This document shows, in pieces, positions 1 through 64,000 of a DNA stretch of 64,000 bases (position 1 is the first letter of the stretch; each line of letters begins with the position of its first letter). The stretch lies in the IMG/VR virus record IMGVR_UViG_3300046512_000357, positions 1,299 to 65,298 of that record; one strand, written 5' to 3'. A program made the position numbers and the translations under genes. Under the pieces are notes generated by a model. That model was not told the DNA's origin. It made no database searches and was given only the letters and a program-made list of their open reading frames with translations. Source of the stretch: a virus. Its lineage: Duplodnaviria; Caudoviricetes.

Positions 1-95
1 ATGTCCTCTGGCGTCAAGAAGGTGCTCGGGGTCGATTCGAGCGCTTCGATCTTCCGCATCAGGTCGGCGATGAACTCGTTTTCGCTCATATTCAT
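1..95 (-). CDS. Partial small protein running off the window, DUF4224/excisionase-like
   Basis: Reads MNMSENEFIADLMRKIEALESTPSTFLTPEDI; ATG overlaps the stop of 92..343; FLTPED start and distal early-operon position fit DUF4224-type proteins next to integrases. Confidence 0.45.
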   Translation of the reverse strand, partial: MNMSENEFIADLMRKIEALESTPSTFLTPED

Positions 96-343
96 GGCGG
101 AGTCCCCATCTTAATTGGCCGGACCGTCTTCAGCTGGACCATGGTTCGTGCGATCTCGTCGGGATCGAGCGCGAGCGGCGACCGGCGCGGCGCTACCGCC
201 GCCTCTAGCCTGTCGACCTTCTCGGCAAGCGCATCGATGGCGCGCAGCACGTCGGCGTTCGTCGGCTCGGCCGACACCACCACGCTGAGGAGGGCGCGGC
301 GCGCCGGGGGTGATGACGCTGGTTTTTGATCTGGGTGTGGCAT
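92..343 (-). CDS. Hypothetical phage protein
   Basis: Coupled to neighbours in the leftward operon. Confidence 0.6.
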   Translation of the reverse strand: MPHPDQKPASSPPARRALLSVVVSAEPTNADVLRAIDALAEKVDRLEAAVAPRRSPLALDPDEIARTMVQLKTVRPIKMGTPP

Positions 344-1692
344 TACTCACCGCCTTTCGCCGCGCGACGGGCACGCTCCACCCACGCGAGGCGGCCAAAC
401 TCGACCTGGTCGACGCTGATCAGACCTTGGCGGCCGGCCACCCATTCCTTGAACCAGGCGCGCTCCTGCTGAGCGGTCGGCGCCGCATCGCGCTCGCTGT
501 CCGGCTGGCTGGCGGCGCGCTGGGCGAGGAAATGCTTGCGGACGATATGCCAGGCTGCAGCATCTTCCGACTCAACCTGCGTTTCGTCCATGCAGCCATC
601 GACCATTTCGATTGACTGGGCCAGTAGCAGCCCGAAGCGGCTGATCAAGTCGCCGCCCGCATCCTGGCTCAGCACATCACCCTGCGCTGTGGATGACCGA
701 TCGGCTTTCAAGCGCTCGATCTCCATGCGCACAAAGCCCAGCACGGTGAACTCGTAGCCGGTCAGGTCGCCATCAGGCATGCACGATTTAAGGCCCAGCA
801 GGTCAACGATGCTGCGCAAGCGCCTGGTGGCGTCGGCGTCCCAGGCTGGCGCTGCATCTGCTGGCGTGCTGGCTACTGGTGCGGGCTGGCGGGTAGCGCG
901 GGCCTTACGCCAGTCATCCACGGCCTTCAGTGCGTTAGCAGCGCGGCGGCACCACTCGACGTACTCGCCAATCGTGTACTGCCTGTTATCGGCTGCTTCC
1001 ATCAGTACCGCGATCAGACTGTCATCAGGCAGCGGTGGCAGTTCATCGCTCAGCGCCGCTTGCGCATTCCCGGTTACGCCGCGAGGTTGTATCTTATCGC
1101 CGCCGACCGAGACGTCCAGACCAGCATCTGCCATGGCCTGCATCGCGCCGCTGGCAAACGGCTGCGCCGCTTCCGCATGCTGCTGTGGGGCGGCTTCTGG
1201 CAGGGGTGAGTGCTTCGGCTTCGCCGCCTGCTTGGCGCGGATCTGTTCGACCTTCGTCCAGATGCGCGCCAACTCGGTTTCGGCGGCTGCGTGCATGTCC
1301 AAGCCGTTCGCCAGGCACAGCGCCGCCAGCGTCACCATCACGCCGCCGACTTCCTGCGCCGGCTCGCCGACCGGCCGGCCGTAGACGTAATCCACGAGCT
1401 GATGCGCTTCGCTGGCAGTGCAGCCTGTTGACTGTACAAGCTCTAGCGCCTCTTCCAGAAAGCGGTGATTGCGCTCCTCCTGGTCGCCGGCGATCGTCTC
1501 CCCGAAGCAGGCCAGCATCCAGGGCTGCACGCGCTGCTGGAAGCAGTTCAGTTGGCGCTCGGCTAGGTCGAGCAGAGTGAGTATTCGTGGAGCCGTGACT
1601 GATTGCCGGAAGTAGTCGCGCGCCACGCCGGAATGCGGCTGATCGGCGGCTACCGCCAGTGCGCGCAGCTTTTTGATATCTTCGATGTTCAT
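343..1692 (-). CDS. Mosaic phage early protein with N-terminal MazG-like/NTP-pyrophosphatase domain
   Basis: EERNHRFLEEALELVQ...PAQEVGGVMVTLAAL all-alpha NTP-PPase pattern, followed by low-complexity modules. Confidence 0.6.
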   Translation of the reverse strand: MNIEDIKKLRALAVAADQPHSGVARDYFRQSVTAPRILTLLDLAERQLNCFQQRVQPWMLACFGETIAGDQEERNHRFLEEALELVQSTGCTASEAHQLVDYVYGRPVGEPAQEVGGVMVTLAALCLANGLDMHAAAETELARIWTKVEQIRAKQAAKPKHSPLPEAAPQQHAEAAQPFASGAMQAMADAGLDVSVGGDKIQPRGVTGNAQAALSDELPPLPDDSLIAVLMEAADNRQYTIGEYVEWCRRAANALKAVDDWRKARATRQPAPVASTPADAAPAWDADATRRLRSIVDLLGLKSCMPDGDLTGYEFTVLGFVRMEIERLKADRSSTAQGDVLSQDAGGDLISRFGLLLAQSIEMVDGCMDETQVESEDAAAWHIVRKHFLAQRAASQPDSERDAAPTAQQERAWFKEWVAGRQGLISVDQVEFGRLAWVERARRAAKGGE

Positions 1693-1922
1693 GTAGCTTC
1701 CTCAATAATCGTTATGTCACATGGCCGCACCGGCTCGGCGCTGCCTTCCAGATAGACCACCATTTCAGCATCGCCCTTGTGGTGACAGAAGCCGGCGATG
1801 AACTTCTTGACGCCGGCGTGCCGGATCGGGCGGCACAGCTGCTTGCAGCGGTGGATCATGCGGTCGTGGCGGTCCGCCGCTTCCTGCGCGCTTTCGGCGG
1901 GCGCCGCGTCGCGCGCGCTCAC
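1689..1922 (-). CDS. Hypothetical phage protein
   Basis: ATGA overlap with the downstream gene. Confidence 0.6.
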   Translation of the reverse strand: MSARDAAPAESAQEAADRHDRMIHRCKQLCRPIRHAGVKKFIAGFCHHKGDAEMVVYLEGSAEPVRPCDITIIEEAT

Positions 1923-2044
1923 CGCGTCACCCAGTAGTACAGGTTCACCACTCCGGCCGCCAGGTAGAGCAGGGCGATCAGTTGGAACGCGCGGCGCCGG
2001 CAGTGCGGGGCGCTGGGCATCGGGGCTTGCAGGTCTTCGCTCAT
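1919..2044 (-). CDS. Small membrane peptide (41 aa)
   Basis: MSEDLQAPMPSAPHCRRRAFQLIALLYLAAGVVNLYYWVTR; AAGGA upstream; stop overlaps the GTG of the next gene. Confidence 0.5.
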   Translation of the reverse strand: MSEDLQAPMPSAPHCRRRAFQLIALLYLAAGVVNLYYWVTR

Positions 2045-2058
2045 GTTATTATTTCCTT

Positions 2059-2703
2059 ATGAAAGCAATAACGGAACTGTTTGAATCCTGGATCACACGT
2101 TTTTGCGCGTTGATTCTGTTGAGCGCTGGCTCGTTTGGCGCGTTCAACTGGATACGCTGGTCGGCGTTGAGTGCGTCCGACTGGGCAACCTGGTTCGGGA
2201 GCGTCGGGACGGTAACAGCGGTGGTTGTGGCCGCGTTTGCGATATACGCGCAAAACCGAAACGCGCGCGAACTCGAGCGATTGCGACGCGATCAAGATGA
2301 GGCCGCAACTTTGCTTGCGCTGTGCTACCTCGGTCGGGAGGTCAGGCAAATGTGCACGCTTTCCGGGTTCCAGATAGATACCCCAGGCAATCCTATTCTT
2401 TACCCGGACATTAGCGCCAACTTCGCGTCGATCGCGGCGATGATCGGCGCGCTGCCCATTGAGCGCGTAGCAGCGCGCAGTATGGTTGGGCTGTCTCTTG
2501 CTCTCCGCAGGATTGCTCTGCATATGAGTGAGATTTACAAAGTAAATCCGCAACAGGGCGACGGATTCTACCTTGCGAATCGCAACCGCCTCGTCGATCT
2601 CGACGTGCGATGCGGAGAAGTGAGTGGCGCTCTTCGAGAAGCGTTGAAGGCCTTCGCTCCCGACCTGTATGCTCAGCATTCGACCGAACTTCTTCGACTG
2701 TAG
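2059..2703 (+). CDS. Antisense moron, membrane protein with 2 N-terminal TM segments
   Basis: MKAITELFESW...WATWFGSVGTVTAVVVAAF; lower GC; extended -10 TGtTATTAT at 2044-2052. Confidence 0.75.
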   Translation: MKAITELFESWITRFCALILLSAGSFGAFNWIRWSALSASDWATWFGSVGTVTAVVVAAFAIYAQNRNARELERLRRDQDEAATLLALCYLGREVRQMCTLSGFQIDTPGNPILYPDISANFASIAAMIGALPIERVAARSMVGLSLALRRIALHMSEIYKVNPQQGDGFYLANRNRLVDLDVRCGEVSGALREALKAFAPDLYAQHSTELLRL

Positions 2704-2720
2704 CTGCTCAGGGCACCGGC

Positions 2721-3644
2721 TCATATAGCCTCCGGAAAGCCGTTGTAGGTGTGCCCATCCAACTCACGGCCGGCCGCCCGCTTGCCGATCTTGGCCATGT
2801 GCTGGCCGTCCTCGAACCGGTGCCATAGCGGCTGGTCAGTAAACGGCGCAGCGCCCTGCAAGGTGAGCGTCTTGCCTAGAATGCTCCGGCCATCTTGGGC
2901 CGGTGCCCATTCTCCCCATTGTTTGAATAGGAACGGCACGCTGGTAGTGGCGCACTGGTCGCGTAATTCGCGCGCCCAGACTGGGTGCATCGGTCGTGCG
3001 CCTGGACCGGACTCGCCGCCGACGATGACCCAATCCATCGCCTCCAACATATTGGTGCAGTCACGGATGTTGTCGGGGTTTGCGAACAGGCCTTGAAAGC
3101 TGACCGGCCCTAGAAGCGGCTCCATGCTTAGGAAGCGGCGCTCGACGGCGACACGCAGCAGCTTGGGAATATCGCGCTCGGCCTCTTCCTGATTCACGAT
3201 GGTCGCGCCCAGCAGCACGTTATCGGGGACGCCGTCGAGGAACATCTCGCCCAGCATGTCGCCAGCATTGCCGATCCGCTTCGTCAGCAGCAGCCAATCG
3301 AGGTTCGGTGTCGCTTGTATCAAATCTGCCAGATCGGCGCGCCACGTTGGGTCGACCGCGTTGTCGAACACGTCGGCCAAGCTGGCGCAGAACACGCGCT
3401 GGCGATGGTCGTGCGCCGCGTAGAACTCAGCGTGCGCTGCGTTCCAAGCCAGCGGCTTGCGCCAGTTTGCTGCGCTGGTGCGGCGGCGCGGCGCTCCCGG
3501 TCCCCAGTTGACGGCCGTGCCGCCGCCGAAGCGCGCATTGCGCGTCTCGGCGTAGCAGTGGTCGCAGCCCAGGCCGACTTTTTGGCAGCCTTCCCACGGA
3601 TTAAAGGTGTGGTCCGCCCATTCGATTGTGGTGTTCTCGCTCAT
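2721..3644 (-). CDS. Phage Gp37/Gp68 (DUF5131) family protein, radical-SAM-like three-Cys motif
   Basis: TTIEWADHTFNPWEGCQKVGLGCDHCYAE, LLLTKR, SMEPLLG, WVIVGGESG, FLFKQWG. Confidence 0.92.
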   Translation of the reverse strand: MSENTTIEWADHTFNPWEGCQKVGLGCDHCYAETRNARFGGGTAVNWGPGAPRRRTSAANWRKPLAWNAAHAEFYAAHDHRQRVFCASLADVFDNAVDPTWRADLADLIQATPNLDWLLLTKRIGNAGDMLGEMFLDGVPDNVLLGATIVNQEEAERDIPKLLRVAVERRFLSMEPLLGPVSFQGLFANPDNIRDCTNMLEAMDWVIVGGESGPGARPMHPVWARELRDQCATTSVPFLFKQWGEWAPAQDGRSILGKTLTLQGAAPFTDQPLWHRFEDGQHMAKIGKRAAGRELDGHTYNGFPEAI

Positions 3645-3668
3645 GCTAATATTGCCTATCTGAAAAGG

Positions 3669-4283
3669 ATGAATATGTTTGAGAAATTGCTAATGGGCTT
3701 GGCTGTAATAGTTGGAATTGCTGCCACGGTAATGATTTCTTTTGTGTGCTACACCCAATGGCCGGATAAGGATTCGAGTCTTCCTGCGTGGATACAGGCC
3801 ATTGGCTCGGTGGCGGCGATTTTTGTAGCTATCGGTGTCATGGATTTTCAACACCGCCAAGCTAAAAGACAGAAGGAAACTGAGCGTGTCGATCTGCAGT
3901 TGAACCTCGGTGCTGCTCTTGAAAATGCGGCAAACAGGCTTGTTGATGTATTGAACGAGGTGTGCGCCATTACGACCGAAGGAAAAATGACGCCGGTCGC
4001 GGTGGTCTATGCACACTCGCAGCTTGCTCATGTGCTTGCGGCTATTGACAGAATCGAGCTTGTTGGGATGCATGGTGAGAACGTTAAACATTGCGGTAAA
4101 TTAAGTACTGCATGCGGAAAAGTTATGTCGTACACATCCATCTATAAGGAAAAGCAGGCGAGTGATGGACCTGCACTATTTCGGCAAGCTACAGATCAGC
4201 TAGAAGAAGTGACTGAGGTGATCGCCAATATCGAAAGGCTTCGAGTCAATCAGCAGAGTCGCCTAACCATGCTCGTTGGGTAG
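3669..4283 (+). CDS. Antisense moron, membrane protein with 2 N-terminal TM segments
   Basis: MNMFEKLLMGLAVIV...AWIQAIGSVAAIFVAI; low GC; extended -10 TGcTAATAT at 3644-3652. Confidence 0.78.
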   Translation: MNMFEKLLMGLAVIVGIAATVMISFVCYTQWPDKDSSLPAWIQAIGSVAAIFVAIGVMDFQHRQAKRQKETERVDLQLNLGAALENAANRLVDVLNEVCAITTEGKMTPVAVVYAHSQLAHVLAAIDRIELVGMHGENVKHCGKLSTACGKVMSYTSIYKEKQASDGPALFRQATDQLEEVTEVIANIERLRVNQQSRLTMLVG

Positions 4284-5882
4284 CCGCTTTTTAGGACTGC
4301 CCTCGCTAATTTCTTGGCGCACCAAGGTGCGCTGCCCTCCGACTAAGGGCCCCACAACTTTTCCTTCCATCGCTTCCAGCAGTTGTGCCGCCCGGTTGTA
4401 GCCGATCCGCAGGTGGCGCTGGATCAGCGATATCGACGCGCGCTGGTTGGTGCGCACCACGGTGACGGCCTGTTCATACAGCGGGTCGCTGGCGCTGCCG
4501 TCGCCGGCGGGCACATCGGCGCTGGCGCCAAGCTCCACGGTCTTGCCGCCGAAGGTGATGGTTGCGGTGGCGCCATCCTTGGCGAGGCTGTTGTTCAGCC
4601 GGCGCGCGGCGGCTAGCGCGCTGCCGTCGTCGCCGACCACGCGCTGCTTGCGCACCGGCTCGTCACCCTGAGCGGCGCGCTGCGTTGGCTCTACAATCTC
4701 CACGGCCGCCACCAACATCATCTGCGCGGAGGTCGAGCCGGTCGGAAAGGAATTCGCTAGCACGAGCGCTGCCTTGATAGCGCCTTCACTACTGACAGCC
4801 ATCTGCTCACTCACGCGGTCGATGTAGGGCTGCACCGTTTGCTCATACAGCTCGGCCAGCACGTCGCGGTGCATGGCACGGACCTTGTACAATTCGGCCG
4901 ACAGGCCCACCGCGCGTTCAAGTTTCTGCTGGCTCACGCCGGCCGGCGCCGCTTTTTGCTCGCCAGGCTCGCTCACCGTCGCCTCTCCGCCCAGCGCCTC
5001 GACCAGATCGCCCATCAGCTTCGCCAGCTCGCCGGACATCAGCGCGAAGTCGCCGTCGAAACGCTCGTCGTCGTTCCGGATCGAGCCGCGCGAATCTTCC
5101 GTCAAAACGTCCAGCATCTTCACCGACTTGATGGCCAGGGTCTCGTCCAGCACGAAGCTGATTTTGCTATCCCACGTCATGGCCAGGCGCGTGCACTGCT
5201 TGCCGGCCTTGATGTGTTCCGCGACCTCGGCGCCGCCCAGCGTGTGGCGTTTGTACTGCACCTGAGCCTTGCTCTCACCGGTGGCGCGTAGCGTGGCGTC
5301 CTGGTCGACCGTGAAACCGGCCGGCGCTTCATCCGTTTGCAGCCATTCTGTCATCACGCCCACCGGCGAGCGCTGCACGCGCAGGCTTTCCAGCGGCATG
5401 CGATCCACCGCCTTCAGCAGCAGCTTGATCACGTTGTCCGCCTTCGACGGGCTAGCCGCGTCGACCACCAGCCAACCGTTTTTCGGATCGATCCAGGCGA
5501 GGGTAGTGCTCGCGATCGAGAACGCGCGCGGCAGCAGTTCGTCCGCGACGCGCTCCTTCAGTTCTTTCATCGCCTTCTTGCCTGGCGCGAAGCCCTGGGC
5601 CTCTTCCATCTCGGCGGCGCGCGCGACGGCCACCTGATTGATCACTGCCGGAGGCAGCAGCTTCTTCTCGCTCTGCAGCTTGATCAGGTACTGGCCGTTC
5701 ACGGCGTGCACCAGCTGGCCGGCGGCGCGCGGCGGCGCCCAGCCTTCGCGCAGCAGCTCGTTGCTGCTGGCCGGCGTGAAGGTGTTCACGGAAAGGGCGC
5801 TGGCCAGCGCTTCGGCGGTCATCGTCCAGTTGCGCGGCAGGCGGTAAATTTGTAAATTTTTAAACATCGTCATTCCTATCAA
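4263..5882 (-). CDS. rdgC: Recombination-associated protein RdgC fused to a C-terminal FtsK gamma (winged-helix) domain
   Basis: MFKNLQIYRL...EKKLLP...KQCTRLAMTW...RFDGDFALM (RdgC); DPLYEQAV...ASISLIQRHLRIGYNRAAQLLEAME (FtsK gamma). Confidence 0.9.
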   Translation of the reverse strand: MIGMTMFKNLQIYRLPRNWTMTAEALASALSVNTFTPASSNELLREGWAPPRAAGQLVHAVNGQYLIKLQSEKKLLPPAVINQVAVARAAEMEEAQGFAPGKKAMKELKERVADELLPRAFSIASTTLAWIDPKNGWLVVDAASPSKADNVIKLLLKAVDRMPLESLRVQRSPVGVMTEWLQTDEAPAGFTVDQDATLRATGESKAQVQYKRHTLGGAEVAEHIKAGKQCTRLAMTWDSKISFVLDETLAIKSVKMLDVLTEDSRGSIRNDDERFDGDFALMSGELAKLMGDLVEALGGEATVSEPGEQKAAPAGVSQQKLERAVGLSAELYKVRAMHRDVLAELYEQTVQPYIDRVSEQMAVSSEGAIKAALVLANSFPTGSTSAQMMLVAAVEIVEPTQRAAQGDEPVRKQRVVGDDGSALAAARRLNNSLAKDGATATITFGGKTVELGASADVPAGDGSASDPLYEQAVTVVRTNQRASISLIQRHLRIGYNRAAQLLEAMEGKVVGPLVGGQRTLVRQEISEGSPKKRLPNEHG

Positions 5883-6343
5883 AAGCCGCGCGGCGGCGCT
5901 TCGTGAAACTCGACGCCCATCTGGCCGCCGAACGCGTGAATCTGCTCCATGTACTGGGCAAAGCCCTTGACCGTCAGGTCGGTCGAACTACCCACCAGAA
6001 TCGGCTGGCCGCCCGGGTCGAAGTCCCACTTGCGGTAGGCCTCGTCCTTGCACAGCTCCGGGTCGAATTCGTCCGGCAGGAACTGCTGCTTGAAGTACTC
6101 GTGCCAGATTTCGGCGCTGTACTGGCGCCCGTCGCTCCAGCACTGCTCGGCGATGTCTTTAAGCGGCCCGGCCCACATGCGCGCGTTCTGGTCGAGCTTC
6201 CGGGTCTTCACTTCCTCGCGCACCAGCAGTTCCAGCGGGCGCTCGGCATCCAGCGGCACGTTGCGGAGCAGGGCGATTGCGCGGTCGACCTGCTCCTGGC
6301 CGCGCAGCAGCAACTTGCGCTGCTCGAATTTCTGGCGGGTCAA
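5879..6343 (-). CDS. ninB: NinB (Orf) family recombination protein
   Basis: RKLDQNARMW...YSAEIWHEYFK...SSTDLTVKGFAQYMEQIHAFG; TTG start with GGAG RBS. Confidence 0.85.
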   Translation of the reverse strand: MTRQKFEQRKLLLRGQEQVDRAIALLRNVPLDAERPLELLVREEVKTRKLDQNARMWAGPLKDIAEQCWSDGRQYSAEIWHEYFKQQFLPDEFDPELCKDEAYRKWDFDPGGQPILVGSSTDLTVKGFAQYMEQIHAFGGQMGVEFHEAPPRGF

Positions 6344-6371
6344 GGCGGTGCTCCCAGCGTGCGGCGCGCGA

Positions 6372-7070
6372 TCACGCTGGCACCGCCTCGGCCGCTGGTT
6401 GTTTGGCCGCGTCGTACTGCTCGATGCCCCAGGCCAGGGCATACAGGCACCAGACCATTCCGAACGTGTAATCCTTCATCCGGTGTTCCCAAAGGTCTTC
6501 GAAGTGCCAGCTGTCGCGCGAGCCGGTGCTGTCGCTATCGCGATAGCTAAACTCGTGTGCAGCCCACAGCGCACGATCAACGCCGCCATCCTCCAGCGCA
6601 CCGAACACCTCATCGTCGACGGCTTCCCACAGCGCGCGGCGGCCGTCTTTATCCAATAAGCCTTCTGCCTTGGCGCTGCGCATCCAGAGCACACGGTACT
6701 GATTGATCACGCGCCGAAACGCGGCCTCGTCGTATTCCATCGCCTTGCCGCCGTCACGGCCGCCATGCACCGCAATCAGCTTCTCGGTCCAATAGCCGGG
6801 ATTGATGGCCAGGCGACGGCCGCGCTGGCGGTTGTATTCCCGGTCCGTCCGGAAGAAATCAAACATATCCGTCGTGCGCTGAAACACGTAGGTGCCCATG
6901 TCGCCGGTATAGCAGAGGTATCCGGGCCAGGTGATCAGGTCGAAGTACATGTTGCCGGTGTGCTGTTGTTTGAACCGGATGTGACGATTCACGCCGTCAT
7001 CTCGGATCACGACCATCTGGTGGTCGGCCACGTCGCGAAGGAAGCGCTCTTCGGTGCATTCGTGGCTCAT
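6372..7070 (-). CDS. Conserved hypothetical phage protein
   Basis: MSHECTEERFLRDVADHQMVVIRDDG...FDLITWPGYLCYTGDMG; ATGA overlap. Confidence 0.75.
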   Translation of the reverse strand: MSHECTEERFLRDVADHQMVVIRDDGVNRHIRFKQQHTGNMYFDLITWPGYLCYTGDMGTYVFQRTTDMFDFFRTDREYNRQRGRRLAINPGYWTEKLIAVHGGRDGGKAMEYDEAAFRRVINQYRVLWMRSAKAEGLLDKDGRRALWEAVDDEVFGALEDGGVDRALWAAHEFSYRDSDSTGSRDSWHFEDLWEHRMKDYTFGMVWCLYALAWGIEQYDAAKQPAAEAVPA

Positions 7071-7780
7071 GGCGCTACGCCTAGGTCGGCCACGTCGATG
7101 ACGATGCCACGGCAGTAAACAATGCCGTCTTCCATGATGTCGAAAGTGGCGTGCGGCACGTCGGTCTTGTAAGTCCAGCTGTAGCCCGGCTCGGCCGCCC
7201 ACAGCGCCTCCACCGTCTTGGCGTCTGGCTGGCGCGCGAAGAAGTCTTTCAGCTCGTCGTCGTCTTCGATGCTGTCGCGGTCTGGCAGCAGGCCTTTACC
7301 ATCGATCAACGCGGTACCACCGTCGTGGCAACCGAATTCATCGTTGATGGCGCCGCGCAGCTCCATCAAATCGTCGCTGGCGCCGAAGATCACCACCAGG
7401 CCGGCGGCCTTGGCTTGAGCCTTTCCCTCGGCGGTCAGGTCAAATGGGTATTCGCGGCCGTTCAGCAGCGCGGCGAAGTAGTCGCGGTTCTGGTGGTGCG
7501 CCGGTGCGGCGGCCACCGGCGCCGCCGACGGCAGGCCCATGTTCTGGTACGGGTGCTTGTCGCCGTACGGCTTGATGTGCTTGCCGAAGTGCGCGCCGGC
7601 CGACTCGGCGCTGGCGAAGGCGGCGTACTCCTGGGAGGTAAAATTCCGGTAGTGGTACACGTTGCCCGGCTGGCCCTTGCTCAGGAACTGGATCGCCAGC
7701 GTTTCGGTGGCGGGGTCGTGGCCGATGGCGGCCAACTGCGACGACTTGATCGGGGTCAGTGGGATGCTGTTTGCGTTCAT
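7067..7780 (-). CDS. KTSC domain protein fused to a conserved phage domain
   Basis: IKSSQLAAIGHDPATETLAIQF...YHYRN...FASAESAGAHF (KTSC), then VVIFGASDDLMELRG domain. Confidence 0.8.
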   Translation of the reverse strand: MNANSIPLTPIKSSQLAAIGHDPATETLAIQFLSKGQPGNVYHYRNFTSQEYAAFASAESAGAHFGKHIKPYGDKHPYQNMGLPSAAPVAAAPAHHQNRDYFAALLNGREYPFDLTAEGKAQAKAAGLVVIFGASDDLMELRGAINDEFGCHDGGTALIDGKGLLPDRDSIEDDDELKDFFARQPDAKTVEALWAAEPGYSWTYKTDVPHATFDIMEDGIVYCRGIVIDVADLGVAP

Positions 7781-7803
7781 GGTTTTCTCCTATGGTTGGG
7801 TGA

Positions 7804-9210
7804 TTACGCGGCGAATTTCGCCTGGGCGGTGCTGAGGTGACGCTGGATAGCTGCGCAGATGCGCGGGAAGTCACCCTCGTGATACAACTTGGCCGCCTTC
7901 TCGGTCGCCGCCGGCGTGAAGCCGAGCGACAGCAGGCCGTCGGCGCTGATTGCCAGCGGTGCGATGCGCTCGTTGATCTGGCCGAGGCGCAGCGTGGGCG
8001 GCGTGTCGGTCGCGGCGTCCTGCTGGCTGAACAGGTCGGCGGCCGGCGGGAGTTCTCCGCCTTGCGGCTGCGCATCAGCGAGGTCTGCGAGGCGAGCTTG
8101 CTCGGCCAGTGCATTGGCTTGCGCAATGGCGGCGCCGGCAGTAGTGGGGCGCTGCAGCTGGGCGGCGGCTTGCTGCGCGCGCTGCTCGGCGGCGATGCGG
8201 TCGCGCTCGGCCTGGTCGGCGGCGGCCTGGCGCTCGGCAGCGGCTTTCGCCTCGGCGGCGACGCGCTCTGCCTCAGCGGCAGCTTTCGCAGCGGCCAGCT
8301 CAGCCAACTGGCGGTCAATTTCCGCTTGCGCGAGCCGGTTCTTCTCCGCCTGGGCATCCGCCTCGGCCTTGAGCTTCGCAGCGGCCGCCTCGCGTTCGCG
8401 CAGCGCCGCTGCCTCTTGCTCTGCGGCGAGCGCAGCCAGGCGGTCGGCCTCGGCCTTCTGCACGGCGGCAATGCGCTCGGCCTCGATATCAGCCACGCGC
8501 TTACGCTCGGCGGCTGCATCGCGCAGTTGCTGCAGTTCGGCGCGCTCTGCGGCGATGCGAGCAGCTTCAGCTTCGCCAGCCGCCGCCGCTGCCTGCGCAG
8601 AGGTCAATTTCGTCATTGCCTCGGCGTGGGCCGCCTTTGCCGCGTCCAGCAGCGTGCCGAAGTCTTCGCCCGGCTCATCCGCATCCAGCGCCGTCAGCAT
8701 CGCGCCTATTTCCGCAGCGGTTTTGCCCATTGCTTGCAGCGGCAGTTCGCGGATTGCCACGAGGCGCTGGCGTATCTCTTCCTGGCGTGCCAGCTCTGCC
8801 TTTTTCAGGTCTTCCTTGCGCTTTTCCTCGGCCTTGATGGCGTCATGGAACTTTGCCTCGTAGGGGGTGACGATGGCCAGCAAGTCCTTGTATTTCGAGT
8901 CCAGGAGCTTGCCGATCTCCAAAATCGGGGCCTTGCGTTCGGCTCGCGCCTTCTCGCCGGCAATGCGCACTTCGTCGCGGAAGGCCGCACGGTACTTGAC
9001 CGCAGTTTCCATGCCGGCCGTGGTGCTGGCATCCGGAGTGATCGCATCCGCTTCCGCCTTCAGAATCGCGAATTTGTCGTTAAACGGCTTGAATACCTCG
9101 GCGACATATTTGATCGGGTCGAGGGTGATCAACTGGCTGGTGGCCGGAATCGCGGCGGCGTGAACTGCGACGGCGCCGACTGCGTCGTTTTCTGCTGGGT
9201 GGTTGTTCAT
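7804..9210 (-). CDS. Long coiled-coil phage protein
   Basis: Ala/Glu/Arg-rich helical protein next to the exonuclease; C-terminal LRLGQINERI...LGF domain. Confidence 0.75.
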   Translation of the reverse strand: MNNHPAENDAVGAVAVHAAAIPATSQLITLDPIKYVAEVFKPFNDKFAILKAEADAITPDASTTAGMETAVKYRAAFRDEVRIAGEKARAERKAPILEIGKLLDSKYKDLLAIVTPYEAKFHDAIKAEEKRKEDLKKAELARQEEIRQRLVAIRELPLQAMGKTAAEIGAMLTALDADEPGEDFGTLLDAAKAAHAEAMTKLTSAQAAAAAGEAEAARIAAERAELQQLRDAAAERKRVADIEAERIAAVQKAEADRLAALAAEQEAAALREREAAAAKLKAEADAQAEKNRLAQAEIDRQLAELAAAKAAAEAERVAAEAKAAAERQAAADQAERDRIAAEQRAQQAAAQLQRPTTAGAAIAQANALAEQARLADLADAQPQGGELPPAADLFSQQDAATDTPPTLRLGQINERIAPLAISADGLLSLGFTPAATEKAAKLYHEGDFPRICAAIQRHLSTAQAKFAA

Positions 9211-9977
9211 GCTGCTTCCTTCATCCGTAAAGTCGTTTCGTAGTAGGTGACCAATTTTTCAAACTCGGCCAGTTCCTCGACCATCTGGTCGATGTATTCG
9301 TCATCGCGCTGGTAGGTGCGCAGCCACAGCTGCTTGTCGATGATTTCCATTGCCGGGCAATACACGCAGAAGTCCCACCACTTGCGCGCCGTAAGCCACA
9401 TGCAGCCCTGCACCTGATCCATAAACTCGCTGGCGTCGTTCTCGATGTAGATCCGCTGCAAGCGTTCCGGCGATATCAGGCACTTGTACTCGCTACCGCC
9501 GTCGCGCCCGATCAGGCCGTCGGCGCTGGCGCCGAACAGTCGGTCTTCGGACAGAACAAAGCCCGCGCGCTGCACCATGTGGCCGCTGGCAATCTCGTGC
9601 TCGCGCCGCGCCGCCGGCTCCAGTTCATGGCCGCGCCGCATCGCGTACGTCTCGAAACTCTCATCCAGTGGCTTGCCGCTGATCCGCTCGATGGCCAGGC
9701 GGAGGGCATAGGCCTTTGCCGCTTCCGAGAAGTCGCCGACCGCCAGCCCTTCGATAGCGCGCTGGATCGATTCAGCCTTCGGCGCCGAACGGTAGCCGGC
9801 CAGGTCGCGCGCTGCAGCTTCACTCATGCCGGAGCGGATGGCGGTGACGTACGCCTGCTGCTTTTCGTCCAGGCCACCGGTGCGCGAGCGGGCGACCACG
9901 AACATGCTGGCGGTGATCACGCCGGCACGGGCCTGGTGCCAGTCTTCCGATCCCTGTTCGCAATTGATGACGATCAT
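9207..9977 (-). CDS. YqaJ / lambda-exonuclease family
   Basis: EQGSEDWHQARAGVITAS, MRRGHELEP, GASADGLI, EYKC, QVQGCMW. Confidence 0.92.
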   Translation of the reverse strand: MIVINCEQGSEDWHQARAGVITASMFVVARSRTGGLDEKQQAYVTAIRSGMSEAAARDLAGYRSAPKAESIQRAIEGLAVGDFSEAAKAYALRLAIERISGKPLDESFETYAMRRGHELEPAARREHEIASGHMVQRAGFVLSEDRLFGASADGLIGRDGGSEYKCLISPERLQRIYIENDASEFMDQVQGCMWLTARKWWDFCVYCPAMEIIDKQLWLRTYQRDDEYIDQMVEELAEFEKLVTYYETTLRMKEAA

Positions 9978-11089
9978 TTGCCGGCTCCAGCGGCCTCGGC
10001 GCGCGCCTTCAGCACTGGATAGTGCTCGGCCAAGCCGTCCTGAGTAGCCGGCGACAGGCGCCCCCATGCATCGTTAAACAGGTCCAACCCTTCGTCGGCC
10101 AGTGCACTGAAGTCGGCCAGGATGGCCTGCATGTCGTCGGACAGTGGCTTTGAGGCGGAACTTGCCGGCTCGGCGTCAATGGTGCGACCTTGATCGGCGC
10201 CGGTGGCGTCCGCTTTCCATCCGTCATGGAAGGCGGCCAATGCCTTACGGTTGGGCGCGCCGGCATCGCTCCAGAATTTCTGGTAGGCCGCGACGCCCTT
10301 GGAGGCAGCGGCCTTGGCCTGCTGGATCAGTTCGGCCGACGCCTCCGACGGCGCCGACGGGCCGGAGGGCTGTCCGGCAGCGGGCGTGATATCTCGCATT
10401 TCGCGGTTCACTTCCTCCAGCTCATCCGGCGTGTACACGCCAAGGATGACGTCAGGCGCATACAGGCGAGTCCAGCGCTTTACGGCGAGATAGGCCAGTT
10501 GCTGCTTCGGATCGGTGGCCCACAGCGGCGAGTTACGCACGCTGGCCTGGACCAACAGGAGGTCGAGGACGCGCGGGGCTGCCTCACCCTTCAACGTGCA
10601 GGACACCCGGACTCCCAATCCGTTTTCGTCCTGCATGCCATAGTCCGGCACACGGAACTGGTATTCCTTCTTGTCGCCCTTGGCGGGCATGGTGATGACT
10701 TTCGTCTTGCCGATGATCTTCTCCCATGGCCCGTACCACTCGTATGCAAAGCGGTCCTGTGCGACCCCGCTCGACTGGATCACTGCATTGACCAGCTGCG
10801 CCTCATAGCCGAGCGTGCCGTTGACCAAGTGGGTTTTCTGTGCCACGGCGAACGGGTTCATGCGCCACTGCACTGCCTGCATAACCACCGCGGCGCAATC
10901 CGCTGCATTGCCGCGAAGGTGCTCGGGAATGGTCGAGCGCCCCTTCGCCATGATGTCCGCGAGGCGCATCATGCTGTCCATGCTTGCGCTGTCGAGAATC
11001 AGCGCTGCGCTGCTGGTGGCGACCATCGGCAGGTCGGTGGCGGGCGCCAACTGCATGGCGGCTTGGCTTTCTTTGGTGACTGCGTTCAT
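9974..11089 (-). CDS. recT: RecT family single-strand annealing recombinase
   Basis: IPEHLRGNAADC...QWRMNPFAVAQKTH...SPLWATDPKQQLAY...PDVILGVYTPDE; adjacent to the exonuclease. Confidence 0.88.
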   Translation of the reverse strand: MNAVTKESQAAMQLAPATDLPMVATSSAALILDSASMDSMMRLADIMAKGRSTIPEHLRGNAADCAAVVMQAVQWRMNPFAVAQKTHLVNGTLGYEAQLVNAVIQSSGVAQDRFAYEWYGPWEKIIGKTKVITMPAKGDKKEYQFRVPDYGMQDENGLGVRVSCTLKGEAAPRVLDLLLVQASVRNSPLWATDPKQQLAYLAVKRWTRLYAPDVILGVYTPDELEEVNREMRDITPAAGQPSGPSAPSEASAELIQQAKAAASKGVAAYQKFWSDAGAPNRKALAAFHDGWKADATGADQGRTIDAEPASSASKPLSDDMQAILADFSALADEGLDLFNDAWGRLSPATQDGLAEHYPVLKARAEAAGAGK

Positions 11090-11210
11090 CGGGTTCTCCG
11101 GTTCAGTTTCGTTAAAGCTGCATTGAGCAGGGCAAGGCGTACAGCATGTGCTGGGCGGTGGCCGGCGCGCAGGTTGCGCAGCGCCTGGCTGGCAACGTCG
11201 ACGAGGGCGG

Positions 11211-11345
11211 TCATTTGTCCGCTTTCCCGCTCCACGCCGCCTGGTCGCGTTGCGCCGCCTCTTCGTCGGCCTGCTGCATGAAGGCGTAGGCGCTGCCGAT
11301 CAGCACGCCCAGCAGGGCAATGGTTACGGCTTCACGCAACTTCAC
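11211..11345 (-). CDS. Small membrane protein
   Basis: VKLREAVTIALLGVLIGSAYAFMQ; GGAGG RBS. Confidence 0.55.
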   Translation of the reverse strand: MKLREAVTIALLGVLIGSAYAFMQQADEEAAQRDQAAWSGKADK

Positions 11346-11550
11346 GGCGGGCCTCCTTGCGTGCGCGGCGCGCGGTGGCCTGGTCGCGACCGAGCTGGAT
11401 AGCCTTCTGCAGTTCCTCCCTGCGGCGCCCGGCCGGCACACCGATGCCTTCCAGCGCAATTTCCAGCGCTGCCAGTGAAAGAGCGCTTAGCGGCTTGTTG
11501 GTCAGCAGGCGGATCTGCTTCTGCAGCGCGGCGTAGGATTGGTTGCTCAT
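11332..11550 (-). CDS. Hypothetical phage protein
   Basis: Coupled operon gene. Confidence 0.6.
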   Translation of the reverse strand: MSNQSYAALQKQIRLLTNKPLSALSLAALEIALEGIGVPAGRRREELQKAIQLGRDQATARRARKEARREVA

Positions 11551-11900
11551 TTCCGCACCATGATGGTTACGCCCATGGCGCCAGCGTCGTATGCAGCGGC
11601 GGCCAGCGCGGCGGCGTCGCCGATAGCGGTGTAGCTGTGCGCGCCGGCGGCAGTTCGCGCGGTGACCGTGTAGGTCAGGCCGAACTCTCGGCGTGCCAGC
11701 TGCGGCGCCACACTATTGCGGTTGCGCCCGTGGATCGGATAGGCGCTGACGTGGCTGCCGGCCGGCGCTGCTTCTGGTGCATCCAGATTGCCAGCCATCA
11801 GCGATTCGGTCAGGCCTGAGTCCTGGTAGACGAAGGCGAGGCCGGCGAACACAGCGAGGCGTGACTGGCGGCCGGCGGTGGTGTGGCTGACGGTGATCAC
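11547..11900 (-). CDS. Hypothetical phage protein
   Basis: Coupled operon gene; YTAIG...AAYDAGAMGVT C-terminus. Confidence 0.6.
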   Translation of the reverse strand: MITVSHTTAGRQSRLAVFAGLAFVYQDSGLTESLMAGNLDAPEAAPAGSHVSAYPIHGRNRNSVAPQLARREFGLTYTVTARTAAGAHSYTAIGDAAALAAAAYDAGAMGVTIMVRK

Positions 11901-12178
11901 TTGGCACGCTCCGCGATCATGGCGTCGGCGATGCTGTAGGCAGCATGTGCAATGACAGCTTGGACGTTATCTTGCAGTCGTCCATTGGTGGCGCAAATGT
12001 CGCCAGCGGTTGAGCCGAGGCGACCTTCCAGCGGCTCGTTGATCAGGCCTGAAAGGGCTTGGGCTGCGAAATAGTCGCGTAGCGTCATGCCCGTTTCGGT
12101 CAGCGCTTCGCGTTGTTTTGCGCTCTGCGCGCGCCCCGGGTCTGGAAATGCGGCGCCCCCTGTCGTCGTGCTGCTCAT
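11897..12178 (-). CDS. Conserved phage protein (GMTLRDYFAA motif family)
   Basis: GGAAFP...GMTLRDYFAAQAL...AYSIADAMIAER. Confidence 0.8.
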   Translation of the reverse strand: MSSTTTGGAAFPDPGRAQSAKQREALTETGMTLRDYFAAQALSGLINEPLEGRLGSTAGDICATNGRLQDNVQAVIAHAAYSIADAMIAERAK

Positions 12179-12189
12179 AGCTTCTCCCT

Positions 12190-12415
12190 GTTGACTTCGT
12201 TGTTTGGGGAGCGCGTACGCCGCTCGCTGCGTGTGGTGCTTCGGTACTGGCGCGGTCGGCGCGTGGCGTACTGACGCATTCCCTACTTGTCACCACATGG
12301 CTGCCGGCTACCCCTCCGATCCGCCCGCGCACTGCACCAGCTTTACCTGTGTGTGTTCTCGCTCCTCGGTAGCCAGCAGCCATGTGGTTCCCGCGCTTCA
12401 CCGGCGCGGGACGGT
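12190..12415 (-). ncRNA. Candidate structured RNA in the leftward early transcript
   Basis: 21-bp inverted repeat 12292-12312/12368-12388 (1 mismatch) plus adjacent 8-bp hairpin 12389-12411 in an intergenic gap. Confidence 0.45.
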
Positions 12416-12417
12416 TG

Positions 12418-12543
12418 TTACTTACCCTTCATCCGTTCGAACAGATCGGCGCTCGGGCGGTGCTGCGGTCCGATTTGCACCAGTAGCCACAGCACAGCGG
12501 AGCAGCCAGCGAACACCGCGATTACGATCAGTTGCTTCTTCAC
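12418..12543 (-). CDS. Small membrane peptide
   Basis: VKKQLIVIAVFAGCSAVLWLLVQIG; AAGGAG RBS. Confidence 0.5.
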   Translation of the reverse strand: MKKQLIVIAVFAGCSAVLWLLVQIGPQHRPSADLFERMKGK

Positions 12544-12696
12544 GATGCGCTCCTTGTCATTGGTGCCGCGCTTGCCCGGGATGGGCCGACCGCGCGGCGA
12601 AGTCGAGGCATTTCAGATCCCACTGGGCGCGTTTCTATCGCCTGGCCAACGGCTATCGCTGCGTTGTGCACCGGGGCAGCGCGCTCCGGTTTCGGT

Positions 12697-13101
12697 TCAA
12701 GGTGGCTCGGCGCCGCAGCTGCGCTCCCATATGCGGCGCTCGGCGCGGGCTTCCTGCTGCGACACCAGCAGCAACGCGTGGGCGCTCGGCAGATGCGTGT
12801 CGCACCAATCGCTCATCTGGCGCATCTGCTCCCGCGTCAACCAGGCGCCGACATCGATCTGGTCCAGCGCGCCAGTCAGCGCCGCGTGTTCAACTTCGTA
12901 GCCGGCGGAGTCCAGCGTCCCGTACAGGTCAATCCGCAGGCCGTCGTGCTCGTATCCGGCACGCAGCAGGCGAGCGGTGGTCGGCACCAGCGGCTGCTGG
13001 ACCACGTACACGGTGCGGAGCGGCTCATCACCTTGAATCACCGGGGTCGCGATGGCGCCAGCGCGCAGCTGGAGCAGGGCGGCGGAGATTGGGGCGTTCA
13101 C
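12697..13101 (-). CDS. Hypothetical phage protein
   Basis: GTGA overlap with the upstream gene. Confidence 0.6.
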   Translation of the reverse strand: MNAPISAALLQLRAGAIATPVIQGDEPLRTVYVVQQPLVPTTARLLRAGYEHDGLRIDLYGTLDSAGYEVEHAALTGALDQIDVGAWLTREQMRQMSDWCDTHLPSAHALLLVSQQEARAERRIWERSCGAEPP

Positions 13102-13319
13102 GCTGCGGCCTCAAAAATCCAGCCCGAGGCGAGTGCGGCGACCCGGCTGCGTTCCATGCGCTGCTGAGCGGCCAAATCGCTCTCGGTGTAGCGCAGCCGG
13201 CGCCGCGGCAACTTGCGGCCGAACTCGTTGCAAATCTCGAGGCGGCGCGGGCAGCCGATGCTGGCGACCAGGCCGGCGCACTGCAGGTCGGTAGTTTTTT
13301 TGCGGAGGACTTTGCGCAT
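13098..13319 (-). CDS. Hypothetical basic phage protein
   Basis: GGAGG RBS; second gene after PL. Confidence 0.6.
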   Translation of the reverse strand: MRKVLRKKTTDLQCAGLVASIGCPRRLEICNEFGRKLPRRRLRYTESDLAAQQRMERSRVAALASGWIFEAAA

Positions 13320-13331
13320 GGCGGCCTCCGA

Positions 13332-13439
13332 TTAGCCCAGCGTCGCCGGAGCGGCTTGCTGGCTGAAGTCGAAGGCAGGAACTGCATCGCCAGCAGCTGC
13401 TGCGGCAGCAGCGATAGCGCGGAATTCGGTATTGGACAT
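13332..13439 (-). CDS. Small first gene of the PL operon (35 aa)
   Basis: MSNTEFRAIAAAAAAGDAVPAFDFSQQAAPATLG; GGAG RBS. Confidence 0.45.
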   Translation of the reverse strand: MSNTEFRAIAAAAAAAGDAVPAFDFSQQAAPATLG

Positions 13440-13475
13440 TTCGTTCTCCATCGTGGGTGGTGCGTCGATGGAGTA

Positions 13476-13518
13476 ATATTAGTCCGACTACTTATTTAAG
13501 TCAACAGTCGGACTAATA
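13476..13518 (-). promoter_or_regulatory. PL promoter with OL operators
   Basis: TTGACT-17 bp-TAATAT on the - strand; palindromic AGTC(C/G)GACT at 13481-13489 and 13506-13514; near-identical to PR. Confidence 0.85.
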
Positions 13519-13952
13519 AAAGTGGGGAAATTTTTTGCATGTTGTTAAAAAGGTAGCTCAACAGGCTCATTCGGCAGCGCCTCCGACTGCCACCCAATCT
13601 GATCAGTATTGATGTGCTTGATGATGTTGGTGGTGTCGAAGTGCGCGAAGCGGCGTGAGAAGCCGTCGACGCGCAGTGAGACTAGGATCATGGGATGCGT
13701 GCGGAGATGGCACTGGGCGTCTGCGATCAGGCGCGCCAGGTTTTGACTAAGTTATGCCAGCATCGACACAGATGATGGCGAAGTTGATTCGGTGGGCGGT
13801 CACAACGGCGGGAAGATATTGCATTTACGCAGCTGCAGAGGTAACTGAGGTTTATCTGGATGCTGCAGCGCTCCCTATAGATTGCCGCAGGAACCTCATG
13901 GTGTGGCACGGCCCTGCGGAGCGTCGAAATTAAAAGTCGACGCATTCGTTCC

Positions 13953-14489
13953 TTAGCTGCGGGTCGTACAGGACTCACGCCACTGGTAGTTAGCGAACAG
14001 ATTACCGGGAAACCCCGCGAGAGGAAGGGCCCGGGCTTCGTCGCCAAAAGCAGGGCTCTTGAAGATGATGTTGGCTGATTCATCGTAGCCGATAATGACC
14101 AGCTGAAGGGGCTGTCCGGAGCCACGGGAGACTATAGCGACGACAATTGGTCGCCCCGCGTCGATTTCAGATTGAATGGTGGTTAGCGGCAGAGCCCCAT
14201 CTATCGTGGCGTTATAGCGATTGGTCAAAATGAGCCCAGCATCCAATATATTTGGGAGATCGCATTGCTTGGCACGAGGATTTGTCGCGCATAAGCCTCC
14301 AAACGACTTTCCCACCAGCTTATCTTGGGTGTTGTCGTAATCATGGCCGCCGAAGTAGTAATCGTTCACGCTGCTGGAAACAGCGGCCCAGCCCCAGTTG
14401 TTCATCAGCTGAGCCTGCATTTGTAGCGGTAGCGGATTGCCGGCGCGACTGTTTACGCCAAGGTCATCGGCAGTATTTGTCGGTTGCAT
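13953..14489 (-). CDS. Papain-like (peptidase C39/AvrRpt2-like) protein, catalytic residues apparently lost
   Basis: QAQLMNNWGWAAV (family pattern Q...NWCWAA), IQSEIDAGRPIVV, LQLVIIGYD (family pattern GHxxVIxGY). Confidence 0.7.
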   Translation of the reverse strand: MQPTNTADDLGVNSRAGNPLPLQMQAQLMNNWGWAAVSSSVNDYYFGGHDYDNTQDKLVGKSFGGLCATNPRAKQCDLPNILDAGLILTNRYNATIDGALPLTTIQSEIDAGRPIVVAIVSRGSGQPLQLVIIGYDESANIIFKSPAFGDEARALPLAGFPGNLFANYQWRESCTTRS

Positions 14490-14728
14490 AGTGCTGCTCC
14501 ATTCAATGATTGAGAAATAGCCAATCGAGATTGTGCATCGCTATTTGCATATCGTCTGTAGCACAAACGTGCTACAGACGCATGTGAAGTGGACTTGTTG
14601 GTGAAGGAGGGCGGCCAGGGGATTAGGAGTTGTTGCATGTGCGCAAACGCGAGCTGATGCTCGATGTGAAGCTTGAGCTGGAGCTGGATTCTAGCGATCT
14701 GGACGCCATTGAGCGCAAGTAGGCATTA

Positions 14729-14753
14729 CAAAACCCCGACTTGCGGGGCTTCT
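14729..14753 (-). terminator. Intrinsic terminator downstream of the SAS gene
   Basis: CCCCG-cAAGt-CGGGG stem followed by TTTTG on the - strand. Confidence 0.5.
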
Positions 14754-14840
14754 AACAGATCGAGAAAGAAAAGCTTAATTTGCTTCTCAAGTTAGCTGTA
14801 TCCGTATCTAAGATCTCGTGCGCCGCTTTAAAACTCTAGA

Positions 14841-15911
14841 TTAATTTTCAAAATCAAGAATACGTCTTACTAAGTTTCCGTCATCCGAACCTAACCCTAT
14901 CTTTCTTGAAATTAAATATTGGGAAACTTTCTTTTCATCAGCTGTACGCCATGCCAAAACATAGGCTAAGTAGAAAATCCCGATACCAGTGTTAACTGCC
15001 TCACCATCCCCACCGGCGTTAGTCCAGTAAGCGGTAAATTTTCGTACCGTTTGTGCCTCATCCTTTGCGATTTTTTCGAGCTGTCCGATTGTTCTTATGT
15101 CAAAGCAAGCAAGCCTCTCAACGTCCTCAGCAGAGATGTCATTGCTACGCTTAGCGAGGATATATCCGGAAGCATTTACGACCTCATCATCAAGTTTCTT
15201 TGTATAGCTATCAACATTAAACAGTGCCCTGAGCGATGCTATATCTATCGTTACTGAATTCGGATCACGCTCAATTGACTGCGGCACCTCGCGCTCATAC
15301 TCTATCAGACTACGACGGATTGACTGAAACTCACTATCCGCCAGCTCTAAAAGTCCGGCCACTCTTGCAAATTGTCGACGAATAATTGCCGGAACGCCTT
15401 TAGAGGACTTATATCCTAAATCATGTTCAATTTCTGCCCAGGCGTGCTGGAGAATAGATCTAATCTGAATCTCAAACCTCATTTTTGCAAAACTGCGATA
15501 TTCTTTCAATTTAGAACGAACGGGATTAAAACTCGCGATAAAATGTAGAGATGAATATCCGAATCTGTCAGGCTCCTCAGAAACTCTTTTATCTACTGAT
15601 TCGCTAACATCAATTGAAAATTCTTGTTCAATTAATTTGGCTACCAAATCAACATCTTCAGCAAAATACGTAGTTATCCTTATAGCGGATATATCTGTCA
15701 AATCCGCTAGCGAAGAATAATTTTTATCTGGCCTGGATATTTTTCTATCAAGGCTTTGGCGTGATTTACACCGATGGGTTACTGAATGAACCAAAATTGC
15801 ATCATTTGTCAGCAATGTGCTTACCAATTGCCTCGCCGAAGCTGCAAAGTCATTGTAAAGTGCCTGCTTTTCATCATATTCTTTGAGTATTAGATTAACA
15901 TTTGGCTTCAA
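14841..15911 (-). CDS. RelA/SpoT-domain small alarmone synthetase with C-terminal extension
   Basis: HRCKSRQSLDRK, DISAIRI, FGYSSLH, FEIQIRSILQHAWAEIEHDLGYK; AT-rich. Confidence 0.93.
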   Translation of the reverse strand: MKPNVNLILKEYDEKQALYNDFAASARQLVSTLLTNDAILVHSVTHRCKSRQSLDRKISRPDKNYSSLADLTDISAIRITTYFAEDVDLVAKLIEQEFSIDVSESVDKRVSEEPDRFGYSSLHFIASFNPVRSKLKEYRSFAKMRFEIQIRSILQHAWAEIEHDLGYKSSKGVPAIIRRQFARVAGLLELADSEFQSIRRSLIEYEREVPQSIERDPNSVTIDIASLRALFNVDSYTKKLDDEVVNASGYILAKRSNDISAEDVERLACFDIRTIGQLEKIAKDEAQTVRKFTAYWTNAGGDGEAVNTGIGIFYLAYVLAWRTADEKKVSQYLISRKIGLGSDDGNLVRRILDFEN

Positions 15912-16122
15912 AATTACCTCGAAATCTACTTTTATGAAATTAAATATATGTGCGATGCAAGTAATGTCTGGGAAAAATAGTGGTCGAATAATTTTTCAAT
16001 TTTTGAAAATTCCTTAGGTAATATCTTTTTATGAACACCTCGTTTTATTTTTTTGGCTGTGGAGCGAAATGTTTCGACCAATTATCCTTGAGTTGAATTG
16101 CTTTCTCTGTACCGTCATTTCT

Positions 16123-16143
16123 CGCAAATAGCCTTCCAGTGAT
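16123..16143. repeat. 21-bp direct repeat, copy 1 (CGCAAATAGCCTTCCAGTGAT)
   Basis: Identical to 17790-17810. Confidence 0.85.
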
Positions 16144-16161
16144 CTTCGAACTTGGTTGCCG

Positions 16162-16710
16162 TTATCGGCGTCCCAGTCTATCAGGCAAGTCAAAAGCGGT
16201 CATCTTCCAACCCCATAGCCCATCGCGCTTCATGGTCATCACGCCAGCTTGGTTCTCGCCACGAAGGTGAACGGTGACTCTACTCCAACCTTTGTAGTTC
16301 AGAACGTAGTCTGGTGCCGTCTCGGTCGTATGATCATACTCATCGATCGTCTTGCCGGCCGCGCGCGCATCGTTGCCGCGCAAAAGGGCGATAACGCCAG
16401 CGGGTGAGACGAGCTTATCGACCATCGTGCCGACCATGGCAATACCCAAAGCCATGCCCATGTTGGCGAATGGATTGGCCTTCATCTCTGGCGAGTCCAT
16501 CTCGCCGGACATGTGGGCTAGCAGCTGGCCTTTCACATTCTCACGTAGAGCAGGGAAGTCGACGTAGTCCGACAAAGCATCGGCATCTTTGTTCTGAACG
16601 GCGGCCTTCATTCCTTGCAGCGCCAGATAAGGCGAAGCCGCGATACTCGCGACGAACGCTACGGCTACGAGCGCGCCGGCGCCATAAATCTTCTTCACGT
16701 AGATATCCAT
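16162..16710 (-). CDS. DUF2939 domain membrane-anchored protein
   Basis: SPYLALQGMKAAV...YVDFPALRENVKGQL...MVDKLVSPAGV...RDGLWGWKM. Confidence 0.85.
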   Translation of the reverse strand: MDIYVKKIYGAGALVAVAFVASIAASPYLALQGMKAAVQNKDADALSDYVDFPALRENVKGQLLAHMSGEMDSPEMKANPFANMGMALGIAMVGTMVDKLVSPAGVIALLRGNDARAAGKTIDEYDHTTETAPDYVLNYKGWSRVTVHLRGENQAGVMTMKRDGLWGWKMTAFDLPDRLGRR

Positions 16711-16804
16711 CAAATCCGGCAAAGGACGTGCCGTTTCGTTCCCAAATTATATTATTTATTGTTAAATGGAAATCTAGCGAATTGTCACGATGATATTTGA
16801 GGCA

Positions 16805-16827
16805 GCGGGCCGGTTTTCCCGGCCCGC
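16805..16827 (-). terminator. GC-rich hairpin after the small peptide ORF
   Basis: GCGGGCCGG-ttttc-CCGGCCCGC perfect 9-bp stem. Confidence 0.55.
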
Positions 16828-16836
16828 CTTCCTAGG

Positions 16837-16950
16837 TCACAGCCAGTCGAGTCGATGTAGGACCTCAAGCAGCGCCGTCACAGCGGCGATGCACTTGGCC
16901 ACATCTATCTTCCAACTCACCTTTCCTACAGGTCGTTTGGCTTTTGGCAT
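16837..16950 (-). CDS. Small basic/hydrophobic peptide (37 aa)
   Basis: MPKAKRPVGKVSWKIDVAKCIAAVTALLEVLHRLDWL, followed by a hairpin. Confidence 0.4.
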   Translation of the reverse strand: MPKAKRPVGKVSWKIDVAKCIAAVTALLEVLHRLDWL

Positions 16951-17394
16951 TTTGCGTTAGCTCATGCTTGGCACCGAACGTGCGCACGTCCAGCACCAGG
17001 TTAATGGGGCTGAACATTTATATCGCGCCTTGCCGGGCGCTAGCCGAGTGCTGCTGCAGCAGCGTTGGCGCTCCGAGTGATTCAGCCCTACACGTGCTTG
17101 AACTTTCTCGAAGGCGGCTCGTGCGGGGCTGATTGGTCTTCACACCGGGGCCAAAATTGTCCCTTCGCCGTATAGACAGCGTCGCGGATTTCTGGAGCAG
17201 GCATGTCGACTTCAACCACGCAGTTACCTTAAGCGGGTTAGTGGCCCGCAGTCCAGGCACTACCCTGGATTCTTGTCCCGCGCATCGGATAATGCGCAAG
17301 ATTATTTCTCGCAATAGCCTTACATTGATCATTAGCCCGACAACTACACCAAAGCGCCGCGACGATATCAGTTGCGCGCGCACCGACAATCGAA

Positions 17395-17739
17395 CTAAAC
17401 GAACACCTTTAGCGCGGTTACAGCCAATATGCCGATGGCCCACCATCCCATTTTTCGCAACTGGTCAAGTCGGAGCAGTATCTCGCGCTGAAGTATCAAC
17501 GTCGCGGCAGCGTCTTCGCGAGTGTAGCAAGAAGCCTTAATGCCCTGGTCAGCTTCGAAAATTGCTGATCCGTCCGGAGCAAAGTGACAATCAAGGCCTG
17601 CCTCGGTACGCGCTCGACGCGCTGAGCGAATCGCTTCGACCCATGCAGCGTTTGCTGCGCCCTTGGCAGCGAGGCTGTTGAGCTGATTATTCTCAAATGC
17701 TTCAGCGTCAATATCTTCTTGTGGGCGATTCGTGGTCAT
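17395..17739 (-). CDS. Hypothetical protein with C-terminal TM helix
   Basis: AGGAG RBS; ends WWAIGILAVTALKVFV. Confidence 0.7.
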   Translation of the reverse strand: MTTNRPQEDIDAEAFENNQLNSLAAKGAANAAWVEAIRSARRARTEAGLDCHFAPDGSAIFEADQGIKASCYTREDAAATLILQREILLRLDQLRKMGWWAIGILAVTALKVFV

Positions 17740-17789
17740 AATTCTCCTGCTCGCAAAACACCGTGCTTCGGTGGGCAAAGGTTAGTTGG

Positions 17790-17810
17790 CGCAAATAGCC
17801 TTCCAGTGAT
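17790..17810. repeat. 21-bp direct repeat, copy 2
   Basis: Identical to 16123-16143. Confidence 0.85.
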
Positions 17811-17832
17811 ATTCGCAGCATCCGGCTTCGGG

Positions 17833-18207
17833 CTAAGGTCGACTCCCATACTTTTGCTCGAACTTGTTCGCCATCATCTCGCACGTGTTACGCACGAACG
17901 ATTCTGTTCCAGACCCCAGCGGTTGCTTTTTCAAGTCATCTTTGCAAAGCTCGATTGCCTTGCGGTCGCTTGTCTTCTCCTGTGCCTCCGGCGTGCTGCC
18001 AATTAGGTAGCCGATGAAGAGTAGAGCGCCCAGCAATCCCAAGATGATGCCGATCACCACCAACCAAGTGGGAGTTTCGCCGCTAGCTGCCGAAGATGCC
18101 GCTCGAGACACCGGTTGCCTGTCGGCTATAGGATGGCCACAACCAGGGCAGGCCGCTGCTAGTTGTGATACCTGGCGTTCGCAGACTGGGCAAGGAATCA
18201 ACGCCAT
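17833..18207 (-). CDS. Zinc-ribbon membrane protein co-transcribed with cI
   Basis: MALIPCPVCERQVSQLAAACPGCGHP plus TM helix. Confidence 0.8.
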   Translation of the reverse strand: MALIPCPVCERQVSQLAAACPGCGHPIADRQPVSRAASSAASGETPTWLVVIGIILGLLGALLFIGYLIGSTPEAQEKTSDRKAIELCKDDLKKQPLGSGTESFVRNTCEMMANKFEQKYGSRP

Positions 18208-18209
18208 TT

Positions 18210-18956
18210 TTACAACCTATCTCGGAAGTTCTTCGGCGTGAAGTGAACTACGCGGCCAATCACGATACAGTCAGCGCCGTGACACGGCGCAGGTTTAAAC
18301 TCGGGATTTTCGGACGTTAGATACCATTCGCGGCGCTCATATTTCAGCCGTTTAATCACGGCTTGGCCGTTGTAATTCATAGCAAAAACACCGCCGCTTT
18401 TACGGGCCTTGTCGGTGGTATTGACCACAGCGATATCGCCTTCGTACATCAGCGGCTGCATGCTATCGCCTTTGACCTTCACGGCAACTAACGAATTGGG
18501 GTGGAGATCGTTCTCCTCCAGCCACTGGCGGGGCACGTGGTGCCTACCAGCCTCGCCAGCGATCGGCTCAGGCATGAACCCATCCATGCCGGCCTGAACA
18601 TGCATCGCCACCATTTGGATTGAAACGGTGTTCGGGGCATGATCGTCGTCGTCGGTAACACCTATGAGAGCAACAGCATGCGCGACACGTTGCGCCTGGT
18701 CGCCCAATAGTACGCTGAACTCGGAAAGCCCGACCCCTAAAAGCGATGCGAACTTGGACGCAGCGTCGACGTTCAGCGGGATTTTCCCGTTCAGGTATTG
18801 GGCGAGAGCGCTCTGGCCGAACCCAAGCAACTCCGCCGCTGCCTCTTGGGAAGATGGTTGGCCGGACTCTTTGCGCGAGCGCTGCCAATCCTTGAACAGG
18901 TCTTTGAGCTTCGCGGCTTCGTCTAATTGTTGCTGTGATAGTGGTTGGGCGGGCAT
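18210..18956 (-). CDS. cI: CI-like repressor (HTH + S24 peptidase)
   Basis: SQEAAAELLGFGQSALAQYLNGKIPLN; VKGDSMQP; VIKRL; VIGRVV; divergent from cro. Confidence 0.95.
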   Translation of the reverse strand: MPAQPLSQQQLDEAAKLKDLFKDWQRSRKESGQPSSQEAAAELLGFGQSALAQYLNGKIPLNVDAASKFASLLGVGLSEFSVLLGDQAQRVAHAVALIGVTDDDDHAPNTVSIQMVAMHVQAGMDGFMPEPIAGEAGRHHVPRQWLEENDLHPNSLVAVKVKGDSMQPLMYEGDIAVVNTTDKARKSGGVFAMNYNGQAVIKRLKYERREWYLTSENPEFKPAPCHGADCIVIGRVVHFTPKNFRDRL

Positions 18957-18963
18957 AAATCCA

Positions 18964-19033
18964 AGAATATAAGTAAGCCTAATAATTATCAATTAGTCGG
19001 ACTGTTGACTTTAATTAGCAGTCGGACTAATAT
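18964..19033. promoter_or_regulatory. OR region: PR and PRM with operators
   Basis: PR TTGACT(19005)-17-TAATAT(19028); AGTCGGACT at 18995 and 19020, degenerate copy at 18972; PRM TTGATA-17-TATTCT on the - strand. Confidence 0.85.
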
Positions 19034-19039
19034 TCAGTC

Positions 19040-19318
19040 ATGAACTCGATATCCCACATCCGAGCAAAGCTCAAAGTCACTCAACAAGCCCTCGCTGAGG
19101 CGTTGCAGGTCAGTCAGGGGAACGTGTCTCACTATGAGCGCGGGCAGAGTGTGCCACCCGAAGTGGCGAAGCGACTAATCATATTCGCCGGAAAGCGGGG
19201 GCACGCGCTTACGTTCGACGACATTTATGGCGCACCACCAGCGTCATCCCCTTCATTAAGCGCCAGTGTGGCGTCTACTGCCGTGACCCAGGTCAACGCC
19301 ACCGGAGAAACCGCATGA
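19040..19318 (+). CDS. cro: Cro-like HTH regulator
   Basis: IRAKLKVTQQALAEALQVSQGNVSHYERG. Confidence 0.9.
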   Translation: MNSISHIRAKLKVTQQALAEALQVSQGNVSHYERGQSVPPEVAKRLIIFAGKRGHALTFDDIYGAPPASSPSLSASVASTAVTQVNATGETA

Positions 19319-19686
19319 AGCGCTACATCAACCGCCTGATGGCGCGCCTCGGCTACCTGCCGGCGCCGGCCAAGCTTGCCCCCAGTACCATCAACATGGA
19401 ACTCAACTTCCAGATCGACAGCACGCCACTGGATAACGCGATCGCCAAGCTCGACCAGCTCAGCTCGGCCGCCAGGCGCGCCGAGGCCGCGGTGACCGAC
19501 GCGCTGCTGGCGCAGGAAGGTGAGTTCATCGGCGCCGAGCTGGTCGCCGACAAATCGCAAGCCCTCATCCTCACCGCACTGCAAAAGCAGACCACGCTGC
19601 TGGAGGTGCTGGCGAAGCAGGGCGATCACGCCGCGCTGCGCACCGCGCCCGCCACCGGCGCTGCCGCATCCGGCCTGCCTGGCTGA
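19315..19686 (+). CDS. Hypothetical phage protein
   Basis: ATGA overlap with cro. Confidence 0.65.
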   Translation: MKRYINRLMARLGYLPAPAKLAPSTINMELNFQIDSTPLDNAIAKLDQLSSAARRAEAAVTDALLAQEGEFIGAELVADKSQALILTALQKQTTLLEVLAKQGDHAALRTAPATGAAASGLPG

Positions 19687-19765
19687 CGGCGCCGGCCCAA
19701 AAAATCGCACTACCAGAATCATCCGCATCACCTGAAAGCCTGAATCACTTTTATAGGAAACCACC

Positions 19766-20053
19766 ATGAACACCACTAGTAACCGCAAGCCCAATCCCCG
19801 CTTGAACGTCGTCAAGGTGTATCTCGGCGACGAAGAGCAGGCCACCCTGCAAAGTCACTGCCACGCCAGCGACACCAGTATCAGCGCATTCCTGCGCCAG
19901 GCTGGTATCCGCATCGCGACAGCGCACCAGCAGATTACCCGCTTCCCCGGGCGCCAAGAAGGGGCTGGTGCAGGCCTGCACCGGGCCTTCTCGTTCCCAG
20001 GCCAGGGCGTACGTCGCGTGTCGCGCGGCGCGCTGCGCCCGATGCGTTCGTGA
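19766..20053 (+). CDS. Ribbon-helix-helix-like small protein
   Basis: VVKVYLGDEEQATLQSHC...SISAFLRQAG; AGGA RBS. Confidence 0.55.
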   Translation: MNTTSNRKPNPRLNVVKVYLGDEEQATLQSHCHASDTSISAFLRQAGIRIATAHQQITRFPGRQEGAGAGLHRAFSFPGQGVRRVSRGALRPMRS

Positions 20054-20102
20054 ATTGCTGAACCGCTGCGCTCCACTCGACGCATACAGAAAGGACGAAC
20101 CG

Positions 20103-20861
20103 ATGCATCACCTGATGATCGCTGACGTGCAGATTCGCACCGATGAACATGGCCGCTTCTCGCTGAACGATTTGCATAAGGCTGCCGGCGCTGAAGCGCG
20201 CCACCAGCCTGCGCAGTTCCTGCGGCTTGACGCCACCGGAGCACTGGTAGATGAGCTGGCCGAGGAAAATGGCGGTATGGGAAATCCCATAGTGACGATC
20301 AATGGCGGCCGCGCGCCGGGCACGTTCGTCAGCAAGGAGCTTGTCTACGCTTATGCAATGTGGATTAGCCCTAAATTCCATCTGCAGGTCATCCGCACCT
20401 TCGACGCGGTTACCAGTGACTCCGCGCAAGCAACGCGCAAGCCCAAGGCGACGAAGCCGCCGGTACTGGAGGCCGCCACGATGATGCCCGCCCTAGTGCG
20501 CGCGCTGCGCGCCTGCGGCATCGACAAGAACGCGGCGGCCATTGGCGCCAACCAGATCGCCACCGCGCAAACCGGCGTGAACCTGTTGGCCATGGCTGGC
20601 CACTCGCATCTGCCAACACCAACCCAGCAAATCTGCTACACGCCGACCGAGCTGGGCAAGCGCTTCTGCCAAAGCGCCATCACATTCAACCGCCGCCTTG
20701 CTGATGCTGGTTTGCAAGAGAACATCGGCGGGCACTGGGTCCCGACCGAAAAGGGCCGTAAGCACGCGGTCGTGCTGGACACCGGAAAAGCCCATAGCAG
20801 CGGCACGCCGATCCAGCAGGTGAAATGGATCGATTCCGTTTTGGCAGAAGTCGCTTTGTGA
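20103..20861 (+). CDS. KilA-N domain protein (antirepressor-like)
   Basis: IRTDEHGRFSLNDLHKAAG...GTFVSKELVYAYAMWISPKFHLQVIRTF; C-terminal PTELGK...PTEKG. Confidence 0.9.
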   Translation: MHHLMIADVQIRTDEHGRFSLNDLHKAAGAEARHQPAQFLRLDATGALVDELAEENGGMGNPIVTINGGRAPGTFVSKELVYAYAMWISPKFHLQVIRTFDAVTSDSAQATRKPKATKPPVLEAATMMPALVRALRACGIDKNAAAIGANQIATAQTGVNLLAMAGHSHLPTPTQQICYTPTELGKRFCQSAITFNRRLADAGLQENIGGHWVPTEKGRKHAVVLDTGKAHSSGTPIQQVKWIDSVLAEVAL

Positions 20862-20911
20862 ATCCGGGATGCCGCGCCCCGTTGCGCGCGGCGAAGAAGA
20901 TGGAGAACCGC

Positions 20912-21154
20912 ATGCCCCAAGCATCGCAAATTCAACCTGGCGCCGGCGCGGCGCTGCTCGATCACTTAATCGAGAAATTGCGCCTGAAAAACGACGCCGC
21001 CCTCGCGCGCGCTTTCGAAGTGGCGCCGCCAGTAATAAGCAAGATCCGCCACGACAAGCTGCCGTTCGGTGACAGCATGATCTTGAAGGCGCACGAGAAG
21101 TACAACTTCACCGTGCAGTCGATCCGCCAACTGCTGGCCGGCGAGGGCGCGTAA
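20912..21154 (+). CDS. Small HTH DNA-binding protein
   Basis: LLDHLIEKLRLKNDAALARAFEVAPPVISKIRH. Confidence 0.8.
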   Translation: MPQASQIQPGAGAALLDHLIEKLRLKNDAALARAFEVAPPVISKIRHDKLPFGDSMILKAHEKYNFTVQSIRQLLAGEGA

Positions 21155-21156
21155 CG

Positions 21157-21309
21157 ATGACGCAGCAGCAGCAGCACCAGCACCAGGCCGCCGAGGAAGT
21201 GCGGCCAATGGAAGTCGAACCGGCGCACGTCATGACGCGGGAAAAGCACAAGCAGCGCGAACACTACGAACGCATGCTGCGCGAATTGGAAAAAGAGCAG
21301 CAGAAATAG
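21157..21309 (+). CDS. Small hypothetical protein
   Basis: MTQQQQHQH...ELEKEQQK; in operon. Confidence 0.45.
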   Translation: MTQQQQHQHQAAEEVRPMEVEPAHVMTREKHKQREHYERMLRELEKEQQK

Positions 21310-21356
21310 AAAAGGCCGCGTTGGAGCGCGACCCGATCACCCATCAGAGGAATTAC

Positions 21357-21563
21357 ATGCCTACTATTTTACAGCAAGGACCGGCGCCAGCACAGACTGG
21401 CACGCCGGAGGAGAAAGTCACGCTCGCGGCCCGCGAATGGCGCGAAAAGGACCGTGAGCACATCGCGGAAAAGAACGCCGCCACAGGCGCTGCGGAGTAC
21501 CGCGCGCGCCGCAAGCTGCGCATGACCGTCGACCTGACCGACGGGAAGGCTGGCCAGCCATGA
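21357..21563 (+). CDS. Hypothetical phage protein
   Basis: GAGG RBS; coupled to the next gene. Confidence 0.55.
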   Translation: MPTILQQGPAPAQTGTPEEKVTLAAREWREKDREHIAEKNAATGAAEYRARRKLRMTVDLTDGKAGQP

Positions 21564-21892
21564 GGAAGCTCCCACACCCCACCAGCCTTGCGCACGCGAT
21601 GCTGCGCCAGCTCGCCGCCGGCCCCGGCACCTTCTATCAGATCTGCGAACTGCTCGAATTCGATATCGAAGACGACAAGGTCGAGACGGTCTGCCGTGCG
21701 CACTTCAGCGACCTCGTGGACGCTGGCCATGCTTACCTGGTCGACCTGACCTACCACGTCACTACCGCCGCGCGCGCCGCCATCGCGCCGCCGGCGCCGT
21801 ACGTCGGCCAGATTGCCGGCCCAGCTTATCGCGGCACGCCGCATCCGATGCCAGTCACCATTGCGCGCCGCGCAGCGGGAGCGCGGGCATGA
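21560..21892 (+). CDS. Hypothetical (winged-helix-like) phage protein
   Basis: ATGA overlaps on both sides. Confidence 0.6.
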   Translation: MRKLPHPTSLAHAMLRQLAAGPGTFYQICELLEFDIEDDKVETVCRAHFSDLVDAGHAYLVDLTYHVTTAARAAIAPPAPYVGQIAGPAYRGTPHPMPVTIARRAAGARA

Positions 21893-22542
21893 CCAAATCA
21901 CGCGGCATCAACGCACCCAAGCACAAATGGACGCCCGAGCAGGACGCCATCCTGCGCAACCAATATCCCGACATGCGCGCCGCCGACGTCGCCGCTGCAC
22001 TCGGCATTCGCCTGACATCCCTTTACGCGCGCGCCAAGAGGCTGGGCCTCACGAAGTCAGACGAGTTCAAGAACAGTTCGGCCTCCGGGCGCCTTGACGG
22101 CGTACGCGGATCGGCCACCCGATTTGCATCTGGACACGTGCCATGGACGAAAGGCCAGAAGGGTATCCGCCTCAGTCCAGACACGGAGTTCAAGAGGGGC
22201 GAGCGCCCTGTGAACTACATGGCAGTCGGCTCCGAGAAGCTGCACATGGGATATGTGTGGCTGAAGATTGCCGACGGCGGCTGGCCAGAGGCATGGAGAC
22301 CGAAGCATCACGTCATCTGGGAGCGCTCGCACGGCGCCGCACCGCCGGTAACGCACCTATTGTCGTTCCGCGACCGTGACCGCAATAACTTCGCACTCGA
22401 CAACCTTGAGCTGATCAGCAAGGCAGACTGGATGCGCCGTTATACGCGCCACAACCTGCCGAAAGAGATCGCTGATCTGATGGCCCTGCAAGGCGCACTC
22501 ACGCGCCAAATCAACAAACGGAGCAAAGCACATGAGCAATAA
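21889..22542 (+). CDS. HNH endonuclease-family protein
   Basis: WTPEQDAIL N-terminus; KHHVIWE...FRDRDRNNFALDNLELIS. Confidence 0.8.
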   Translation: MTKSRGINAPKHKWTPEQDAILRNQYPDMRAADVAAALGIRLTSLYARAKRLGLTKSDEFKNSSASGRLDGVRGSATRFASGHVPWTKGQKGIRLSPDTEFKRGERPVNYMAVGSEKLHMGYVWLKIADGGWPEAWRPKHHVIWERSHGAAPPVTHLLSFRDRDRNNFALDNLELISKADWMRRYTRHNLPKEIADLMALQGALTRQINKRSKAHEQ

Positions 22543-22777
22543 CAACATCGACGCACTTCGCGAACACCTGTTTGGCGCGCTGGCTGGTCTGAAGGACGGC
22601 TCGGTGGATATCGAGAAGGCCAAGGCCATCTCCGGCGTGGCGCAAGTGATCATCAATACTGCGAAGGTCGAGGTCGAATACGCCAAAGCTACCGGACAGG
22701 GCGGCAGCGAGTTCCTGGCGCCGAAGCCAGCGCTACCAGCTGGCATCACCGGCGTCACCCAACATCGGATTCGCTGA
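22532..22777 (+). CDS. Conserved phage protein (HNH partner)
   Basis: LREHLF...DIEKAKAISGVAQVIINTAKVEV. Confidence 0.75.
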   Translation: MSNNNIDALREHLFGALAGLKDGSVDIEKAKAISGVAQVIINTAKVEVEYAKATGQGGSEFLAPKPALPAGITGVTQHRIR

Positions 22778-22779
22778 CC

Positions 22780-23364
22780 ATGAGCGTGAAGCCAATTCAC
22801 GGGCTATCTCAGGTCCCCGAGTATCGAGCCTGGCAGACGATGCGCTTACGCTGCACGGAACCCGCAAACCCTGCATACGCGAACTACGAAGGCCGGGGTA
22901 TCGCCGTCTGCGATCGGTGGCTGAATTCTCCTGCGGCATTCATCGACGACATGGGGGCGAAGCCTACGCCCCAGCACGAGTTAGACCGTCGCGACAACAG
23001 CGCTGGCTACTCGCCGGAGAACTGTCGGTGGGTGACGCGCAGCGTCAATGATCGCAACCGCCGGTCGAACCGCATGGTCACCTACTCGGGAGAAACGCAT
23101 GCACTCGCGCATTGGTGCGAGCAGTTCGGCATTCGCCCTGACACGGCAAAGAAACGCCTCGATGCAGGCTGGACGCCAGAAGAAGCATTCACGATCCCGG
23201 CGCGCACCAAGGCTCTGAATGGCCAGGCAAAGCCGCTCAAGCACGAGTGCGTTACCTGCGGCGCCCTAACCACTGGTACACGCTGTCGTCCTTGCGAAAA
23301 CAAGGCACGCCCGGCGCGCGCCAACTTCGCGCACGAGCGTGAGATTGTGATGGTAGCTGCGTGA
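22780..23364 (+). CDS. HNH-like homing endonuclease-related protein
   Basis: YRAWQTMRLRC...YEGRGIAVCDRW...LDRRDNSAGYSPENCRWVT. Confidence 0.8.
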   Translation: MSVKPIHGLSQVPEYRAWQTMRLRCTEPANPAYANYEGRGIAVCDRWLNSPAAFIDDMGAKPTPQHELDRRDNSAGYSPENCRWVTRSVNDRNRRSNRMVTYSGETHALAHWCEQFGIRPDTAKKRLDAGWTPEEAFTIPARTKALNGQAKPLKHECVTCGALTTGTRCRPCENKARPARANFAHEREIVMVAA

Positions 23365-23368
23365 GGAA

Positions 23369-23674
23369 TTACGATTTTTCGCTCGAATGGTACATAGGGC
23401 CCCGCCATTGCGGGGTGTGTTTATCCACCTGTATCTCGAGTGCCTCTACGTCAATTATTCCGGCTTGGATTTTTGCGACGGTAAAACCTATCAAGTCAGT
23501 CGCGCCAACATCGCTCGCTACCGGTGCCCAGAAGTCATTGCGTCGAAGTATGAATCGGAGAGCGGGCGCGTGCGATGGATCGCCAGTGGTAATTTCCACA
23601 TTGGCAACATCATTCCAGACCGATATGTTGGCATGCCAGCGCTCGCCGGGTTCAACTTCCATTTCGTATTTCAT
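23369..23674 (-). CDS. Antisense moron, hypothetical protein
   Basis: Low GC; GGAG RBS; extended -10 TGaTAGTAT overlapping the ATG at 23707. Confidence 0.6.
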   Translation of the reverse strand: MKYEMEVEPGERWHANISVWNDVANVEITTGDPSHAPALRFILRRNDFWAPVASDVGATDLIGFTVAKIQAGIIDVEALEIQVDKHTPQWRGPMYHSSEKS

Positions 23675-23706
23675 AACATCTCCATTGCAAAAAAGAAAAT
23701 ACTATC

Positions 23707-24144
23707 ATGATCTACGACCTATCCCGCGCCGAGCGCCAGCACCGCGCCATCGCCAACGAAAAACCAGGCCCGGTCCTGCAATCGAAGCGCTGCGCCTGCG
23801 GTAAAGCTTCGCCGGCCAAAGTGCTTGCGCAGTACAAGAAGTGCCACGGCTGCCAACTCGCCGACCGCATCGCCACGCTTCAAGACGGCGATCTGGACAT
23901 CCTGCGCCACATGGTGGGCGCGACGCCACACCACCCGATGGTGCGCTGGGGCTTCCGCAACGAATACCTGGTGAACCGCCGCGATGCGGCAGCGCTGGCT
24001 CGCCTGGTCGCCGCTGGCTTCGCGCGCGCCGGCCGCCCGCTGCTCCAGCTGCAATACTTCCATGCCACTGATGTCGGTTGCCGTCTCGCTGGTCTGTCGG
24101 CGAAACGCGCAGCCGTGGCACTGTCGCTGGGAGCGCGACCATGA
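23707..24144 (+). CDS. Hypothetical phage protein
   Basis: CxC...CxxC N-terminus; LRHMVG...GFRN...YFHATDVG domain. Confidence 0.7.
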   Translation: MIYDLSRAERQHRAIANEKPGPVLQSKRCACGKASPAKVLAQYKKCHGCQLADRIATLQDGDLDILRHMVGATPHHPMVRWGFRNEYLVNRRDAAALARLVAAGFARAGRPLLQLQYFHATDVGCRLAGLSAKRAAVALSLGARP

Positions 24145-24197
24145 CGAGCCTCGTATCCGAACTGGCCGACGTCTGGCCACTGATGCATTGCTACAAA

Positions 24198-24458
24198 CTA
24201 GTCATTTGGTTCCGATTTGGAATGCGAGCCAATCCACTCCTGAGCGTACTGGAGCACGCCATTTATTGCTTCGGCCTCGGTCAGGTATCCCTCTCCATCA
24301 GGGCCCTGTTGGACCGTTTTCCCCAGTACTACTTCGCCCACATCTGGCCCCATTCCTTTTTGGATGCTGAATTCAGCAAAAAAGCGATCACGCGGGGTTT
24401 TGAATGGATTAATGAGGATTGCGTGGCCGCCGTAACGGTGGAAAGGGGGCTTGCTCAT
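24198..24458 (-). CDS. Antisense moron, hypothetical protein
   Basis: MSKPPFHRYGGHAI...TEAEAINGVLQYAQEWI; AGGA RBS; TGcTAATCT promoter. Confidence 0.6.
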   Translation of the reverse strand: MSKPPFHRYGGHAILINPFKTPRDRFFAEFSIQKGMGPDVGEVVLGKTVQQGPDGEGYLTEAEAINGVLQYAQEWIGSHSKSEPND

Positions 24459-24493
24459 GGGGATGTTCCTAGTGTGGAAAATGTGAGATTAGC

Positions 24494-25240
24494 ATGATTC
24501 ACTACCACGGCCTCCCAATCACTCCCGCGACCGCAGCCCTTCGGGCAATCAGCGGTGGTCATGCGTTTGTGTCGTTCCGGCATCCAGAACAGTTGACTCT
24601 TGCGTTGGAGGTGTCGCAGTCGTTCGCAGTCGACAACGGCGCCTTCTCCGCGTGGCGTAGCGGTAACCCTGTGACCGACTGGGAACTATATTACGACTGG
24701 GTGGCAGAACTGCATCGCTACCCAGGATTTGATTTTGCCGTCATCCCTGATGTCATTGATGGCAATGAGGCGGCAAATGACGCACTGCTGGCGGAATGGC
24801 CTTGGCGCGAGCACGCTCCACACATTGGGGCGCCTGTGTGGCACTTGCACGAGTCACTGGAACGTCTCGGCCGGTTGGTCGCTGCCTGGCCGCGCATTTG
24901 CCTTGGCAGCTCGGGTGAATTTGCGAAGATCGGCACGCCGGCCTGGTGGACCCGCATGGCGGAAGCCATGGACGTGATCTGCGACCGATCCGGCCGGCCT
25001 TGCGCCAAGATTCACGGCCTGCGCATGCTTGACCCGGCGGTATTCTCACGCTTCCCGTTTGCCTCGGCGGACAGCACCAACATTGGCCAGAATGTAGGCA
25101 TCGATTCGGCCTGGAAGGGCACCTACACGCCGCCGACCAAGGAGGCGCGGGCGGCGATTATGCGCGAGCGAATCGAATCGCATCAGGCGCTGACGTTCTG
25201 GCAGCGTGCGGCCGCGCCAATTCAGGAGGGGCTGTTTTGA
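24494..25240 (+). CDS. TGT/DpdA-like (guanine transglycosylase fold) phage protein
   Basis: FAVDNGAFSAW, AVIPDVI, PVWH, KIHGLRM, SADST resemble TGT-barrel motifs (DSGGF, PD, HxLG, SxDS). Confidence 0.6.
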   Translation: MIHYHGLPITPATAALRAISGGHAFVSFRHPEQLTLALEVSQSFAVDNGAFSAWRSGNPVTDWELYYDWVAELHRYPGFDFAVIPDVIDGNEAANDALLAEWPWREHAPHIGAPVWHLHESLERLGRLVAAWPRICLGSSGEFAKIGTPAWWTRMAEAMDVICDRSGRPCAKIHGLRMLDPAVFSRFPFASADSTNIGQNVGIDSAWKGTYTPPTKEARAAIMRERIESHQALTFWQRAAAPIQEGLF

Positions 25241-25250
25241 TGACATTTCG

Positions 25251-25520
25251 TTACAGGAGTTTCAGAGCTTGCGCGGCTGTAATTGCAGTGCTGACAGCTG
25301 AAATTAGCGCCCCTGCAGCTGCGGCAATGCCTGCGACCATCGTCCATTTGGCAGAACGCTGCGCGGCCTCCGCCGCGATTCTGGCTGCCTCACTTGCGGT
25401 CGCCGATGAGTCGGCTGCGTTCTTGACCATCTCTTCAATTGCATCCGCAGTCCGGATGGATGCCTTAGCTTTTTCCTTCTGCAGTATCTCTGCCATCGGG
25501 TCCCAGACTTCTCGCGTCAT
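25251..25520 (-). CDS. Antisense moron, coiled coil + C-terminal TM
   Basis: MTREVWDPMAE...KWTMVAGIAAAAGALISAV; AGGAG RBS; TGcTAGTAT promoter. Confidence 0.65.
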   Translation of the reverse strand: MTREVWDPMAEILQKEKAKASIRTADAIEEMVKNAADSSATASEAARIAAEAAQRSAKWTMVAGIAAAAGALISAVSTAITAAQALKLL

Positions 25521-25553
25521 TTCTGCTCCTAGTTTTAAAGAGGAAATACTAGC

Positions 25554-26249
25554 ATGATGCGCCGCACACCCATGAAGCCCAGCACCTTGCCCTTGAAGCG
25601 CACCGCGTTCGCGCGCGGTGAGCGCATCGAGGCCCGCGAGGTGACGAAGATCATCACCAAGGCTGCGCGCGAGAAGAAGCACAAATGCGCCGTCCGCACC
25701 TGCCGCGCCGACTTCGTCCGGCCGGCGCCATTCGTCACCTGGTGCTCGCCGGAGTGCGGAACCTTGCTGGCCATGGCGAAGCTGGAGAAGCAGAAGCGGG
25801 AGACGGCCACCGCCGAGCGCAAGGACCGTCAGCAGAAGCTGGCCAAGTTCAAGCGCAAGGCCGATCACGTGGCCGACTGCCAGAAAGCCTTCAACGCCTG
25901 GGTGCGGTTCCGTGACCGCAACGAGCCGTGCATCGATTGCGGCAAGTTCGCTAGCAGCGACGCGCTGACCGGGGGGGTATACGACGCCGGCCACTACCTG
26001 TCGCGTGGCAGCCATCCACACCTGCGGTTTGACGAGCGCAACGTGTTCAAGCAGCTGAAGGGCTGCAACCGGCCTGGCGGCACCACGGCGGCATCGTTCC
26101 GCGCCGGCATCGTCGCGCGCATCGGCCTGGCCGACGTGGAGGCGCTGGAGGCGGACAACGAGCCGCGCCATTACACGGTCGACCAGCTGATCGCCCTGAC
26201 CGCGCACTACAAACAAAAACTTAAAGAACTGAAAGCGGCCGCCGCCTGA
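25554..26249 (+). CDS. ninG: NinG (Rap) recombination endonuclease
   Basis: WCSPECG, QKAFNAWVRFRD..PCIDCG, YDAGHYLSRG, LRFDERNV. Confidence 0.92.
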   Translation: MMRRTPMKPSTLPLKRTAFARGERIEAREVTKIITKAAREKKHKCAVRTCRADFVRPAPFVTWCSPECGTLLAMAKLEKQKRETATAERKDRQQKLAKFKRKADHVADCQKAFNAWVRFRDRNEPCIDCGKFASSDALTGGVYDAGHYLSRGSHPHLRFDERNVFKQLKGCNRPGGTTAASFRAGIVARIGLADVEALEADNEPRHYTVDQLIALTAHYKQKLKELKAAAA

Positions 26250-26279
26250 TGGTCGGCCCATAACCTGAACGGAGAAGTA

Positions 26280-28910
26280 ATGAGCGCATTTAGCCCTGAA
26301 GAACAGAAACTGCTGGTGCAGGCCGAGTATGGCCAGTTCCTGCGCGAGAAAATCAAGCTGGCCCAGAAGAAGGGCTTCGACGTGCCGCTGGACCAGATCC
26401 ACCCGGGCCTCAAGCCGCACACGCGCGACATCGTGCGCTGGGCGCTCGCGGGCGGCCAGCGTGCCATCTTCGCGTCGTTCGGCCTGCACAAGACCAGCAC
26501 CAACCTGGAGGTGATGCGGCAGATCGGCATTAACCGGCCGGGCGGCATTCGCGGCATCGTGGCGCCGCTCGGCGTGCGCCAAGAGTTCTCCCGCGAGGTG
26601 GCGAAGCGCTTCACCGGTGACCAGGCCGTTGACCTGCGCTTCATCCGCTCCGACGCCGAGATTGACGACCCGGCAACCATCTACATGACGAACTACGAAT
26701 CGGTGCGCGAGGCCAAGGTCAACGTGACGAAGTGGCAGGCGTCCGGCCTGGATGAGGCCAGCGTGCTGCGCAGCTACGGCAGCAAGACGTATCAGGAGTT
26801 CCTACCGATGTTCGAGCCGGTCGAGTTCAAGTTCGTCTACACGGCCACGCCGAGCCCGAACCGCTTCAAGGAACTGATCCACTACGCCGGCTATCTGGGC
26901 GTGATGGACACTGGCCAAGCGCTGACCCGTTTCTTCCAGCGCGACAGTGAGAAGGCCGGCAACCTGACGCTGTACCCGCACAAGGAGCATGAATTTTGGC
27001 TTTGGGTGGCGAGCTGGGCGGTGTTCATCCAGCGCCCGAGCGATCTGGGTCATTCGGACGAGGGCTACGACCTGCCGCCGATCGAGGTCCGGTACCACGA
27101 GGTGCCGAGTAATTACGCGACGGCCGGCGCAGAGAAGAACGGCCAGGGCCTGCTGATCCCGAACGTGGCCATGGGCCTGTCGGCCGCCGCCGGCGAGAAG
27201 CGCAACAGCATGCCGGCGCGCGTGGTCAAGGTGGCCGAGATTATCGCGGCCGCGCCGGAAGATCACTTCGTCGTCTGGCACGACCTGGAAGATGAGCGCC
27301 ACGCCATTCAGGCGGCGATCCCGGCCGCCGTGAGCGTGTGGGGTACGCAGGATCTGGAAGAGCGGGAGCAGCGCATCGCCGACTTCAGCGACGGGAAGTT
27401 TCCGGTGCTGTCGACGAAGCCGATCATCGCCGGTTCCGGCTGCAATTTCCAGGTGCACTGCCATCGTGAGATTTTTGCCGGCATCGGTTTCAAATTTAAC
27501 GACTTCATCCAGGCCATTCACCGTGTCCAGCGCTTCCAGCAGAACCATCCGGTCATTATCGACATTGTGTACACGGAGGTCGAGCGCAAGGTGTTGGAGG
27601 ACCTGCAGGTGAAGTGGCAACAGCACGACGAGATGCAGGCCAAGATGGGCGAGATCATCCGCACCTACGGTCTGGACCAGCTATCGATGCAGGATTCGCT
27701 CGCGCGCACGATCGGCGTGCAGCGCCAGGTGGCCGTGGGCGAACACTTCACGGTTGCGCACAACGACTGCGTGCTTGAGGCGCTGGAGCAGCCTGATAAT
27801 TCCGTCGGCATGATCCTGACGTCGATCCCGTTCGCCAACCATTACGAATACAGCCCGAGCTACAACGACTTCGGCCACACGCAAGACAATGCGCAGTTCT
27901 GGCGCCAGATGGATTTCCTGACGCCGCAGCTGCTGCGCATCTTGCAGCCGGGCCGCATCTACGCCTGCCATGTGAAGGACCGGATCCTGTTCGGCAATGT
28001 CACGGGCGCCGGCGTGCCGACGGTCAGCCCGTTCCACGCCGAGGCGCTGTTCCACGGCCTGAATCACGGCTTCGACTATATGGGCATGATCACGGTGGTG
28101 ACTGACGTGGTGCGCGAGAACAACCAGACCTATCGCCTCGGCTATTCGGAGGTGTGCAAGGATGGCACGAAGATGGGCGTCGGCTCGCCGGAATACATCC
28201 TGCTGTTCCACAAGCCGCAGACCGACCGCGCGCGCGGCTACGCCGACACGCCGGTGACGAAAGCGAAGCCGCAATGCATGGGTGACGATGGCCTGCCGGT
28301 GGACTTTGACCGCACGCTGCCGCCGATTCCCGGCACCGGCTACAGCGTCGCGCGCTGGCAGGTCGATGCGCATGCCTTCTGGCGCTCCAGCGGCAATCGC
28401 TTGCTGGGCGCGGCCGAGCTGGCCAGCTACGGTCCGGCCAAGCTGGCGAAGATGTTCACCGAACTGTCGTTGGCCAACGTCTACGACTATGAGCTGCATG
28501 TGGGTACCGGCGAGCAGATGCTGGCGAACAAGTCGCTGCCGGCCACCTACATGAGCCTGGCGCCGGGCAGCAGCGATCCTATGGTCTGGCACGACATCGT
28601 GCGCATGAAGACACTGAACGGCGCTCAGGCCGCGCGCGCGGTCGAGAATCATGTTTGCCCATTCCAGATCGATATCGTGGACCGCCTGATCGGCCGCTAC
28701 ACGAACCCTGGCGACGTCGTCTACGACCCATTCCATGGCCTCGGCACGGTGGGCGTGCGCGCCGTGAAGCTGGGTCGCAAGGGGCGCGGCTCGGAACTGA
28801 ACGCCGCGTACTTCCGCGACCAGGTGCACTACCTGAAGGAGGCGGAGCGCGAGGCGACCATGCCGACGCTGTTCGACCTGGTGGCGCTGGACCAGGAGAA
28901 TGCATCGTGA
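26280..28910 (+). CDS. SNF2-like helicase fused to N6/N4 DNA methyltransferase
   Basis: FGLHKT, LDEAS, TATPSPN, GCNFQ, IQAIHRVQRF; MTase TSIPF, HVCPFQ, VYDPFHGLGT. Confidence 0.9.
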   Translation: MSAFSPEEQKLLVQAEYGQFLREKIKLAQKKGFDVPLDQIHPGLKPHTRDIVRWALAGGQRAIFASFGLHKTSTNLEVMRQIGINRPGGIRGIVAPLGVRQEFSREVAKRFTGDQAVDLRFIRSDAEIDDPATIYMTNYESVREAKVNVTKWQASGLDEASVLRSYGSKTYQEFLPMFEPVEFKFVYTATPSPNRFKELIHYAGYLGVMDTGQALTRFFQRDSEKAGNLTLYPHKEHEFWLWVASWAVFIQRPSDLGHSDEGYDLPPIEVRYHEVPSNYATAGAEKNGQGLLIPNVAMGLSAAAGEKRNSMPARVVKVAEIIAAAPEDHFVVWHDLEDERHAIQAAIPAAVSVWGTQDLEEREQRIADFSDGKFPVLSTKPIIAGSGCNFQVHCHREIFAGIGFKFNDFIQAIHRVQRFQQNHPVIIDIVYTEVERKVLEDLQVKWQQHDEMQAKMGEIIRTYGLDQLSMQDSLARTIGVQRQVAVGEHFTVAHNDCVLEALEQPDNSVGMILTSIPFANHYEYSPSYNDFGHTQDNAQFWRQMDFLTPQLLRILQPGRIYACHVKDRILFGNVTGAGVPTVSPFHAEALFHGLNHGFDYMGMITVVTDVVRENNQTYRLGYSEVCKDGTKMGVGSPEYILLFHKPQTDRARGYADTPVTKAKPQCMGDDGLPVDFDRTLPPIPGTGYSVARWQVDAHAFWRSSGNRLLGAAELASYGPAKLAKMFTELSLANVYDYELHVGTGEQMLANKSLPATYMSLAPGSSDPMVWHDIVRMKTLNGAQAARAVENHVCPFQIDIVDRLIGRYTNPGDVVYDPFHGLGTVGVRAVKLGRKGRGSELNAAYFRDQVHYLKEAEREATMPTLFDLVALDQENAS

Positions 28911-28918
28911 GGGGGCGA

Positions 28919-29179
28919 ATGAATCGCGACGAATGGCAACAACGCGCGCGCGAGTTGGCCCCGCGCGGGGCGGCGCTGCCGCAAGCGAAGCTGACGGACG
29001 AGGACGTCCTGTCAATTCGCGCAGCGCAGGTGGAGCGCGACGCCCAGCGGCAGCGGATCGCAGCCGAACTGAGCAACGCCGCGCTGGCGCGCCGCTTCGG
29101 TGTGCACGTCCGCACCGTCGAGAAGGTGCTGCAGCGCGATTCGTGGGCCCATCTGCTGCGCACGGAGGCTCGGCGATGA
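28919..29179 (+). CDS. HTH DNA-binding protein
   Basis: AKLTDEDVLSIR...NAALARRFGVHVRTVEKV. Confidence 0.7.
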   Translation: MNRDEWQQRARELAPRGAALPQAKLTDEDVLSIRAAQVERDAQRQRIAAELSNAALARRFGVHVRTVEKVLQRDSWAHLLRTEARR

Positions 29180-30126
29180 ATTACTTCGAGCACCACATTG
29201 GCGACTACGACAAGAACACCTCGCACCTCACCGCGTGCGAGGATGGCATCTATTGCAGGTTGATCCGGCGCTATCTGGACAAGGAAATTCCACTCGATCC
29301 GGATACTGATGAAATAAAACGCGTAGTCCGTGCACGCACCCGCGAAGAAAAAAAATCAGTTGATGCAGTTCTCAAAGAATTTTTTTATCTCGAGGCGGAT
29401 GGCTGGCACCACAAAACGTGCGATGAAATCATCGCCACATACCAAGCCGGCGAGCCGGAGCGCGAGGCTAAAAAGGCCAACGAGGAAACGCGTATGAAAC
29501 GGCATAGGGACGAGCGCGCAGGCCTGTTTGCACAGCTTACGGCGGGCGGCCGGCACGCTTCCTGGAACATCGGAATCAAGGAATTGCGGGCAATGGTGGC
29601 TACGTTGCAAGAGCCGGAAAACCCGGAACCAGTAACGCAACCTGTAACGGCACCTGCAACGCCTGCAACGGCTACCCAAACACCAATACCCACTACCCAT
29701 ACACCATATATAAAACCTTTGTCGGCGAAAACCGCCGACGAGCAGATGGACGGTGGCGAGAGCGTGGTCGCAGAACGGCGCACGAAGCGCCGGCCGTCGC
29801 CGGATGACGAGACGTGTGCTCGCTACTGCTTCGGGTTGGTCAAGCGCCTGGATGCCAGCGCGAAGCCGCCGAACTTCGAAGCATGGGGCAACGACGTCCG
29901 CCTGATGATCGAGCGGGACAAGCGCACCCATCGCGAGATCTGCGAGCTGTTCCTGTGGGCGAACAACGACAGCTTCTGGCAATCGAACATCCTCTCACCG
30001 GCCAAGCTGCGCGAGAAGTGGAATCAGCTGATCATCAAACGCGGCACGCCGCAGAAAGGAGCGGCACATGGAAACTTCGGCTCGCAAGATTACCGCGCAG
30101 GGGTTAGCGAAGATGGCAAGTTCTGA
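29176..30126 (+). CDS. Replication initiator, DUF1376/YdaU N-terminus + O-like C-terminus
   Basis: MNYFEHHIGDY...TSHLT...GIYCRL; WGNDVRLMIERD...FWQSNILSPAKLREKW. Confidence 0.88.
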   Translation: MNYFEHHIGDYDKNTSHLTACEDGIYCRLIRRYLDKEIPLDPDTDEIKRVVRARTREEKKSVDAVLKEFFYLEADGWHHKTCDEIIATYQAGEPEREAKKANEETRMKRHRDERAGLFAQLTAGGRHASWNIGIKELRAMVATLQEPENPEPVTQPVTAPATPATATQTPIPTTHTPYIKPLSAKTADEQMDGGESVVAERRTKRRPSPDDETCARYCFGLVKRLDASAKPPNFEAWGNDVRLMIERDKRTHREICELFLWANNDSFWQSNILSPAKLREKWNQLIIKRGTPQKGAAHGNFGSQDYRAGVSEDGKF

Positions 30127-30895
30127 CCGCCGTGCGCGCTACATGAGCGCCATCCTAGAGACCTGCCAGCAGCACGGCGAATACACATCGCTACTGCTGG
30201 CTGGTGGCTGGTCTGGCTGCGTGCAATGCGAGTACGCAGCCGAGAATGCCGCTGCGGCTGCCGCACAACACTCCTGGCAGGCAGAATTGCGTAGCCGGGC
30301 CTGGGATGCTCGGCTGGGCCGCGCGGCGATTCCTGAGCGCTTTGCGGACCGCCGGCTCGAAACGTACGTGCCGACCTGCCACGACGCCGAGAGGGCGCTG
30401 CGCATCGCCGCGCGCTACGCCGCGAACTTCGCCGCGGTGCGCAAAGCCGGCGCCTGCCTGATCTTCTGCGGCGACGTCGGCACCGGCAAGACGCACATGG
30501 CGATCGGCATCGCGCACTTGGTGCTGGAGCAGGGCGGTCAGCCGGTGTTCACGTCGGTGATGCGGGCGGTGCGGTCGGTCAAGGAGACCTACGCCAAGGG
30601 CAACAGCCGTACCGAGGCGCAGGCCATCGCCGACCTGGTCGATCCTGACCTGCTGATCCTCGACGAGGTCGGCGTCCAGCACGGCACCGACACCGAAAAG
30701 CTGGTGCTGTTCGAGATCATCAACGGGCGTTACGAAGCCGGCCGGCCGACGATCGTGATCAGCAACCTGGCGATCAAGGCGCTCGAGGAATACCTCGGCG
30801 CCCGGGCCTTCGATCGGTTGCGCGAGGGCGGCGGGCAGCTGGTGGTGTGCGACTGGGAGTCGTACCGCAGCCGGCGCGAAGGTGTGGCGGCATGA
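30068..30895 (+). CDS. DnaC/IstB-like helicase loader
   Basis: IPERF, GDVGTGKTH, LLILDEVG, TIVISN, FDRLRE. Confidence 0.92.
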   Translation: METSARKITAQGLAKMASSDRRARYMSAILETCQQHGEYTSLLLAGGWSGCVQCEYAAENAAAAAAQHSWQAELRSRAWDARLGRAAIPERFADRRLETYVPTCHDAERALRIAARYAANFAAVRKAGACLIFCGDVGTGKTHMAIGIAHLVLEQGGQPVFTSVMRAVRSVKETYAKGNSRTEAQAIADLVDPDLLILDEVGVQHGTDTEKLVLFEIINGRYEAGRPTIVISNLAIKALEEYLGARAFDRLREGGGQLVVCDWESYRSRREGVAA

Positions 30896-31302
30896 GCGGG
30901 CGCGACCGCTTTCTGCTGAACCCGCTGGACCTGATGGTCGGCAAGCAGCTGGTCGGCCAGGAGGAGGCCGACAAGACCGCGCTGCTGGTGCTGATCGCGC
31001 TGGACGCGGCGAAGCGCGGTGCCGCGCCGGGCGCGCTGGCCAACACGCTCACGGAGCACCTGTTGACCAGCGCTGCGATCTGGTCGCAGCAGGGAAATCG
31101 CCGGCTCTACGACAAGACGGTGGTGGCTTGGGGGCATCTGCGCAAGGCATGCGCGCGGCCGACGGCGCTGCTCGACTTGACCACGGGCGAGTACGCGGCG
31201 ATTCGGCTGGCGATCAGCTACTACGTCTGCGCGCTGCCGAAGCTTGAGGTAGGCGTGCTGGCGGCCGGCTACGAGAAAGCGTTGCGACAATTGCGCGTTT
31301 GA
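30892..31302 (+). CDS. Hypothetical phage protein
   Basis: ATGA overlap with the DnaC-like gene. Confidence 0.65.
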   Translation: MSGRDRFLLNPLDLMVGKQLVGQEEADKTALLVLIALDAAKRGAAPGALANTLTEHLLTSAAIWSQQGNRRLYDKTVVAWGHLRKACARPTALLDLTTGEYAAIRLAISYYVCALPKLEVGVLAAGYEKALRQLRV

Positions 31303-31379
31303 ACGAATTGCCACATCGACAGTCTAGCGCAACGGCAACAGCTGTGTTAACGTCCAGCCACACCTCTTGGAGTAGCGAA

Positions 31380-31916
31380 ATGGGCTTTGCCGACCGATAC
31401 CTGCACGCCGTCAACTCGTCCGATCTGCGCGACGATGAGCACCACCATGCGACCGATGCGCTGTGCGCGGCGGCGCTGGCCGACACAGCCGGCGCGGGCA
31501 TCGGTTCGTTGCTCTCGCGCGTGAAGTACGCCGATGGCACGCAGCACCAGCTGTTCGAATCCGGCAGCGCCAATTTGGCACAACTGCTGCGCATCTGGAC
31601 CGCGCGCGTGATCGAGAAGGGCCGCGAGCGCAAGTGGGTGCGCGAGGGCACCGCGTGGGATGCGCAGGCCGCCCAAGCGCTTTACCGCCGCGTCGCCGAG
31701 AGGTCGCTCGCGCATTGGTTGGACGGGAAATGCGAGGGGTGCTCGGGCAGCGGCAACACGGCAGACCGACGTATCTGCGTGCCTTGTAAGGGAACTGGTC
31801 GCGGCGAGATCGGTGGCGGAGGGTTCGAGCGCGAGAAGGCACTCGACATGGTGAGTGAGCTGGAAGGACTGCTCCACTCGCATAACGCCCGTGCTGCCAC
31901 TACACTGCGAGGGTAG
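31380..31916 (+). CDS. Late antiterminator Q-like protein
   Basis: WLDGKCEGCSGSG...CVPCKGTG zinc finger; last early gene before the late promoter. Confidence 0.7.
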   Translation: MGFADRYLHAVNSSDLRDDEHHHATDALCAAALADTAGAGIGSLLSRVKYADGTQHQLFESGSANLAQLLRIWTARVIEKGRERKWVREGTAWDAQAAQALYRRVAERSLAHWLDGKCEGCSGSGNTADRRICVPCKGTGRGEIGGGGFEREKALDMVSELEGLLHSHNARAATTLRG

Positions 31917-32123
31917 TTTGAAGAGTTGTTGCAATCACACCGCGCTGGAGTTACAGGATCCTCGTGAGACAGCAAGTGCGCAAGAAACCTCGTTTTTAGG
32001 CTGAGTCATGCGACCAATCTCCGCCGCAGGCGCACTGTCTAAATTGGCGGCTCGTCGAGCGTGACCTGATTGGTGGTGATTTGTTATCGACGTCATTATG
32101 GACGCGTGTGACGCGCTGCCCCC

Positions 32124-32714
32124 CTAATTTATCGAGTTCGATTCCCAACTGGAACGCAAAACGAGCCGCGCCTGTTTGCTTGTGGTTTCAACTTGTTTTG
32201 CATATGCGGTAAGCTCGTCTTGATATTTTCTTCTCTCATCGTCCGGCGGCGCGAAATCCAGTCGGATAAAGAAACTCGTCAGCGCCGACTCGAAGGTTTC
32301 CAGCGTGTTGATTTCCTTGGCTTGGATCGACCAGTTGGAACTCAATGTGGACATGGTTTTGAATATTGGTGCAACGTCCTGAAACGCTGCTGCTGTTGCG
32401 CTGACGATCTCTTTTTTCCCACCGTCCTTAACGGCTGACTTGAGGAGTTTTTCCACCGCGCGCGAAGCGAGAGCTACCTCATCGTTTAATCTATATAGCT
32501 CCGACTGTCGTACTGTTAGGCGAGCTTTGGTAGCATCGCCATTGAGGAAGTGCGCTTCGATTCTGCGCTCAGACTTCTTAAATTGCCACCTCGCTATCAT
32601 CGTAGAGAAAATGACGCCAACGAAAGCTATACAAGCCGCGAACACGGGCGCTGTAGCTTTCCAGAATTCGATGTTATTCCAGATATCGCTTGGATTCGTT
32701 GCGGGTGTAGTCAT
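32124..32714 (-). CDS. Moron, N-terminal TM + helical domain
   Basis: Low GC; GGAGG RBS; APVFAACIAFVGVIFSTMIA. Confidence 0.7.
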   Translation of the reverse strand: MTTPATNPSDIWNNIEFWKATAPVFAACIAFVGVIFSTMIARWQFKKSERRIEAHFLNGDATKARLTVRQSELYRLNDEVALASRAVEKLLKSAVKDGGKKEIVSATAAAFQDVAPIFKTMSTLSSNWSIQAKEINTLETFESALTSFFIRLDFAPPDDERRKYQDELTAYAKQVETTSKQARLVLRSSWESNSIN

Positions 32715-32802
32715 GGGGCCTCCAGGATAGTGGTCTCAATGGAAAGGCGACCCCTCCCTTTTGAGGGGGAGGGCGCCGGTCTTCACATGTGTTGTGGCAG
32801 TT

Positions 32803-33450
32803 CTACAGATTAGGAGTGTAGGTATAGAAAACCACGATCGCCATACGGTTTTTTTCCTTATATCTTATCGACGTTTCCCCGGTCGGCAGTGGCTGATTTG
32901 CGATGATCCCGTCACCAAGCTGTCTGGTGTAAGGCTCGACGGCGATTCCAAGCCCGAGATTGTGACGCTCTTTGAGGCCACCGCGTGGTTTAAATCCCCA
33001 GATGAAACCTAGGGAAACGGAGTCCATTAGCTTCTTGTCACCCAAAAGACTAGCACCGACGAACACCCCAACTTTGCCGCCTAAGTGGTCATTTTCCGTC
33101 AAATACCAATGGCGCTCAAGCATTAAGCGAGGCACCACATCCCGCTCACTGGTTACGCGCACTACACCATTCACCAGCTGCGCCTCGTCGATGGCTTCGC
33201 CGCGCCGTCCTGCTTTGGTGGACACTGAAAGTCCCACACCCCAATCCGCAAAGAAGGAATCGGAGTCTAGCTTGGCTCTAGCATCTTGAGCTTTGACGAG
33301 ATCATCCTTAGCTTTTTGAACGTCGGCATCAGCAGCTTTTTTTTCCGCTTCGGTTGCAACTACGTTGGCCGGTGGCTTTGCGGCTGGCGTTTGTGCAGTT
33401 GCACAGACAGAACTTACCGCAAGCATTAAAAACATTACAATTTTCCCCAT
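32803..33450 (-). CDS. Moron, secreted/outer-membrane beta-rich protein
   Basis: Signal peptide MGKIVMFLMLAVSSVCATA; alternating beta strands; AT-rich promoter region upstream. Confidence 0.75.
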   Translation of the reverse strand: MGKIVMFLMLAVSSVCATAQTPAAKPPANVVATEAEKKAADADVQKAKDDLVKAQDARAKLDSDSFFADWGVGLSVSTKAGRRGEAIDEAQLVNGVVRVTSERDVVPRLMLERHWYLTENDHLGGKVGVFVGASLLGDKKLMDSVSLGFIWGFKPRGGLKERHNLGLGIAVEPYTRQLGDGIIANQPLPTGETSIRYKEKNRMAIVVFYTYTPNL

Positions 33451-33609
33451 TTTGGACCCCTTTGTTTATTATGAAAGAATAACAACAATAATTGCATAAA
33501 TATTCATTCGTCAACAAACATTTGCCATATTTGAATCTGTTGCAACACTTCGGTTTTGATAGCTTCTAGGCGGGTTATGGAGCCGGTTTAGTCAAATATA
33601 TGATTGGGG

Positions 33610-33639
33610 TTGACAATGGGCCAAAAAGCACGTTAACGT
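33610..33639 (+). promoter_or_regulatory. Putative late promoter PR'
   Basis: TTGACA-18 bp-TAACGT, followed ~140 nt later by a strong terminator. Confidence 0.55.
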
Positions 33640-33778
33640 CCAGTCTCACAATTTCACTGCACTCGTAATGCGGGCATAGCCCCACCGATAGCAGCGATCC
33701 GAGGCTAGCACCAACTCCGTTGATGCTTTCACTCGCGTGTACCGCTCACTTCGCAGATAGCGCTGGAGCACCAAACCG

Positions 33779-33806
33779 AACCGCCCTTGTGGCGGTTTTT
33801 CTTTTT
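33779..33806 (+). terminator. tR'-like intrinsic terminator
   Basis: AACCGCC-cttgt-GGCGGTT-TTTCTTTTT. Confidence 0.8.
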
Positions 33807-33828
33807 CCGCATCCGAAGTGAGGCGGCC

Positions 33829-33996
33829 ATGACGCAGACGACAAAGCCCTCCAAGGAAGACGTCCGCGAGTGGTTCGAACGCCGCACGCACGCGCCGCTG
33901 GACCCGCCGCCAAGCCCTGACGAGATCCGTCGCATCCTGGGCTGGCACCTGCTGCCGCAGACCCGCCAGCCGGACCGCGAAGCTATTGGCGAGTAG
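33829..33996 (+). CDS. Small hypothetical protein
   Basis: GAGG RBS; PSKEDVREW...PPSPDEIRRILGW. Confidence 0.6.
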   Translation: MTQTTKPSKEDVREWFERRTHAPLDPPPSPDEIRRILGWHLLPQTRQPDREAIGE

Positions 33997-34013
33997 TGCT
34001 CGGCGCCGTGCTA

Positions 34014-34382
34014 TCAGCCCTCGATTTCGGCGAGCAAAATGTTGAGGTCCGAAGGCTTGACGACATGCGCGTCAAATCCAGCTTGTTTGGCCTTCGCCTT
34101 AGTGTGTTGATCACCCCAAGCGCTAAATGCCACCAATTTAGGCTGCTGAATGCTTGTTAGCTCCCGAATTTTCCGCGCGGTCTCGAAGCCATCAAGTTCT
34201 GGCATGCCTAAGTCGAGGAAAACAATGTTGGGTGCGAAGGCGAGCACAGCCGACAGGCCCGAAAAGCCATCGTACTCGATTTGAGTCATGTAGCCGTGCA
34301 GCAAGAAGAAATCCGACAAAAGGTCGGCAGCATCTCGGTTATCGTCCACGATAAGTACTCGCACTTGTCGAGCTTCAGCCAT
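34014..34382 (-). CDS. Single-domain response regulator (receiver)
   Basis: VLIVDDN, FLDLGMPELDG, AFSAWG, GFDAHVVKP. Confidence 0.93.
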   Translation of the reverse strand: MAEARQVRVLIVDDNRDAADLLSDFFLLHGYMTQIEYDGFSGLSAVLAFAPNIVFLDLGMPELDGFETARKIRELTSIQQPKLVAFSAWGDQHTKAKAKQAGFDAHVVKPSDLNILLAEIEG

Positions 34383-34572
34383 AGGTAAATCCCTCCGTAT
34401 TTTAGAAGGATTTTATTTGCACGGAATTCGTCTGCCCGTCAGCCCACTTCTCTCAAACGGGTAGGATAAAGCCGGATGACTAACATGTGAGCAGGAAACT
34501 GGTGAACGACACCGTCGTCCGCTGCGCTAGCGGCAGAGCTAGACGGCGCGGCGCGTACGCTCTTCAGTTAGC

Positions 34573-34797
34573 TCACAGTATGGCCGCGCTGCAAGCTTTT
34601 AAGTGGTTGTGCTTCAGTTGATAGTACAAAACTGTTTCCCCGGTCGCATGAATCTCTACCGGGTATTCTTCAAACGCAAGAAAAAACTTGGATTCCGCGA
34701 ACGTCAGGCCAACCAATACTTCGTCGCCATCATCGTCGACCGTTAGCGCTTTTCGCAGAACGAGTTCGCTGCGTTGCACGTCTGTTAAATTAAGAAT
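34573..34797 (-). CDS. Hypothetical protein, paralog of 34931..35191 (ATT start inferred)
   Basis: ILNLTDVQR...ALTVDDDGDEVLVGLTFAESKF; GAGGAG 6 nt before ATT. Confidence 0.55.
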   Translation of the reverse strand: MLNLTDVQRSELVLRKALTVDDDGDEVLVGLTFAESKFFLAFEEYPVEIHATGETVLYYQLKHNHLKACSAAIL

Positions 34798-34930
34798 TTC
34801 CGTCTCCTCGGCTGTTCGCGTAGGCCGAATTCTAACCCGCTGGTTGCCGCGTGCAGCAAACAGCGGCGGCAGCAATAATGCGGCGACCGGACAATACCGT
34901 GCCGGGAGGTCGAGAAGACGTCACCAGATG

Positions 34931-35191
34931 CTACTTATCACTGTCTTTGCTTCGCCGAGCGCGAAGCTGGAGCGCGTTCATTTGGCGCGACGCCGTATGT
35001 AGGTTCCGCAACTGTCGGTAAGCCGTCGATTCTGCCGCGCCGACGTTTTGGTCCGCCGTTCTCTCCACGGCTAGCACAAATTGCGATTCATCCACAGTAA
35101 GGCCACGCAGCGTTTCTGCGCCCTGGGCATCGGTTGTTAGCGCATCGTTTGCCTGCAGCATTTTGCGCTCGATTTCCGCGAGATTTAGCAT
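34931..35191 (-). CDS. Hypothetical protein
   Basis: MLNLAEIER...ALTTDAQGAETLRGLTVDESQF. Confidence 0.65.
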   Translation of the reverse strand: MLNLAEIERKMLQANDALTTDAQGAETLRGLTVDESQFVLAVERTADQNVGAAESTAYRQLRNLHTASRQMNALQLRARRSKDSDK

Positions 35192-35459
35192 TCCGCTCTC
35201 CCGAAATAAATGTAAATTTGCAATTAAATATTAGCGCAAAAAATAATCGTTGTCAGCTTGCAGCATTAAATGTGCGATGTGCATGAACCGATGTTGACTC
35301 GGTGTTAGAGAAAGCCGTCCATCGCGCTCCAGCGGGCGGGCTTGAAAAGCGGGCGCAGTCGCTGACGAAACATGACCAGATGGGTCCGGCTGCTGGATGC
35401 GCTGCAAGGCGTCCAGCGGTTCCAGCCTGGAGCGGGCAGCGACAACAAGAGAGAACGCA

Positions 35460-35705
35460 ATGAATAAGCACCAGCACCACACGAACAATGCAGTGCTGGG
35501 CGCACCCAAGGATTGGGACCAGGCGCAGCTGCCGTGCGACGCGCTGCCGATCACCCGCATCGAGGTTGAGGGCATGCCCGCCGTGGTCAGCTACTGGAAG
35601 CCGTCCCAGAACGAACTGGCCATGCTTGCCGCCGGCGGGTCGATCGCGCTGACGGTGCTGGGCATGACGATGCGGCCGGTGATGCTGGCGGTGGACGCGC
35701 AGTAG
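35460..35705 (+). CDS. Conserved phage protein
   Basis: LGAPKDWD...CDALP...VSYWKPS..EL. Confidence 0.7.
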   Translation: MNKHQHHTNNAVLGAPKDWDQAQLPCDALPITRIEVEGMPAVVSYWKPSQNELAMLAAGGSIALTVLGMTMRPVMLAVDAQ

Positions 35706-35742
35706 TGGGCACTGCGGCGCAGCATCGAGCCGGCGGTAACAC

Positions 35743-36051
35743 TTACGTTTTCGTTACCAGAGTAATTTCTTTGCCGTTGAGTTGAACTTTGAATTTGTTA
35801 TCGCCAGTTTTAGTAACTGTAGTCTGTGAATTATTCAGGCGGTAGCGAACGTTCCCAGGCGTGCGGGTATATACCCCGGCAGAAATTAATTTCCCCTTCG
35901 TCTTTCCTGGCGGCGCCGGCGCACGTACCTCCGGGATATCTACCACCGTAATCTCACAGTACTGGTCGATCTGATAGCCTTGGGTGGGATTGTCGGAGTC
36001 CACGGCGCTGATAAGCGGGCCGGCAGACTCAGTCTCAATCGTTGTAGTCAT
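35743..36051 (-). CDS. Antisense moron, hypothetical protein
   Basis: Low GC; GAGG RBS; TGaTAATCT promoter at 36087-36079. Confidence 0.6.
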   Translation of the reverse strand: MTTTIETESAGPLISAVDSDNPTQGYQIDQYCEITVVDIPEVRAPAPPGKTKGKLISAGVYTRTPGNVRYRLNNSQTTVTKTGDNKFKVQLNGKEITLVTKT

Positions 36052-36095
36052 AGTAATCCTCGTAATGGTGAGAGTGGGAGATTATCATAAAATCA

Positions 36096-36728
36096 ATGCT
36101 GCCTGCTCAGCCTGCTAGGCCGCGCCCGCCCGACAGCTTCACTGACCTGCTGACCGCCCGCTATATGCCGGCGCCGGAAGTACTCGCGTGGGCCCGGGCC
36201 CAGATCCTTACCGGGTGCAGTCAGCTGCACAACCCTGACCACGCCCACTTGGAATATGCCGACGTGCAGTTTCTGTGGGCGCCGGGCGGCTTCAACAAGC
36301 AGGGCCGCACGGTGATTGGCCAGTGCGAGGAGATGGTATTCCGCTGTGGGCCGTGGCAGAAGGGGCGGCAGCAACAGCAGATGGCCGACTGGTTCGGCAT
36401 GGTGCCTGATTACTTGATCACACTGGACGCCAGCTACTGCCTCAAGTGCACCGACGCCGAGTTTTGCGCGCTGGTGGAGCATGAGCTTTACCACATCGGT
36501 CAAGAGCAAGACGAGTTCGGCAGCCCGGCATTCACCAAGGACGGCTTGCCCAAGTTGTTCATTCGCGGCCATGACGTCGAAGAGTTTGTCGGCGTGGTCC
36601 GCCGCTACGGCGTAGGCCATCCCGAAGGCACGCTGGCCCAGCTGGTTGCCGCTGCAAACGCCGCCCCTGAGGTGGCAAAGATCAACATAGCGAGGGCGTG
36701 CGGTACCTGTCTGCTGAAGGCGGCTTGA
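36096..36728 (+). CDS. Putative phage metallopeptidase
   Basis: ALVEHELYH (HExxH), GHDVEEFVGVVRRYG; precedes TerS. Confidence 0.85.
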   Translation: MLPAQPARPRPPDSFTDLLTARYMPAPEVLAWARAQILTGCSQLHNPDHAHLEYADVQFLWAPGGFNKQGRTVIGQCEEMVFRCGPWQKGRQQQQMADWFGMVPDYLITLDASYCLKCTDAEFCALVEHELYHIGQEQDEFGSPAFTKDGLPKLFIRGHDVEEFVGVVRRYGVGHPEGTLAQLVAAANAAPEVAKINIARACGTCLLKAA

Positions 36729-36760
36729 CATTGACGGCCCCTTGACGGAAGGCAATCCCC

Positions 36761-37240
36761 ATGGCGGCACTCAAGGATGACGTGAAAGCCTTCATCGTGC
36801 AGGCCCTAGCGTGCTTCGACAAGCCCACGCAGGTGGTCGCGCAGGTCAAGGACACCTTCAAGCTCGACGTCACCCGCCAGCAGGTGGAGACATATGATCC
36901 GACGAAGCACGCCGGCCGGACGCTGAACATCAAGTGGCGCACGCTGTTCGAGGACACCCGCAAGCGCTTTCGCGAGGAGACGGCCGAGATCGGCATCGCC
37001 AACCGCGCGTATCGCCTACGCGCTCTGGACCGCCTGGCCGAAAAGGCTGAGAGCAAGGGCAACATGCCGCTGGTCATGCAGATCATCGAGCAGGCCGCAA
37101 AGGAAGTGGGCGACCTGTACGTGAACCGCCGACTGGACGCCCCGAAAGCGCCCGTCGGTACCCAAGAGGGCGGCATTCCTGCTGCGCCGGAGTATGTGCT
37201 GGAGCCTGACGAAGATGTCCCAGACCAGCCCGTACTCTGA
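36761..37240 (+). CDS. Terminase small subunit (DUF2280)
   Basis: MAALKDDVKAFIVQALACFD.P..V...VTRQQVETYDPTK...IANRAYRL...EQAAKE. Confidence 0.88.
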   Translation: MAALKDDVKAFIVQALACFDKPTQVVAQVKDTFKLDVTRQQVETYDPTKHAGRTLNIKWRTLFEDTRKRFREETAEIGIANRAYRLRALDRLAEKAESKGNMPLVMQIIEQAAKEVGDLYVNRRLDAPKAPVGTQEGGIPAAPEYVLEPDEDVPDQPVL

Positions 37241-38813
37241 CCCGCCGGTCAAACTGACGCCGAAGCAGGCAAACATCTACTGCTGGGGATTCCAGAAAAA
37301 GGCCCGCTTCCGCGACGCGGTTTGCGGCCGGCGCTTCGGCAAGACGTTTCTGGGCAAGGCTGAGATCCGCCGTGCGGTGCGCTTGGCCGCCAAGTGGAAT
37401 GTCAGCGTCGAGGACGAGATCTGGTACGGCGCGCCGACGTTCAAACAGGCGAAGCGCGTTTTCTGGCGCCGCCTGAAGCAGGCAATCCCGGCCAGCTGGC
37501 GCGCGAGCAAGCCGAACGAGACCGAGTGCTCGATTACGACGAAGGCCGGCCATGTGGTGCGGATCGTTGGTCTGGATTCATACGATAAGCCGTTCGCCGA
37601 GGCGATCACGTACACGGACATCGACCCGGTGGTCGAGGAGTGGCTGGAGAACATCGACCTGAGCGGCAACAACCTGACCGTGTTCGCGCACAGCGTATTC
37701 ACCGAGGGCATGGCTAAGGGGCTGACCCACATCCTGGTGGATATGCCGTCGACGGTGGACAAGGAAGGCCGCCAGAAGTACATCACCAAGGCCGACGAGA
37801 AGGCCGCCGGCCTGCGGCCGTACATGATCCACGTCAAGCCCGGCCAGGTGCTGGGCTGGCGGAGCCAGAAGGGCGCGGACGGCGTCGAGCGGCTAACCAT
37901 GCTGCGCATGATGGAGTGCATCGAGGAGGATGACGGCCCATTTGGCGTCAAATCGGTGCCGCAGGTGCGCGTTTTGATCCCGGGCGCCTGGGCCACGTAC
38001 CGCGAGGACAAGCAGAAGAAGGGCGAATGGGTGCTGGCCGAAGAGGGCGGCACGTCGATCGACTTCATCCCGCTGGTCACGTTCTACACGAAGCGCACCG
38101 GTTTCATGACCGCCGTGCCGCCGCTGCTGGACTTGGCTGACTTGAACATCAAGCACTGGCAGTCGTCGAGCGACCAGGACAGCATCCTGCACACCGCGCG
38201 CGTACCACTGCTATCGATCACGGGCCTGCAAGACGACGACAAAGTCGAGATCGGAGCCAAATCGTTTTTGCGGCTGCCGATGGGCGCCGAGGCGAAGTAC
38301 GTCGAGCACACCGGCGCGGCAATCGATGCCGGCCGCGTGTCCCTGCAGGATCTGGAAAACCAGATGCGCGCTATGGGCGCCGAGCTGCTGGTTGAGACGC
38401 AGGTCGCCAGCACCGCGACCCAGAACAACATCGAGGACAGCGAGGCCAAGTGCCAGCTGTCGCGCATGGTGCAGTCTGAAGAGGACACGCTCGACAACGC
38501 CCTGGACATGATGCACCGCTGGATGAACCTCGAATACAACGGCGCGGTCGATATCTACGACGACTTCTCGTCCGACGCGATCCTGGCTACGGCCGGTCCG
38601 TTCGTGCTGGCGCTGATCCAGCTGGTGAACAACGGCCTGCTCGACAAGGAATCCGCCTTCGAAGAGATGCAGCGCTACGGCATCATCAATCCGGACAAAG
38701 TGTGGCAGGACGTGCAGGCGAAGCTCGAACTTGAGGGGCCGGTGTTCAGTGCGCCGCTGCCTCGGGCTCAGTCACCAGCGCCCACCCCAGCACCGGCGCC
38801 GGCCGTTGAATAA
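37215..38813 (+). pseudogene. In-frame fusion of terminase large subunit N-terminus (to ~37586) and DUF4055 portal C-terminal part
   Basis: Walker A CGRRFGKT and YGAPTFKQAK, then abrupt switch at GLDSYD|KPFAEA to portal motifs (NIDLSGNNL, PPLLDLADLNIKHWQ); no Walker B or nuclease domain. Confidence 0.85.
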
Positions 38814-39961
38814 TGAGCGCCCTCGAACAGTGGCTGCTTGAGGTACTGCTCGGCAACGGCATCAAGATGCTGCGCGCCGAGGCTGAGGTCAAGGCCAAGG
38901 TGCTGGCCCTGCTGGTGCTGATGCAGAAGGATTTGGTCAGCGTGCTGGCCAACGCCGGCGAGCTGTCGGTGATGGGTAAGCAGGCCAAGGCTGCGCTGCT
39001 GCGCGAATCGAACGACCTGATCGCCAGCTACTACGGCCGGGCGCTGGTGCAGATGGATCTGTTCGGCGTGGCTGATGTGGAGTCGCTGGGCGTGCGGAAG
39101 GCGCTGGCGGCCGTGATCGAGCGTGCGGCGCCGGGCCACATCAGCGCCGAGGTGCGCCTGGGCCTGAGCATCCCGTCTGAGACCTACCTGAAGAAGCTTG
39201 TCAGCGACGTGCTGATCCAAGGCTCGCCGGCGAAGAGCTGGTGGCTGCGCCAGCAGCAGGACACCCAGTTCAAGGTGGCGACCCAGATCCGCATCGGCGC
39301 GGCGCAAGGCGAGACGAACGCGCAGATCATCAAGCGCATCGTCGGCGAAGAGGCGAAGGTCGTACCGGCCGTGGCCGCGCCGACCGCCAAGGCGCCGGTG
39401 CCGGAGATTCAGCCGGGTATGCCGGGCGTGATGCCGCTGGCGAAGAAGAACGCCGCCGCCATCGTGCAGACGAGCATGGCGACCGTCTCCGCCGCCGCGC
39501 GCCGCGCCGCGCTGGAACTGAACAAGGACGTGACCAACGGCTTCATGCAGGTCAGTACCCTGGACAGCCACACAAGCCTGACGTGCATCGCCTACAGCGG
39601 CGCGTGCTGGAACTGGGAATACGAGCCGATCAATGGCAATGACTTGCCGTGGAACGGCGGCGTGCCGCGCCACTGGAACTGCCGCAGCGCCGAGATTGCG
39701 CTGATGAAGACGCTGCGCGAGATGGGCATCGACATGGACGAGCCAGAGGCTGGCCAGCGCGCTTCAGCCGCCGGCCCGATCAGTGCCAAGACCAGCTTTG
39801 CCGACTTCCTCAAGATGATGGGGCCGGAATACCAGGACGAGACGTTGGGCAAGGGCAGGGCCGAGCTGTTCCGCGCCGGCAAGCTGACGCCGCGCGAGCT
39901 GGTCGACGTATCCGGGCGGCCGCTGAAGCTATCGCAGCTCAAGGAGGAGTACTCGAACTGA
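38813..39961 (+). CDS. Head morphogenesis protein (SPP1 gp7 / Mu F family)
   Basis: STLDSHTSLTC...PRHWNCRS. Confidence 0.88.
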   Translation: MSALEQWLLEVLLGNGIKMLRAEAEVKAKVLALLVLMQKDLVSVLANAGELSVMGKQAKAALLRESNDLIASYYGRALVQMDLFGVADVESLGVRKALAAVIERAAPGHISAEVRLGLSIPSETYLKKLVSDVLIQGSPAKSWWLRQQQDTQFKVATQIRIGAAQGETNAQIIKRIVGEEAKVVPAVAAPTAKAPVPEIQPGMPGVMPLAKKNAAAIVQTSMATVSAAARRAALELNKDVTNGFMQVSTLDSHTSLTCIAYSGACWNWEYEPINGNDLPWNGGVPRHWNCRSAEIALMKTLREMGIDMDEPEAGQRASAAGPISAKTSFADFLKMMGPEYQDETLGKGRAELFRAGKLTPRELVDVSGRPLKLSQLKEEYSN

Positions 39962-39976
39962 TGTAGAATCTGGCGT

Positions 39977-40189
39977 ATGACCTTTGACGCCAAATCCCTG
40001 CTGACCGCGCCGCTGCCGCCCGACCTCACGGTTGACGGGCTGGCCGCTGCACTTGCGCAACTCCAGGCTGCTGGCATGGGTGACGCCAGCGTGGAGCTAC
40101 CCGGTGGCGCGCCGATCAGGAAGATCAATTTGGTGGCGCACGGCGAGAAGCCTGCGCACTTTGTTTTAACGGGAATGGAGCAGAAGTAG
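39977..40189 (+). CDS. Small hypothetical protein
   Basis: TAGAAT -10 about 7 nt before the ATG. Confidence 0.5.
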   Translation: MTFDAKSLLTAPLPPDLTVDGLAAALAQLQAAGMGDASVELPGGAPIRKINLVAHGEKPAHFVLTGMEQK

Positions 40190-40190
40190 C

Positions 40191-40982
40191 GTGCGTGAAG
40201 CTGTAACCATCGAATCAGCTAAGCGATTTCAAGACTACGCAGCTGGATTCGTTCGCCCACTGTTAAGTCCGTCGAAACAGCGCCGCCCCGAGGTTGTCGG
40301 TACTGGTTTGCTAATTGAGCATAACTCGGCGTTTTACATTGCCTCTGCTGCGCACGTAATGAACAATTTTCACTCGATGTGGTTTCACCACATCGAAACC
40401 GAGCTTCGTCCTGTATCGGGCTTGCTGGAGTTGACGAGGGCTTTCGGCGATAGCAGTTCTGCTGACCCTTTGGATATTGGGGTAGTACGCTTGGCGGGTG
40501 GCCCTATGCCTCCCTATTCCAACTGGAATGCCCTTCCTTCGGAGTTGTTGCGAGCGCAACCGCTGCCCCGAGCACCTGAGGGATACGCTTTCGTCGGGTT
40601 CCCCTCATCCAGAAGTAAAGCGAACCCAGCCGATATGGTTTTCAAGGTCAGCTACGCCGGTATAAATGGCATGTCGACCGCACCACACAAATACGAAGAA
40701 CTCTGCTTTTCGCCCGAGAATCACCTTTTATTCGATGTCGATCGAGGAAAGGTGATGAGGGATGGGCAAAGCTGGAATTTCCCATCGATGCACGGCATTT
40801 CCGGCTCGCCTATTTGGCACAAAGACGAAGCGGGCGTGCACATTGTGGGAATAGCTATTGAATATCACGCTAAGCACAACGTATTGGTCGCTACCGATAT
40901 CGGCGTCGTTATTGGTCTGGTTCGACGGTTAGAAAAAGAGGTTGCCCGTCGGATGGGCGAGAATTCTACGCAATTCGATTAG
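40191..40982 (+). CDS. Trypsin-like serine protease moron
   Basis: GTGLLI, SAAHV, LDIGV, GFP, GISGSPI triad; lower GC. Confidence 0.82.
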   Translation: MREAVTIESAKRFQDYAAGFVRPLLSPSKQRRPEVVGTGLLIEHNSAFYIASAAHVMNNFHSMWFHHIETELRPVSGLLELTRAFGDSSSADPLDIGVVRLAGGPMPPYSNWNALPSELLRAQPLPRAPEGYAFVGFPSSRSKANPADMVFKVSYAGINGMSTAPHKYEELCFSPENHLLFDVDRGKVMRDGQSWNFPSMHGISGSPIWHKDEAGVHIVGIAIEYHAKHNVLVATDIGVVIGLVRRLEKEVARRMGENSTQFD

Positions 40983-41013
40983 ATCCTGTATCCAAATTTA
41001 GATTCAATAACCA

Positions 41014-41037
41014 AACCGCCCTCGAGGCGGTTTTTTT
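41014..41037 (+). terminator. Intrinsic terminator
   Basis: AAACCGCC-ctcga-GGCGGTTT-TTTT. Confidence 0.8.
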
Positions 41038-41110
41038 ATGCCGCAAGCGGACGCGACGCGGTGCACGGCCGGAAGGCCATCGATAGGGCGGATGCCCGGA
41101 AAGTCAGACC

Positions 41111-41920
41111 ATGCCATTCAAATTCAACGCCGACGGCACCATTGCGATGGACGCCAACGCGAAACTGCCCATCTTCATCCACCCGAACGGTACCGAGGCG
41201 CCTTTCGACGCGGACAATACGTTGGGCACGATCACGCGCCTGAACGGAGAGGCCAAAACTCACCGCGAGGCCAAGGAAGCCGCTGAGCTGAAGCTGAAGA
41301 CCTTCGACGGCATCGAAGACGGCGTGGCCGCGCTGGCCGCCCTGAACACAGTGAAGAGCCTCAGCGTCGGCGACCTGAAGACTGCGGCCCAGGTCAAGGA
41401 AATCCAGGACGCCGCAGCCAAGACCGCTCAAGAGCAGGTCGCTGCCCAGGCCAAGGCAAACGCGACCCAGATTCAAGAGCTGAGCGCTCAGCTGGAAAAG
41501 CGCACCAACGAACTGAACACCCATATGATCGGCGGCGGTTTCTCCAGCTCGAAGCTGTTCACCGATGACAAGCATCCAGCACGTCTGCAAATCCATCCCG
41601 AGATGGCAAAGGCATATTTCGGTGCCAATTTCAAGGTCGAGGACGGCAAGATGGTCCCGTACGATGCCGCTGGCAACAAGATCTTTTCGCCGACCCGCCC
41701 CGGCGAGATCGCCGATTTCGACGAGGGCCTGACGCACCTGGTGCAAGCTTGCCCATTTAAAGACCAGATCCTGAAAGCAAGCGGGGCATCCGGCGGCGGC
41801 GCCCAAGGCGGAAAGGGCGGTGCCGGTGCGGCGAAGCAAGTAACGCGTGCTCAGTACGAAGCCGCCGACCCATCCGCGCGTCCAGGCCTGCTGGCCGGCG
41901 GCGCCGTTCTGGTCGACTGA
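41111..41920 (+). CDS. Capsid scaffolding protein (DUF6651-like)
   Basis: ITRLNGEAKTHRE, GNKIFSPTRPGEIADFDE, Gly-rich linker; precedes the capsid gene. Confidence 0.85.
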   Translation: MPFKFNADGTIAMDANAKLPIFIHPNGTEAPFDADNTLGTITRLNGEAKTHREAKEAAELKLKTFDGIEDGVAALAALNTVKSLSVGDLKTAAQVKEIQDAAAKTAQEQVAAQAKANATQIQELSAQLEKRTNELNTHMIGGGFSSSKLFTDDKHPARLQIHPEMAKAYFGANFKVEDGKMVPYDAAGNKIFSPTRPGEIADFDEGLTHLVQACPFKDQILKASGASGGGAQGGKGGAGAAKQVTRAQYEAADPSARPGLLAGGAVLVD

Positions 41921-41940
41921 TTCACCAATCTGCTTCACCC

Positions 41941-41968
41941 AAGGCCTGCCACAGAGCAGGGCCTTTTT
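41941..41968 (+). terminator. Hairpin/terminator between scaffold and capsid genes
   Basis: AAGGCCTGC...GCAGGGCCTTTTT. Confidence 0.55.
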
Positions 41969-42082
41969 GTATCCGTAGTACCTGCAACACATCGCCAACG
42001 CCTGGATGGGGGTTGGTGCTTTGGGCTGGATGGCCTGTCTGCTTCGCAAATTCCAAACCACCAACTTCCAAAAGGCTACACC

Positions 42083-43447
42083 ATGAAGAAAACCATGCTG
42101 TCGGTCATGGCGCTGTGCGCTCTGGTCTTCTCCTCGGCCGCTCACGCGGTCACCGCCTTCGGTCACAAGGCCTGCGATGTTGTCGCGGCCGTACCGGCGA
42201 AAGCGGAGTTCTACGCCCGCGTCGTCGCCGAACTGGGCTATCGCTACCTGTGGAACTACTCGGCGCGCACCGGCCTGATCCTGGGCGCCAACAACCTGAC
42301 CGGCCTGATCACCTCGATCTACAACGCGATGGACGTAGTCTCCCGCGAGCAGGTCGGCATGATCCCGGCGGTCACGGCGGACATGACGTTCGCCCGAGCT
42401 GCTGTTGGCCAGACCGTGACCTCGCCGGTCGCACCGGCCGCGACCGCAACGGACATCACGCCGGCCGTGACGCCGCCAAATGATGGCGACCAGAATATCG
42501 GCAACAAGTCGGTGACGCTGACCAAGGCCCGCCGCGTGCCGATCCGCTGGAATGGTGAAGAAAAGCTGGCACTGGACAACAACGGCGCCAGCTACAACAT
42601 CATCCTGCGCGATCAAATCGCCCAAGGCATGCGCACGCTGTGCAACGAGGTCGAGAGCGACTTGGCTGCGCTGCACGTGAAGGCATCGCGTGCCTACGGC
42701 ACCCCCGGCACTGCACCGTTCGGCACCGCTGCCGACCTGAGCGATACCGCCGGCGCGCTGCGCATCCTGGAAGACAACGGTGCACAAGGCCTGGATTTCC
42801 AGCTGGTGCTGGGTTCGGCCGCCATGCAAAACATGCGCGGCAAGCAGTCGGGTCTGTTCAAAGTAAATGAGGCCGGCCGCGAAGACATGCTGCGCAACGG
42901 CATCACCGACCGCCTGCAAAACTTCGCGCTGCGCCAGTCCGGCCAGATCAAACGCCCAGTGGCCGGTACCGCTGCAGGTGCGACGACCAACGCCACTGGC
43001 TATGCTGTTGGCGCAACGGTCATCACCCTGGCTGCCGCCGGCACGGGCTCCCAACTGGCTGGCGACGTAATTCAGTTCGCCGGTGATGCCAACAAGTACG
43101 TAGTGTCCAGCGGCGATGCGAGTTCGGCCGATGGCGGCACGATCACGCTGGCGGCACCTGGCCTTCTGCAGGCAATCCCGGCGGCTGCGACTGCCATCAC
43201 GGTAGCGGCACAGGGCTTCCGCAACATGTTCTTCGCCCGATCGGCCATCGTCCTGGCCACGCGCGTGCCCGCGCTGCCGGCGCAAGGTGACTCGGCCGTC
43301 GATCGCACCATCGTGACCGATCCCGTATCTGGCCTGTCGTTCGAGATCAGCATGTACATGCAATACCGCCAAGTGCAGCTGGAAATTGCACTGGTCTGGG
43401 GCGTGGGTTCGGCCAAGGATGAGCATATCGGCATCCTGCTGGGCTAA
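42083..43447 (+). CDS. Major capsid protein, P22 coat (gp5) family, with N-terminal extension
   Basis: ANNLTGLI..IY.AMDVVSREQVGMIPAV...LCNEVESDL...DPVSGLSFE...WGV. Confidence 0.88.
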   Translation: MKKTMLSVMALCALVFSSAAHAVTAFGHKACDVVAAVPAKAEFYARVVAELGYRYLWNYSARTGLILGANNLTGLITSIYNAMDVVSREQVGMIPAVTADMTFARAAVGQTVTSPVAPAATATDITPAVTPPNDGDQNIGNKSVTLTKARRVPIRWNGEEKLALDNNGASYNIILRDQIAQGMRTLCNEVESDLAALHVKASRAYGTPGTAPFGTAADLSDTAGALRILEDNGAQGLDFQLVLGSAAMQNMRGKQSGLFKVNEAGREDMLRNGITDRLQNFALRQSGQIKRPVAGTAAGATTNATGYAVGATVITLAAAGTGSQLAGDVIQFAGDANKYVVSSGDASSADGGTITLAAPGLLQAIPAAATAITVAAQGFRNMFFARSAIVLATRVPALPAQGDSAVDRTIVTDPVSGLSFEISMYMQYRQVQLEIALVWGVGSAKDEHIGILLG

Positions 43448-43497
43448 TCGATTACAACCGGCGGCCAGCACGGCGCCGGGCAACCTGCGAGAACAAC

Positions 43498-43959
43498 ATG
43501 CCTACCATCAAAATCAAATCAAGCCATCCGAGCCAGGGTGATTTCGTCATCATCAACGCGGCCGACTTCGACGCCGAGAAGCACGAGCCGTTCGATCAGG
43601 AGTCGTATGATGCGCTGCGCGGTGCGGTCCAGTCAGGCGGCCTGCTGCCGTCGGCGCCAGAGGTTCTGGCCGCACGTGACCAACTGCTGGCCCGCTCCGA
43701 CGAACTGGACGACCGCGAACTACAGATCAACCAACGCGCGCTGTCGCTGGACGACCGTGAGCAACAGCTGTTGGAGCGCGAACAGGCGAATGCGACCGAA
43801 GCGCAGCGCCTTGCGGATCTGGCCGCCGCGCGCGCCGTCGCACCGGACTACAGCGCCATGTCCAAGGACGAACTGCACGCCGCGCTCAATGTGAAAGGCA
43901 CTCAGTTCCCGGCCGCTGCAAACAAGGCTGAGCTGATCGCGCTGCTGACCGCCGCGTAA
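43498..43959 (+). CDS. Head-associated protein with C-terminal HeH/LEM domain
   Basis: VIINAADFDAEKH; MSKDELHAAL...ANKAELIALL. Confidence 0.75.
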   Translation: MPTIKIKSSHPSQGDFVIINAADFDAEKHEPFDQESYDALRGAVQSGGLLPSAPEVLAARDQLLARSDELDDRELQINQRALSLDDREQQLLEREQANATEAQRLADLAAARAVAPDYSAMSKDELHAALNVKGTQFPAAANKAELIALLTAA

Positions 43960-43979
43960 TCCCGCCTCGCTCCACCTCC

Positions 43980-44002
43980 AGCCCGCCGCGTGCGGGCTTT
44001 TT
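43980..44002 (+). terminator. Intrinsic terminator
   Basis: AGCCCGC-cgcgt-GCGGGCT-TTTT. Confidence 0.75.
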
Positions 44003-44025
44003 CAATTCCACCGCCGAGATAGCCA

Positions 44026-45588
44026 ATGTCCCAGACCACCACGATCAAAGTAGGCGAGTCCGCCAAGACCATCACGCTGCCTGAGGGTAAGGCGCTGATC
44101 CTGAATGGCGCTGCTGGCGCGGTAGGCATGGCCTACCTGCTGGACCCGGTGCTGGGCGGCACTAATTCGGCGAAGACGTGGGTAGTTGGTACCGGCGCGC
44201 TGGCGCCCATCGGACCATACGCGAACTCGCAGAAAATAATGTTGACATGCTCTGCCGTCTCTATCGACGCCACCATGCAGGATGCGGTGCTGAATTTGCC
44301 GACGACTGCCGCTGCTGCGACGCCGGCCTCAACGCCACCACCGTTGAGCACAATTGCCCGTCAGCGCATCTACGGAGTGGTCAGCAACGCGACCGTCAAC
44401 GCGTGCATGCATGAGATCCGGCAGGCGCCAGAGCACTACGACGCCGTCAAAGTTGTCCTGACCGGGGCCGCATCGGTGCCGGAAAATGCGTTCAAGGTCG
44501 GTGTTTCGCCGTCGGCTGCATATAACGACGGTTTCCATCCTGTCGATGCGACCGGCGCGGTCATTGCGCCGATTGTCGGCACGTTCGGCAGTACCAATCT
44601 GACCGACTTCCGCAATACCGGGGGCGGTGCACCGACTGGCGTCGTTACCGGCACCTCCGGCCAAAACGCGGACTTCACGCTGATCGAGGGCATGCTCCAG
44701 ACCGATTGGATTCCCTGCAAATCCCTACCGCGCACGGACTTCCCGAACCGGCGCCCGCTGATCATGACGCGCATCTGGGGCACGAATCCTCCCGCCGTCA
44801 TCGGCGTTGCGCAATCCAACAACGGCAATGCCAATCCGTGGACGCAAATCGACCCCGACTACATGTCGGGCTACTGGGCCGCTGACTATACCGGCAGCAC
44901 GCCGAGCACGCCGCCGGTGCAAAGCAGCATCCCGTCGTATGACATGCTGTTCCAGCTGCGCGGGAAACTCTGCCAGTCCATAGCTGGTGCTGGCGATTCG
45001 ATCATGCAGGGCTGGGTTCAGACTACGGCAGTGCCTCAATGGGGCGGAACTATCAACGGCTGGGCGCGGCGCTTGGTGCAGAAGATCATCGACGGTGGCG
45101 GCGTTGCGTCGTACACGGCGCTGTGCCAATATGGGAACAAGTCGTTGCTGTTCCACAATCGCGCGTACAACTGCCTGCTGACCGGCGGCATCACGCACCT
45201 GTTGCTGATGCCGTGGTCCGTGAACGAAGCGCCGGACGGCGTTGCTTCGGTGCCGCCAGCGCTGGCGCGGACGTCTCAACTGATCGCTATGGCGGCTGCG
45301 CGCAACGTGAAGATCATCATCGTTCGCCCGTGGGCTGGCCAGGGCCAGGACTTGGCCTGTTTCAATCTGGTCCAGGCTTACTGCGACAAACTGGCCGCCT
45401 CTGGCGTGGCCGTGCTCGACGCGCGCGCCATCGTCGCGGCGGACATCACGACCAACGCAATGCGCCCTGAGTTCCTCACCAAAAAGGCAGACGGCACCAC
45501 GGTCGACGTCATCCACTTGAACGAGCCTGGTCACGAAGCCGTCGCGCAGTTTGCCTATGACAATCGCACCAAATTCGGGCTGGCTTAA
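44026..45588 (+). CDS. Virion-region protein with C-terminal SGNH/GDSL esterase
   Basis: GAGDSIMQG, SVNE, DVIH blocks. Confidence 0.75.
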   Translation: MSQTTTIKVGESAKTITLPEGKALILNGAAGAVGMAYLLDPVLGGTNSAKTWVVGTGALAPIGPYANSQKIMLTCSAVSIDATMQDAVLNLPTTAAAATPASTPPPLSTIARQRIYGVVSNATVNACMHEIRQAPEHYDAVKVVLTGAASVPENAFKVGVSPSAAYNDGFHPVDATGAVIAPIVGTFGSTNLTDFRNTGGGAPTGVVTGTSGQNADFTLIEGMLQTDWIPCKSLPRTDFPNRRPLIMTRIWGTNPPAVIGVAQSNNGNANPWTQIDPDYMSGYWAADYTGSTPSTPPVQSSIPSYDMLFQLRGKLCQSIAGAGDSIMQGWVQTTAVPQWGGTINGWARRLVQKIIDGGGVASYTALCQYGNKSLLFHNRAYNCLLTGGITHLLLMPWSVNEAPDGVASVPPALARTSQLIAMAAARNVKIIIVRPWAGQGQDLACFNLVQAYCDKLAASGVAVLDARAIVAADITTNAMRPEFLTKKADGTTVDVIHLNEPGHEAVAQFAYDNRTKFGLA

Positions 45589-45590
45589 CC

Positions 45591-46088
45591 ATGCTGACTA
45601 TCGAAACCGGCGCCGGCCTGCCGAATGCCGAGAGCTACGCCAGCGTGGCGCAGGCTGATGCACGTTGCGCAGCGCTGGGTGTGACTGATTGGGCGCCGCG
45701 CGCGGACGCCGACAAGGAAGTGGCGCTGCGCAACGCGACCCAGTTCATGCTGGCGACGTACCGGAGCCGCTGGGCGGGCCGCCGCGTCTATCAGGCGCAG
45801 GTTCTGGACTGGCCGCGCTGGAATGTGGTGGTGGACGGCTTCCCGGTGCTCAGCACCATCGTGCCGGTCGAGGTGGTGAACGCCTGTATCGACCTGGCTG
45901 CGCGTGCCGCCGGCGGCACCGAACTGTTGCCGGATCTGGAACGCACCATCAAGCAGGATACCGTCGGCCCGATCACCACCATCTACGAGGACGGCTCGCC
46001 GGAACGCCCGCGCTACACGGCCGTCGACAGCATGCTCGCGCCGTACCTGTGCGGCTCGGGGACGTCGGGAAGGCTGGTGCGCGGATGA
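45591..46088 (+). CDS. Head-tail connector (annotated DnaT-like family)
   Basis: IETGAGLPNAESYASV...QVLDWPR...VGPITTIY. Confidence 0.82.
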   Translation: MLTIETGAGLPNAESYASVAQADARCAALGVTDWAPRADADKEVALRNATQFMLATYRSRWAGRRVYQAQVLDWPRWNVVVDGFPVLSTIVPVEVVNACIDLAARAAGGTELLPDLERTIKQDTVGPITTIYEDGSPERPRYTAVDSMLAPYLCGSGTSGRLVRG

Positions 46089-46459
46089 GTGGCTATCCGG
46101 TTGTGAAGATCGAGGGGTGCGCCGTACACGAGAACACCTATTCGACCGACGGCAAGGTTTGGTCGGTCACGAATCTGATATCGCATGCGAAGGATCTGGT
46201 GCCGTTCGACCTGCCGCTGGCAGCCATCTACCTTGGCACCGAGGTGTGGACACCAGAAGGTTCAGTCTTTGGGCTGGCATTCCACATGCGCCGCGCGCTG
46301 GACGTGGACACGAGCTATCCCGTCATCATGTGCGAGAAGGGCTTCATCATGGATGGCTGGCACCGAGTGCTGCGCGCGCTGATCGACGGAAAGGCCACCA
46401 TCAAGGGGGTGCGCTTCAAAAAGACTCCGCCTCACGACTATCTGGAAACGAAGGCATGA
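46085..46459 (+). CDS. ParB/Srx-like domain protein
   Basis: DTSYPVIM...IMDGWHRVLRA. Confidence 0.6.
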   Translation: MSGYPVVKIEGCAVHENTYSTDGKVWSVTNLISHAKDLVPFDLPLAAIYLGTEVWTPEGSVFGLAFHMRRALDVDTSYPVIMCEKGFIMDGWHRVLRALIDGKATIKGVRFKKTPPHDYLETKA

Positions 46460-46839
46460 GCAACTACGCAGCCAAGGCGAAGAGCACCGACAAGACGTTC
46501 CGCCGCAGCGGCCAGCTGCTGACGTTGACCTTCAAGCAGCCGGGAGCCTACGTTGGCGGTGCGCAAATCCCGGGTGTGCCGATCACGAAGCACGCCTGGG
46601 GCATCGAAACCGGCGTCACCGCGCACGACCTGGGCGTCGGCACGATCAACGGCACGCTGATCAAGTCCGGAGACCGCAAGATCCTGATGTCCGCGCTGGA
46701 CGACACCGGCGCCGCGCTGCCGTCGATGAAGGAAGACGACCTGGTGCTGGCCGGCGGCGTAGTCTACAAGGTAAAGAACATCGACAAGGTCGCGCCGGGC
46801 GGCTTGGTGGTGCTGTGGCAGCTGGTGGCGCGGATCTAA
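46456..46839 (+). CDS. Head closure / head-tail joining protein
   Basis: GTLIKSGDRKILM...YKVKNI...PGG..VLWQL. Confidence 0.78.
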   Translation: MSNYAAKAKSTDKTFRRSGQLLTLTFKQPGAYVGGAQIPGVPITKHAWGIETGVTAHDLGVGTINGTLIKSGDRKILMSALDDTGAALPSMKEDDLVLAGGVVYKVKNIDKVAPGGLVVLWQLVARI

Positions 46840-47429
46840 TGACTTCATTCGCGCTACAGATTCGAGCCTGGGTGGACAAGACCAAGGGCGACCTGGACAC
46901 GGCCGTGCGCTATTGCGCGCTGGCCGTGGACGGCAAGCTGATGTACCGGTCGCCGGTTGGTGACCCCACAACCTGGAAGGTGAATCCGAACAAGCCGAAG
47001 GTATTCGGCAAGTTCAGCTCGGCCGGGCCGAAGGCGAACTGGCAACTGGGCTTCCTGAGCAAAGGCGCGTCGACTTACCGCACGTCCGGTGCCGGCTACG
47101 TCGGCGGCCGCTTCCGTGGCGCCTGGATGGTGTCCATCGGCTCGCCGGACAATTCGATGGGCACAGTAGTGGACCCAAGCGGCAATATCACACTGGAAGC
47201 ACACAAGGCGATCATCGCCGCGGCGAAAGCTGGCGACGTGATCCATTTTCGAAACAACATGCCCTACGCGGTTCGCCTGGAGCAGGGCTGGTCGAAGCAG
47301 GCACCGCTCGGCATGGTGGCGCTGACGGTGGTCGAGTGGAACGTCATCGTGGACAACGTGGTCAACGGGATCCGCGCCGGCACCAGCGCGGCCGATTTCG
47401 CGCAGGGCTTCAATACCTATTCGCTATGA
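46839..47429 (+). CDS. Neck protein (HK97 gp10-like)
   Basis: RSPVG...GGRFRGAW...NNMPYAVRLE.GWSKQAP.GMV. Confidence 0.82.
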   Translation: MTSFALQIRAWVDKTKGDLDTAVRYCALAVDGKLMYRSPVGDPTTWKVNPNKPKVFGKFSSAGPKANWQLGFLSKGASTYRTSGAGYVGGRFRGAWMVSIGSPDNSMGTVVDPSGNITLEAHKAIIAAAKAGDVIHFRNNMPYAVRLEQGWSKQAPLGMVALTVVEWNVIVDNVVNGIRAGTSAADFAQGFNTYSL

Positions 47430-47839
47430 CCATTCCCAATATCAGGAACGCGCTGGAGACGGCGCTGGCCAGCATCGCGCCGGCGATCGACATCGTGCAT
47501 GAGAACGGCGAGCGATACGAGCCGCAAGACGGCGTGCCGTACTGCGAAGCCTACCTGCTGGTGGCCGAGCCGAGCAACCCGGTTATGGGGCAGGCCTTCC
47601 ACCGCGAGGCGGGCGTTTTCCAGATCAATCTGCAATACCCGCTGTTGGCGGGCACGCTGCCTTGCGCAATCCGCGCGGAGCAGGTGCGCGCGCTGTTCAA
47701 GCGCGGCTCCATGTTCACCGACGGCGGCGTCGAAGTCCAGATCGACAAGACACCAGAGATCGCGGCCGGCGCGCCAGACGAGGGGCGCTGGCGACAGACC
47801 TGCCGGATCCGCTGGCACGCCGACATCTTTACCGAGTAA
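47426..47839 (+). CDS. Tail terminator-like protein (DUF4128)
   Basis: EAGVFQINLQYP...LFKRG. Confidence 0.78.
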   Translation: MTIPNIRNALETALASIAPAIDIVHENGERYEPQDGVPYCEAYLLVAEPSNPVMGQAFHREAGVFQINLQYPLLAGTLPCAIRAEQVRALFKRGSMFTDGGVEVQIDKTPEIAAGAPDEGRWRQTCRIRWHADIFTE

Positions 47840-47846
47840 CCACTGA

Positions 47847-47903
47847 AACTGCCGAAAGGCGGTTTTTTCATTCTGGCCATCCATGTGATGGCCTTTTTCT
47901 TTT
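47847..47903 (+). terminator. Tandem hairpins/terminators before the tail tube gene
   Basis: AACTGCC-gaaa-GGCGGTTTTTT and GGCCATC-catgt-GATGGCCTTTTT. Confidence 0.65.
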
Positions 47904-47917
47904 CTGAAAGGCATCAC

Positions 47918-49123
47918 ATGACGACCACTGCAAACGGTATTGACAGCCTGCTGGTCCTGGCGAAGCAAAGTGCCGAGGGCACCCAGGCGCTGGCCGCCGG
48001 CGGCAAGGTGTATCCACGCGTTACCGCAACGTTCGACACGGAGGCGGATAAGTACAGCTCGAACGAAATCGACCAGAGCCAGCAGCAGAGCGACACCCGC
48101 TTGGGCAACTTCCGTGTCGCCGGCGCGCTGAACGCGGAGGCGTCGTGCGGCACCTACGCTGATCTGATCGCAGCGCTGCTGCGCCGTGACTTTGCCGCAG
48201 CCGGTACGACCGCCGCTGCCGCCACCATCGCCGCCGTCGCCGACGGTTTCACCCGCTCTGCCGGCTCGTTCCTCGCTGACGGTCACCGCGCCGGCACGGT
48301 GGTGCGCATCACCGGTTTCGCGGCGCCGGCCGCAGCGAACAATGGTAAGAACTTCTTCCTGACGGCCGTGACCGCTGGCAAGCTGTCCGGTCAGTTCCTG
48401 GACGGCAGCAGCATCATCACCAAGGCGGCCGGCGACAACGTTGCTATCGCGGCACCGGGCAAGCGCACTTTCACCCCGTTGACCGGCCACACGCGCGACT
48501 GGTTCACTGCGGAAGTACAGGATCCGGGCATTTCCGTGAATCGCGTCTTCGTGGACAACTTCGTCAGCAAGGGCGACTTGTCGATCCAGCCGAACGGCCT
48601 GACCACCCTGAACTTTACCCTGATGGGCAAGAAGGAACTGGATACCACGCCAGCACCTTATTTTGCCGCGCCAGCGGCGGCGCCCGGCACCGGCAAGTTT
48701 TCCGGCGCCACCGCAATGCTGTCGGTGGCGGGTATCCCGTCGCTGATCTGCACGGGCATGTCGCTGAGCATCGATGGCCAGGGCAAGCTGGACAGCGTCA
48801 TCGGTACCAAGTACGCCACCGCAGCGTCGCGTGGCAAGGTGATGGGCTCCGGCCAGTTCACCGTTCTGATGCAAGACAGCGCTTACCTCGACTACTTCAA
48901 AAAGGAAATCGAGGTATCGCTGGCTTATGTGATGGCCGCCGGCAGCGCGCCGTTGGCAGATTGCATCGCGATCTCGGCCGGCCGCATCAAGATCACTTCC
49001 GCCAAGGTCGATGACGGCGAGAAGAACAAGATCATCACCTGCGCGTTCGACGTGCTGCGCTCCTATGCGACCGACACGCAGTTCGATAGCACCACGATCG
49101 CCTGGCAAGACACCACCCTGTAA
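47918..49123 (+). CDS. Major tail tube protein
   Basis: YSSNEI...R.G...G.LN.E.S.G N-terminus; position before the chaperones. Confidence 0.85.
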   Translation: MTTTANGIDSLLVLAKQSAEGTQALAAGGKVYPRVTATFDTEADKYSSNEIDQSQQQSDTRLGNFRVAGALNAEASCGTYADLIAALLRRDFAAAGTTAAAATIAAVADGFTRSAGSFLADGHRAGTVVRITGFAAPAAANNGKNFFLTAVTAGKLSGQFLDGSSIITKAAGDNVAIAAPGKRTFTPLTGHTRDWFTAEVQDPGISVNRVFVDNFVSKGDLSIQPNGLTTLNFTLMGKKELDTTPAPYFAAPAAAPGTGKFSGATAMLSVAGIPSLICTGMSLSIDGQGKLDSVIGTKYATAASRGKVMGSGQFTVLMQDSAYLDYFKKEIEVSLAYVMAAGSAPLADCIAISAGRIKITSAKVDDGEKNKIITCAFDVLRSYATDTQFDSTTIAWQDTTL

Positions 49124-49249
49124 TCCACCGCCGACGCTGCCGGCATCCCACTTTGGCGCAAGCCACCCCAGCACCGACCGGTCGCTGTCGCCTTCGCGGG
49201 CGCGGCGGCCGGCACGGGCACCTATCTACCCGCGAAGAAAGGCAACACC

Positions 49250-49750
49250 ATGTCCCTGAACACCGCTCAAACCATCGCCGCCATCGGCTTCGACATCGCC
49301 AACCTGACCGCCGTCGATGCCTCGCCGGCGACCCACAAAGTGGACCTGCTGTTCGATGAAGACGGCAACGCTACGGCCGGCTTCATTATCGTCGGCAAGA
49401 ACAGCCCGGAATACCAGGCCGAGAGCCACGCCGTGCGCGCCGAGGGTCACAAGCGCTCCGCGATCCGCAAAACTGCGATCGACACCAAGACCGACGAGGG
49501 CGCCAGCAAACTGGTGGACGTCATCGACAGCAACGCCACCCGCCTCGCGCTGTCGGTGGTGACGGACTGGTACGGCTTCACCAGCGCCGGCGCGCCGGTA
49601 CCGTTCGACAAGACGCTGGTCAAGGCCGCGTTCGCTAAATACCCGACCTGGGAAGACAAGGTGAACGCCGCGCTGGAGGTTGACGCGAATTTTTTGAAAG
49701 TCTCGTCGCCAGCCTCGTCGCCTTCGCCGACCACCAGTTCGAACGCCTAA
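49250..49750 (+). CDS. Tail assembly chaperone (G-like)
   Basis: Between tail tube and tape measure; ends ANFL at a slippery site. Confidence 0.82.
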   Translation: MSLNTAQTIAAIGFDIANLTAVDASPATHKVDLLFDEDGNATAGFIIVGKNSPEYQAESHAVRAEGHKRSAIRKTAIDTKTDEGASKLVDVIDSNATRLALSVVTDWYGFTSAGAPVPFDKTLVKAAFAKYPTWEDKVNAALEVDANFLKVSSPASSPSPTTSSNA

Positions 49751-50055
49751 GCAAAGCCGCCGACGGTAATTCCGTTGGCGATCACGTCGACGCCGCGAAG
49801 CGCCACCCGCTTTACAAGGCGGAAGAGGCGCCGCCGGCGCCGGACTTGCCATTCGAGCTTGCCTACATCTGGGAATGGTTCCTGAAGCTCAGCCGAAAGC
49901 GGCAGAGCGGGATGGTACCCAGCCCCATCACCAGCGAGGAGGTCCTCTGCTGGTGTGCCCGCCAGGGCATCTCCTTCACCCCGTTTGAAAACAGCGTCAT
50001 CGACCAGCTCGACGACCTGTACCTGTCGCACCAATACAAGAAGAAGGAAAAGTGA
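49690..50055 (+). CDS. Tail assembly chaperone GT extension via -1 frameshift
   Basis: Slippery T TTT TTG at 49690-49696; -1 frame open to 50055 (LAYIWEWFLKLS...PITSEEV..W). Confidence 0.75.
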   Translation, partial: FFESLVASLVAFADHQFERLSKAADGNSVGDHVDAAKRHPLYKAEEAPPAPDLPFELAYIWEWFLKLSRKRQSGMVPSPITSEEVLCWCARQGISFTPFENSVIDQLDDLYLSHQYKKKEK

Positions 50056-53000
50056 TGCCTGATATCGCCACACTCGGACTTGAAGTCAATTCCTCGCAGA
50101 TCGTCGAGGGCAAGAACGCGCTCGACCAATTCGCGGAGTCGAGTGTCAAGGTCGAGCAGGCGGTGCGCTCCACCAATGGCCAAATGAATGACACGGCCAA
50201 GATCATGAAGTCCCAGGCGGATGCTGCGAAAGCAGCCGAAGATGCGAACAATAAGTTCCTGGCGTCGCTGGAGCGTGAGATTGCCGTGTTCGGCATGGGG
50301 CGCGGCGAGCTGGAGCGCTACAAGGCCGCCGAGTTGGGTTTAGGCAGCGCCGCGCAGAGCAAGGCGATGGCTCTGGGTATGTCGATCGATGCGCTGCACC
50401 GCGAAGAAGCTGAGATGCGCGCATTGTCCGCCGCCCAAGACAAGGCTGCCGCCTCCGGTGACGCATTCATAAAAAAATTGCAAGATCAGGTCGCCACTCT
50501 GGGCATGAGCGCTCAGCAGTTGCAGGCATATCGCGCCGCGCAGCTGGGGGTGAGTGATGCGGCGGCGCCGCTGATCGCGAAACTTGGCGAGGCCGGCGCT
50601 GGCGCGCATGGTGCTGGCAAGCATCTGGAAGGACTGAGCTTGTCCACGGTCGCGGCCAAGCGCGAATTGCTGGTGCTGGCGCATGAGCTCAGTCAAGGGA
50701 ATTACTCGAAATTCGGCGGCTCGATGATGGTCCTGGGCGAACAAACGGGCGCGGCCGGCTTGCTGTTCAGCTCGACTGGGATCGCTGCGTTGGCGTTCGC
50801 CGGTGTGCTGGCGGCCGTGGGCTATGCACTGATCAAAGGTGCATCCGACCAAAAACACATGAACGATGCGCTGGTGATGACCGGGAACTACGCCGGCGTG
50901 ACCAGCGACAAGCTGAACGATCTGGCGCATGCGGCGGTGGAGGCTGGTGGAAGCCTGGGCGAGGCCAAGAAGGTTGCGACCGAATTGGCAGGTAGCGGGA
51001 AATTCACCGGCGATCAGATTGGCTACATCACCGAAGCGACTGTGGCCTGGGAGCATGCCACGGGCATGTCTGTCAAAGCCATCATCAAAGACTTTGAATC
51101 GCTAGCTGTGCAGTCCACCAGCACCGGCACGCGCGCGACTGAGGCCATCTCGCGCGCTGCCCTTAAGCTGGATGACCAGTACCACTTCCTGACGGAAGCG
51201 GTGTACGAGCAGATACGTGCACTCGAGAAAGAGGGCGACGCTAAGGCCGCGTCTGCACTGGCTACCGAGACGTTTGCCAAGGTGACGCACGATCGTGCCG
51301 AAGAGATCCTTGCAAACTTGGGCTCGATTGCGCGCGGCTGGAACACCATCAAGGAGGTTATTGGCCAAGCGGGTGACGCAGTCGGTAAGTTCGGCGCGCG
51401 CGCCACACCGGCGACCGAGGTGGCGAAACAAAGCACGCGTCTCCGTATGTTCGACGAGGGATTAGCATCTTCAAACGAGCGCCTGGGGCGCCCCGCTGAT
51501 GCTATGAGCGCTGACCTTGCCGCTGCCCGAAACCGCATCGTACTACAACTGACCGAGGCGGTCACGAAGCTGAACGAGGCTGATGCTGCTGCGATCGCAC
51601 AGGGAAAAAACGCAGCCACACAGTCGGCAGGCGCGCACGCCGCATCCATGCTGGCCGCAAGCGACGCCAAGCACCTGAAAGAGACCAAGCTCGAACTGGC
51701 GCTGGCGTCCAATAAGGAATACGAGGCAGCCATTCGCGCAGCCAATCCGGACAGCGCTCTGATCACCGAGAAGGCGATCGAGGAGCGGCGCCTCAAAACC
51801 ATCAAGGACAACACCGACAAAGCGCCGAAGGCGAAGGTTGACCAGGTGGAAAGCACCGAACTCGCCGACCGGCTCGCGCGCATCCAAGATCTGGTCAATG
51901 CCGACAAAGAAATGTACGGCACCATGTCCAAGATGGAGGACATGTTCCATGCCGCCGGAAAGATGGGTGACGAGGAATACTACCAACTGCAACGCGACCA
52001 CATCGTCGCGGTCGGCCAAGATCAGGCTTACGGGTACACCAAACAGATCGCGGAATTGAAGGCCTACAACAATGCCACCGCAGCTGAGGCCGCCAAGCAC
52101 GCGAAGCAAATCAACGACATCGACGAAAAGCGCAAGGCCGCCGACGCCAAAATGCAGGACGAACTGAGTCTGCTCGATGCAAAGGAATTTTTGCGCAAGG
52201 AGGCTGTCGAAGCTGCATCGGATCAGGCGCTTAACACGTACCTCAGCGGCTTAGATCAAGAGGCGAAGAAGTTGGAGCTTTCCAACCAGGCACACGAGAC
52301 TTCGAAAGGCGCGATTGAGCGCGAATCGATCGCCCGGTTGGACGCCGCTATCGCACAGCAACAGCAGCTCGTGGCTGGTCAAAATTCTGACACGGCAACT
52401 GAGAAGGAGATTGCCCAAGGCACCCGCCTGCTCAAGTTTCTTGAGGATGAGCGTGCCGCCCGCGCGCGTATAGCAGCCGGTCTCGATCAGCAGCAGGCCA
52501 TCCAGTACAAGGACAAGGCTGCCGACCAGGCCATCAAGGACTGGCAGCGCGCCGGCCAGAGCATTTCCGAAAGCCTGACGTCCGCGTTCGGCGAAGGCGG
52601 GAAGGCGCTGGGCAGTATGTTCCAAGCGTACGCGAAAGGTATGGAGGGGCAGCTGCGCGCGCAGAAGGAGCTGGCAGCCGCTAAGAAGCTTGCCGAGGAC
52701 AACCCTGACAAGATCGCCGCAATCAACCGCGCCCAGTTGTCCGGCGCACAGTCGCAGATCCAAGGATATGCCGGCATGACGGCCGCCGCGCAGGGCTTCT
52801 TCACCGAAGGCTCGCGCGGCTATCAGGCGATGCACGCCGCGACCGTCGCATTGCAAGGTGCCGAAGTTGCGCTGAGCCTGATCAAGGGCGTCAATGCCGT
52901 GCTGACCCAGGGCGAGGGCGATCCTTACTCTGCCTTCGTGCGCATGGCGGCGATGGCTGCCATCGTGACCGGCTTGGGTGTGGCGATTTCCGGTGGCGGT

Positions 53001-55253
53001 GGTGGCGGTGGCGGCCAGTCCGCTGCCGACGTCCAGAAGGCGCAGGGCACGGGTTCCGTGTTCGGCGACAGCTCGGCGAAGTCGGATTCGGTCCGGCGCT
53101 CGATCGAGCAGCTGACCGCGAACTCGTCCGACATGCTGCCGATCAATCAGGGCATGCTGACCGCGCTTCAGAACATCGAATCGTCGATGACGGGGCTGAC
53201 GAACCTGGTGGTGCGCACCACGGGCCTGACCGATGGCGCGAACATGGGCATCCAGACCGGCACGATCGCGACGGGTGGCGCAGTTGCGCTCGCCGGCAGC
53301 GCCCAGGTGGGCAGCATGATTGGCGGCGCGTTGGCAGGCCCGCTCGGGGTTTGGATCGGCGGTGCGATCGGTGGCGCCGTGTCCAAGCTCTGGGGAAAAA
53401 CTACCCAGAACATCGTCGATTCCGGCTTGCAGTACGGCGGTAGCGTGCGCAGCTTGCAGGCTGGTCAGGGCTTCGACCAATACGCCAGCATCGACACGAC
53501 CAAGTCCAGCTTCTTTGGCCTGTCAAAGAGCACGAGCAACCGCGTGGAGGTGCAAGGCCTGAACGACGAGCTGTCGAAGCAATTCGGCCTGATCTTCACG
53601 AACCTAGACAAGTCGCTTCAGGCTGCTGCCACTGCCATGGGCGGCTCGGCAGCCGACGTGACAAAGGTGCTGGACAACCTGACGCTGGAAAGTTCGAAAG
53701 TATCGCTTAAGGGCCTGACCGGCACCGCGCTGACCGATGCGCTGAACTCTGTCATCTCGAAGTCGATGGATGAGATCGCGGAAGCGGCGTTCCCGCAGCT
53801 GGATCAGTTCCGGACGGTGGGCGAGGGCTATGCCGAGACGGTGATGCGCCTGGCCGGCGATTACGCCAAGCTCGATTCGATCCTGGCTGCCAGCAGCACG
53901 ACGTTCGGCGCCACCGGTATGGCCAGCATCGCCGCGCGCGAGCACCTGATCGAATTGGCCGGCGGCATCGATCAGCTGGCAACGCAAACAAACTCCTTCA
54001 CCCAGAATTTCCTGTCGACCGCCGAGCAGCTGGCACCGGTCCAAAAGTACGTCACCGACCAGCTCGCGGCCATGGGCCTGCAAAGCCTGGATACCCGGGA
54101 CAAGTTCAAGGATTACGTGCTGGGCCTGGCCAACTCCGGCGCGCTCGCGACCGAGACGGGCGCGCAGCAGTACACCGCGCTGCTGGCCTTGGCCGATGCC
54201 TTCGCCAAGACCCACGCGGCAACGGTCGACCTGACAAAGTCGGAGCAGGAAATCACCGACGAGCGTACCGACCTGCAGAACAAGCTCGACGAACTGACCA
54301 TGACGCAGGCTCAGCTGGCCGACAAGGCTCGCGCCGCGATCGACGGCCACAATCAGGCCCTGTACGACCAGGTAACGGCGGCGCAGGCAGCGAAGGACGC
54401 AGCAGACGCCCTTGCCAACACCAACAAGGGCTATCAGGATCAGATCGATGCGCTGTTGAAGTCGACCATGTCGGCCACGCAGGTGCGCGCGCTTGAAACG
54501 GCGGGCATGGACGCGAGCACGCTTGCGCTGTATGACCGTCTGGCTGGCCTACATGCTTCGATTGATGCAGAAAAGGCAGCATCCGATGCCATCAAGGCGG
54601 CCCAGGCGTCGTCTGCTACTGCGATGAACAGTTTCGGCGACGCGCTTGCAGGAAGCATGAAGGCGGCTACCGAAGCCGCCGCCGCGTTCCGCGCGCTGAA
54701 TGATGCGCTGCTGATTGGCGACTCGTCCGCTCTCAATCCTGAACAGAAATACTTGGAGGCGAAGCGCCAGTTCGACACCGCTGACGGCTCGAATCTGGAA
54801 GCGGCAGAAAAAGCCTTCCTTGATGCATCGAAATCGTGGTTCGGTGGCAGTGCTGGCTATGCGGCAGATTTCGCCGCCGTCATCGCAAAGAACAGTCAGT
54901 TCGCCGACGCGAGCGATGCGCAGGCCGCTGCGATTCCAGCTTTCTGGGCCGCGATTAAAAACCAGATGATGGGCATCGACGGGTCGCATGCGAATGGCCT
55001 GGACTTTGTGCCTTTCAATGGGTATCGCGCTGAACTTCACTATGGCGAGCGGGTGCAGACTGCCGCTGCAGTTCGGAGCGGAGATGCGGCCGCCGAGCGC
55101 ACGAACACTTTGCTGGAGGAAGTGCTGACCGAGCTGCGCGCCGACAAGTCGCAGCGCGGCGCTGTCGGCACGGAGACCATTGCGAAGCTCGACCGCCTAG
55201 CGGACAAGATGGATGCTCAGAAACGTACAACGCGCGCCAAGGAAACTGCATGA
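50055..55253 (+). CDS. Tail tape measure protein
   Basis: ~1730 aa, Ala-rich helical; TGNYAGVT lambda-type segment; C-terminal GSHANGLDFVP..GYRAELHYGERV. Confidence 0.95.
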   Translation: MPDIATLGLEVNSSQIVEGKNALDQFAESSVKVEQAVRSTNGQMNDTAKIMKSQADAAKAAEDANNKFLASLEREIAVFGMGRGELERYKAAELGLGSAAQSKAMALGMSIDALHREEAEMRALSAAQDKAAASGDAFIKKLQDQVATLGMSAQQLQAYRAAQLGVSDAAAPLIAKLGEAGAGAHGAGKHLEGLSLSTVAAKRELLVLAHELSQGNYSKFGGSMMVLGEQTGAAGLLFSSTGIAALAFAGVLAAVGYALIKGASDQKHMNDALVMTGNYAGVTSDKLNDLAHAAVEAGGSLGEAKKVATELAGSGKFTGDQIGYITEATVAWEHATGMSVKAIIKDFESLAVQSTSTGTRATEAISRAALKLDDQYHFLTEAVYEQIRALEKEGDAKAASALATETFAKVTHDRAEEILANLGSIARGWNTIKEVIGQAGDAVGKFGARATPATEVAKQSTRLRMFDEGLASSNERLGRPADAMSADLAAARNRIVLQLTEAVTKLNEADAAAIAQGKNAATQSAGAHAASMLAASDAKHLKETKLELALASNKEYEAAIRAANPDSALITEKAIEERRLKTIKDNTDKAPKAKVDQVESTELADRLARIQDLVNADKEMYGTMSKMEDMFHAAGKMGDEEYYQLQRDHIVAVGQDQAYGYTKQIAELKAYNNATAAEAAKHAKQINDIDEKRKAADAKMQDELSLLDAKEFLRKEAVEAASDQALNTYLSGLDQEAKKLELSNQAHETSKGAIERESIARLDAAIAQQQQLVAGQNSDTATEKEIAQGTRLLKFLEDERAARARIAAGLDQQQAIQYKDKAADQAIKDWQRAGQSISESLTSAFGEGGKALGSMFQAYAKGMEGQLRAQKELAAAKKLAEDNPDKIAAINRAQLSGAQSQIQGYAGMTAAAQGFFTEGSRGYQAMHAATVALQGAEVALSLIKGVNAVLTQGEGDPYSAFVRMAAMAAIVTGLGVAISGGGGGGGGQSAADVQKAQGTGSVFGDSSAKSDSVRRSIEQLTANSSDMLPINQGMLTALQNIESSMTGLTNLVVRTTGLTDGANMGIQTGTIATGGAVALAGSAQVGSMIGGALAGPLGVWIGGAIGGAVSKLWGKTTQNIVDSGLQYGGSVRSLQAGQGFDQYASIDTTKSSFFGLSKSTSNRVEVQGLNDELSKQFGLIFTNLDKSLQAAATAMGGSAADVTKVLDNLTLESSKVSLKGLTGTALTDALNSVISKSMDEIAEAAFPQLDQFRTVGEGYAETVMRLAGDYAKLDSILAASSTTFGATGMASIAAREHLIELAGGIDQLATQTNSFTQNFLSTAEQLAPVQKYVTDQLAAMGLQSLDTRDKFKDYVLGLANSGALATETGAQQYTALLALADAFAKTHAATVDLTKSEQEITDERTDLQNKLDELTMTQAQLADKARAAIDGHNQALYDQVTAAQAAKDAADALANTNKGYQDQIDALLKSTMSATQVRALETAGMDASTLALYDRLAGLHASIDAEKAASDAIKAAQASSATAMNSFGDALAGSMKAATEAAAAFRALNDALLIGDSSALNPEQKYLEAKRQFDTADGSNLEAAEKAFLDASKSWFGGSAGYAADFAAVIAKNSQFADASDAQAAAIPAFWAAIKNQMMGIDGSHANGLDFVPFNGYRAELHYGERVQTAAAVRSGDAAAERTNTLLEEVLTELRADKSQRGAVGTETIAKLDRLADKMDAQKRTTRAKETA

Positions 55254-56764
55254 TCCTGATCGAACTGACGGCTGGGGTCGATGCAGCCGGAACGCTGCGT
55301 ACGTTCTACGTGTCCACCGACAGGTTCGCGACCGAACCTAGCGACTCGCCGGCCGACACGAGCTTCCTTCCATGCGTGGCCGATCCCGGATCCATCGGAC
55401 TGCATGCATTCTCCGACGGCCGGACCAGCGGCCGCACGAAGCTGGAAGTCGGCGAGATCACGCTGATCAACGTTGATGGAGAGCTGGACGACTGGGTGCG
55501 CTATTCCTTCGATGGTCGTCCACTCACGATCCGCAGCGGCGTGGCCGGCCCGTATCCGTCGGCGTTCAAGACGGTCCTGGTCGCCACCGTTGACGGTGTC
55601 GATACCACCTGGGATAAGGTCGTCATCCGTATAAAGGACAAACAGTTTCTATTCGATAAGCCGGTGCTGACCGCACTGTACGGCGGCGCCAACGTGCTGC
55701 CCAACGGCGTCGACGGCGCGGCGGACCTGAAGAGCAAGGCGAAGCCGCGCGCGGCGGGTGTCGTTTTCAACGTGTCGCCGCCGATGGTGAACACGTCGCG
55801 GCTGATTTTCGAGGTGGGCACCTGCAACGCGGTCGACCACGTCTATTCGAATGGCGCGGAGCTTACTGCCGGCGCGGTTTATATGTCCCAGGCGGATATG
55901 GAGGCGAACTCGCCTGCCTCCGGGTACTTCCGCGCCTGGCCGGCCGGCGGCTACTTCCGGATCGGATCGTACGACGCGCAGCAAATCACGGCCGACGTCA
56001 CGCAAGGCGCCACTCCCGCGCAGCGAACTGTCGGGCAGGTGCTCGCGGCGCTGGCGGTGGCCGCCGGCATTCCCACTGCGGATATCGTGATGACCGACGT
56101 TTCTGCACTTGACGCGCTGAACGCCAGCCCGGTGGGAATCTGGTTGGACGACGACTCGACGACCTTCGCCAGTGCCATGGATCAAGTGGCCGCAAGCATC
56201 GGTGCATGGTATGGCTTCGACGGCAGCGGCATGCTGCGTATGGGGCAACTGACCGAGCCGGTTGGGCCACCGAAGGCGATCCTGGCCGAGTACGACATCC
56301 TCGATGGCATCGAACGGCGCGCGCCGGCCGACAACGGCATGCCGGCCTGGAGCGTCACGGTCAACCATACCCGCAACTACACCGTGCAGACGTCCGGGTT
56401 AGCCGGATCGGCGGCGACGCGCCAACCGTTTGTCAGCCAGGAGACGCGCGCTGCGAATGCTGTGGCGGCCACGATTAAAACGCAGTGGCTGCTGGCCAGC
56501 ACCATCACGGTCGACACGCTACTCACAACGCCGACGGCCGCAGACGCAGAGGCGGCGCGCCTGTTGGCGCTTTACAAGGTGCGGCGGGACATCTTTGAGA
56601 TCCCGGTTGCGCTCTCCGTTCTGACCTCCACGGGCATTTGGCTGCTCGACGTGATCGGCGTGGACCACCCGCGCTTCCAGCTCAATACCGGCAGGCTGTT
56701 TCGCGTGATCGGCGTCGCGCTCGAGAACGGCAGCAATAAAGCAATTTTGACTATCTGGGGATGA
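55250..56764 (+). CDS. Tail tip/baseplate protein
   Basis: Follows TMP; YGG...GVDG..DLK.K.KP...G.VFNVSP. Confidence 0.75.
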   Translation: MILIELTAGVDAAGTLRTFYVSTDRFATEPSDSPADTSFLPCVADPGSIGLHAFSDGRTSGRTKLEVGEITLINVDGELDDWVRYSFDGRPLTIRSGVAGPYPSAFKTVLVATVDGVDTTWDKVVIRIKDKQFLFDKPVLTALYGGANVLPNGVDGAADLKSKAKPRAAGVVFNVSPPMVNTSRLIFEVGTCNAVDHVYSNGAELTAGAVYMSQADMEANSPASGYFRAWPAGGYFRIGSYDAQQITADVTQGATPAQRTVGQVLAALAVAAGIPTADIVMTDVSALDALNASPVGIWLDDDSTTFASAMDQVAASIGAWYGFDGSGMLRMGQLTEPVGPPKAILAEYDILDGIERRAPADNGMPAWSVTVNHTRNYTVQTSGLAGSAATRQPFVSQETRAANAVAATIKTQWLLASTITVDTLLTTPTAADAEAARLLALYKVRRDIFEIPVALSVLTSTGIWLLDVIGVDHPRFQLNTGRLFRVIGVALENGSNKAILTIWG

Positions 56765-56765
56765 A

Positions 56766-57623
56766 ATGAGTAACTGTATGCTGGGATTCCCAAACCGTGC
56801 CGATATCGCCGTGCTGAGCGGCGGCGCCTGGTCGGCGAAGCTGCCGCTGACGAACTTGCTTGATCGGACAATCGGGCGCGTAGCTCGTACCACCAACACG
56901 GCGCCGTCAAGCTCGACCATCGTCATTGACCTAGGCAAAAGCACCAACGTGCGCGATGTGACACTGCGCAATCACAACCTCTCGCTTGCCAGCCGATACC
57001 GGGTGACGGCATCGACTGTGCCTGATTTCTCTGTGCTGACTTACGACTCTGGCTGGGGCGACGTCTGGCCAGAAGTTTATGCCTGGGGCACGCTGGAGTG
57101 GGAAGACGACAACTTCTGGTCTGGCAAATACACCGCCGAGGAGACACAGGGCTACACCACTCAGCTCGATCACATCCTACCGATGGCCAAGGCCCTACGC
57201 TACTGGAAGATTGAGCTGAGCGACCCGACGAACCCGGCAGGGTACATCCAGGCGGGCAGGCTGTTCATCGGCCCGGTCTGGCAGCCAAAGCTGAACATGA
57301 GCTATGGCGCCTCCTTGGCGTGGGAGACGAGCACGACGGCACAGGCCGCGATCAGTGGCGCCGAATATTTCGACCGCCGCACGCCGTTCCGAGTGGCCCG
57401 TTTTTCGATTGACTGGATGGAGCAGGACGAAGCATTTTCCAAGGCGTTCGAGTTGCAGCGCCAAGCCGGCATCGATCAGGAAGTTCTCTTTATTCACGAC
57501 GCCGACGATACCGTGCACGCCCTGCGCCGTCGATTCCTCGGCCGCCTGCGCACGCTCGGCCCAATTGAATACCCGTATTTCAACATAAACAAAGCCGCCT
57601 TTGAAGTGAAGGAACGTCTGTAA
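56766..57623 (+). CDS. Minor tail protein
   Basis: NHNLS, RYWKIELSD..NPAGYIQAGRLFIG. Confidence 0.75.
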   Translation: MSNCMLGFPNRADIAVLSGGAWSAKLPLTNLLDRTIGRVARTTNTAPSSSTIVIDLGKSTNVRDVTLRNHNLSLASRYRVTASTVPDFSVLTYDSGWGDVWPEVYAWGTLEWEDDNFWSGKYTAEETQGYTTQLDHILPMAKALRYWKIELSDPTNPAGYIQAGRLFIGPVWQPKLNMSYGASLAWETSTTAQAAISGAEYFDRRTPFRVARFSIDWMEQDEAFSKAFELQRQAGIDQEVLFIHDADDTVHALRRRFLGRLRTLGPIEYPYFNINKAAFEVKERL

Positions 57624-58936
57624 TGACCCAAGTGACTGTAAATGGCAATACCTATTCCGATGATGGCTCTTCGTCGAAGGACATGAATAACGGAGGCTTC
57701 CGCGAGCATCAACTGCCGATGATTGTCGACACGATGATCGACACGGCGGGGAAGGTCGCCGCAGCTGCTCACCAGGTGGAGCTTGCTGAAGCGGCCGCCG
57801 CCGCCGCAGCCACTGCTGCTTCGACAGCGGTATCGGGTCCGGGGTCCACTGGCAGCTCGACCACGTCGCTTACGATCTCCCTCGGCGTGCAGTCGCTCGT
57901 AATTCAATCCGGCAAGACGTTATCGCCTGGCATGCCGTGCACGATCGCCAGTACTGCCTCGCCGCGCAACTGGATGAATGGCTCAATCGATTCCTATAAC
58001 CCGGCCAACGGCGCGCTGCAGGTCAACGTCACCAACATCGGCGTCGTGACGCCTGGCGTTTACCCTACGCTGGCGGCCTGGTCCATCTCGCTTTCCGGCC
58101 CAGCTGCGGTGACTGGCGTGCTGAACGAATTGAAGGGCGGCGCCATCGTCAGCGCTGCCACGATCAATCTGGACTCGGCCACTGGCAACTACTTGCACCT
58201 GACGCTGGGCACAGGACCTGTTACTGCGGTGACGTTGGCGCAAGGCGCGGAACGCGAGGTGACGTTGGATGGCGCGGTACCGTTTACGCACAGCGCGAAC
58301 CTGCTGCTGCCAACTGACGCATCGATGCGAGGAATGGTGGGTGACGTCATTCGCTTTCGAGGAGAAGGGGGCGGTGTGGTGCGCGTTACCTCGTGGGTGC
58401 GCAAAAGCGGGAAGGCGCTGGTGCCTGGCTTCACAAACATTATCGTCGCGACAACTACGCAGAATGTCAATTTTCCTGAGGGAGTCGCATTCGCCGAGAT
58501 AACTATTCAGGACGGAGGATCGAGTGGCGCGACCTCTACCGGCGGCGTCTCGATGGGCGGGCGCGGCGGAGATTCCAGTGTGACGGTTGTTCCAGTCGAT
58601 CCTGCCGTGACGTACCTGGCAACGCCGGGATCATACGGTAGCGGCCCGTTGGCCAACACCAACACGCCCTCCCAACCAGGTGGGCTGAGCTCTTTCAGCG
58701 GCGCAGGGATCACCACTGTTACCTCTGCAAATGGAGCGATCAAATTTAAAGGTGGTGATTCTCTGGTGTTTACGGTTCAGGGTGGCCTCGGGCAGGGCGC
58801 AGGCGGCTCCTCGCTATTCTCCGGTGCATCAAGCGTCAGCATGGCAACTGCAGGCTTTGGCGCCGGCGGGCGCGGCGTCAGTGTCGGTGAGCCGGGTGTG
58901 AGTGGCAAAGCGGGTGTCGTGGTCATTAAATACTAA
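57623..58936 (+). CDS. Tail fibre protein
   Basis: STTSLTISLG, Gly-rich C-terminus ending GVVVIKY. Confidence 0.75.
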   Translation: MTQVTVNGNTYSDDGSSSKDMNNGGFREHQLPMIVDTMIDTAGKVAAAAHQVELAEAAAAAAATAASTAVSGPGSTGSSTTSLTISLGVQSLVIQSGKTLSPGMPCTIASTASPRNWMNGSIDSYNPANGALQVNVTNIGVVTPGVYPTLAAWSISLSGPAAVTGVLNELKGGAIVSAATINLDSATGNYLHLTLGTGPVTAVTLAQGAEREVTLDGAVPFTHSANLLLPTDASMRGMVGDVIRFRGEGGGVVRVTSWVRKSGKALVPGFTNIIVATTTQNVNFPEGVAFAEITIQDGGSSGATSTGGVSMGGRGGDSSVTVVPVDPAVTYLATPGSYGSGPLANTNTPSQPGGLSSFSGAGITTVTSANGAIKFKGGDSLVFTVQGGLGQGAGGSSLFSGASSVSMATAGFGAGGRGVSVGEPGVSGKAGVVVIKY

Positions 58937-58947
58937 GTGAGGAAACA

Positions 58948-59346
58948 ATGAGAGCAGGTCAAGTAGAGAAAGGCCGTATCGTGAACATCATTGAAGTCGC
59001 ATCGCTCGATGCGTTTCCAGGGTTGGTCGATGCCACTGGTGTGAATATCGGAGATGCGTGGGTGAATGGCGGCCCGGTCGCTCCGTTGCCATTTCCGATT
59101 CCTCCGCAAAGCGTGCCAATGCTTAATGCCCATCTGGTGCTGATTTCGACAGGAAAGATGAAATTGCTGGTCGACCTGATTGGCGAGCTGCCCGACGCAG
59201 ACCGCTTCGAGGCGCAGGCCTACCTGAACCTCGCCCAGACCTGCAAACGCGACAACAAGTGGGTTGTGCAGCTGGGCGCCGCGCTCGGCTACGACCCCGC
59301 CGGCCTTGATCAGTTGTTCATCCAAGCCGCAGCCCTCAACCCATAA
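58948..59346 (+). CDS. Tail fibre assembly/chaperone-like protein
   Basis: IVNIIEV...IGDAW; LDQLFIQAA C-terminus. Confidence 0.65.
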   Translation: MRAGQVEKGRIVNIIEVASLDAFPGLVDATGVNIGDAWVNGGPVAPLPFPIPPQSVPMLNAHLVLISTGKMKLLVDLIGELPDADRFEAQAYLNLAQTCKRDNKWVVQLGAALGYDPAGLDQLFIQAAALNP

Positions 59347-59374
59347 GCCCAGCCGCCTCGGCGGATTCACTCCC

Positions 59375-59821
59375 ATGAAAGAAACTATGCCCGCACTCGA
59401 AACAACTTCCGCCGCCGGCGGCGCGCTGATCAAAATCTTTGGCGCCCCGGTGCTGGCCGGCGCCGCCGCGACCGCGCTTGTGTTCCTGTTCATGTGGCCC
59501 AAGACGCTGCGAGAGGCGTTCCTCCGGCTGACCAGCACCATCGCCACCAGCGCGATCTTCGGCCCGTTCCTGGTCATGGCTGTGCACAGCTGGTGGCCCT
59601 CGCTGTTCGATTCGGCCAAAGCGGTCACCATCCTGTACGGCGGCGACCCAGCAATGGGCGTGCTGTTCGTGGCCGCGCCGGTGATGGTGGCCGCCGGCCT
59701 GCCGGCCTGGTGGCTGATCGGCGGCGTGATCCGCTGGCTGGACCGCCGTCGCGACAAGGACATCGGCGAAATGGTCCATGACGCCGCAGAGGTGGTCAAG
59801 GATGCGCGAGGTGCGCTGTGA
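59375..59821 (+). CDS. Holin-like membrane protein
   Basis: 3 hydrophobic segments, charged C-terminus, directly upstream of the endolysin. Confidence 0.72.
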   Translation: MKETMPALETTSAAGGALIKIFGAPVLAGAAATALVFLFMWPKTLREAFLRLTSTIATSAIFGPFLVMAVHSWWPSLFDSAKAVTILYGGDPAMGVLFVAAPVMVAAGLPAWWLIGGVIRWLDRRRDKDIGEMVHDAAEVVKDARGAL

Positions 59822-60312
59822 TCGCCGCCAGCGCCAATTTGCGCGCTTTCCTGGATACCATAGCGTGGTCTGAGGGTACGTCGACCAGCCCCGCCACGCG
59901 AAATAACGGCTACGACGTGATCGTCACCGGCGCCGACGGCCGTCCAGAGATTTTCGCCGATTATGGCGCTCACCCGTTCGCCGCCGGGCGTGCGCCGAAG
60001 CTCATCAACAGCGCCGGCCTGAAAAGCACTGCTTCCGGTCGGTACCAGCACATGCTGCGGGACTGGGCGCATTACCGCGATCAGCTGCTGCTGTCGGATT
60101 TTGGCCCAGCATCCCAAGATGCATGGGCAATCCAGTTGATCCGCGAACGTCGCGCGCTTCCGCTGATCGAGGCGGGCCGGTTCGCCGATGCGGTCGCCGC
60201 GGTCAGCAATTTGTGGGCTAGCCTGCCTGGGGCGAATTACGCCGGCCAGCCCATGCGCAAGATCGCGCAACTGACGAGCATCTACTCGGCGGCCGGCGGG
60301 AGGCTGGCGTGA
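59818..60312 (+). CDS. Endolysin, lambda R-like transglycosylase
   Basis: AFLDTIAWSEGT, GYDVIV, STASGRYQ, DFGPASQD, WASLPG. Confidence 0.93.
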   Translation: MIAASANLRAFLDTIAWSEGTSTSPATRNNGYDVIVTGADGRPEIFADYGAHPFAAGRAPKLINSAGLKSTASGRYQHMLRDWAHYRDQLLLSDFGPASQDAWAIQLIRERRALPLIEAGRFADAVAAVSNLWASLPGANYAGQPMRKIAQLTSIYSAAGGRLA

Positions 60313-60716
60313 GCGCGCTGGGCGACGTGGCGGCCGGCGCCGCCGGCGCGGTGGGCGGCCAGTTGTGGAAGGTGGCGGCATTGGTGCTGTTGGCATCCGT
60401 GCTGGCCGGTGGCGGCGCCGGCGGCGCGCTGTTGTGGTCGGCGTCCGCCGCACGCGACCAGGCGCTGGCTGATCTGAAGAAAGAGCAGGGCGTCACAGCG
60501 GAGCTGCGCGCCGGCGTGGTGGCGCAGAACACCGCGATCCTGGCGCAAGCCGACCGGGCGCGCGAGGCTGAAGCGCGAGGGCGCGCGGCGCAGGAAGCCG
60601 CCGCAGCGAATGGCCGGCGCTACGACCAGGCGCTGCAGCAGATCGCCGGCGCGCGGGCGACCAGCTGCGCAGACGCTATGCCATATGTGAATCAGCTTCT
60701 GGAGAAAGTGCGATGA
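60309..60716 (+). CDS. Inner-membrane spanin (Rz-like)
   Basis: N-terminal TM + coiled coil after the endolysin. Confidence 0.75.
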   Translation: MSALGDVAAGAAGAVGGQLWKVAALVLLASVLAGGGAGGALLWSASAARDQALADLKKEQGVTAELRAGVVAQNTAILAQADRAREAEARGRAAQEAAAANGRRYDQALQQIAGARATSCADAMPYVNQLLEKVR

Positions 60717-61003
60717 ACCTGCTGCGCCTGCATCACCTGCAGCTTTTCGCTGCACCTGCGGCTCTTGCCAGCGCCTGCATACTGGCCAGCTGCTCTGCTG
60801 CTCCGGTGCCCGCTGCGCAAATCGTCCAGGTGCCGGTGGCCGTGTCGTGTGTGCAGCGGCCGCCATTGCGCCCTGTGTACGAGTTTGATCAGCTGCCGGC
60901 TACTGCCAGCGATGGCGACAAGATATTGGCGCTGGTACGCGATTGGGCGCGGTATCGGAAGTACGCTGGAGAGCTGGAGGCAGTAATTGAGGGCTGCAAG
61001 TAG
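60713..61003 (+). CDS. Outer-membrane spanin lipoprotein (Rz1-like)
   Basis: Lipobox LASC, Pro-rich, ends GCK. Confidence 0.75.
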   Translation: MNLLRLHHLQLFAAPAALASACILASCSAAPVPAAQIVQVPVAVSCVQRPPLRPVYEFDQLPATASDGDKILALVRDWARYRKYAGELEAVIEGCK

Positions 61004-61058
61004 TTAATCATATTTTTTTATTGCAGGATGAAGCTCGACATGGAATGCCCTTCACCAA

Positions 61059-62351
61059 TTATGGCTGCTTGGCTATCAATAATCGCTTTAACGTCTTATT
61101 AATTGCGGGGTCGTGTATTCTTATTGTCCAGTCCGTTAAGTAGTCGAAGATATATCTGTAGCTTGTGCGATTCAAAATTATTCCGTTTTCAGGGTGTGAT
61201 CCATGTATAGATTTAAACAATCGTTCGAGATGTGGTCTCATCAAAATTTCCTCGAAATTCATTGGCTGAGGAAAGCCGACGTCAAATAGTGTGAAATGAG
61301 GAACGCTATACCACGTGTCTAAGGCCGGGTCAAAGCACACACCAAAGTGGAACACTAGAATGGCTGGAATTTTGCTTCCGTCTATTTTCCACGACTCCAG
61401 ATTTCGACGAATCACATCCATTACGTTGTCATCCAACCATGCATGCAGTTGTTTTATATATTCGGTGCGACTTCCTCTAAATTCTTTATCTTGTGAAAGA
61501 TTATCTTTCGTAACATCTAATGCAATCAGCCCTATTTCTTTTCGTGCTAGGATTTGGTCGCGCGCTGATTTGATGTTGGCTTCGAGCCTTTTCACGCCAG
61601 ACCTTTTAACAGCTACATTGAATCTCAAAGGATAGTATTCACATTGCCAGTCAGGCTCTTCCGCAGTTACCATGCATCCGGCACCACGAAGTTTTGCTGC
61701 AATAAAATGTTCAAAAAGGAAATTTCTTCCGTGCGTGGCTTTTTTCGGGTCAAGAGGAATAAAGCTGTCTTCATTTATAGCACGGATAAAAGACGGCGGC
61801 ATTTCGGTAAGACCTGTAGATGTATAGGTTATCGCGCGTAATTGCATTAAGTCCGTGTTGGCAAGAACGATCTTGTACTGATCAATTTCATTATCTAAAA
61901 ATTGTTCCGCTATAGTGCGCTTTATGGAGAAATATCTCCCATTTTTGTTGGGAACTATTTTCATCCTCTTAAGAAAATCGTCAATATCGACAAAAATCGG
62001 ATCTGACGAATCTAAATAGACAGAACTACCTTTAAACTCTGTTTGGTAATTTACACGATATCTCGGGTCATTTTTGGGATATCCGTTATCGGTGATCACT
62101 TGCGTCACTTCTAGAGGGCCTTCTCGTACGCCAAGCCGATGCAAAATTTCTAAAGTACCAGGTCTAAACACTTCGAATTGGGAGACACCATTCTCGCTCC
62201 ACGTGCAGTAAATTCCATTTCGTACACCCTCAAAAATATGATCCTCACCAAGTTCAAATGCCAGTACTTTCATCACAGGACCATTGGGGTCTCCAATTAC
62301 TCGAACAAGATCACCATCGCGAGGGCGTCCATTTTCCAGTTCGAATCTCAT
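61059..62351 (-). CDS. AT-rich moron: YodC/DUF2158-like N-terminus + putative PD-(D/E)XK nuclease domain
   Basis: GDLVRV..GPVMKV...YCTW...F.P..L; FEHFIAAKL...EPDW...VAVKR. Confidence 0.6.
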   Translation of the reverse strand: MRFELENGRPRDGDLVRVIGDPNGPVMKVLAFELGEDHIFEGVRNGIYCTWSENGVSQFEVFRPGTLEILHRLGVREGPLEVTQVITDNGYPKNDPRYRVNYQTEFKGSSVYLDSSDPIFVDIDDFLKRMKIVPNKNGRYFSIKRTIAEQFLDNEIDQYKIVLANTDLMQLRAITYTSTGLTEMPPSFIRAINEDSFIPLDPKKATHGRNFLFEHFIAAKLRGAGCMVTAEEPDWQCEYYPLRFNVAVKRSGVKRLEANIKSARDQILARKEIGLIALDVTKDNLSQDKEFRGSRTEYIKQLHAWLDDNVMDVIRRNLESWKIDGSKIPAILVFHFGVCFDPALDTWYSVPHFTLFDVGFPQPMNFEEILMRPHLERLFKSIHGSHPENGIILNRTSYRYIFDYLTDWTIRIHDPAINKTLKRLLIAKQP

Positions 62352-63049
62352 AACAATCCAATCTGCGTTGGTGGAACTGCTATTGCCGTGTCAGTTTTCT
62401 TGGCGCGCGGTGGCACTGGAAATTCCCAAGTGCGCATCTGTTCGGCAGGGTAGGGGCGCAAGAAGCTGCGCGCGTATTCGGGATCGGTGCAGTTCAGCCA
62501 GTCGTCCCACTCTGCCTGAGGCACGATTACCAGTGCGCGCTTCTCATCGCCCGGTTTGTGAAAACGCTTCATCAGCGGGTGCTCCTCCGCGTTGATCGTC
62601 AGTTGCGTGAACGAGTGCTCTGGACCAGCCTCACCATCCCATTCCCTCCACAGGCCGCCGACGGCGAACATCGACTGGTCAGCCATTCCGATGCCCCAGC
62701 GCACCGCCTTGCCGCTCTCGTAGTTTGGTTCGTAGAAAGCCGTCATCGGCACCAGGCAGAACTGCGACTTCTTCCACGCGCCGGAGAACGAGCGCAGTTG
62801 GCCTACAGTCTCGGCGCGCGCATTCATCGTGTCGAAAGGACGCACGCCTGGTGGGATGCGTCTGCGCGGCACCATTCCGTAGCTGGCCAGCAGGCCCTCG
62901 CGCTGGCCGGCAGCACTGCGGCGAACAATCGGCGCACCGTAGTCCTTCCAAGTTTCCGCGCGCCAGAAGCCAGTGTCGTGCAGATCGATGATCACGCCCA
63001 TGACGGTCTCCAGCATCTCCGGATCGGGTGGTCGAAAATTCACGCACAT
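62348..63049 (-). CDS. SOS response-associated peptidase (SRAP/YedK family)
   Basis: N-terminal MC, NARAET, FYEP, LTINA..HPLM..FH. Confidence 0.92.
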   Translation of the reverse strand: MCVNFRPPDPEMLETVMGVIIDLHDTGFWRAETWKDYGAPIVRRSAAGQREGLLASYGMVPRRRIPPGVRPFDTMNARAETVGQLRSFSGAWKKSQFCLVPMTAFYEPNYESGKAVRWGIGMADQSMFAVGGLWREWDGEAGPEHSFTQLTINAEEHPLMKRFHKPGDEKRALVIVPQAEWDDWLNCTDPEYARSFLRPYPAEQMRTWEFPVPPRAKKTDTAIAVPPTQIGLL

Positions 63050-63109
63050 AGCTGCCTCACGTCTTTACGTTAAGAAATCAATAATAGCGCTTTTCCGCCT
63101 GCATGATTA

Positions 63110-63129
63110 TACTGTACGCACATACAGTA
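63110..63129. promoter_or_regulatory. LexA (SOS) box
   Basis: TACTGT-ACGCACAT-ACAGTA matches CTGT-N8-ACAG, between the divergent SRAP gene and 63148..63822. Confidence 0.88.
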
Positions 63130-63147
63130 TTTGTTGCGGGAAATAAT

Positions 63148-63822
63148 ATGAAAGCATGGGTCTTGAGGCGGCGCGACTATGGTGCAGCCTTGGCGGTGCC
63201 CGCGCCAGCGGTGGAAGGCGCGGGTCTATTAGAGCTGCTGGTAGTCGATGTAACGGAAGAGGGCAGCCGGCGCCCGATCAAGGTGGCCAGGCTATATCCG
63301 CTGGGCGAACAACGCATCCTTGCGCAGCTGAAGCTACCTGACTTGGTCCAGCTCAAAGGTTGGAAACTCGTACTGAGCGGGATAGAGGAGCTGCGCAACA
63401 GCAGCGACCAGCTCTGCGGCGTTTCCCAGACTTGGCTTTGCGAGTTGCGGCCACCTGAAAATGCTGTTGGTTTCCGGGTCAAAGAAACCTATACAAGTGG
63501 TGTTCGTCTACCCCGCGCAGGACTTCATCAGGCCAGCAGTACGCGCGGCAAGCTCGTGGTGGCCGGCGAGTATTCCAACGTCTTGCAGCGCCATACGACC
63601 TGTGCTGAGTTACATCATCACCAGATGTCAACTTTTCCAGCAAAGCGCCTGATCAACTGTCACATCGAATTCATGGGGGAATCAACGTTTGGCCTCGGCG
63701 GTGTATATGTCCGGGAGCCGTATCAAGAACGGCCTCAGCGACTCGAGCGCGCGGGTTGGCTGTGCGAGTTCGACGTCGAGCAGCGGCAGCTTACGAAGGC
63801 GGAGTATCGGGCGTTGAGGTAA
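63148..63822 (+). CDS. LexA-regulated hypothetical protein with tandem duplicated domain
   Basis: Two ~100-aa halves, each ending in WLCE. Confidence 0.7.
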   Translation: MKAWVLRRRDYGAALAVPAPAVEGAGLLELLVVDVTEEGSRRPIKVARLYPLGEQRILAQLKLPDLVQLKGWKLVLSGIEELRNSSDQLCGVSQTWLCELRPPENAVGFRVKETYTSGVRLPRAGLHQASSTRGKLVVAGEYSNVLQRHTTCAELHHHQMSTFPAKRLINCHIEFMGESTFGLGGVYVREPYQERPQRLERAGWLCEFDVEQRQLTKAEYRALR

Positions 63823-64000
63823 GGCGTCGGCGCCCGCCGTTCTCGTCCAGCACGCGCACGATGGTACTGAATTTGACGCCTTCGCTCTCCAAGAACAGGG
63901 CGGCAGTGGCGCGGCCGTCGACGCCGGCCATGATGATGCCTACGTTGACGATGGTTTCTCTTGCCCGATCTGGGCGAGTGCGGCGGTCGATTAATTGCAT
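63791..64000 (-). CDS. Small hypothetical protein
   Basis: DRRTRPDR...AALFLESEGVKFSTIVRVL; start lies at the window edge. Confidence 0.5.
   Translation of the reverse strand: MQLIDRRTRPDRARETIVNVGIIMAGVDGRATAALFLESEGVKFSTIVRVLDENGGRRRLTSTPDTPPS

What the first reader, a model, noticed from the sequence alone, without database searches (positions are those of the whole stretch)
2042..25556. Antisense morons share a junction in which the phage start codon forms part of the moron's extended -10 promoter (CATG-N-TANNNT)
Seen: five low-GC genes oriented against the early operons each begin back-to-back with a phage gene. On the moron strand the phage ATG complement is followed by the same pattern: CATGtTATTAT (2042), CATGcTAATAT (3642), CATGaTAGTAT (23709-), CATGcTAATCT (24496-), CATGcTAGTAT (25556-). 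A sixth moron has TGaTAATCT about 9 nt from the ATG at 36096. Known: TGnTAnnnT is the sigma70 extended -10 and needs no -35. Inference: one ~25-bp element serves as RBS/start for the phage gene and as constitutive promoter for the cargo. This points to a recurring capture rule, or cassette system, that places lysogen-expressed genes at start codons inside silent lytic operons.
Basis: partly seen in the sequence, partly recalled or inferred. Interest (0 to 1): 0.85.

Follow-up and report, generated by a model that had tools for sequence, protein, structure and literature searches.

The report
Start-codon-overlapping promoter sockets for antisense phage cargo
In this temperate phage and its relatives, single backwards-facing accessory genes sit between phage genes, joined by a tiny shared element that looks like a promoter for the accessory gene and a ribosome site plus start codon for the phage gene, though no transcript has been measured.

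Summary
CATGNTANNNT occurs 5 times in the window. The raw count is not above chance, but all 5 hits sit where a phage gene's ATG abuts a lower-GC antisense gene.

The same in-register junction recurs in related phage loci. The catalogue holds 35 junctions (5 from the window), covering 23 cargo families and 15 phage-gene families, and more were found in five whole relatives. It is register-specific. It is absent from the same phage genes' starts when no antisense gene is present. Sites are empty in some relatives and filled with different cargo in others.

Seven cargos have their ATG exactly 7 nt after the hexamer, which predicts leaderless mRNA. One identical 29-nt element joins unrelated cargos to unrelated phage genes.

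New here: the phage-strand frame that ends at the junction's ATGA is kept stop-free across the cargo, and cargo codons are depleted accordingly.

Promoter activity is inferred, not shown. The overlap with the start codon is frequent but not obligatory. I class this as a new variant of phage morons and mobile regulatory cassettes. Earlier unchecked scan notes describe similar "promoter sockets" on other DNA.

The parts
2042..2061 (+). Junction 1. CAT 2042-2044 is the complement of the ATG of the minus-strand 41-aa phage gene 1919..2044. TG is at 2044-2045 and the hexamer TATTAT at 2047-2052. The cargo ATG is at 2059, which is the predicted +1 (leaderless).
   Evidence: spacing read from the sequence
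2059..2703 (+). Cargo A: 214 aa with two predicted N-terminal TM helices, cargo family 0, no known family.
2041..2724 (-). Phage-strand 'bridge' frame. It runs from ATGA at the DUF5131 stop to ATGA at the next phage start and is open across cargo A (227 codons). Its product looks non-protein-like.
2721..3644 (-). Phage DUF5131 (gp37-like) gene, flanked on both sides by antisense cargo.
3642..3677 (+). Junction 2. CATG is at 3642-3645 over the DUF5131 ATG and the hexamer TAATAT at 3647-3652. AAGGA is at 3664-3668, with cargo ATG at 3675 (or 3669).
3675..4283 (+). Cargo B: 202 aa, two-TM, same cargo family 0 as cargo A. Its 3' end overlaps the stop of the convergent phage gene 4263..5882.
23672..23709 (-). 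Junction 3. C is at 23709 and the phage ATG at 23707-23709. The hexamer TAGTAT is at 23704..23699, followed by GGAG and then the cargo ATG at 23674.
23369..23674 (-). Cargo C: 101 aa. A homolog occupies the same site in L001.
24456..24496 (-). Junction 4. C is at 24496 and the DpdA/TGT-like ATG at 24494. The hexamer TAATCT is at 24491..24486, followed by AGGAA and then the cargo ATG at 24458.
24198..24458 (-). Cargo D: 86 aa. The site is empty in L001 and filled with other DNA in L002.
25518..25556 (-). Junction 5. C is at 25556 and the NinG ATG at 25554. The hexamer TAGTAT is at 25551..25546, followed by AGGAG and then the cargo ATG at 25520.
25251..25520 (-). Cargo E: 89 aa, tail-anchored-looking. 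A homolog (59% aa in the alignment) sits at the same site in L031, a different cargo in L001, and the site is empty in L002.
36051..36098 (-). Displaced variant. TGATAATCT is at 36088..36080, seven bases from the phage ATG at 36096, then GAGGA and the cargo ATG at 36051 (ORF 35743..36051).
19005..19042 (+). Internal comparison: a canonical promoter, TTGACT (19005-19010), N17, TAATAT (19028-19033). The cro-like ATG at 19040 has the same 6-nt gap as in junction 1, so it is also predicted to be leaderless.
   Evidence: read from the sequence

Best explanation
Each junction is a compact start-to-start expression module of 17-45 bp, shared by two divergent genes.

On the cargo strand it reads as a sigma70-type extended -10 promoter, TG-n-TAnnAT, with no -35 element. 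The TG comes from the complement of the phage gene's ATG plus a C at -1. Transcription would start about 7 nt after the hexamer. In one class of junctions that position is the A of the cargo ATG, giving a leaderless mRNA. In the other class a leader of about 10-30 nt carries a GGAG-type ribosome site.

On the phage strand the same bases supply an AGGA ribosome site about 8 nt before the ATG, the ATG itself, and usually ATGA. The TGA of that ATGA ends a stop-free frame that runs antisense across the cargo. Phage-operon ribosomes could therefore translate through the insert and reinitiate at the next phage gene.

The module, with or without its cargo, is exchanged among Burkholderiales temperate phages. 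It acts as a socket that holds many different accessory genes at many phage gene starts, preferentially at former NTGA stop/start overlaps.

Shown: the anatomy, its recurrence, its register specificity, empty and filled sites, portability, and the codon bias. Inferred: promoter activity, sigma70 dependence, expression in the lysogen, translation of the bridge frame, and the recombination mechanism.
For: 1. Window. All 5 of 5 motif hits are at divergent phage-start/antisense-gene junctions.

2. Register specificity in 160 related loci, counting distinct contexts with ORFs of at least 60 aa on both sides:
- motif: 29 of 44
- hexamer shifted +1: 9 of 45
- hexamer shifted -1: 0 of 25
- hexamer shifted +2: 1 of 29
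- no G: 4 of 52
- any CATG: 1945 of 10831

3. Dependence on cargo. The motif is at 1 of 80 DpdA-like starts and 10 of 80 DUF5131 starts, in every case with an abutting antisense ORF.

4. Diversity. The 35 catalogued junctions cover 23 cargo families and 15 phage-gene families.

5. Promoter-like conservation at a base the search did not fix. The hexamer's fifth base is A in 32 of 35, which is the -8 A of TATAAT.

6. Leaderless class. Seven cargos start with ATG at offset 17, exactly 7 nt after the hexamer, and have no ribosome site. None of the chosen starts lies at offsets 15, 16, 18 or 19. The phage's own canonical promoter at 19005-19033 has the same geometry before the cro-like ATG.

7. No -35. 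The consensus scan finds no two-hexamer promoter at any junction. The -35 region differs completely among contexts that share an identical element.

8. Enrichment against a reversed-pattern control:
- CATGNTANNAT: 18 versus 0 in five whole related phage records; 13 of these lie between a phage ORF of at least 100 codons and a cargo ORF of at least 70 codons
- CATGNTANNATTYC: 12 versus 0 in five bacterial genomes of Janthinobacterium, Oxalobacteraceae, Burkholderia and Cupriavidus

9. Empty and filled sites with different cargos at the same ATG.

10. Portability. An identical 29-nt element lies between at least 3 unrelated phage genes and 2 unrelated cargo families in 7 contexts.

11. The cargos are the real genes. 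Substitutions at codon positions 1/2/3 are 367/310/539, and G1-C1 is positive in 34 of 35.

12. Bridge frame.
- The junction frame is stop-free across the cargo in 22 of 35, against 7 of 70 for the other antisense frames (p = 3e-8).
- The cargo start offset is 2 mod 3 in 22 of 35 (p = 4e-4).
- In the 22 codon-aligned cargos, TTA+CTA+TCA make up 2.5% of Leu+Ser codons, against 20.9% for comparable A-ending codons. In the 13 non-aligned cargos the figure is 14.7%.
Against: - No call measured transcription, so the promoter reading rests on sequence logic and established E. coli knowledge of extended -10 promoters.
- The hexamers depart from TATAAT in the middle: the fourth base is G in 23 of 35.
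- T, A and T of the hexamer, and CATG, are fixed in the catalogue by the search pattern itself.
- C at -1 is already common at cargo-free starts (69 of 125), so the 'TG' is partly free. It is enriched only from about 55% to 88% (29 of 33).
- The raw count in the window is at chance level. TGNTANNATTYC is only 74 versus 59 control in five bacterial genomes.
- In motif-independent cargo-homolog places the element is sometimes displaced 15-24 nt from the ATG, lacks the G, or is absent.
- 5 of 12 bacterial-genome hits have no long ORF starting at the CAT.
- The loci were reached through two anchor genes and share ancestry, so the counts are not independent events.
- Near-identity of the 29-nt element in unrelated contexts shows that recombination or hitch-hiking, not only function, maintains some of the similarity.
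Confidence: 0.65

Rival explanations
1. The promoter is real but not a constitutive sigma70 promoter. The TA(G/C)GAT-TCC consensus would be read by another sigma factor, or be controlled by a phage or host regulator or by transcriptional interference from the phage operon. Cargo expression would then be conditional.
For: The hexamer consensus has G at its fourth position in 23 of 35 junctions, and T-C-C follows it even where the phage ATG is 24 nt away. Neither feature is explained by TATAAT. Cargo transcription runs head-on into the early operons.
Against: TG, T-12, A-11, A-8 and T-7 are the sigma70 contacts known from E. coli work (recalled knowledge). The window's own hexamers (TATTAT, TAATAT, TAGTAT) are closer to TATAAT. 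No operator-like repeat was seen at the junctions.
Confidence: 0.15
2. The shared junction is mainly a recombination module or scar. A short element would be spread by phage recombinases, as PeSLs are in T4-type phages. Its similarity would then reflect recent exchange plus the phage gene's need for a ribosome site after operon disruption. The cargo promoters would lie elsewhere.
For: An identical 29-nt element lies between unrelated genes on both sides, and homology breaks at the two start codons. Inserts are flanked by NTGA...ATGA in the compared alleles. AGGA sits 8 nt before the phage ATG.
Against: Junctions with quite different sequences still keep TG-n-TAnnAT in the same register. Leaderless cargos have no room for any other promoter-to-ATG geometry. 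The motif is absent from starts of the same genes that have their own ribosome site but no antisense neighbour. Portability and promoter function are also not mutually exclusive.
Confidence: 0.12
3. The motif is a start-associated translation signal of the phage genes, comparable to the start-associated sequences recalled from cluster K mycobacteriophages. It would be unrelated to the antisense genes.
For: It lies directly upstream of phage start codons and contains an AGGA at good spacing.
Against: It is absent from 149 of 160 starts of the two anchor genes, and present only with antisense cargo. The same TGnTAnnATTCC element occurs upstream of cargo homologs 15-24 nt away from any phage ATG. 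The window has no hit at any other gene start.
Confidence: 0.05
4. The pattern is a chance product of AT-rich short intergenic DNA next to C-ATG.
For: The window count equals the shuffle expectation. C at -1 is common.
Against: The register controls, the 18 versus 0 and 12 versus 0 reversed-pattern controls, A at the unconstrained fifth hexamer base in 32 of 35 junctions, and the exact offset 17 of seven leaderless starts.
Confidence: 0.03

Closest known systems
Phage morons (prototype HK97 gene 15; review 'The moron comes of age', PMC3594210, of which I read one passage)
   Same: They are extra genes between neighbours that are adjacent in relatives. Their GC differs from the surroundings, and they are presumed to be expressed from their own promoter in the repressed prophage.
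   Different: Here the genes are antisense singletons inside early (PL/PR-type) operons. No terminator of their own was found. The promoter is fused to the neighbour's start codon and ribosome site. The opposite strand is kept stop-free.
PeSL mobile regulatory cassettes of T4-type phages (Arbiol et al. 2010, PMC2839356, abstract read; PMC4122927, seen only in the search listing)
   Same: Both are short conserved sigma70-like promoter elements that flank variable, mostly unknown ORFs. Recombination between them shuffles the cargo.
   Different: PeSLs are a promoter plus a stem-loop terminator, lie on the same strand as their genes, and occur in hyperplastic regions of virulent phages. Here there is no consistent stem-loop. 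The elements run start-to-start between divergent genes in temperate Burkholderiales phages.
Extended -10 (TGn) promoters of E. coli (recalled textbook knowledge; no paper read)
   Same: TG lies one base upstream of a TAnnnT hexamer, with no -35 match.
   Different: Activity here is untested. The hexamer consensus is TA(G/C)(G/T)AT, and the TG is supplied by a neighbouring gene's start codon.
Lambda PRM/cI leaderless mRNA (PMC10491246, abstract start seen in the listings)
   Same: The ATG lies at the transcription start of a lysogen-expressed gene that is divergent from a lytic gene.
   Different: Lambda PRM is a regulated, -35-containing, CI-activated promoter about 80 bp from PR. It does not overlap a start codon.
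Earlier notes of this scan on other DNA (e1-530228, e1-3261863; unchecked AI notes)
   Same: They describe backwards-facing prophage cassettes that share a promoter or leader 'socket' but carry different small genes.
   Different: The phage lineages differ (an E. coli prophage and another). Neither note mentions a start-codon overlap or a bridge frame in the lines I saw.

Membership tests
Phage moron | Present between two genes that are adjacent in related phages | tested here: met
   The 145-aa gene and DpdA-like gene overlap directly in L001 (TTGA) but are split by 353 nt in the window and about 1290 nt in L002. DpdA-like and NinG overlap directly in L002 but are split in the window, L031 and L001.
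Phage moron | Base composition differs from the flanking phage genes | tested here: met
   Cargo GC is 0.48-0.57, against about 0.62-0.65 for the window.
Phage moron | Own promoter active in the lysogen | not testable with these tools
   Only a sequence-level extended -10 match is available. No transcript data could be laid.
Phage moron | Own terminator | tested here: not met
   Terminator-like sites number 4 and 5 in the two regions, against 4.2 and 4.1 in shuffles, and none is consistently placed after the cargos. The gap from the cargo stop to the upstream gene's stop is -21 to 53 nt.
Extended -10 sigma70 promoter | TG one base upstream of a TAnnnT hexamer | tested here: met
   5 of 5 window junctions. 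G is present in 29 of 33 in-register junction contexts.
Extended -10 sigma70 promoter | Initiates transcription without a -35 element | not testable with these tools
   No two-hexamer promoter is found at the junctions, and upstream sequences are unrelated among identical elements. Initiation itself is unmeasured.
Leaderless mRNA gene | Start codon at the transcription start, with no ribosome site | tested here: inconclusive
   Seven cargos have ATG exactly 7 nt after the hexamer with only 6 pyrimidine-rich bases between. The N-terminal Met column is invariant in the family alignment. The TSS has not been mapped.
PeSL-like mobile regulatory cassette | Near-identical short element flanked by unrelated genes | tested here: met
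   A 29-nt element is identical in 7 contexts, with at least 3 unrelated phage genes and 2 unrelated cargo families.
PeSL-like mobile regulatory cassette | Stem-loop terminator joined to the promoter | tested here: not met
   Folding of six junction RNAs gives z-scores of -0.3 to -2.2, with no shared hairpin.

The most novel reading that the evidence does not exclude
Burkholderiales temperate phages may use a translation-transparent antisense cargo socket. Accessory genes would be plugged in backwards at stop/start overlaps of early operons. They would be driven by a -35-less promoter built on the neighbour's start codon. They would be recoded to avoid TTA, CTA and TCA so that phage ribosomes can read straight through the insert on the other strand and reinitiate at ATGA. 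Short start-to-start elements of about 30 nt would serve as the recombination handles that move cargos between sockets. This would be a previously undescribed way of adding lysogen-expressed genes to an operon without polar effects, with selection acting on both strands of one gene for different reasons.
Probability: 0.35. Interest if true: 0.85.

Novelty: new variant of a known kind. Interest (0 to 1): 0.68.

Why it matters
If the reading holds, four things follow.
- It gives a simple sequence signature (T-CATG-n-TAnnAT-TCC, then either ATG at +17 or a GGAG-ATG) for finding lysogen-expressed accessory genes in Burkholderiales prophages. These are likely exclusion or defence candidates of unknown family. 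Codon-usage-based gene callers can miss them: my own crude caller picked the bridge frame instead of the cargo at three of the five sites.
- It shows how far regulatory compaction can go, with about 17 bp serving a promoter, two start codons, a ribosome site and a stop.
- It links moron acquisition to portable regulatory elements outside the T4-type phages.
- The stop-free opposite strand suggests a testable solution to the polarity problem of inserting antisense genes into operons, which would be useful for engineering.

Tried and rejected
- **RNA evidence.** The look-up of sequencing runs on window:22500-26500 listed no RNA holder. The best holder is a rhizosphere metagenome that may be the source, so read laying was not used and no TSS could be mapped.
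- **Cultured relatives.** The phage collection gave only 72.9-79.3% matches over the DUF5131 gene. One of them, a Burkholderia phage record, has an 'empty' ATGA overlap at that gene's start. Cargo A has no tblastn match in 50,697 phage records.
- **Cargo function.** There were no significant Pfam, PHROG, PADLOC or NCBIfam matches. The only hits were weak and below cut-off (DUF1003, NotI, MprF, phrog_33632). The protein atlas gave only 'hypothetical protein' clusters.
- **Terminators after the cargos.** They are not above the shuffle level.
- **A hairpin pairing the two ribosome sites in the phage mRNA.** It appears only in the L016-type element (z = -2.2). The five window junctions give z = -0.3 to -1.6, so I rejected it as a general feature.
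- **NTGA flanks as a target-site duplication.** The upstream stop is [AGT]TGA in 20 of 26 cases, but the base rate is 625 of 1458 (43%). The enrichment is modest, which makes this suggestive only.
- **C at -1 as strong evidence for TG selection.** This is weakened by the 55% base rate.
- **The idea that the bridge ORFs are the real genes and the cargos their shadows.** I rejected this on the codon-position substitution pattern and G1-C1.
- **Heuristic junction finder and crude gene caller.** Both were noisy and were used only for orientation.
- **Rows dropped.** L032 and L033 were removed from the catalogue because the phage-side ORF is 52 codons and the context is palindromic. Identical contexts were counted once. 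In one search, two cargos cut by locus ends were mis-phased; one search corrects this.
- **Literature.** Searches found no description of a start-codon-overlapping extended -10 at antisense phage genes. Supplements were not consulted, and subscription journals are not covered.

Full report
**What the window is.** It is 64 kb of a 65.3-kb virus record with about 63% GC. It has lambdoid features: NinG, a DpdA/TGT-like gene, DUF5131, and a cI/cro-type divergence at 18992/19040. The closest homologs of its DpdA-like protein in named genomes are in Janthinobacterium (85-87%), an Oxalobacteraceae bacterium (86%), Duganella (83%), Burkholderia anthina (80%), Cupriavidus (79%) and Paraburkholderia (75%). 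The host is therefore probably a member of the Burkholderiales. The best DNA holder is a rhizosphere metagenome.

**The observation.** The raw count is unremarkable: 3.28 are expected, and 27 of 100 shuffles reach 5. What is remarkable is where the hits are. Each CAT is the complement of the ATG of a phage gene. The same strand then carries a lower-GC ORF of 86-214 aa that starts 17-38 nt from the C of CATG. The five antisense genes interrupt otherwise co-directional runs of phage genes. Two lie in the leftward block on either side of DUF5131. Three lie in successive gaps of the rightward nin-like region. The sixth case is as described, with TGATAATCT seven bases from the ATG at 36096.

**Are the antisense ORFs real?** High-GC DNA is full of shadow ORFs, and in four of the five cases the phage strand also carries a long open frame. 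The evidence favours the antisense ORFs. Across seven homologous cargo pairs, substitutions fall 367/310/539 on codon positions 1/2/3 of the cargo frame, and G1-C1 is positive in 34 of 35 cargo frames. Cargo A and cargo B belong to one two-TM family with an invariant Met, Trp and Gly. None of the cargos has a known family.

**Recurrence elsewhere.** I fetched 80 loci around relatives of the DpdA-like gene and 80 around relatives of DUF5131 from IMG/VR. With the window included, the motif occurs in 49 distinct contexts, 37 of them with ORFs of at least 40 aa on both sides. After dropping two that look like chance, 35 junctions remain: 5 from the window and 30 from the loci. They involve 23 cargo families and 15 phage-gene families. 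The two-TM family sits next to 7 different phage gene families. The DUF5131 start carries at least 8 different cargo families.

The association is specific to the exact register (distinct contexts with ORFs of at least 60 aa on both sides):

| Pattern | Both-sided / total |
|---|---|
| Motif, in register | 29 / 44 |
| Hexamer shifted +1 | 9 / 45 |
| Hexamer shifted -1 | 0 / 25 |
| Hexamer shifted +2 | 1 / 29 |
| G replaced | 4 / 52 |
| Any CATG | 1945 / 10831 |

Five whole related phage records hold CATGNTANNAT 18 times, against 0 for the reversed control. Thirteen of these lie between a phage ORF of at least 100 codons and a cargo ORF of at least 70. Five bacterial genomes hold CATGNTANNATTYC 12 times against 0, and 7 of the 12 have a phage-side ORF of at least 50 codons.

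The motif is not a general feature of phage starts. It is at 1 of 80 DpdA-like starts, and that one (L002) has an antisense ATG ORF 14 nt away. It is at 10 of 80 DUF5131 starts, each with an antisense ORF starting 14-38 nt away; six of the ten also have an AT-rich upstream 30 nt (GC below 0.45). Within the window it is at no other start.

**Empty and filled sites.**
- The 145-aa gene and the DpdA-like gene overlap by TTGA in L001. They are separated by 353 nt in the window and about 1290 nt in L002. Both inserts begin just after ATGA and end with ...C-ATGA.
- The DpdA-like gene and NinG overlap by TTGA in L002. They hold cargo E in the window, its homolog in L031 and an unrelated ~215-aa ORF in L001.
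- Across the catalogue the upstream gene's stop is [AGT]TGA in 20 of 26 cases, against a base rate of 43%.

**Why a promoter is the best reading.**
- *Conservation beyond the search pattern.* The search pattern does not fix the fifth hexamer base, yet it is A in 32 of 35 junctions, as in TATAAT. G after CAT is present in 29 of 33 in-register junctions, against a 55% base rate of C at -1.
- *No -35.* There is no -35 match, and the -35 region is unrelated among contexts that share an identical element. This suits a TG-dependent promoter.
- *Leaderless geometry.* Seven cargos have ATG at offset 17, exactly 7 nt after the hexamer's last T, with no ribosome site in the 6 intervening bases. The remaining cargos mostly have a GGAG-type site 5-8 nt before an ATG or GTG at offsets 21-62. 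The phage's canonical TTGACT-N17-TAATAT promoter shows the same 6-nt gap before the cro-like ATG.
- *The element can stand apart from the start codon.* Motif-independent searches for cargo homologs find the same TGnTAnnAT-TCC element 15-24 nt from the phage ATG in L004, L005, L031 and L117. They find an in-register hexamer without the G in L105 and L106, and nothing recognisable in L109 and L134. The promoter-like element is therefore the constant, and the start-codon overlap is its commonest placement.

**The phage-strand reading.** On the phage strand the consensus is AGGAATCnTAnC-ATGA, with AGGA about 8 nt before the ATG. This is a well-placed ribosome site.

**Portability.** A 29-nt stretch, from the CATG into the cargo's ribosome site, is identical in six IMG/VR stretches and one Janthinobacterium MAG. 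On its left are a 349-aa gene, a PAPS-reductase-like gene or NinG-like genes. On its right is either a Cys-rich 217-aa protein or a divergent two-TM protein with 24-55% identity. Nucleotide homology between such contexts is confined to about 30-42 nt around the element. In behaviour this matches the PeSL cassettes of T4-type phages (abstract), but there is no stem-loop.

**The bridge frame.**
- The T before CATG is present in 30 of 35 junctions. This makes ATGA on the phage strand.
- The frame ending at that TGA is stop-free across the whole cargo CDS in 22 of 35 junctions. The other two antisense frames are stop-free in 7 of 70.
- In 13 of 23 ATGA junctions with a clear upstream gene, the frame is open all the way back to that gene's stop.
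- The cargo start offset is 2 mod 3 in 22 of 35 junctions. This puts the bridge frame codon-aligned with the cargo.
- In those 22 cargos the three codons that would read as antisense stops (TTA, CTA, TCA) make up 2.5% of Leu+Ser codons. Comparable A-ending codons make up 20.9%. In the 13 non-aligned cargos the figure for TTA, CTA and TCA is 14.7%.

This looks like selection on cargo codon choice to keep the phage strand translatable. The plausible purposes are translational coupling and avoidance of polarity, but that is inference.

**Limits.**
- No transcript data exist for this phage (see Tried and rejected).
- The catalogue is motif-selected and was reached through two anchor genes, so the junctions are not independent.
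- The hexamers are G-rich in the middle.
- TGNTANNATTYC as such is barely enriched in bacterial genomes (74 versus 59).
- Whether the promoters are constitutive, and what the cargos do, is unknown.

**Verdict.** The promoter/ribosome-site double reading is the best explanation, at about 0.65. The 'cassette system' idea is supported in the form of portable start-to-start elements and variable cargo at NTGA overlaps. I found no description of this in five literature searches. It is best classed as a new variant of morons and mobile regulatory cassettes.

Noticed in passing
window 2041-2724(-), 23387-23710(+), 24141-24497(+), 25237-25557(+); loci of the catalogue: The phage-strand frames across the antisense cargos are kept open: 22 of 35 against 7 of 70 for other antisense frames. 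The cargos are depleted about 8-fold in TTA, CTA and TCA when they are codon-aligned with that frame. My crude codon-usage gene caller picked the bridge frame instead of the cargo at three of the five window sites.
   Followed up: yes
window 19005-19042: A canonical TTGACT-N17-TAATAT promoter precedes the cro-like ATG at 19040, which lies exactly at the predicted +1. The lytic repressor gene is therefore probably leaderless too.
   Followed up: partly
window 63110-63129: A LexA-box-like palindrome (CTGT-N8-ACAG inside TACTGT...ACAGTA) lies just inside the start of ORF 63103..63822, next to the divergent ORF 62348..63049. This may be an SOS-controlled gene at the phage end.
   Followed up: no
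window 22780-23364(+): The phage gene immediately upstream of cargo C is an HNH endonuclease (phrog_3377, E = 2e-52). Whether such nucleases play any part in cargo turnover was not examined.
   Followed up: no
window 61059-62351(-): A 430-aa ORF lies in a 40% GC island near the right end, far below the phage's GC. It is probably a separate accessory or defence-type gene, and it contains a chance TGCTAGGAT on the other strand.
   Followed up: no
L192 (Burkholderia anthina genome contig), position 1501: A junction element with a family-3-like cargo has its CAT followed on the other strand by an immediate TGA (ATG-TGA). The phage start looks vestigial there. Five of 12 bacterial-genome hits lack a long phage-side ORF.
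   Followed up: partly
L223/L226 (whole record G006, 65330-65341): A perfect palindrome CATGCTAGCATG near the end of a related phage record matches the motif on both strands, with no ORFs on either side. It is probably unrelated to the junctions.
   Followed up: no

Follow-up and report, generated by a model that had tools for sequence, protein, structure and literature searches.

Operon-strand reading frames spanning antisense genes in a phage early operon are probably selected for openness and phase

The window analysed here, a stretch of 64,000 nt from the Caudoviricetes record IMGVR_UViG_3300046512_000357 (positions 1,299 to 65,298), carries on its + strand an early operon (19968..31916) that forms an unbroken chain of ORFs. 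Four of its genes frame the region studied: an HNH endonuclease gene (22780..23364; phrog_3377, E=2.4e-52), a 145-aa gene with homologues in five loci (gA, 23707..24144), a gene resembling queuine tRNA-ribosyltransferase (TGT-like, 24494..25240; phrog_887, E=1.3e-71; 110 homologous loci), and ninG, encoding a Rap-like junction endonuclease (25554..26249; PF05766, E=3e-45). Three small genes lie between them on the minus strand: m1 (23369..23674; 101 aa, GC 0.52) in the slot downstream of the HNH gene, the orphan m2 (24198..24458; 86 aa, GC 0.53) at the gA/TGT junction, and m3 (25251..25520; 89 aa), whose product has a C-terminal hydrophobic segment and is probably a tail-anchored membrane protein. 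Both m1 and m2 are JGI/IMG gene calls. Each of the three is spanned by an ORF on the operon strand, termed here a bridge: b1 (23387..23710) over m1, b2 (24141..24497) over m2, and b3 (25240..25557) over m3. All junction gaps in the operon are 30 nt or less, but only when b1–b3 are counted. The pipelines disagree over this locus: JGI/IMG calls m2, and Logan alone calls b2. The window is rich in long shadow ORFs, for example one of 443 aa antisense to ninG (25251..26582).

The initial annotation placed b2 and b3 across m2 and m3, overlapping the neighbouring stop and start codons, and these coordinates proved right. The ATG of b2 at 24141 overlaps the TGA of gA (24142-24144), and the frame remains open to the TGA at 24495-24497, which overlaps the ATG of the TGT-like gene at 24494, so that b2 has an ATGA at both ends. 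At the 5′ end of b3, an alternative start TTG at 25237 and the ATG at 25240 overlap the TGT stop (25238-25240; TGATG at 25238-25242), and the frame is open to the TGA at 25555-25557, within an ATGA with the ninG start codon at 25554. The stop of b1 likewise falls in an ATGA overlap, with the start of gA; as previously described, b1 lacks a 5′ coupling, its start lying 23 nt beyond the HNH stop (23364), though a second + ORF starting at GTG (23361..23804) is GTGA-coupled to that stop and also spans m1. The pairs b1/m1 and b2/m2 are codon-aligned antisense frames. The b3/m3 pair, correctly reported as not codon-aligned, is one in which the third codon positions coincide. Over m2 and m3 no + frame but that of the bridge is open, the others holding 3–4 stops.

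Too much weight had been put on the 3′ ATGA overlaps, since this motif is intrinsic to the downstream genes. Homologues of the TGT-like gene start with ATGA in 81 of 90 distinct loci and with NTGA in 88 of 90, ninG begins ATG-ATG, and gA begins ATG-ATC. The 3′ junctions of b2 and b3 read TAGCATGA and contain a stop in both non-gene frames, and 3′ coupling is therefore cheap and nearly automatic. The conserved junction also carries a Shine-Dalgarno sequence, and the downstream genes have Shine-Dalgarno sequences of their own.

Such sequences also precede the start codons of the minus-strand genes (GGAG at 5 nt for m1, AGGA at 8 nt for m2, AGGAG at 5 nt for m3). A composition classifier (CV AUC 0.88–0.92) scored the minus ORF above the bridge in all eight pairs, with 0.94 vs 0.83 for m1 and b1, 0.97 vs 0.67 for m2 and b2, and 0.87 vs 0.19 for m3 and b3. 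The base composition of the inserts is deviant (GC 0.52–0.57 vs 0.60–0.74 in the flanks), and the GC3 of m1–m3 is 0.54–0.57 vs 0.7–0.9 for the phage. There are no TTA, CTA or TCA codons in m1; m3 has neither Tyr nor His and only three Gln. A scan of all six small ORFs (m1–m3, b1–b3) against Pfam and PHROGs gave nothing above threshold, the best sub-threshold matches being m2 to DUF6566 (E=0.07) and m1 to NotI (E=0.0075). A weak positional homologue of m1 occurs in a related locus, L002, and m3 has an NCBI homologue annotated as 'hypothetical protein' (P0004). The protein homologue search with m2 recovered m2 alone, and a search of 1.84 billion representatives returned m2 itself and four long proteins, each matched in 5–12 short stretches and hence taken as repeat matches rather than homologues. 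Scans of viral contigs with m2 and with m3 yielded no relatives, and a DNA search of a phage collection gave only distant TGT matches at 68–76% identity. The single-sequence AF2 model of m2 (pLDDT 57, low confidence) offers a weak hint of a three-strand plus helix arrangement; the corresponding low-confidence model of b2 has a pLDDT of 41.5.

The left arm of the window holds two genes of a family of membrane proteins with two TM segments (2-TM family), both on the + strand. One of them, famB (3669..4283), had been cited as a gene without a bridge; this was confirmed and makes it an internal control, but the second, famA (2059..2703), lies antisense in the left minus-strand operon and is bridged. 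The minus-strand ORF over famA (2041..2724) has an ATGA at both ends and is coupled to gene 2721..3644 upstream and to ORF 1919..2044 downstream. None of the 27 Leu and 15 Ser codons of famA is TTA, CTA or TCA, the codons that would block a codon-aligned antisense frame, and five of the 19 Leu codons of famB are TTA or CTA.

Members of this family, as well as a DUF4145 gene (Pfam E=5.9e-11), are found antisense in the same operon slots of relatives. TTA, CTA and TCA are absent from 38 of 52 homology-found family genes (33 clusters at 50% identity), and the codon-aligned operon-strand frame is consequently open there for 214–631 codons and in most cases NTGA-coupled on both sides. Codon usage was analysed in 36 family genes ascertained by homology (HMM) in 31 loci, a match having been obtained in 60 of 401 genomes; 23 of these genes have none of the three codons and are spanned by an operon-strand frame. 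In the whole set CTA and TCA make up 39 of 831 CTN and TCN codons, against 686 A-ending codons of 2810 in the other four-fold families (p=2.5e-44). The bridged members contain 0 CTA or TCA in 549 CTN and TCN codons, while members with at least three blocking codons contain 34 in 153, in line with their A-ending background of 136/518 (p=0.34). Family members in convergent or co-directional contexts, such as famB, use TTA, CTA and TCA normally. All nine genes sandwiched between opposite-strand genes are bridged, compared with 7 of 13 having a confident co-directional neighbour (Fisher p=0.046), the contexts being called by a noisy home-made gene caller that mislabelled known genes in L017 (a YbcO shadow), L093 and L067. 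Nineteen of the 23 bridged genes are 3′-coupled and 15 are 5′-coupled; the same number, 15, are coupled at both ends (in 14/15 the 5′ overlap is NTGA). Nine further members from viral contigs are all bridged, seven of them with coupling at both ends. Single frames even cross two or three unrelated embedded genes, for 582 codons in L137 and 523 codons in L144. The comparative data (0/549 vs 34/153; 15/23 phase-locked), and not the window, thus give strong support to the claim of the initial annotation that stops are kept out of the operon-strand frame.

DUF4145 genes behave in a similar way. The two members with operon-strand genes on both sides have 0/29 (L002) and 0/30 (L153) blocking codons, and a third, in L154, has 0/41 in a mixed context with a + gene to its left and a weakly scored minus ORF to its right; three other members, one convergent, one co-directional and one of unclear context, have 7, 5 and 11, respectively. 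Bridging is not universal. Five 2-TM genes have one blocking codon and one has two, antisense genes are not spanned in the Pseudomonas loci L092 and L103 and the Nitrosomonas locus L088, and a family-agnostic survey, noisy and including high-GC shadows, detected spanning frames over 13 of 19 sandwiched genes outside the family.

The homologous cassettes also bear on the history of the inserts. In L002 the stop of a gA homologue (77% identity) overlaps the TGT start directly in a TTGA junction, and m2 is absent; because gA abuts TGT there, the ATG at 24141 in the window lies at the site of the ancestral TGT start. The contents of the m1–m3 slots differ among L002, L003, L032 and the window, and the antisense inserts seen in the matching slots of these three loci are all bridged, as are L003 585..1295, L003 2738..3025 and L005 482..1273. 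Inspection of homologous cassettes had been proposed as a check on frame conservation, and the m3 cassette of L032 passes this check: at 58% protein identity its bridge is open and doubly coupled, and all three indels are multiples of 3. Between L032 and the window the m3 frame is 57.8% identical (82.8 bits) and the + frame 53% (65.5 bits), in a substitution pattern that cannot separate the strands, as the third codon positions of m3 and b3 coincide.

From these results, an explanation that we consider rather probable may be put forward: m1, m2 and m3 are real small genes that settled backwards in an Oxalobacteraceae-type prophage, in slots of its translationally coupled early operon, and they are covered by bridges selected for openness and phase, likely for ribosome transit. 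A bridge would start at or near the stop of the upstream gene and end on the start of the downstream gene, with no conserved product, and selection would act on the absence of stop codons and on the correct phase. A codon-aligned antisense frame would impose no amino-acid cost on the embedded gene, which would only have to avoid TTA, CTA and TCA. Ribosomes on the polycistronic lytic mRNA would re-initiate and translate across the insert of 300–700 nt, sometimes longer, and such transit would maintain the coupling of transcription to translation and bring ribosomes to the following start codon. It would also leave no extended untranslated segment open to Rho (or RNases), so that the downstream genes would be expressed. 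What is observed is the anatomy, the avoidance of stops according to context, the locking of phase and bridges without constraint at the protein level; ribosome transit and protection from Rho are what these observations suggest to us.

The frame might also be selected and translated for a benefit other than Rho avoidance, namely protection from RNase E or RNase III on pairing with the transcript of the insert, occlusion of the insert's promoter or transcript in lytic growth, or ribosome delivery to weakly initiating genes. We regard this as rather unlikely; the comparative evidence is equal to that for transit with protection from Rho, none of it identifying the benefit, and the junction, with its Shine-Dalgarno sequence and a stop in each of the two remaining frames, is in keeping with a hand-over of ribosomes. 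Reports on noncontiguous operons and excludons, in the parts at hand, describe transcripts that overlap and are processed by RNase III (PMC11034616, PMC12288877). However, the downstream genes have their own Shine-Dalgarno sequences, and hand-over is not obviously required.

Another possibility, in our view quite unlikely, is that the bridges of the window are chance shadow ORFs and that the signal in the relatives concerns other, longer genes. Here much depends on the null. With flanks and phase fixed, the probability that the frame is open over m1, m2 and m3 is 0.72, 0.67 and 0.60 under phage codon usage, 1.0, 1.0 and 0.57 when the genes' own codons are permuted, and 0.11, 0.08 and 0.32 under uniform codon usage. 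The lack of Tyr and His and the low number of Gln in m3 remove, by frame logic, most possible bridge stops. The two blocked frames at the 3′ junctions, the ATGA motifs that belong to the neighbours, and the frequency of long shadow ORFs point the same way. The absence of m2 homologues and the missing 5′ coupling of b1 weaken the case for ribosome transit. Phage codon usage is, however, the wrong null for genes with the GC3 of m1–m3. Under a fuller null, combining the codon usage of eight non-bridged low-GC relatives with shuffled flanks and random phase, the probability of any bridge is 0.074, 0.014 and 0.14, and about 1.4e-4 for all three jointly. The checks suggested earlier give a mixed outcome: in the synonymous shuffle under phage usage the openness is expected by chance (0.6–0.7), and in the homologous cassette of L032 the bridge is kept. 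The window-only evidence depends on the null chosen and is weak, m1–m3 being short. Against chance stand the closed alternative + frames over m2 and m3, the frame kept in L032 and the bridging of all inserts in the slots of L002, L003 and L032. In the 2-TM family the frames are no mere shadow of codon bias: the codons that comparable genes use do not predict the openness, and the phase relation to the neighbours is present.

We find it distinctly improbable that the bridges are true protein-coding genes, forming antisense overlapping pairs in which one strand would supply a product to the lysogen and the opposite strand a product during lytic growth. The frames are indeed open, have start codons and are coupled as ordinary operon genes; b2 is called by one pipeline, b1 and b2 score well in the classifier, the gene caller preferred the bridge ORF in L131, L134, L144 and L149, and olg1/olg2 and gene 10 of the Pseudomonas phage Fc02 offer a precedent, as far as the text at hand goes (PMC9936078). 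In the 2-TM family, however, identity in the same columns is 27–40% in the membrane frame and only 11–25% in the bridge frame, and substitutions follow pos3 > pos1 > pos2 in the membrane frame, most falling at the first codon position of the bridge. Among the four first-found bridge ORFs, blastp matched 2 of 6 pairs (E 1e-21 and 5e-7), both where the membrane gene on the other strand encodes its conserved N-terminal part, while the membrane frame matched in all six at E 0.02 or better. None of 12 bridge or + ORFs scanned matches Pfam and none of seven matches PHROGs, the b2 model is poor, and one frame may run over two or three unrelated genes. Purifying selection on both proteins of a pair is not apparent in the family. 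Since the bridge translation is not conserved while the frame stays open and coupled, selection acts on openness, not on the product. The reverse reading, that the + ORFs are the only real genes (small ORFs of a nin region) and the minus-strand 'morons' their shadows, is highly improbable, for although real operon genes typically show ATGA coupling at both ends and at other loci the caller mistook shadows for genes (in L017 the ORF 2063..2596, across from a genuine YbcO gene; L093, L067), the family signals lie on the minus frames (DUF4145, as above; phrog_33632, E=4e-6), which are better conserved, non-bridged members exist with the + frame closed, and m1–m3 have correctly spaced Shine-Dalgarno sequences, the higher classifier scores in every pair and, for m2, the better AF2 model.

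Lambdoid nin regions contain ATGA-coupled small ORFs and morons; a classical moron has a promoter and a terminator of its own and is not known to require an ORF on the operon strand. The locus resembles these regions in lying around ninG, in its 4-nt overlaps of stop and start codons and in the lower GC of the inserts that separate its conserved genes. With morons m1–m3 share the deviant GC, and m2 also has flanking genes that abut in a relative (L002). A consensus scan, whose counts equal the shuffle expectation, detected no promoter on the minus strand and no terminator after m1, m2 or m3, the spacers being only 32–35 nt long; three minus-strand terminator-like matches lie outside the genes (23322-23304, 23319-23305 and 25703-25681).

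We found no paper in the literature describing this bridge arrangement. The closest case is the temperate Pseudomonas phage Fc02, in which olg1/olg2, opposite gene 10, likewise represent a lysogeny-expressed gene fully opposite a lytic early-operon ORF, in an arrangement noted as conserved (PMC9936078, from the text at hand). In that phage the two ORFs are each regarded as encoding a functional protein with exclusion activity, and the same portion of the paper contains no codon-avoidance or context analysis (PMC9936078); here the operon-strand ORF lacks protein conservation, covers unrelated genes and is phase-locked on both sides. Published work on antisense stop avoidance (frame -1; TTA, CTA, TCA) agrees, in the part available, in that antisense translation is not under negative selection, and its authors speculate that translation itself may matter; that part favours codon optimisation for many cases and does not consider operon context, neighbour coupling or gene orientation. 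Codon optimisation is excluded here because non-embedded members and other A-ending codons behave normally. As in noncontiguous operons and excludons, an operon transcript would run over an opposite-strand gene; the accounts of those systems, in the sections at hand, treat transcript overlap and mutual repression and mention no maintained operon-strand frame (PMC11034616, PMC7154746, PMC12288877). Leader peptides and uORFs that block Rho-dependent termination provide the likeness in mechanism, the act of translation and not the peptide being protective (bioRxiv 2022.06.01.494293, PMC12360218); according to the available portions of these sources they are short and located at the 5′ end of the transcript, whereas the bridges, which would protect in this way, span 100–630 codons within the transcript and lie opposite a functional gene.

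If bridges are indeed kept open for ribosome transit, this would give a testable function to some long antisense ORFs with stop avoidance, debated for decades, would explain how lysogeny-expressed cargo can sit backwards in lytic operons without polarity, and would define a class of ORFs selected for being translated and not for their product. More tentatively, and with slightly less than even confidence, a general design rule may be proposed: backward genes in coupled phage operons would be synonymously recoded and phase-locked, so that ribosomes read through and make a throw-away polypeptide. Translation itself would be the function, protecting the lytic message against Rho and against silencing where the foreign DNA is low in GC. 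In practice, as pipelines disagree over such loci, the combination of zero TTA, CTA and TCA codons with NTGA on both sides could serve to recognise embedded genes and an uninterrupted operon in sequence data. Were the general rule true, antisense stop avoidance would be a genomic signature of genes inside an active polycistronic message.

The window derives from a provirus record, and the closest relatives of its TGT-like gene lie on contigs of Janthinobacterium, Duganella and other Oxalobacteraceae. Hosts of this and related prophages are bacteria of the Janthinobacterium/Duganella type from the environment. The early operon (19968-31916, + strand) includes the genes for an HNH endonuclease (22780..23364), gA (23707..24144), the TGT-like protein (24494..25240; phrog_887, E=1.3e-71) and NinG (25554..26249; PF05766, E=3e-45), all on the + strand. 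Slots between these genes hold three minus-strand inserts, m1 (23369..23674), m2 (24198..24458) and m3 (25251..25520), with a GC content of 0.52-0.57 vs 0.60-0.74 in their flanks. When the sequence was re-read, the + strand ORFs reported in the initial annotation to bridge the inserts (b1, b2 and b3 across m1, m2 and m3, respectively) were present exactly where it had placed them. Provided that b1-b3 are included, ORFs follow one another on the + strand in a single 12-kb chain whose junction gaps are no more than 30 nt. A GC-rich hairpin with a 7-bp stem (6 G-C pairs) and a T-rich tail was observed at 23399-23416 (+), 12 nt into b1 and within the 3' end of m1. On the + strand it resembles a terminator, and ribosomes translating b1 would melt it. 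Terminator-like sites are no more numerous in this region than expected from shuffled sequence.

Neither Pfam nor PHROG gave a significant match to any of the small ORFs m1-m3 and b1-b3, and public gene calls conflict, with m1 and m2 called by JGI/IMG and b2 by Logan. Several lines of evidence point to the minus ORFs as the genuine genes. Each of m1, m2 and m3 has a Shine-Dalgarno sequence 5-8 nt ahead of its ATG. A classifier of amino-acid composition, trained to separate 516 long ORFs from the open segments antisense to them (AUC 0.88-0.92 in cross-validation), gave the minus ORF a higher score than the bridge in 8/8 pairs (m1 0.94 vs 0.83, m2 0.97 vs 0.67, m3 0.87 vs 0.19). The homologue of m3 in the related prophage L032 gave 82.8 bits in the minus frame vs 65.5 bits in the + frame, and an NCBI annotation exists for a homologue of the m3 minus frame. 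For the orphan m2, the single-sequence AF2 pLDDT was 57 vs 41.5 for b2, both low, and this predicted difference is a weak hint in the same direction. A further minus ORF (25251-26582, 443 codons), an ordinary shadow ORF of high-GC DNA, covers the entire ninG in antisense and runs together with m3, so that a gene caller choosing the longest ORF would misplace the start of m3.

Synonymous shuffling of m1, m2 and m3 with flanks and phase held fixed gave a result that, under the criterion set in the initial annotation, is to be expected by chance. The probability of an open frame for m1, m2 and m3, respectively, was 0.72, 0.67 and 0.60 with phage codon usage, 1.0, 1.0 and 0.57 with each gene's own codons permuted, 0.11, 0.08 and 0.32 with uniform usage, and 0.40, 0.31 and 0.35 with the pooled usage of the inserts. 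Since the GC3 of the inserts (0.54-0.57) is unlike that of the phage genes (0.70-0.90), a fuller null was run using the codon usage of 8 non-bridged low-GC relatives, shuffled flanks and random phase. It gave a probability of any bridge of 0.074 for m1, 0.014 for m2 and 0.14 for m3, and of ~1.4e-4 for all three together. The evidence from the window alone is thus suggestive, not decisive.

The ATGA overlaps at the 3' ends belong to the downstream genes rather than to the bridges: TGT homologues, ninG and gA themselves start with ATGA; among TGT homologues from 90 distinct loci, 81 start with ATGA and 88 with NTGA. The 3' junctions of both b2 and b3 read TAGCATGA, which places a stop in both non-gene frames. 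Ahead of downstream operon genes we observed the motif AAAGGAAAT, followed by a few bases and TA(G/T)CATGA (window 23695-23710, 24483-24497 and 25541-25557; loci L002, L017, L032, L122-L128 and L140 of relatives). It consists of a Shine-Dalgarno sequence and a block in which one frame carries the start codon and the two others carry stops (TAG, TGA). Upstream ORFs in those two frames therefore terminate at the start codon, and an upstream ORF in frame with the gene continues into it. Read from the opposite strand, these bases give TGnTAGTAT, which is similar to an extended -10 element and might drive the antisense gene. At the 5' end, the ATG of b2 occupies the position of the TGT start in L002, where m2 is absent and gA adjoins TGT via a TTGA junction.

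Other antisense genes occupy the same slots in the related prophages L002, L032 and L003, and each is bridged. In L002, the slot between TGT and ninG holds a DUF4145 gene (Pfam E=5.9e-11) under a bridge that starts with TTG (3744..4439), overlapping the TGT stop as TTGA and ninG as ATGA, and an m1-like gene has a bridge at 2226..2573 with ATGA at both ends. As for conservation in homologous cassettes, the bridge of the m3 cassette is retained in L032, where protein identity is 58% and the three indels measure 12, 24 and 3 nt; three more minus genes of L032 are all spanned, as are both antisense genes of L003. No operon-strand spanning frame was found for the Pseudomonas/Nitrosomonas antisense genes near TGT (L092 1077-1358, L103 2263-2724, L088 2381-2854), and bridging may be restricted to particular lineages or operon types. 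Separately, ninG (window 25554-25643; L002 4436-4525) and the YbcO-type nuclease gene of L032 (4046-4135; PF07102, E=8.7e-25) are nearly identical over their first ~30 codons and then diverge, which looks like a mosaic joint inside a gene, adjoining the antisense slot.

Four of the same-slot inserts form one family of ~200-aa proteins with two transmembrane segments (2-TM), mutually homologous in the minus frame; one of them (L032 732..1337) matches phrog_33632 (E=4e-6). Two members, famA and famB, lie on the + strand in the left, minus-strand arm of the window and provide internal controls. famA (2059..2703) has zero TTA, CTA or TCA codons, which block the opposite frame, among 27 Leu and 15 Ser, and its bridge, the minus ORF 2041..2724, has ATGA at both ends within a coupled chain running from 3644 down to 343. 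For famB (3669..4283), the absence of a bridge noted in the initial annotation was confirmed: 5 of its 19 Leu codons are TTA/CTA, so that host and phage evidently tolerate these codons. The left arm (1689-3644, -) is a chain of minus ORFs overlapping by 4 nt (2721..3644, 2041..2724, 1919..2044, 1689..1922, 343..1692), two of which are very short (41 and 77 aa) and are candidate genes or further bridges.

Further 2-TM members were gathered by homology only. In viral contigs, 9 new genes were found, with the codon-aligned antisense frame open in 9/9 and NTGA-coupled at both ends in 7/9. Among 401 genomes of the bacterial family holding locus L082, 60 carried the 2-TM family, and the 31 loci fetched contained 36 genes. 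In 23 of the 36 there was no TTA, CTA or TCA at all, with spanning frames of 221-631 codons; the remaining 13 had 1, 1, 1, 1, 1, 2, 3, 5, 6, 7, 13, 14 and 16 such codons. Over all 36 genes, CTA+TCA made up 39/831 CTN+TCN codons vs 686/2810 A-ending codons in other four-fold families (p=2.5e-44), and TTA:TTG was 32:200 vs 734:478 for other A/G codon pairs. For the 23 bridged genes the counts were 0/549 vs 427/1823 (p=2.9e-55), and for the 7 genes with at least 3 blocking codons 34/153 vs 136/518 (p=0.34). As called by a home-made, noisy gene caller with an automatic neighbour rule, all 9 genes with opposite-strand genes on both sides were bridged vs 7/13 with a confident co-directional neighbour (Fisher p=0.046), and genes rich in blocking codons lay in convergent or co-directional contexts. 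Coupling was found at the 3' end of 19 of the 23 bridged genes, at the 5' end of 15 (14 by NTGA overlap) and at both ends of 15. Altogether, 38/52 2-TM genes, in 33 clusters at 50% identity, are bridged. Some bridged genes have same-strand neighbours and may be parts of antisense cassettes in which one long frame covers several genes, e.g. in L137 and L129. Single operon-strand frames of 523-631 codons were seen to span two or three successive genes of the opposite strand, at ~50% GC (L137 1306-3051, 582 codons; L129 904-2796, 631 codons; L144 613-2181; L148 1228-2907).

The same 401 genomes held 5 DUF4145 homologues besides that of L002. One with + genes on both sides (L153) has blocking codons at 0/30 Leu+Ser, and one in a mixed context (L154; + gene to the left and, to the right, a minus ORF of weak score) at 0/41; the others have 7 (convergent), 5 (co-directional) and 11 (context-ambiguous). 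At the sequence level, these comparisons show that operon-strand stops have been purged where a gene sits backwards in the operon and, for the most part, only there.

Among 13 viral-contig 2-TM members, no pair of which exceeds 40% identity, the 30 most similar pairs were 27-40% identical in the membrane frame vs 11-25% in the bridge frame over the same columns, and substitutions in the membrane frame followed the order pos3 > pos1 > pos2. Both results indicate that the embedded gene is the protein under selection. The bridge appears to be selected only for openness. Its frame is locked to the stop and start codons of the neighbours, and its translation is not conserved. Use of the codon-aligned frame costs little: TTA, CTA and TCA are the only codons to avoid, and all three have synonyms. 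The m3 bridge uses another frame, in which stops need Tyr, His or Gln codons, few of which occur in m3.

Full-text literature searches found no description of operon-strand ORFs maintained across antisense-embedded genes. Among the nearest known work is the Fc02 antisense overlap (PMC9936078); the other nearest published work describes stop-codon avoidance without protein-level selection and offers no operon-context explanation in its abstract and Discussion. The phenomena involved belong to known kinds, namely avoidance of stop codons on the antisense strand on the one hand and translational coupling with polarity on the other. Rho is described as targeting nascent RNA that is not under translation and as suppressing antisense transcripts (PMC5909445, PMC11551753).

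The 2-TM family, with its weak phrog_33632 match, is widespread (window 2059-2703 and 3669-4283; L122-L152), often with 2-4 copies per prophage region, e.g. three in 4 kb (G263 C7), and we speculate that it may serve prophages as a membrane protein of exclusion or defence. The initial annotation had suggested that the + frames may be kept open so that ribosomes traverse the inserts, translational coupling is preserved and Rho-dependent polarity is avoided. The comparative evidence supports its core, that the frames are kept open, and leaves ribosome transit and Rho as the proposed mechanism. We infer that ribosomes would cross each insert via its bridge, and that this crossing would avert polarity on the TGT-like gene, ninG and later genes.
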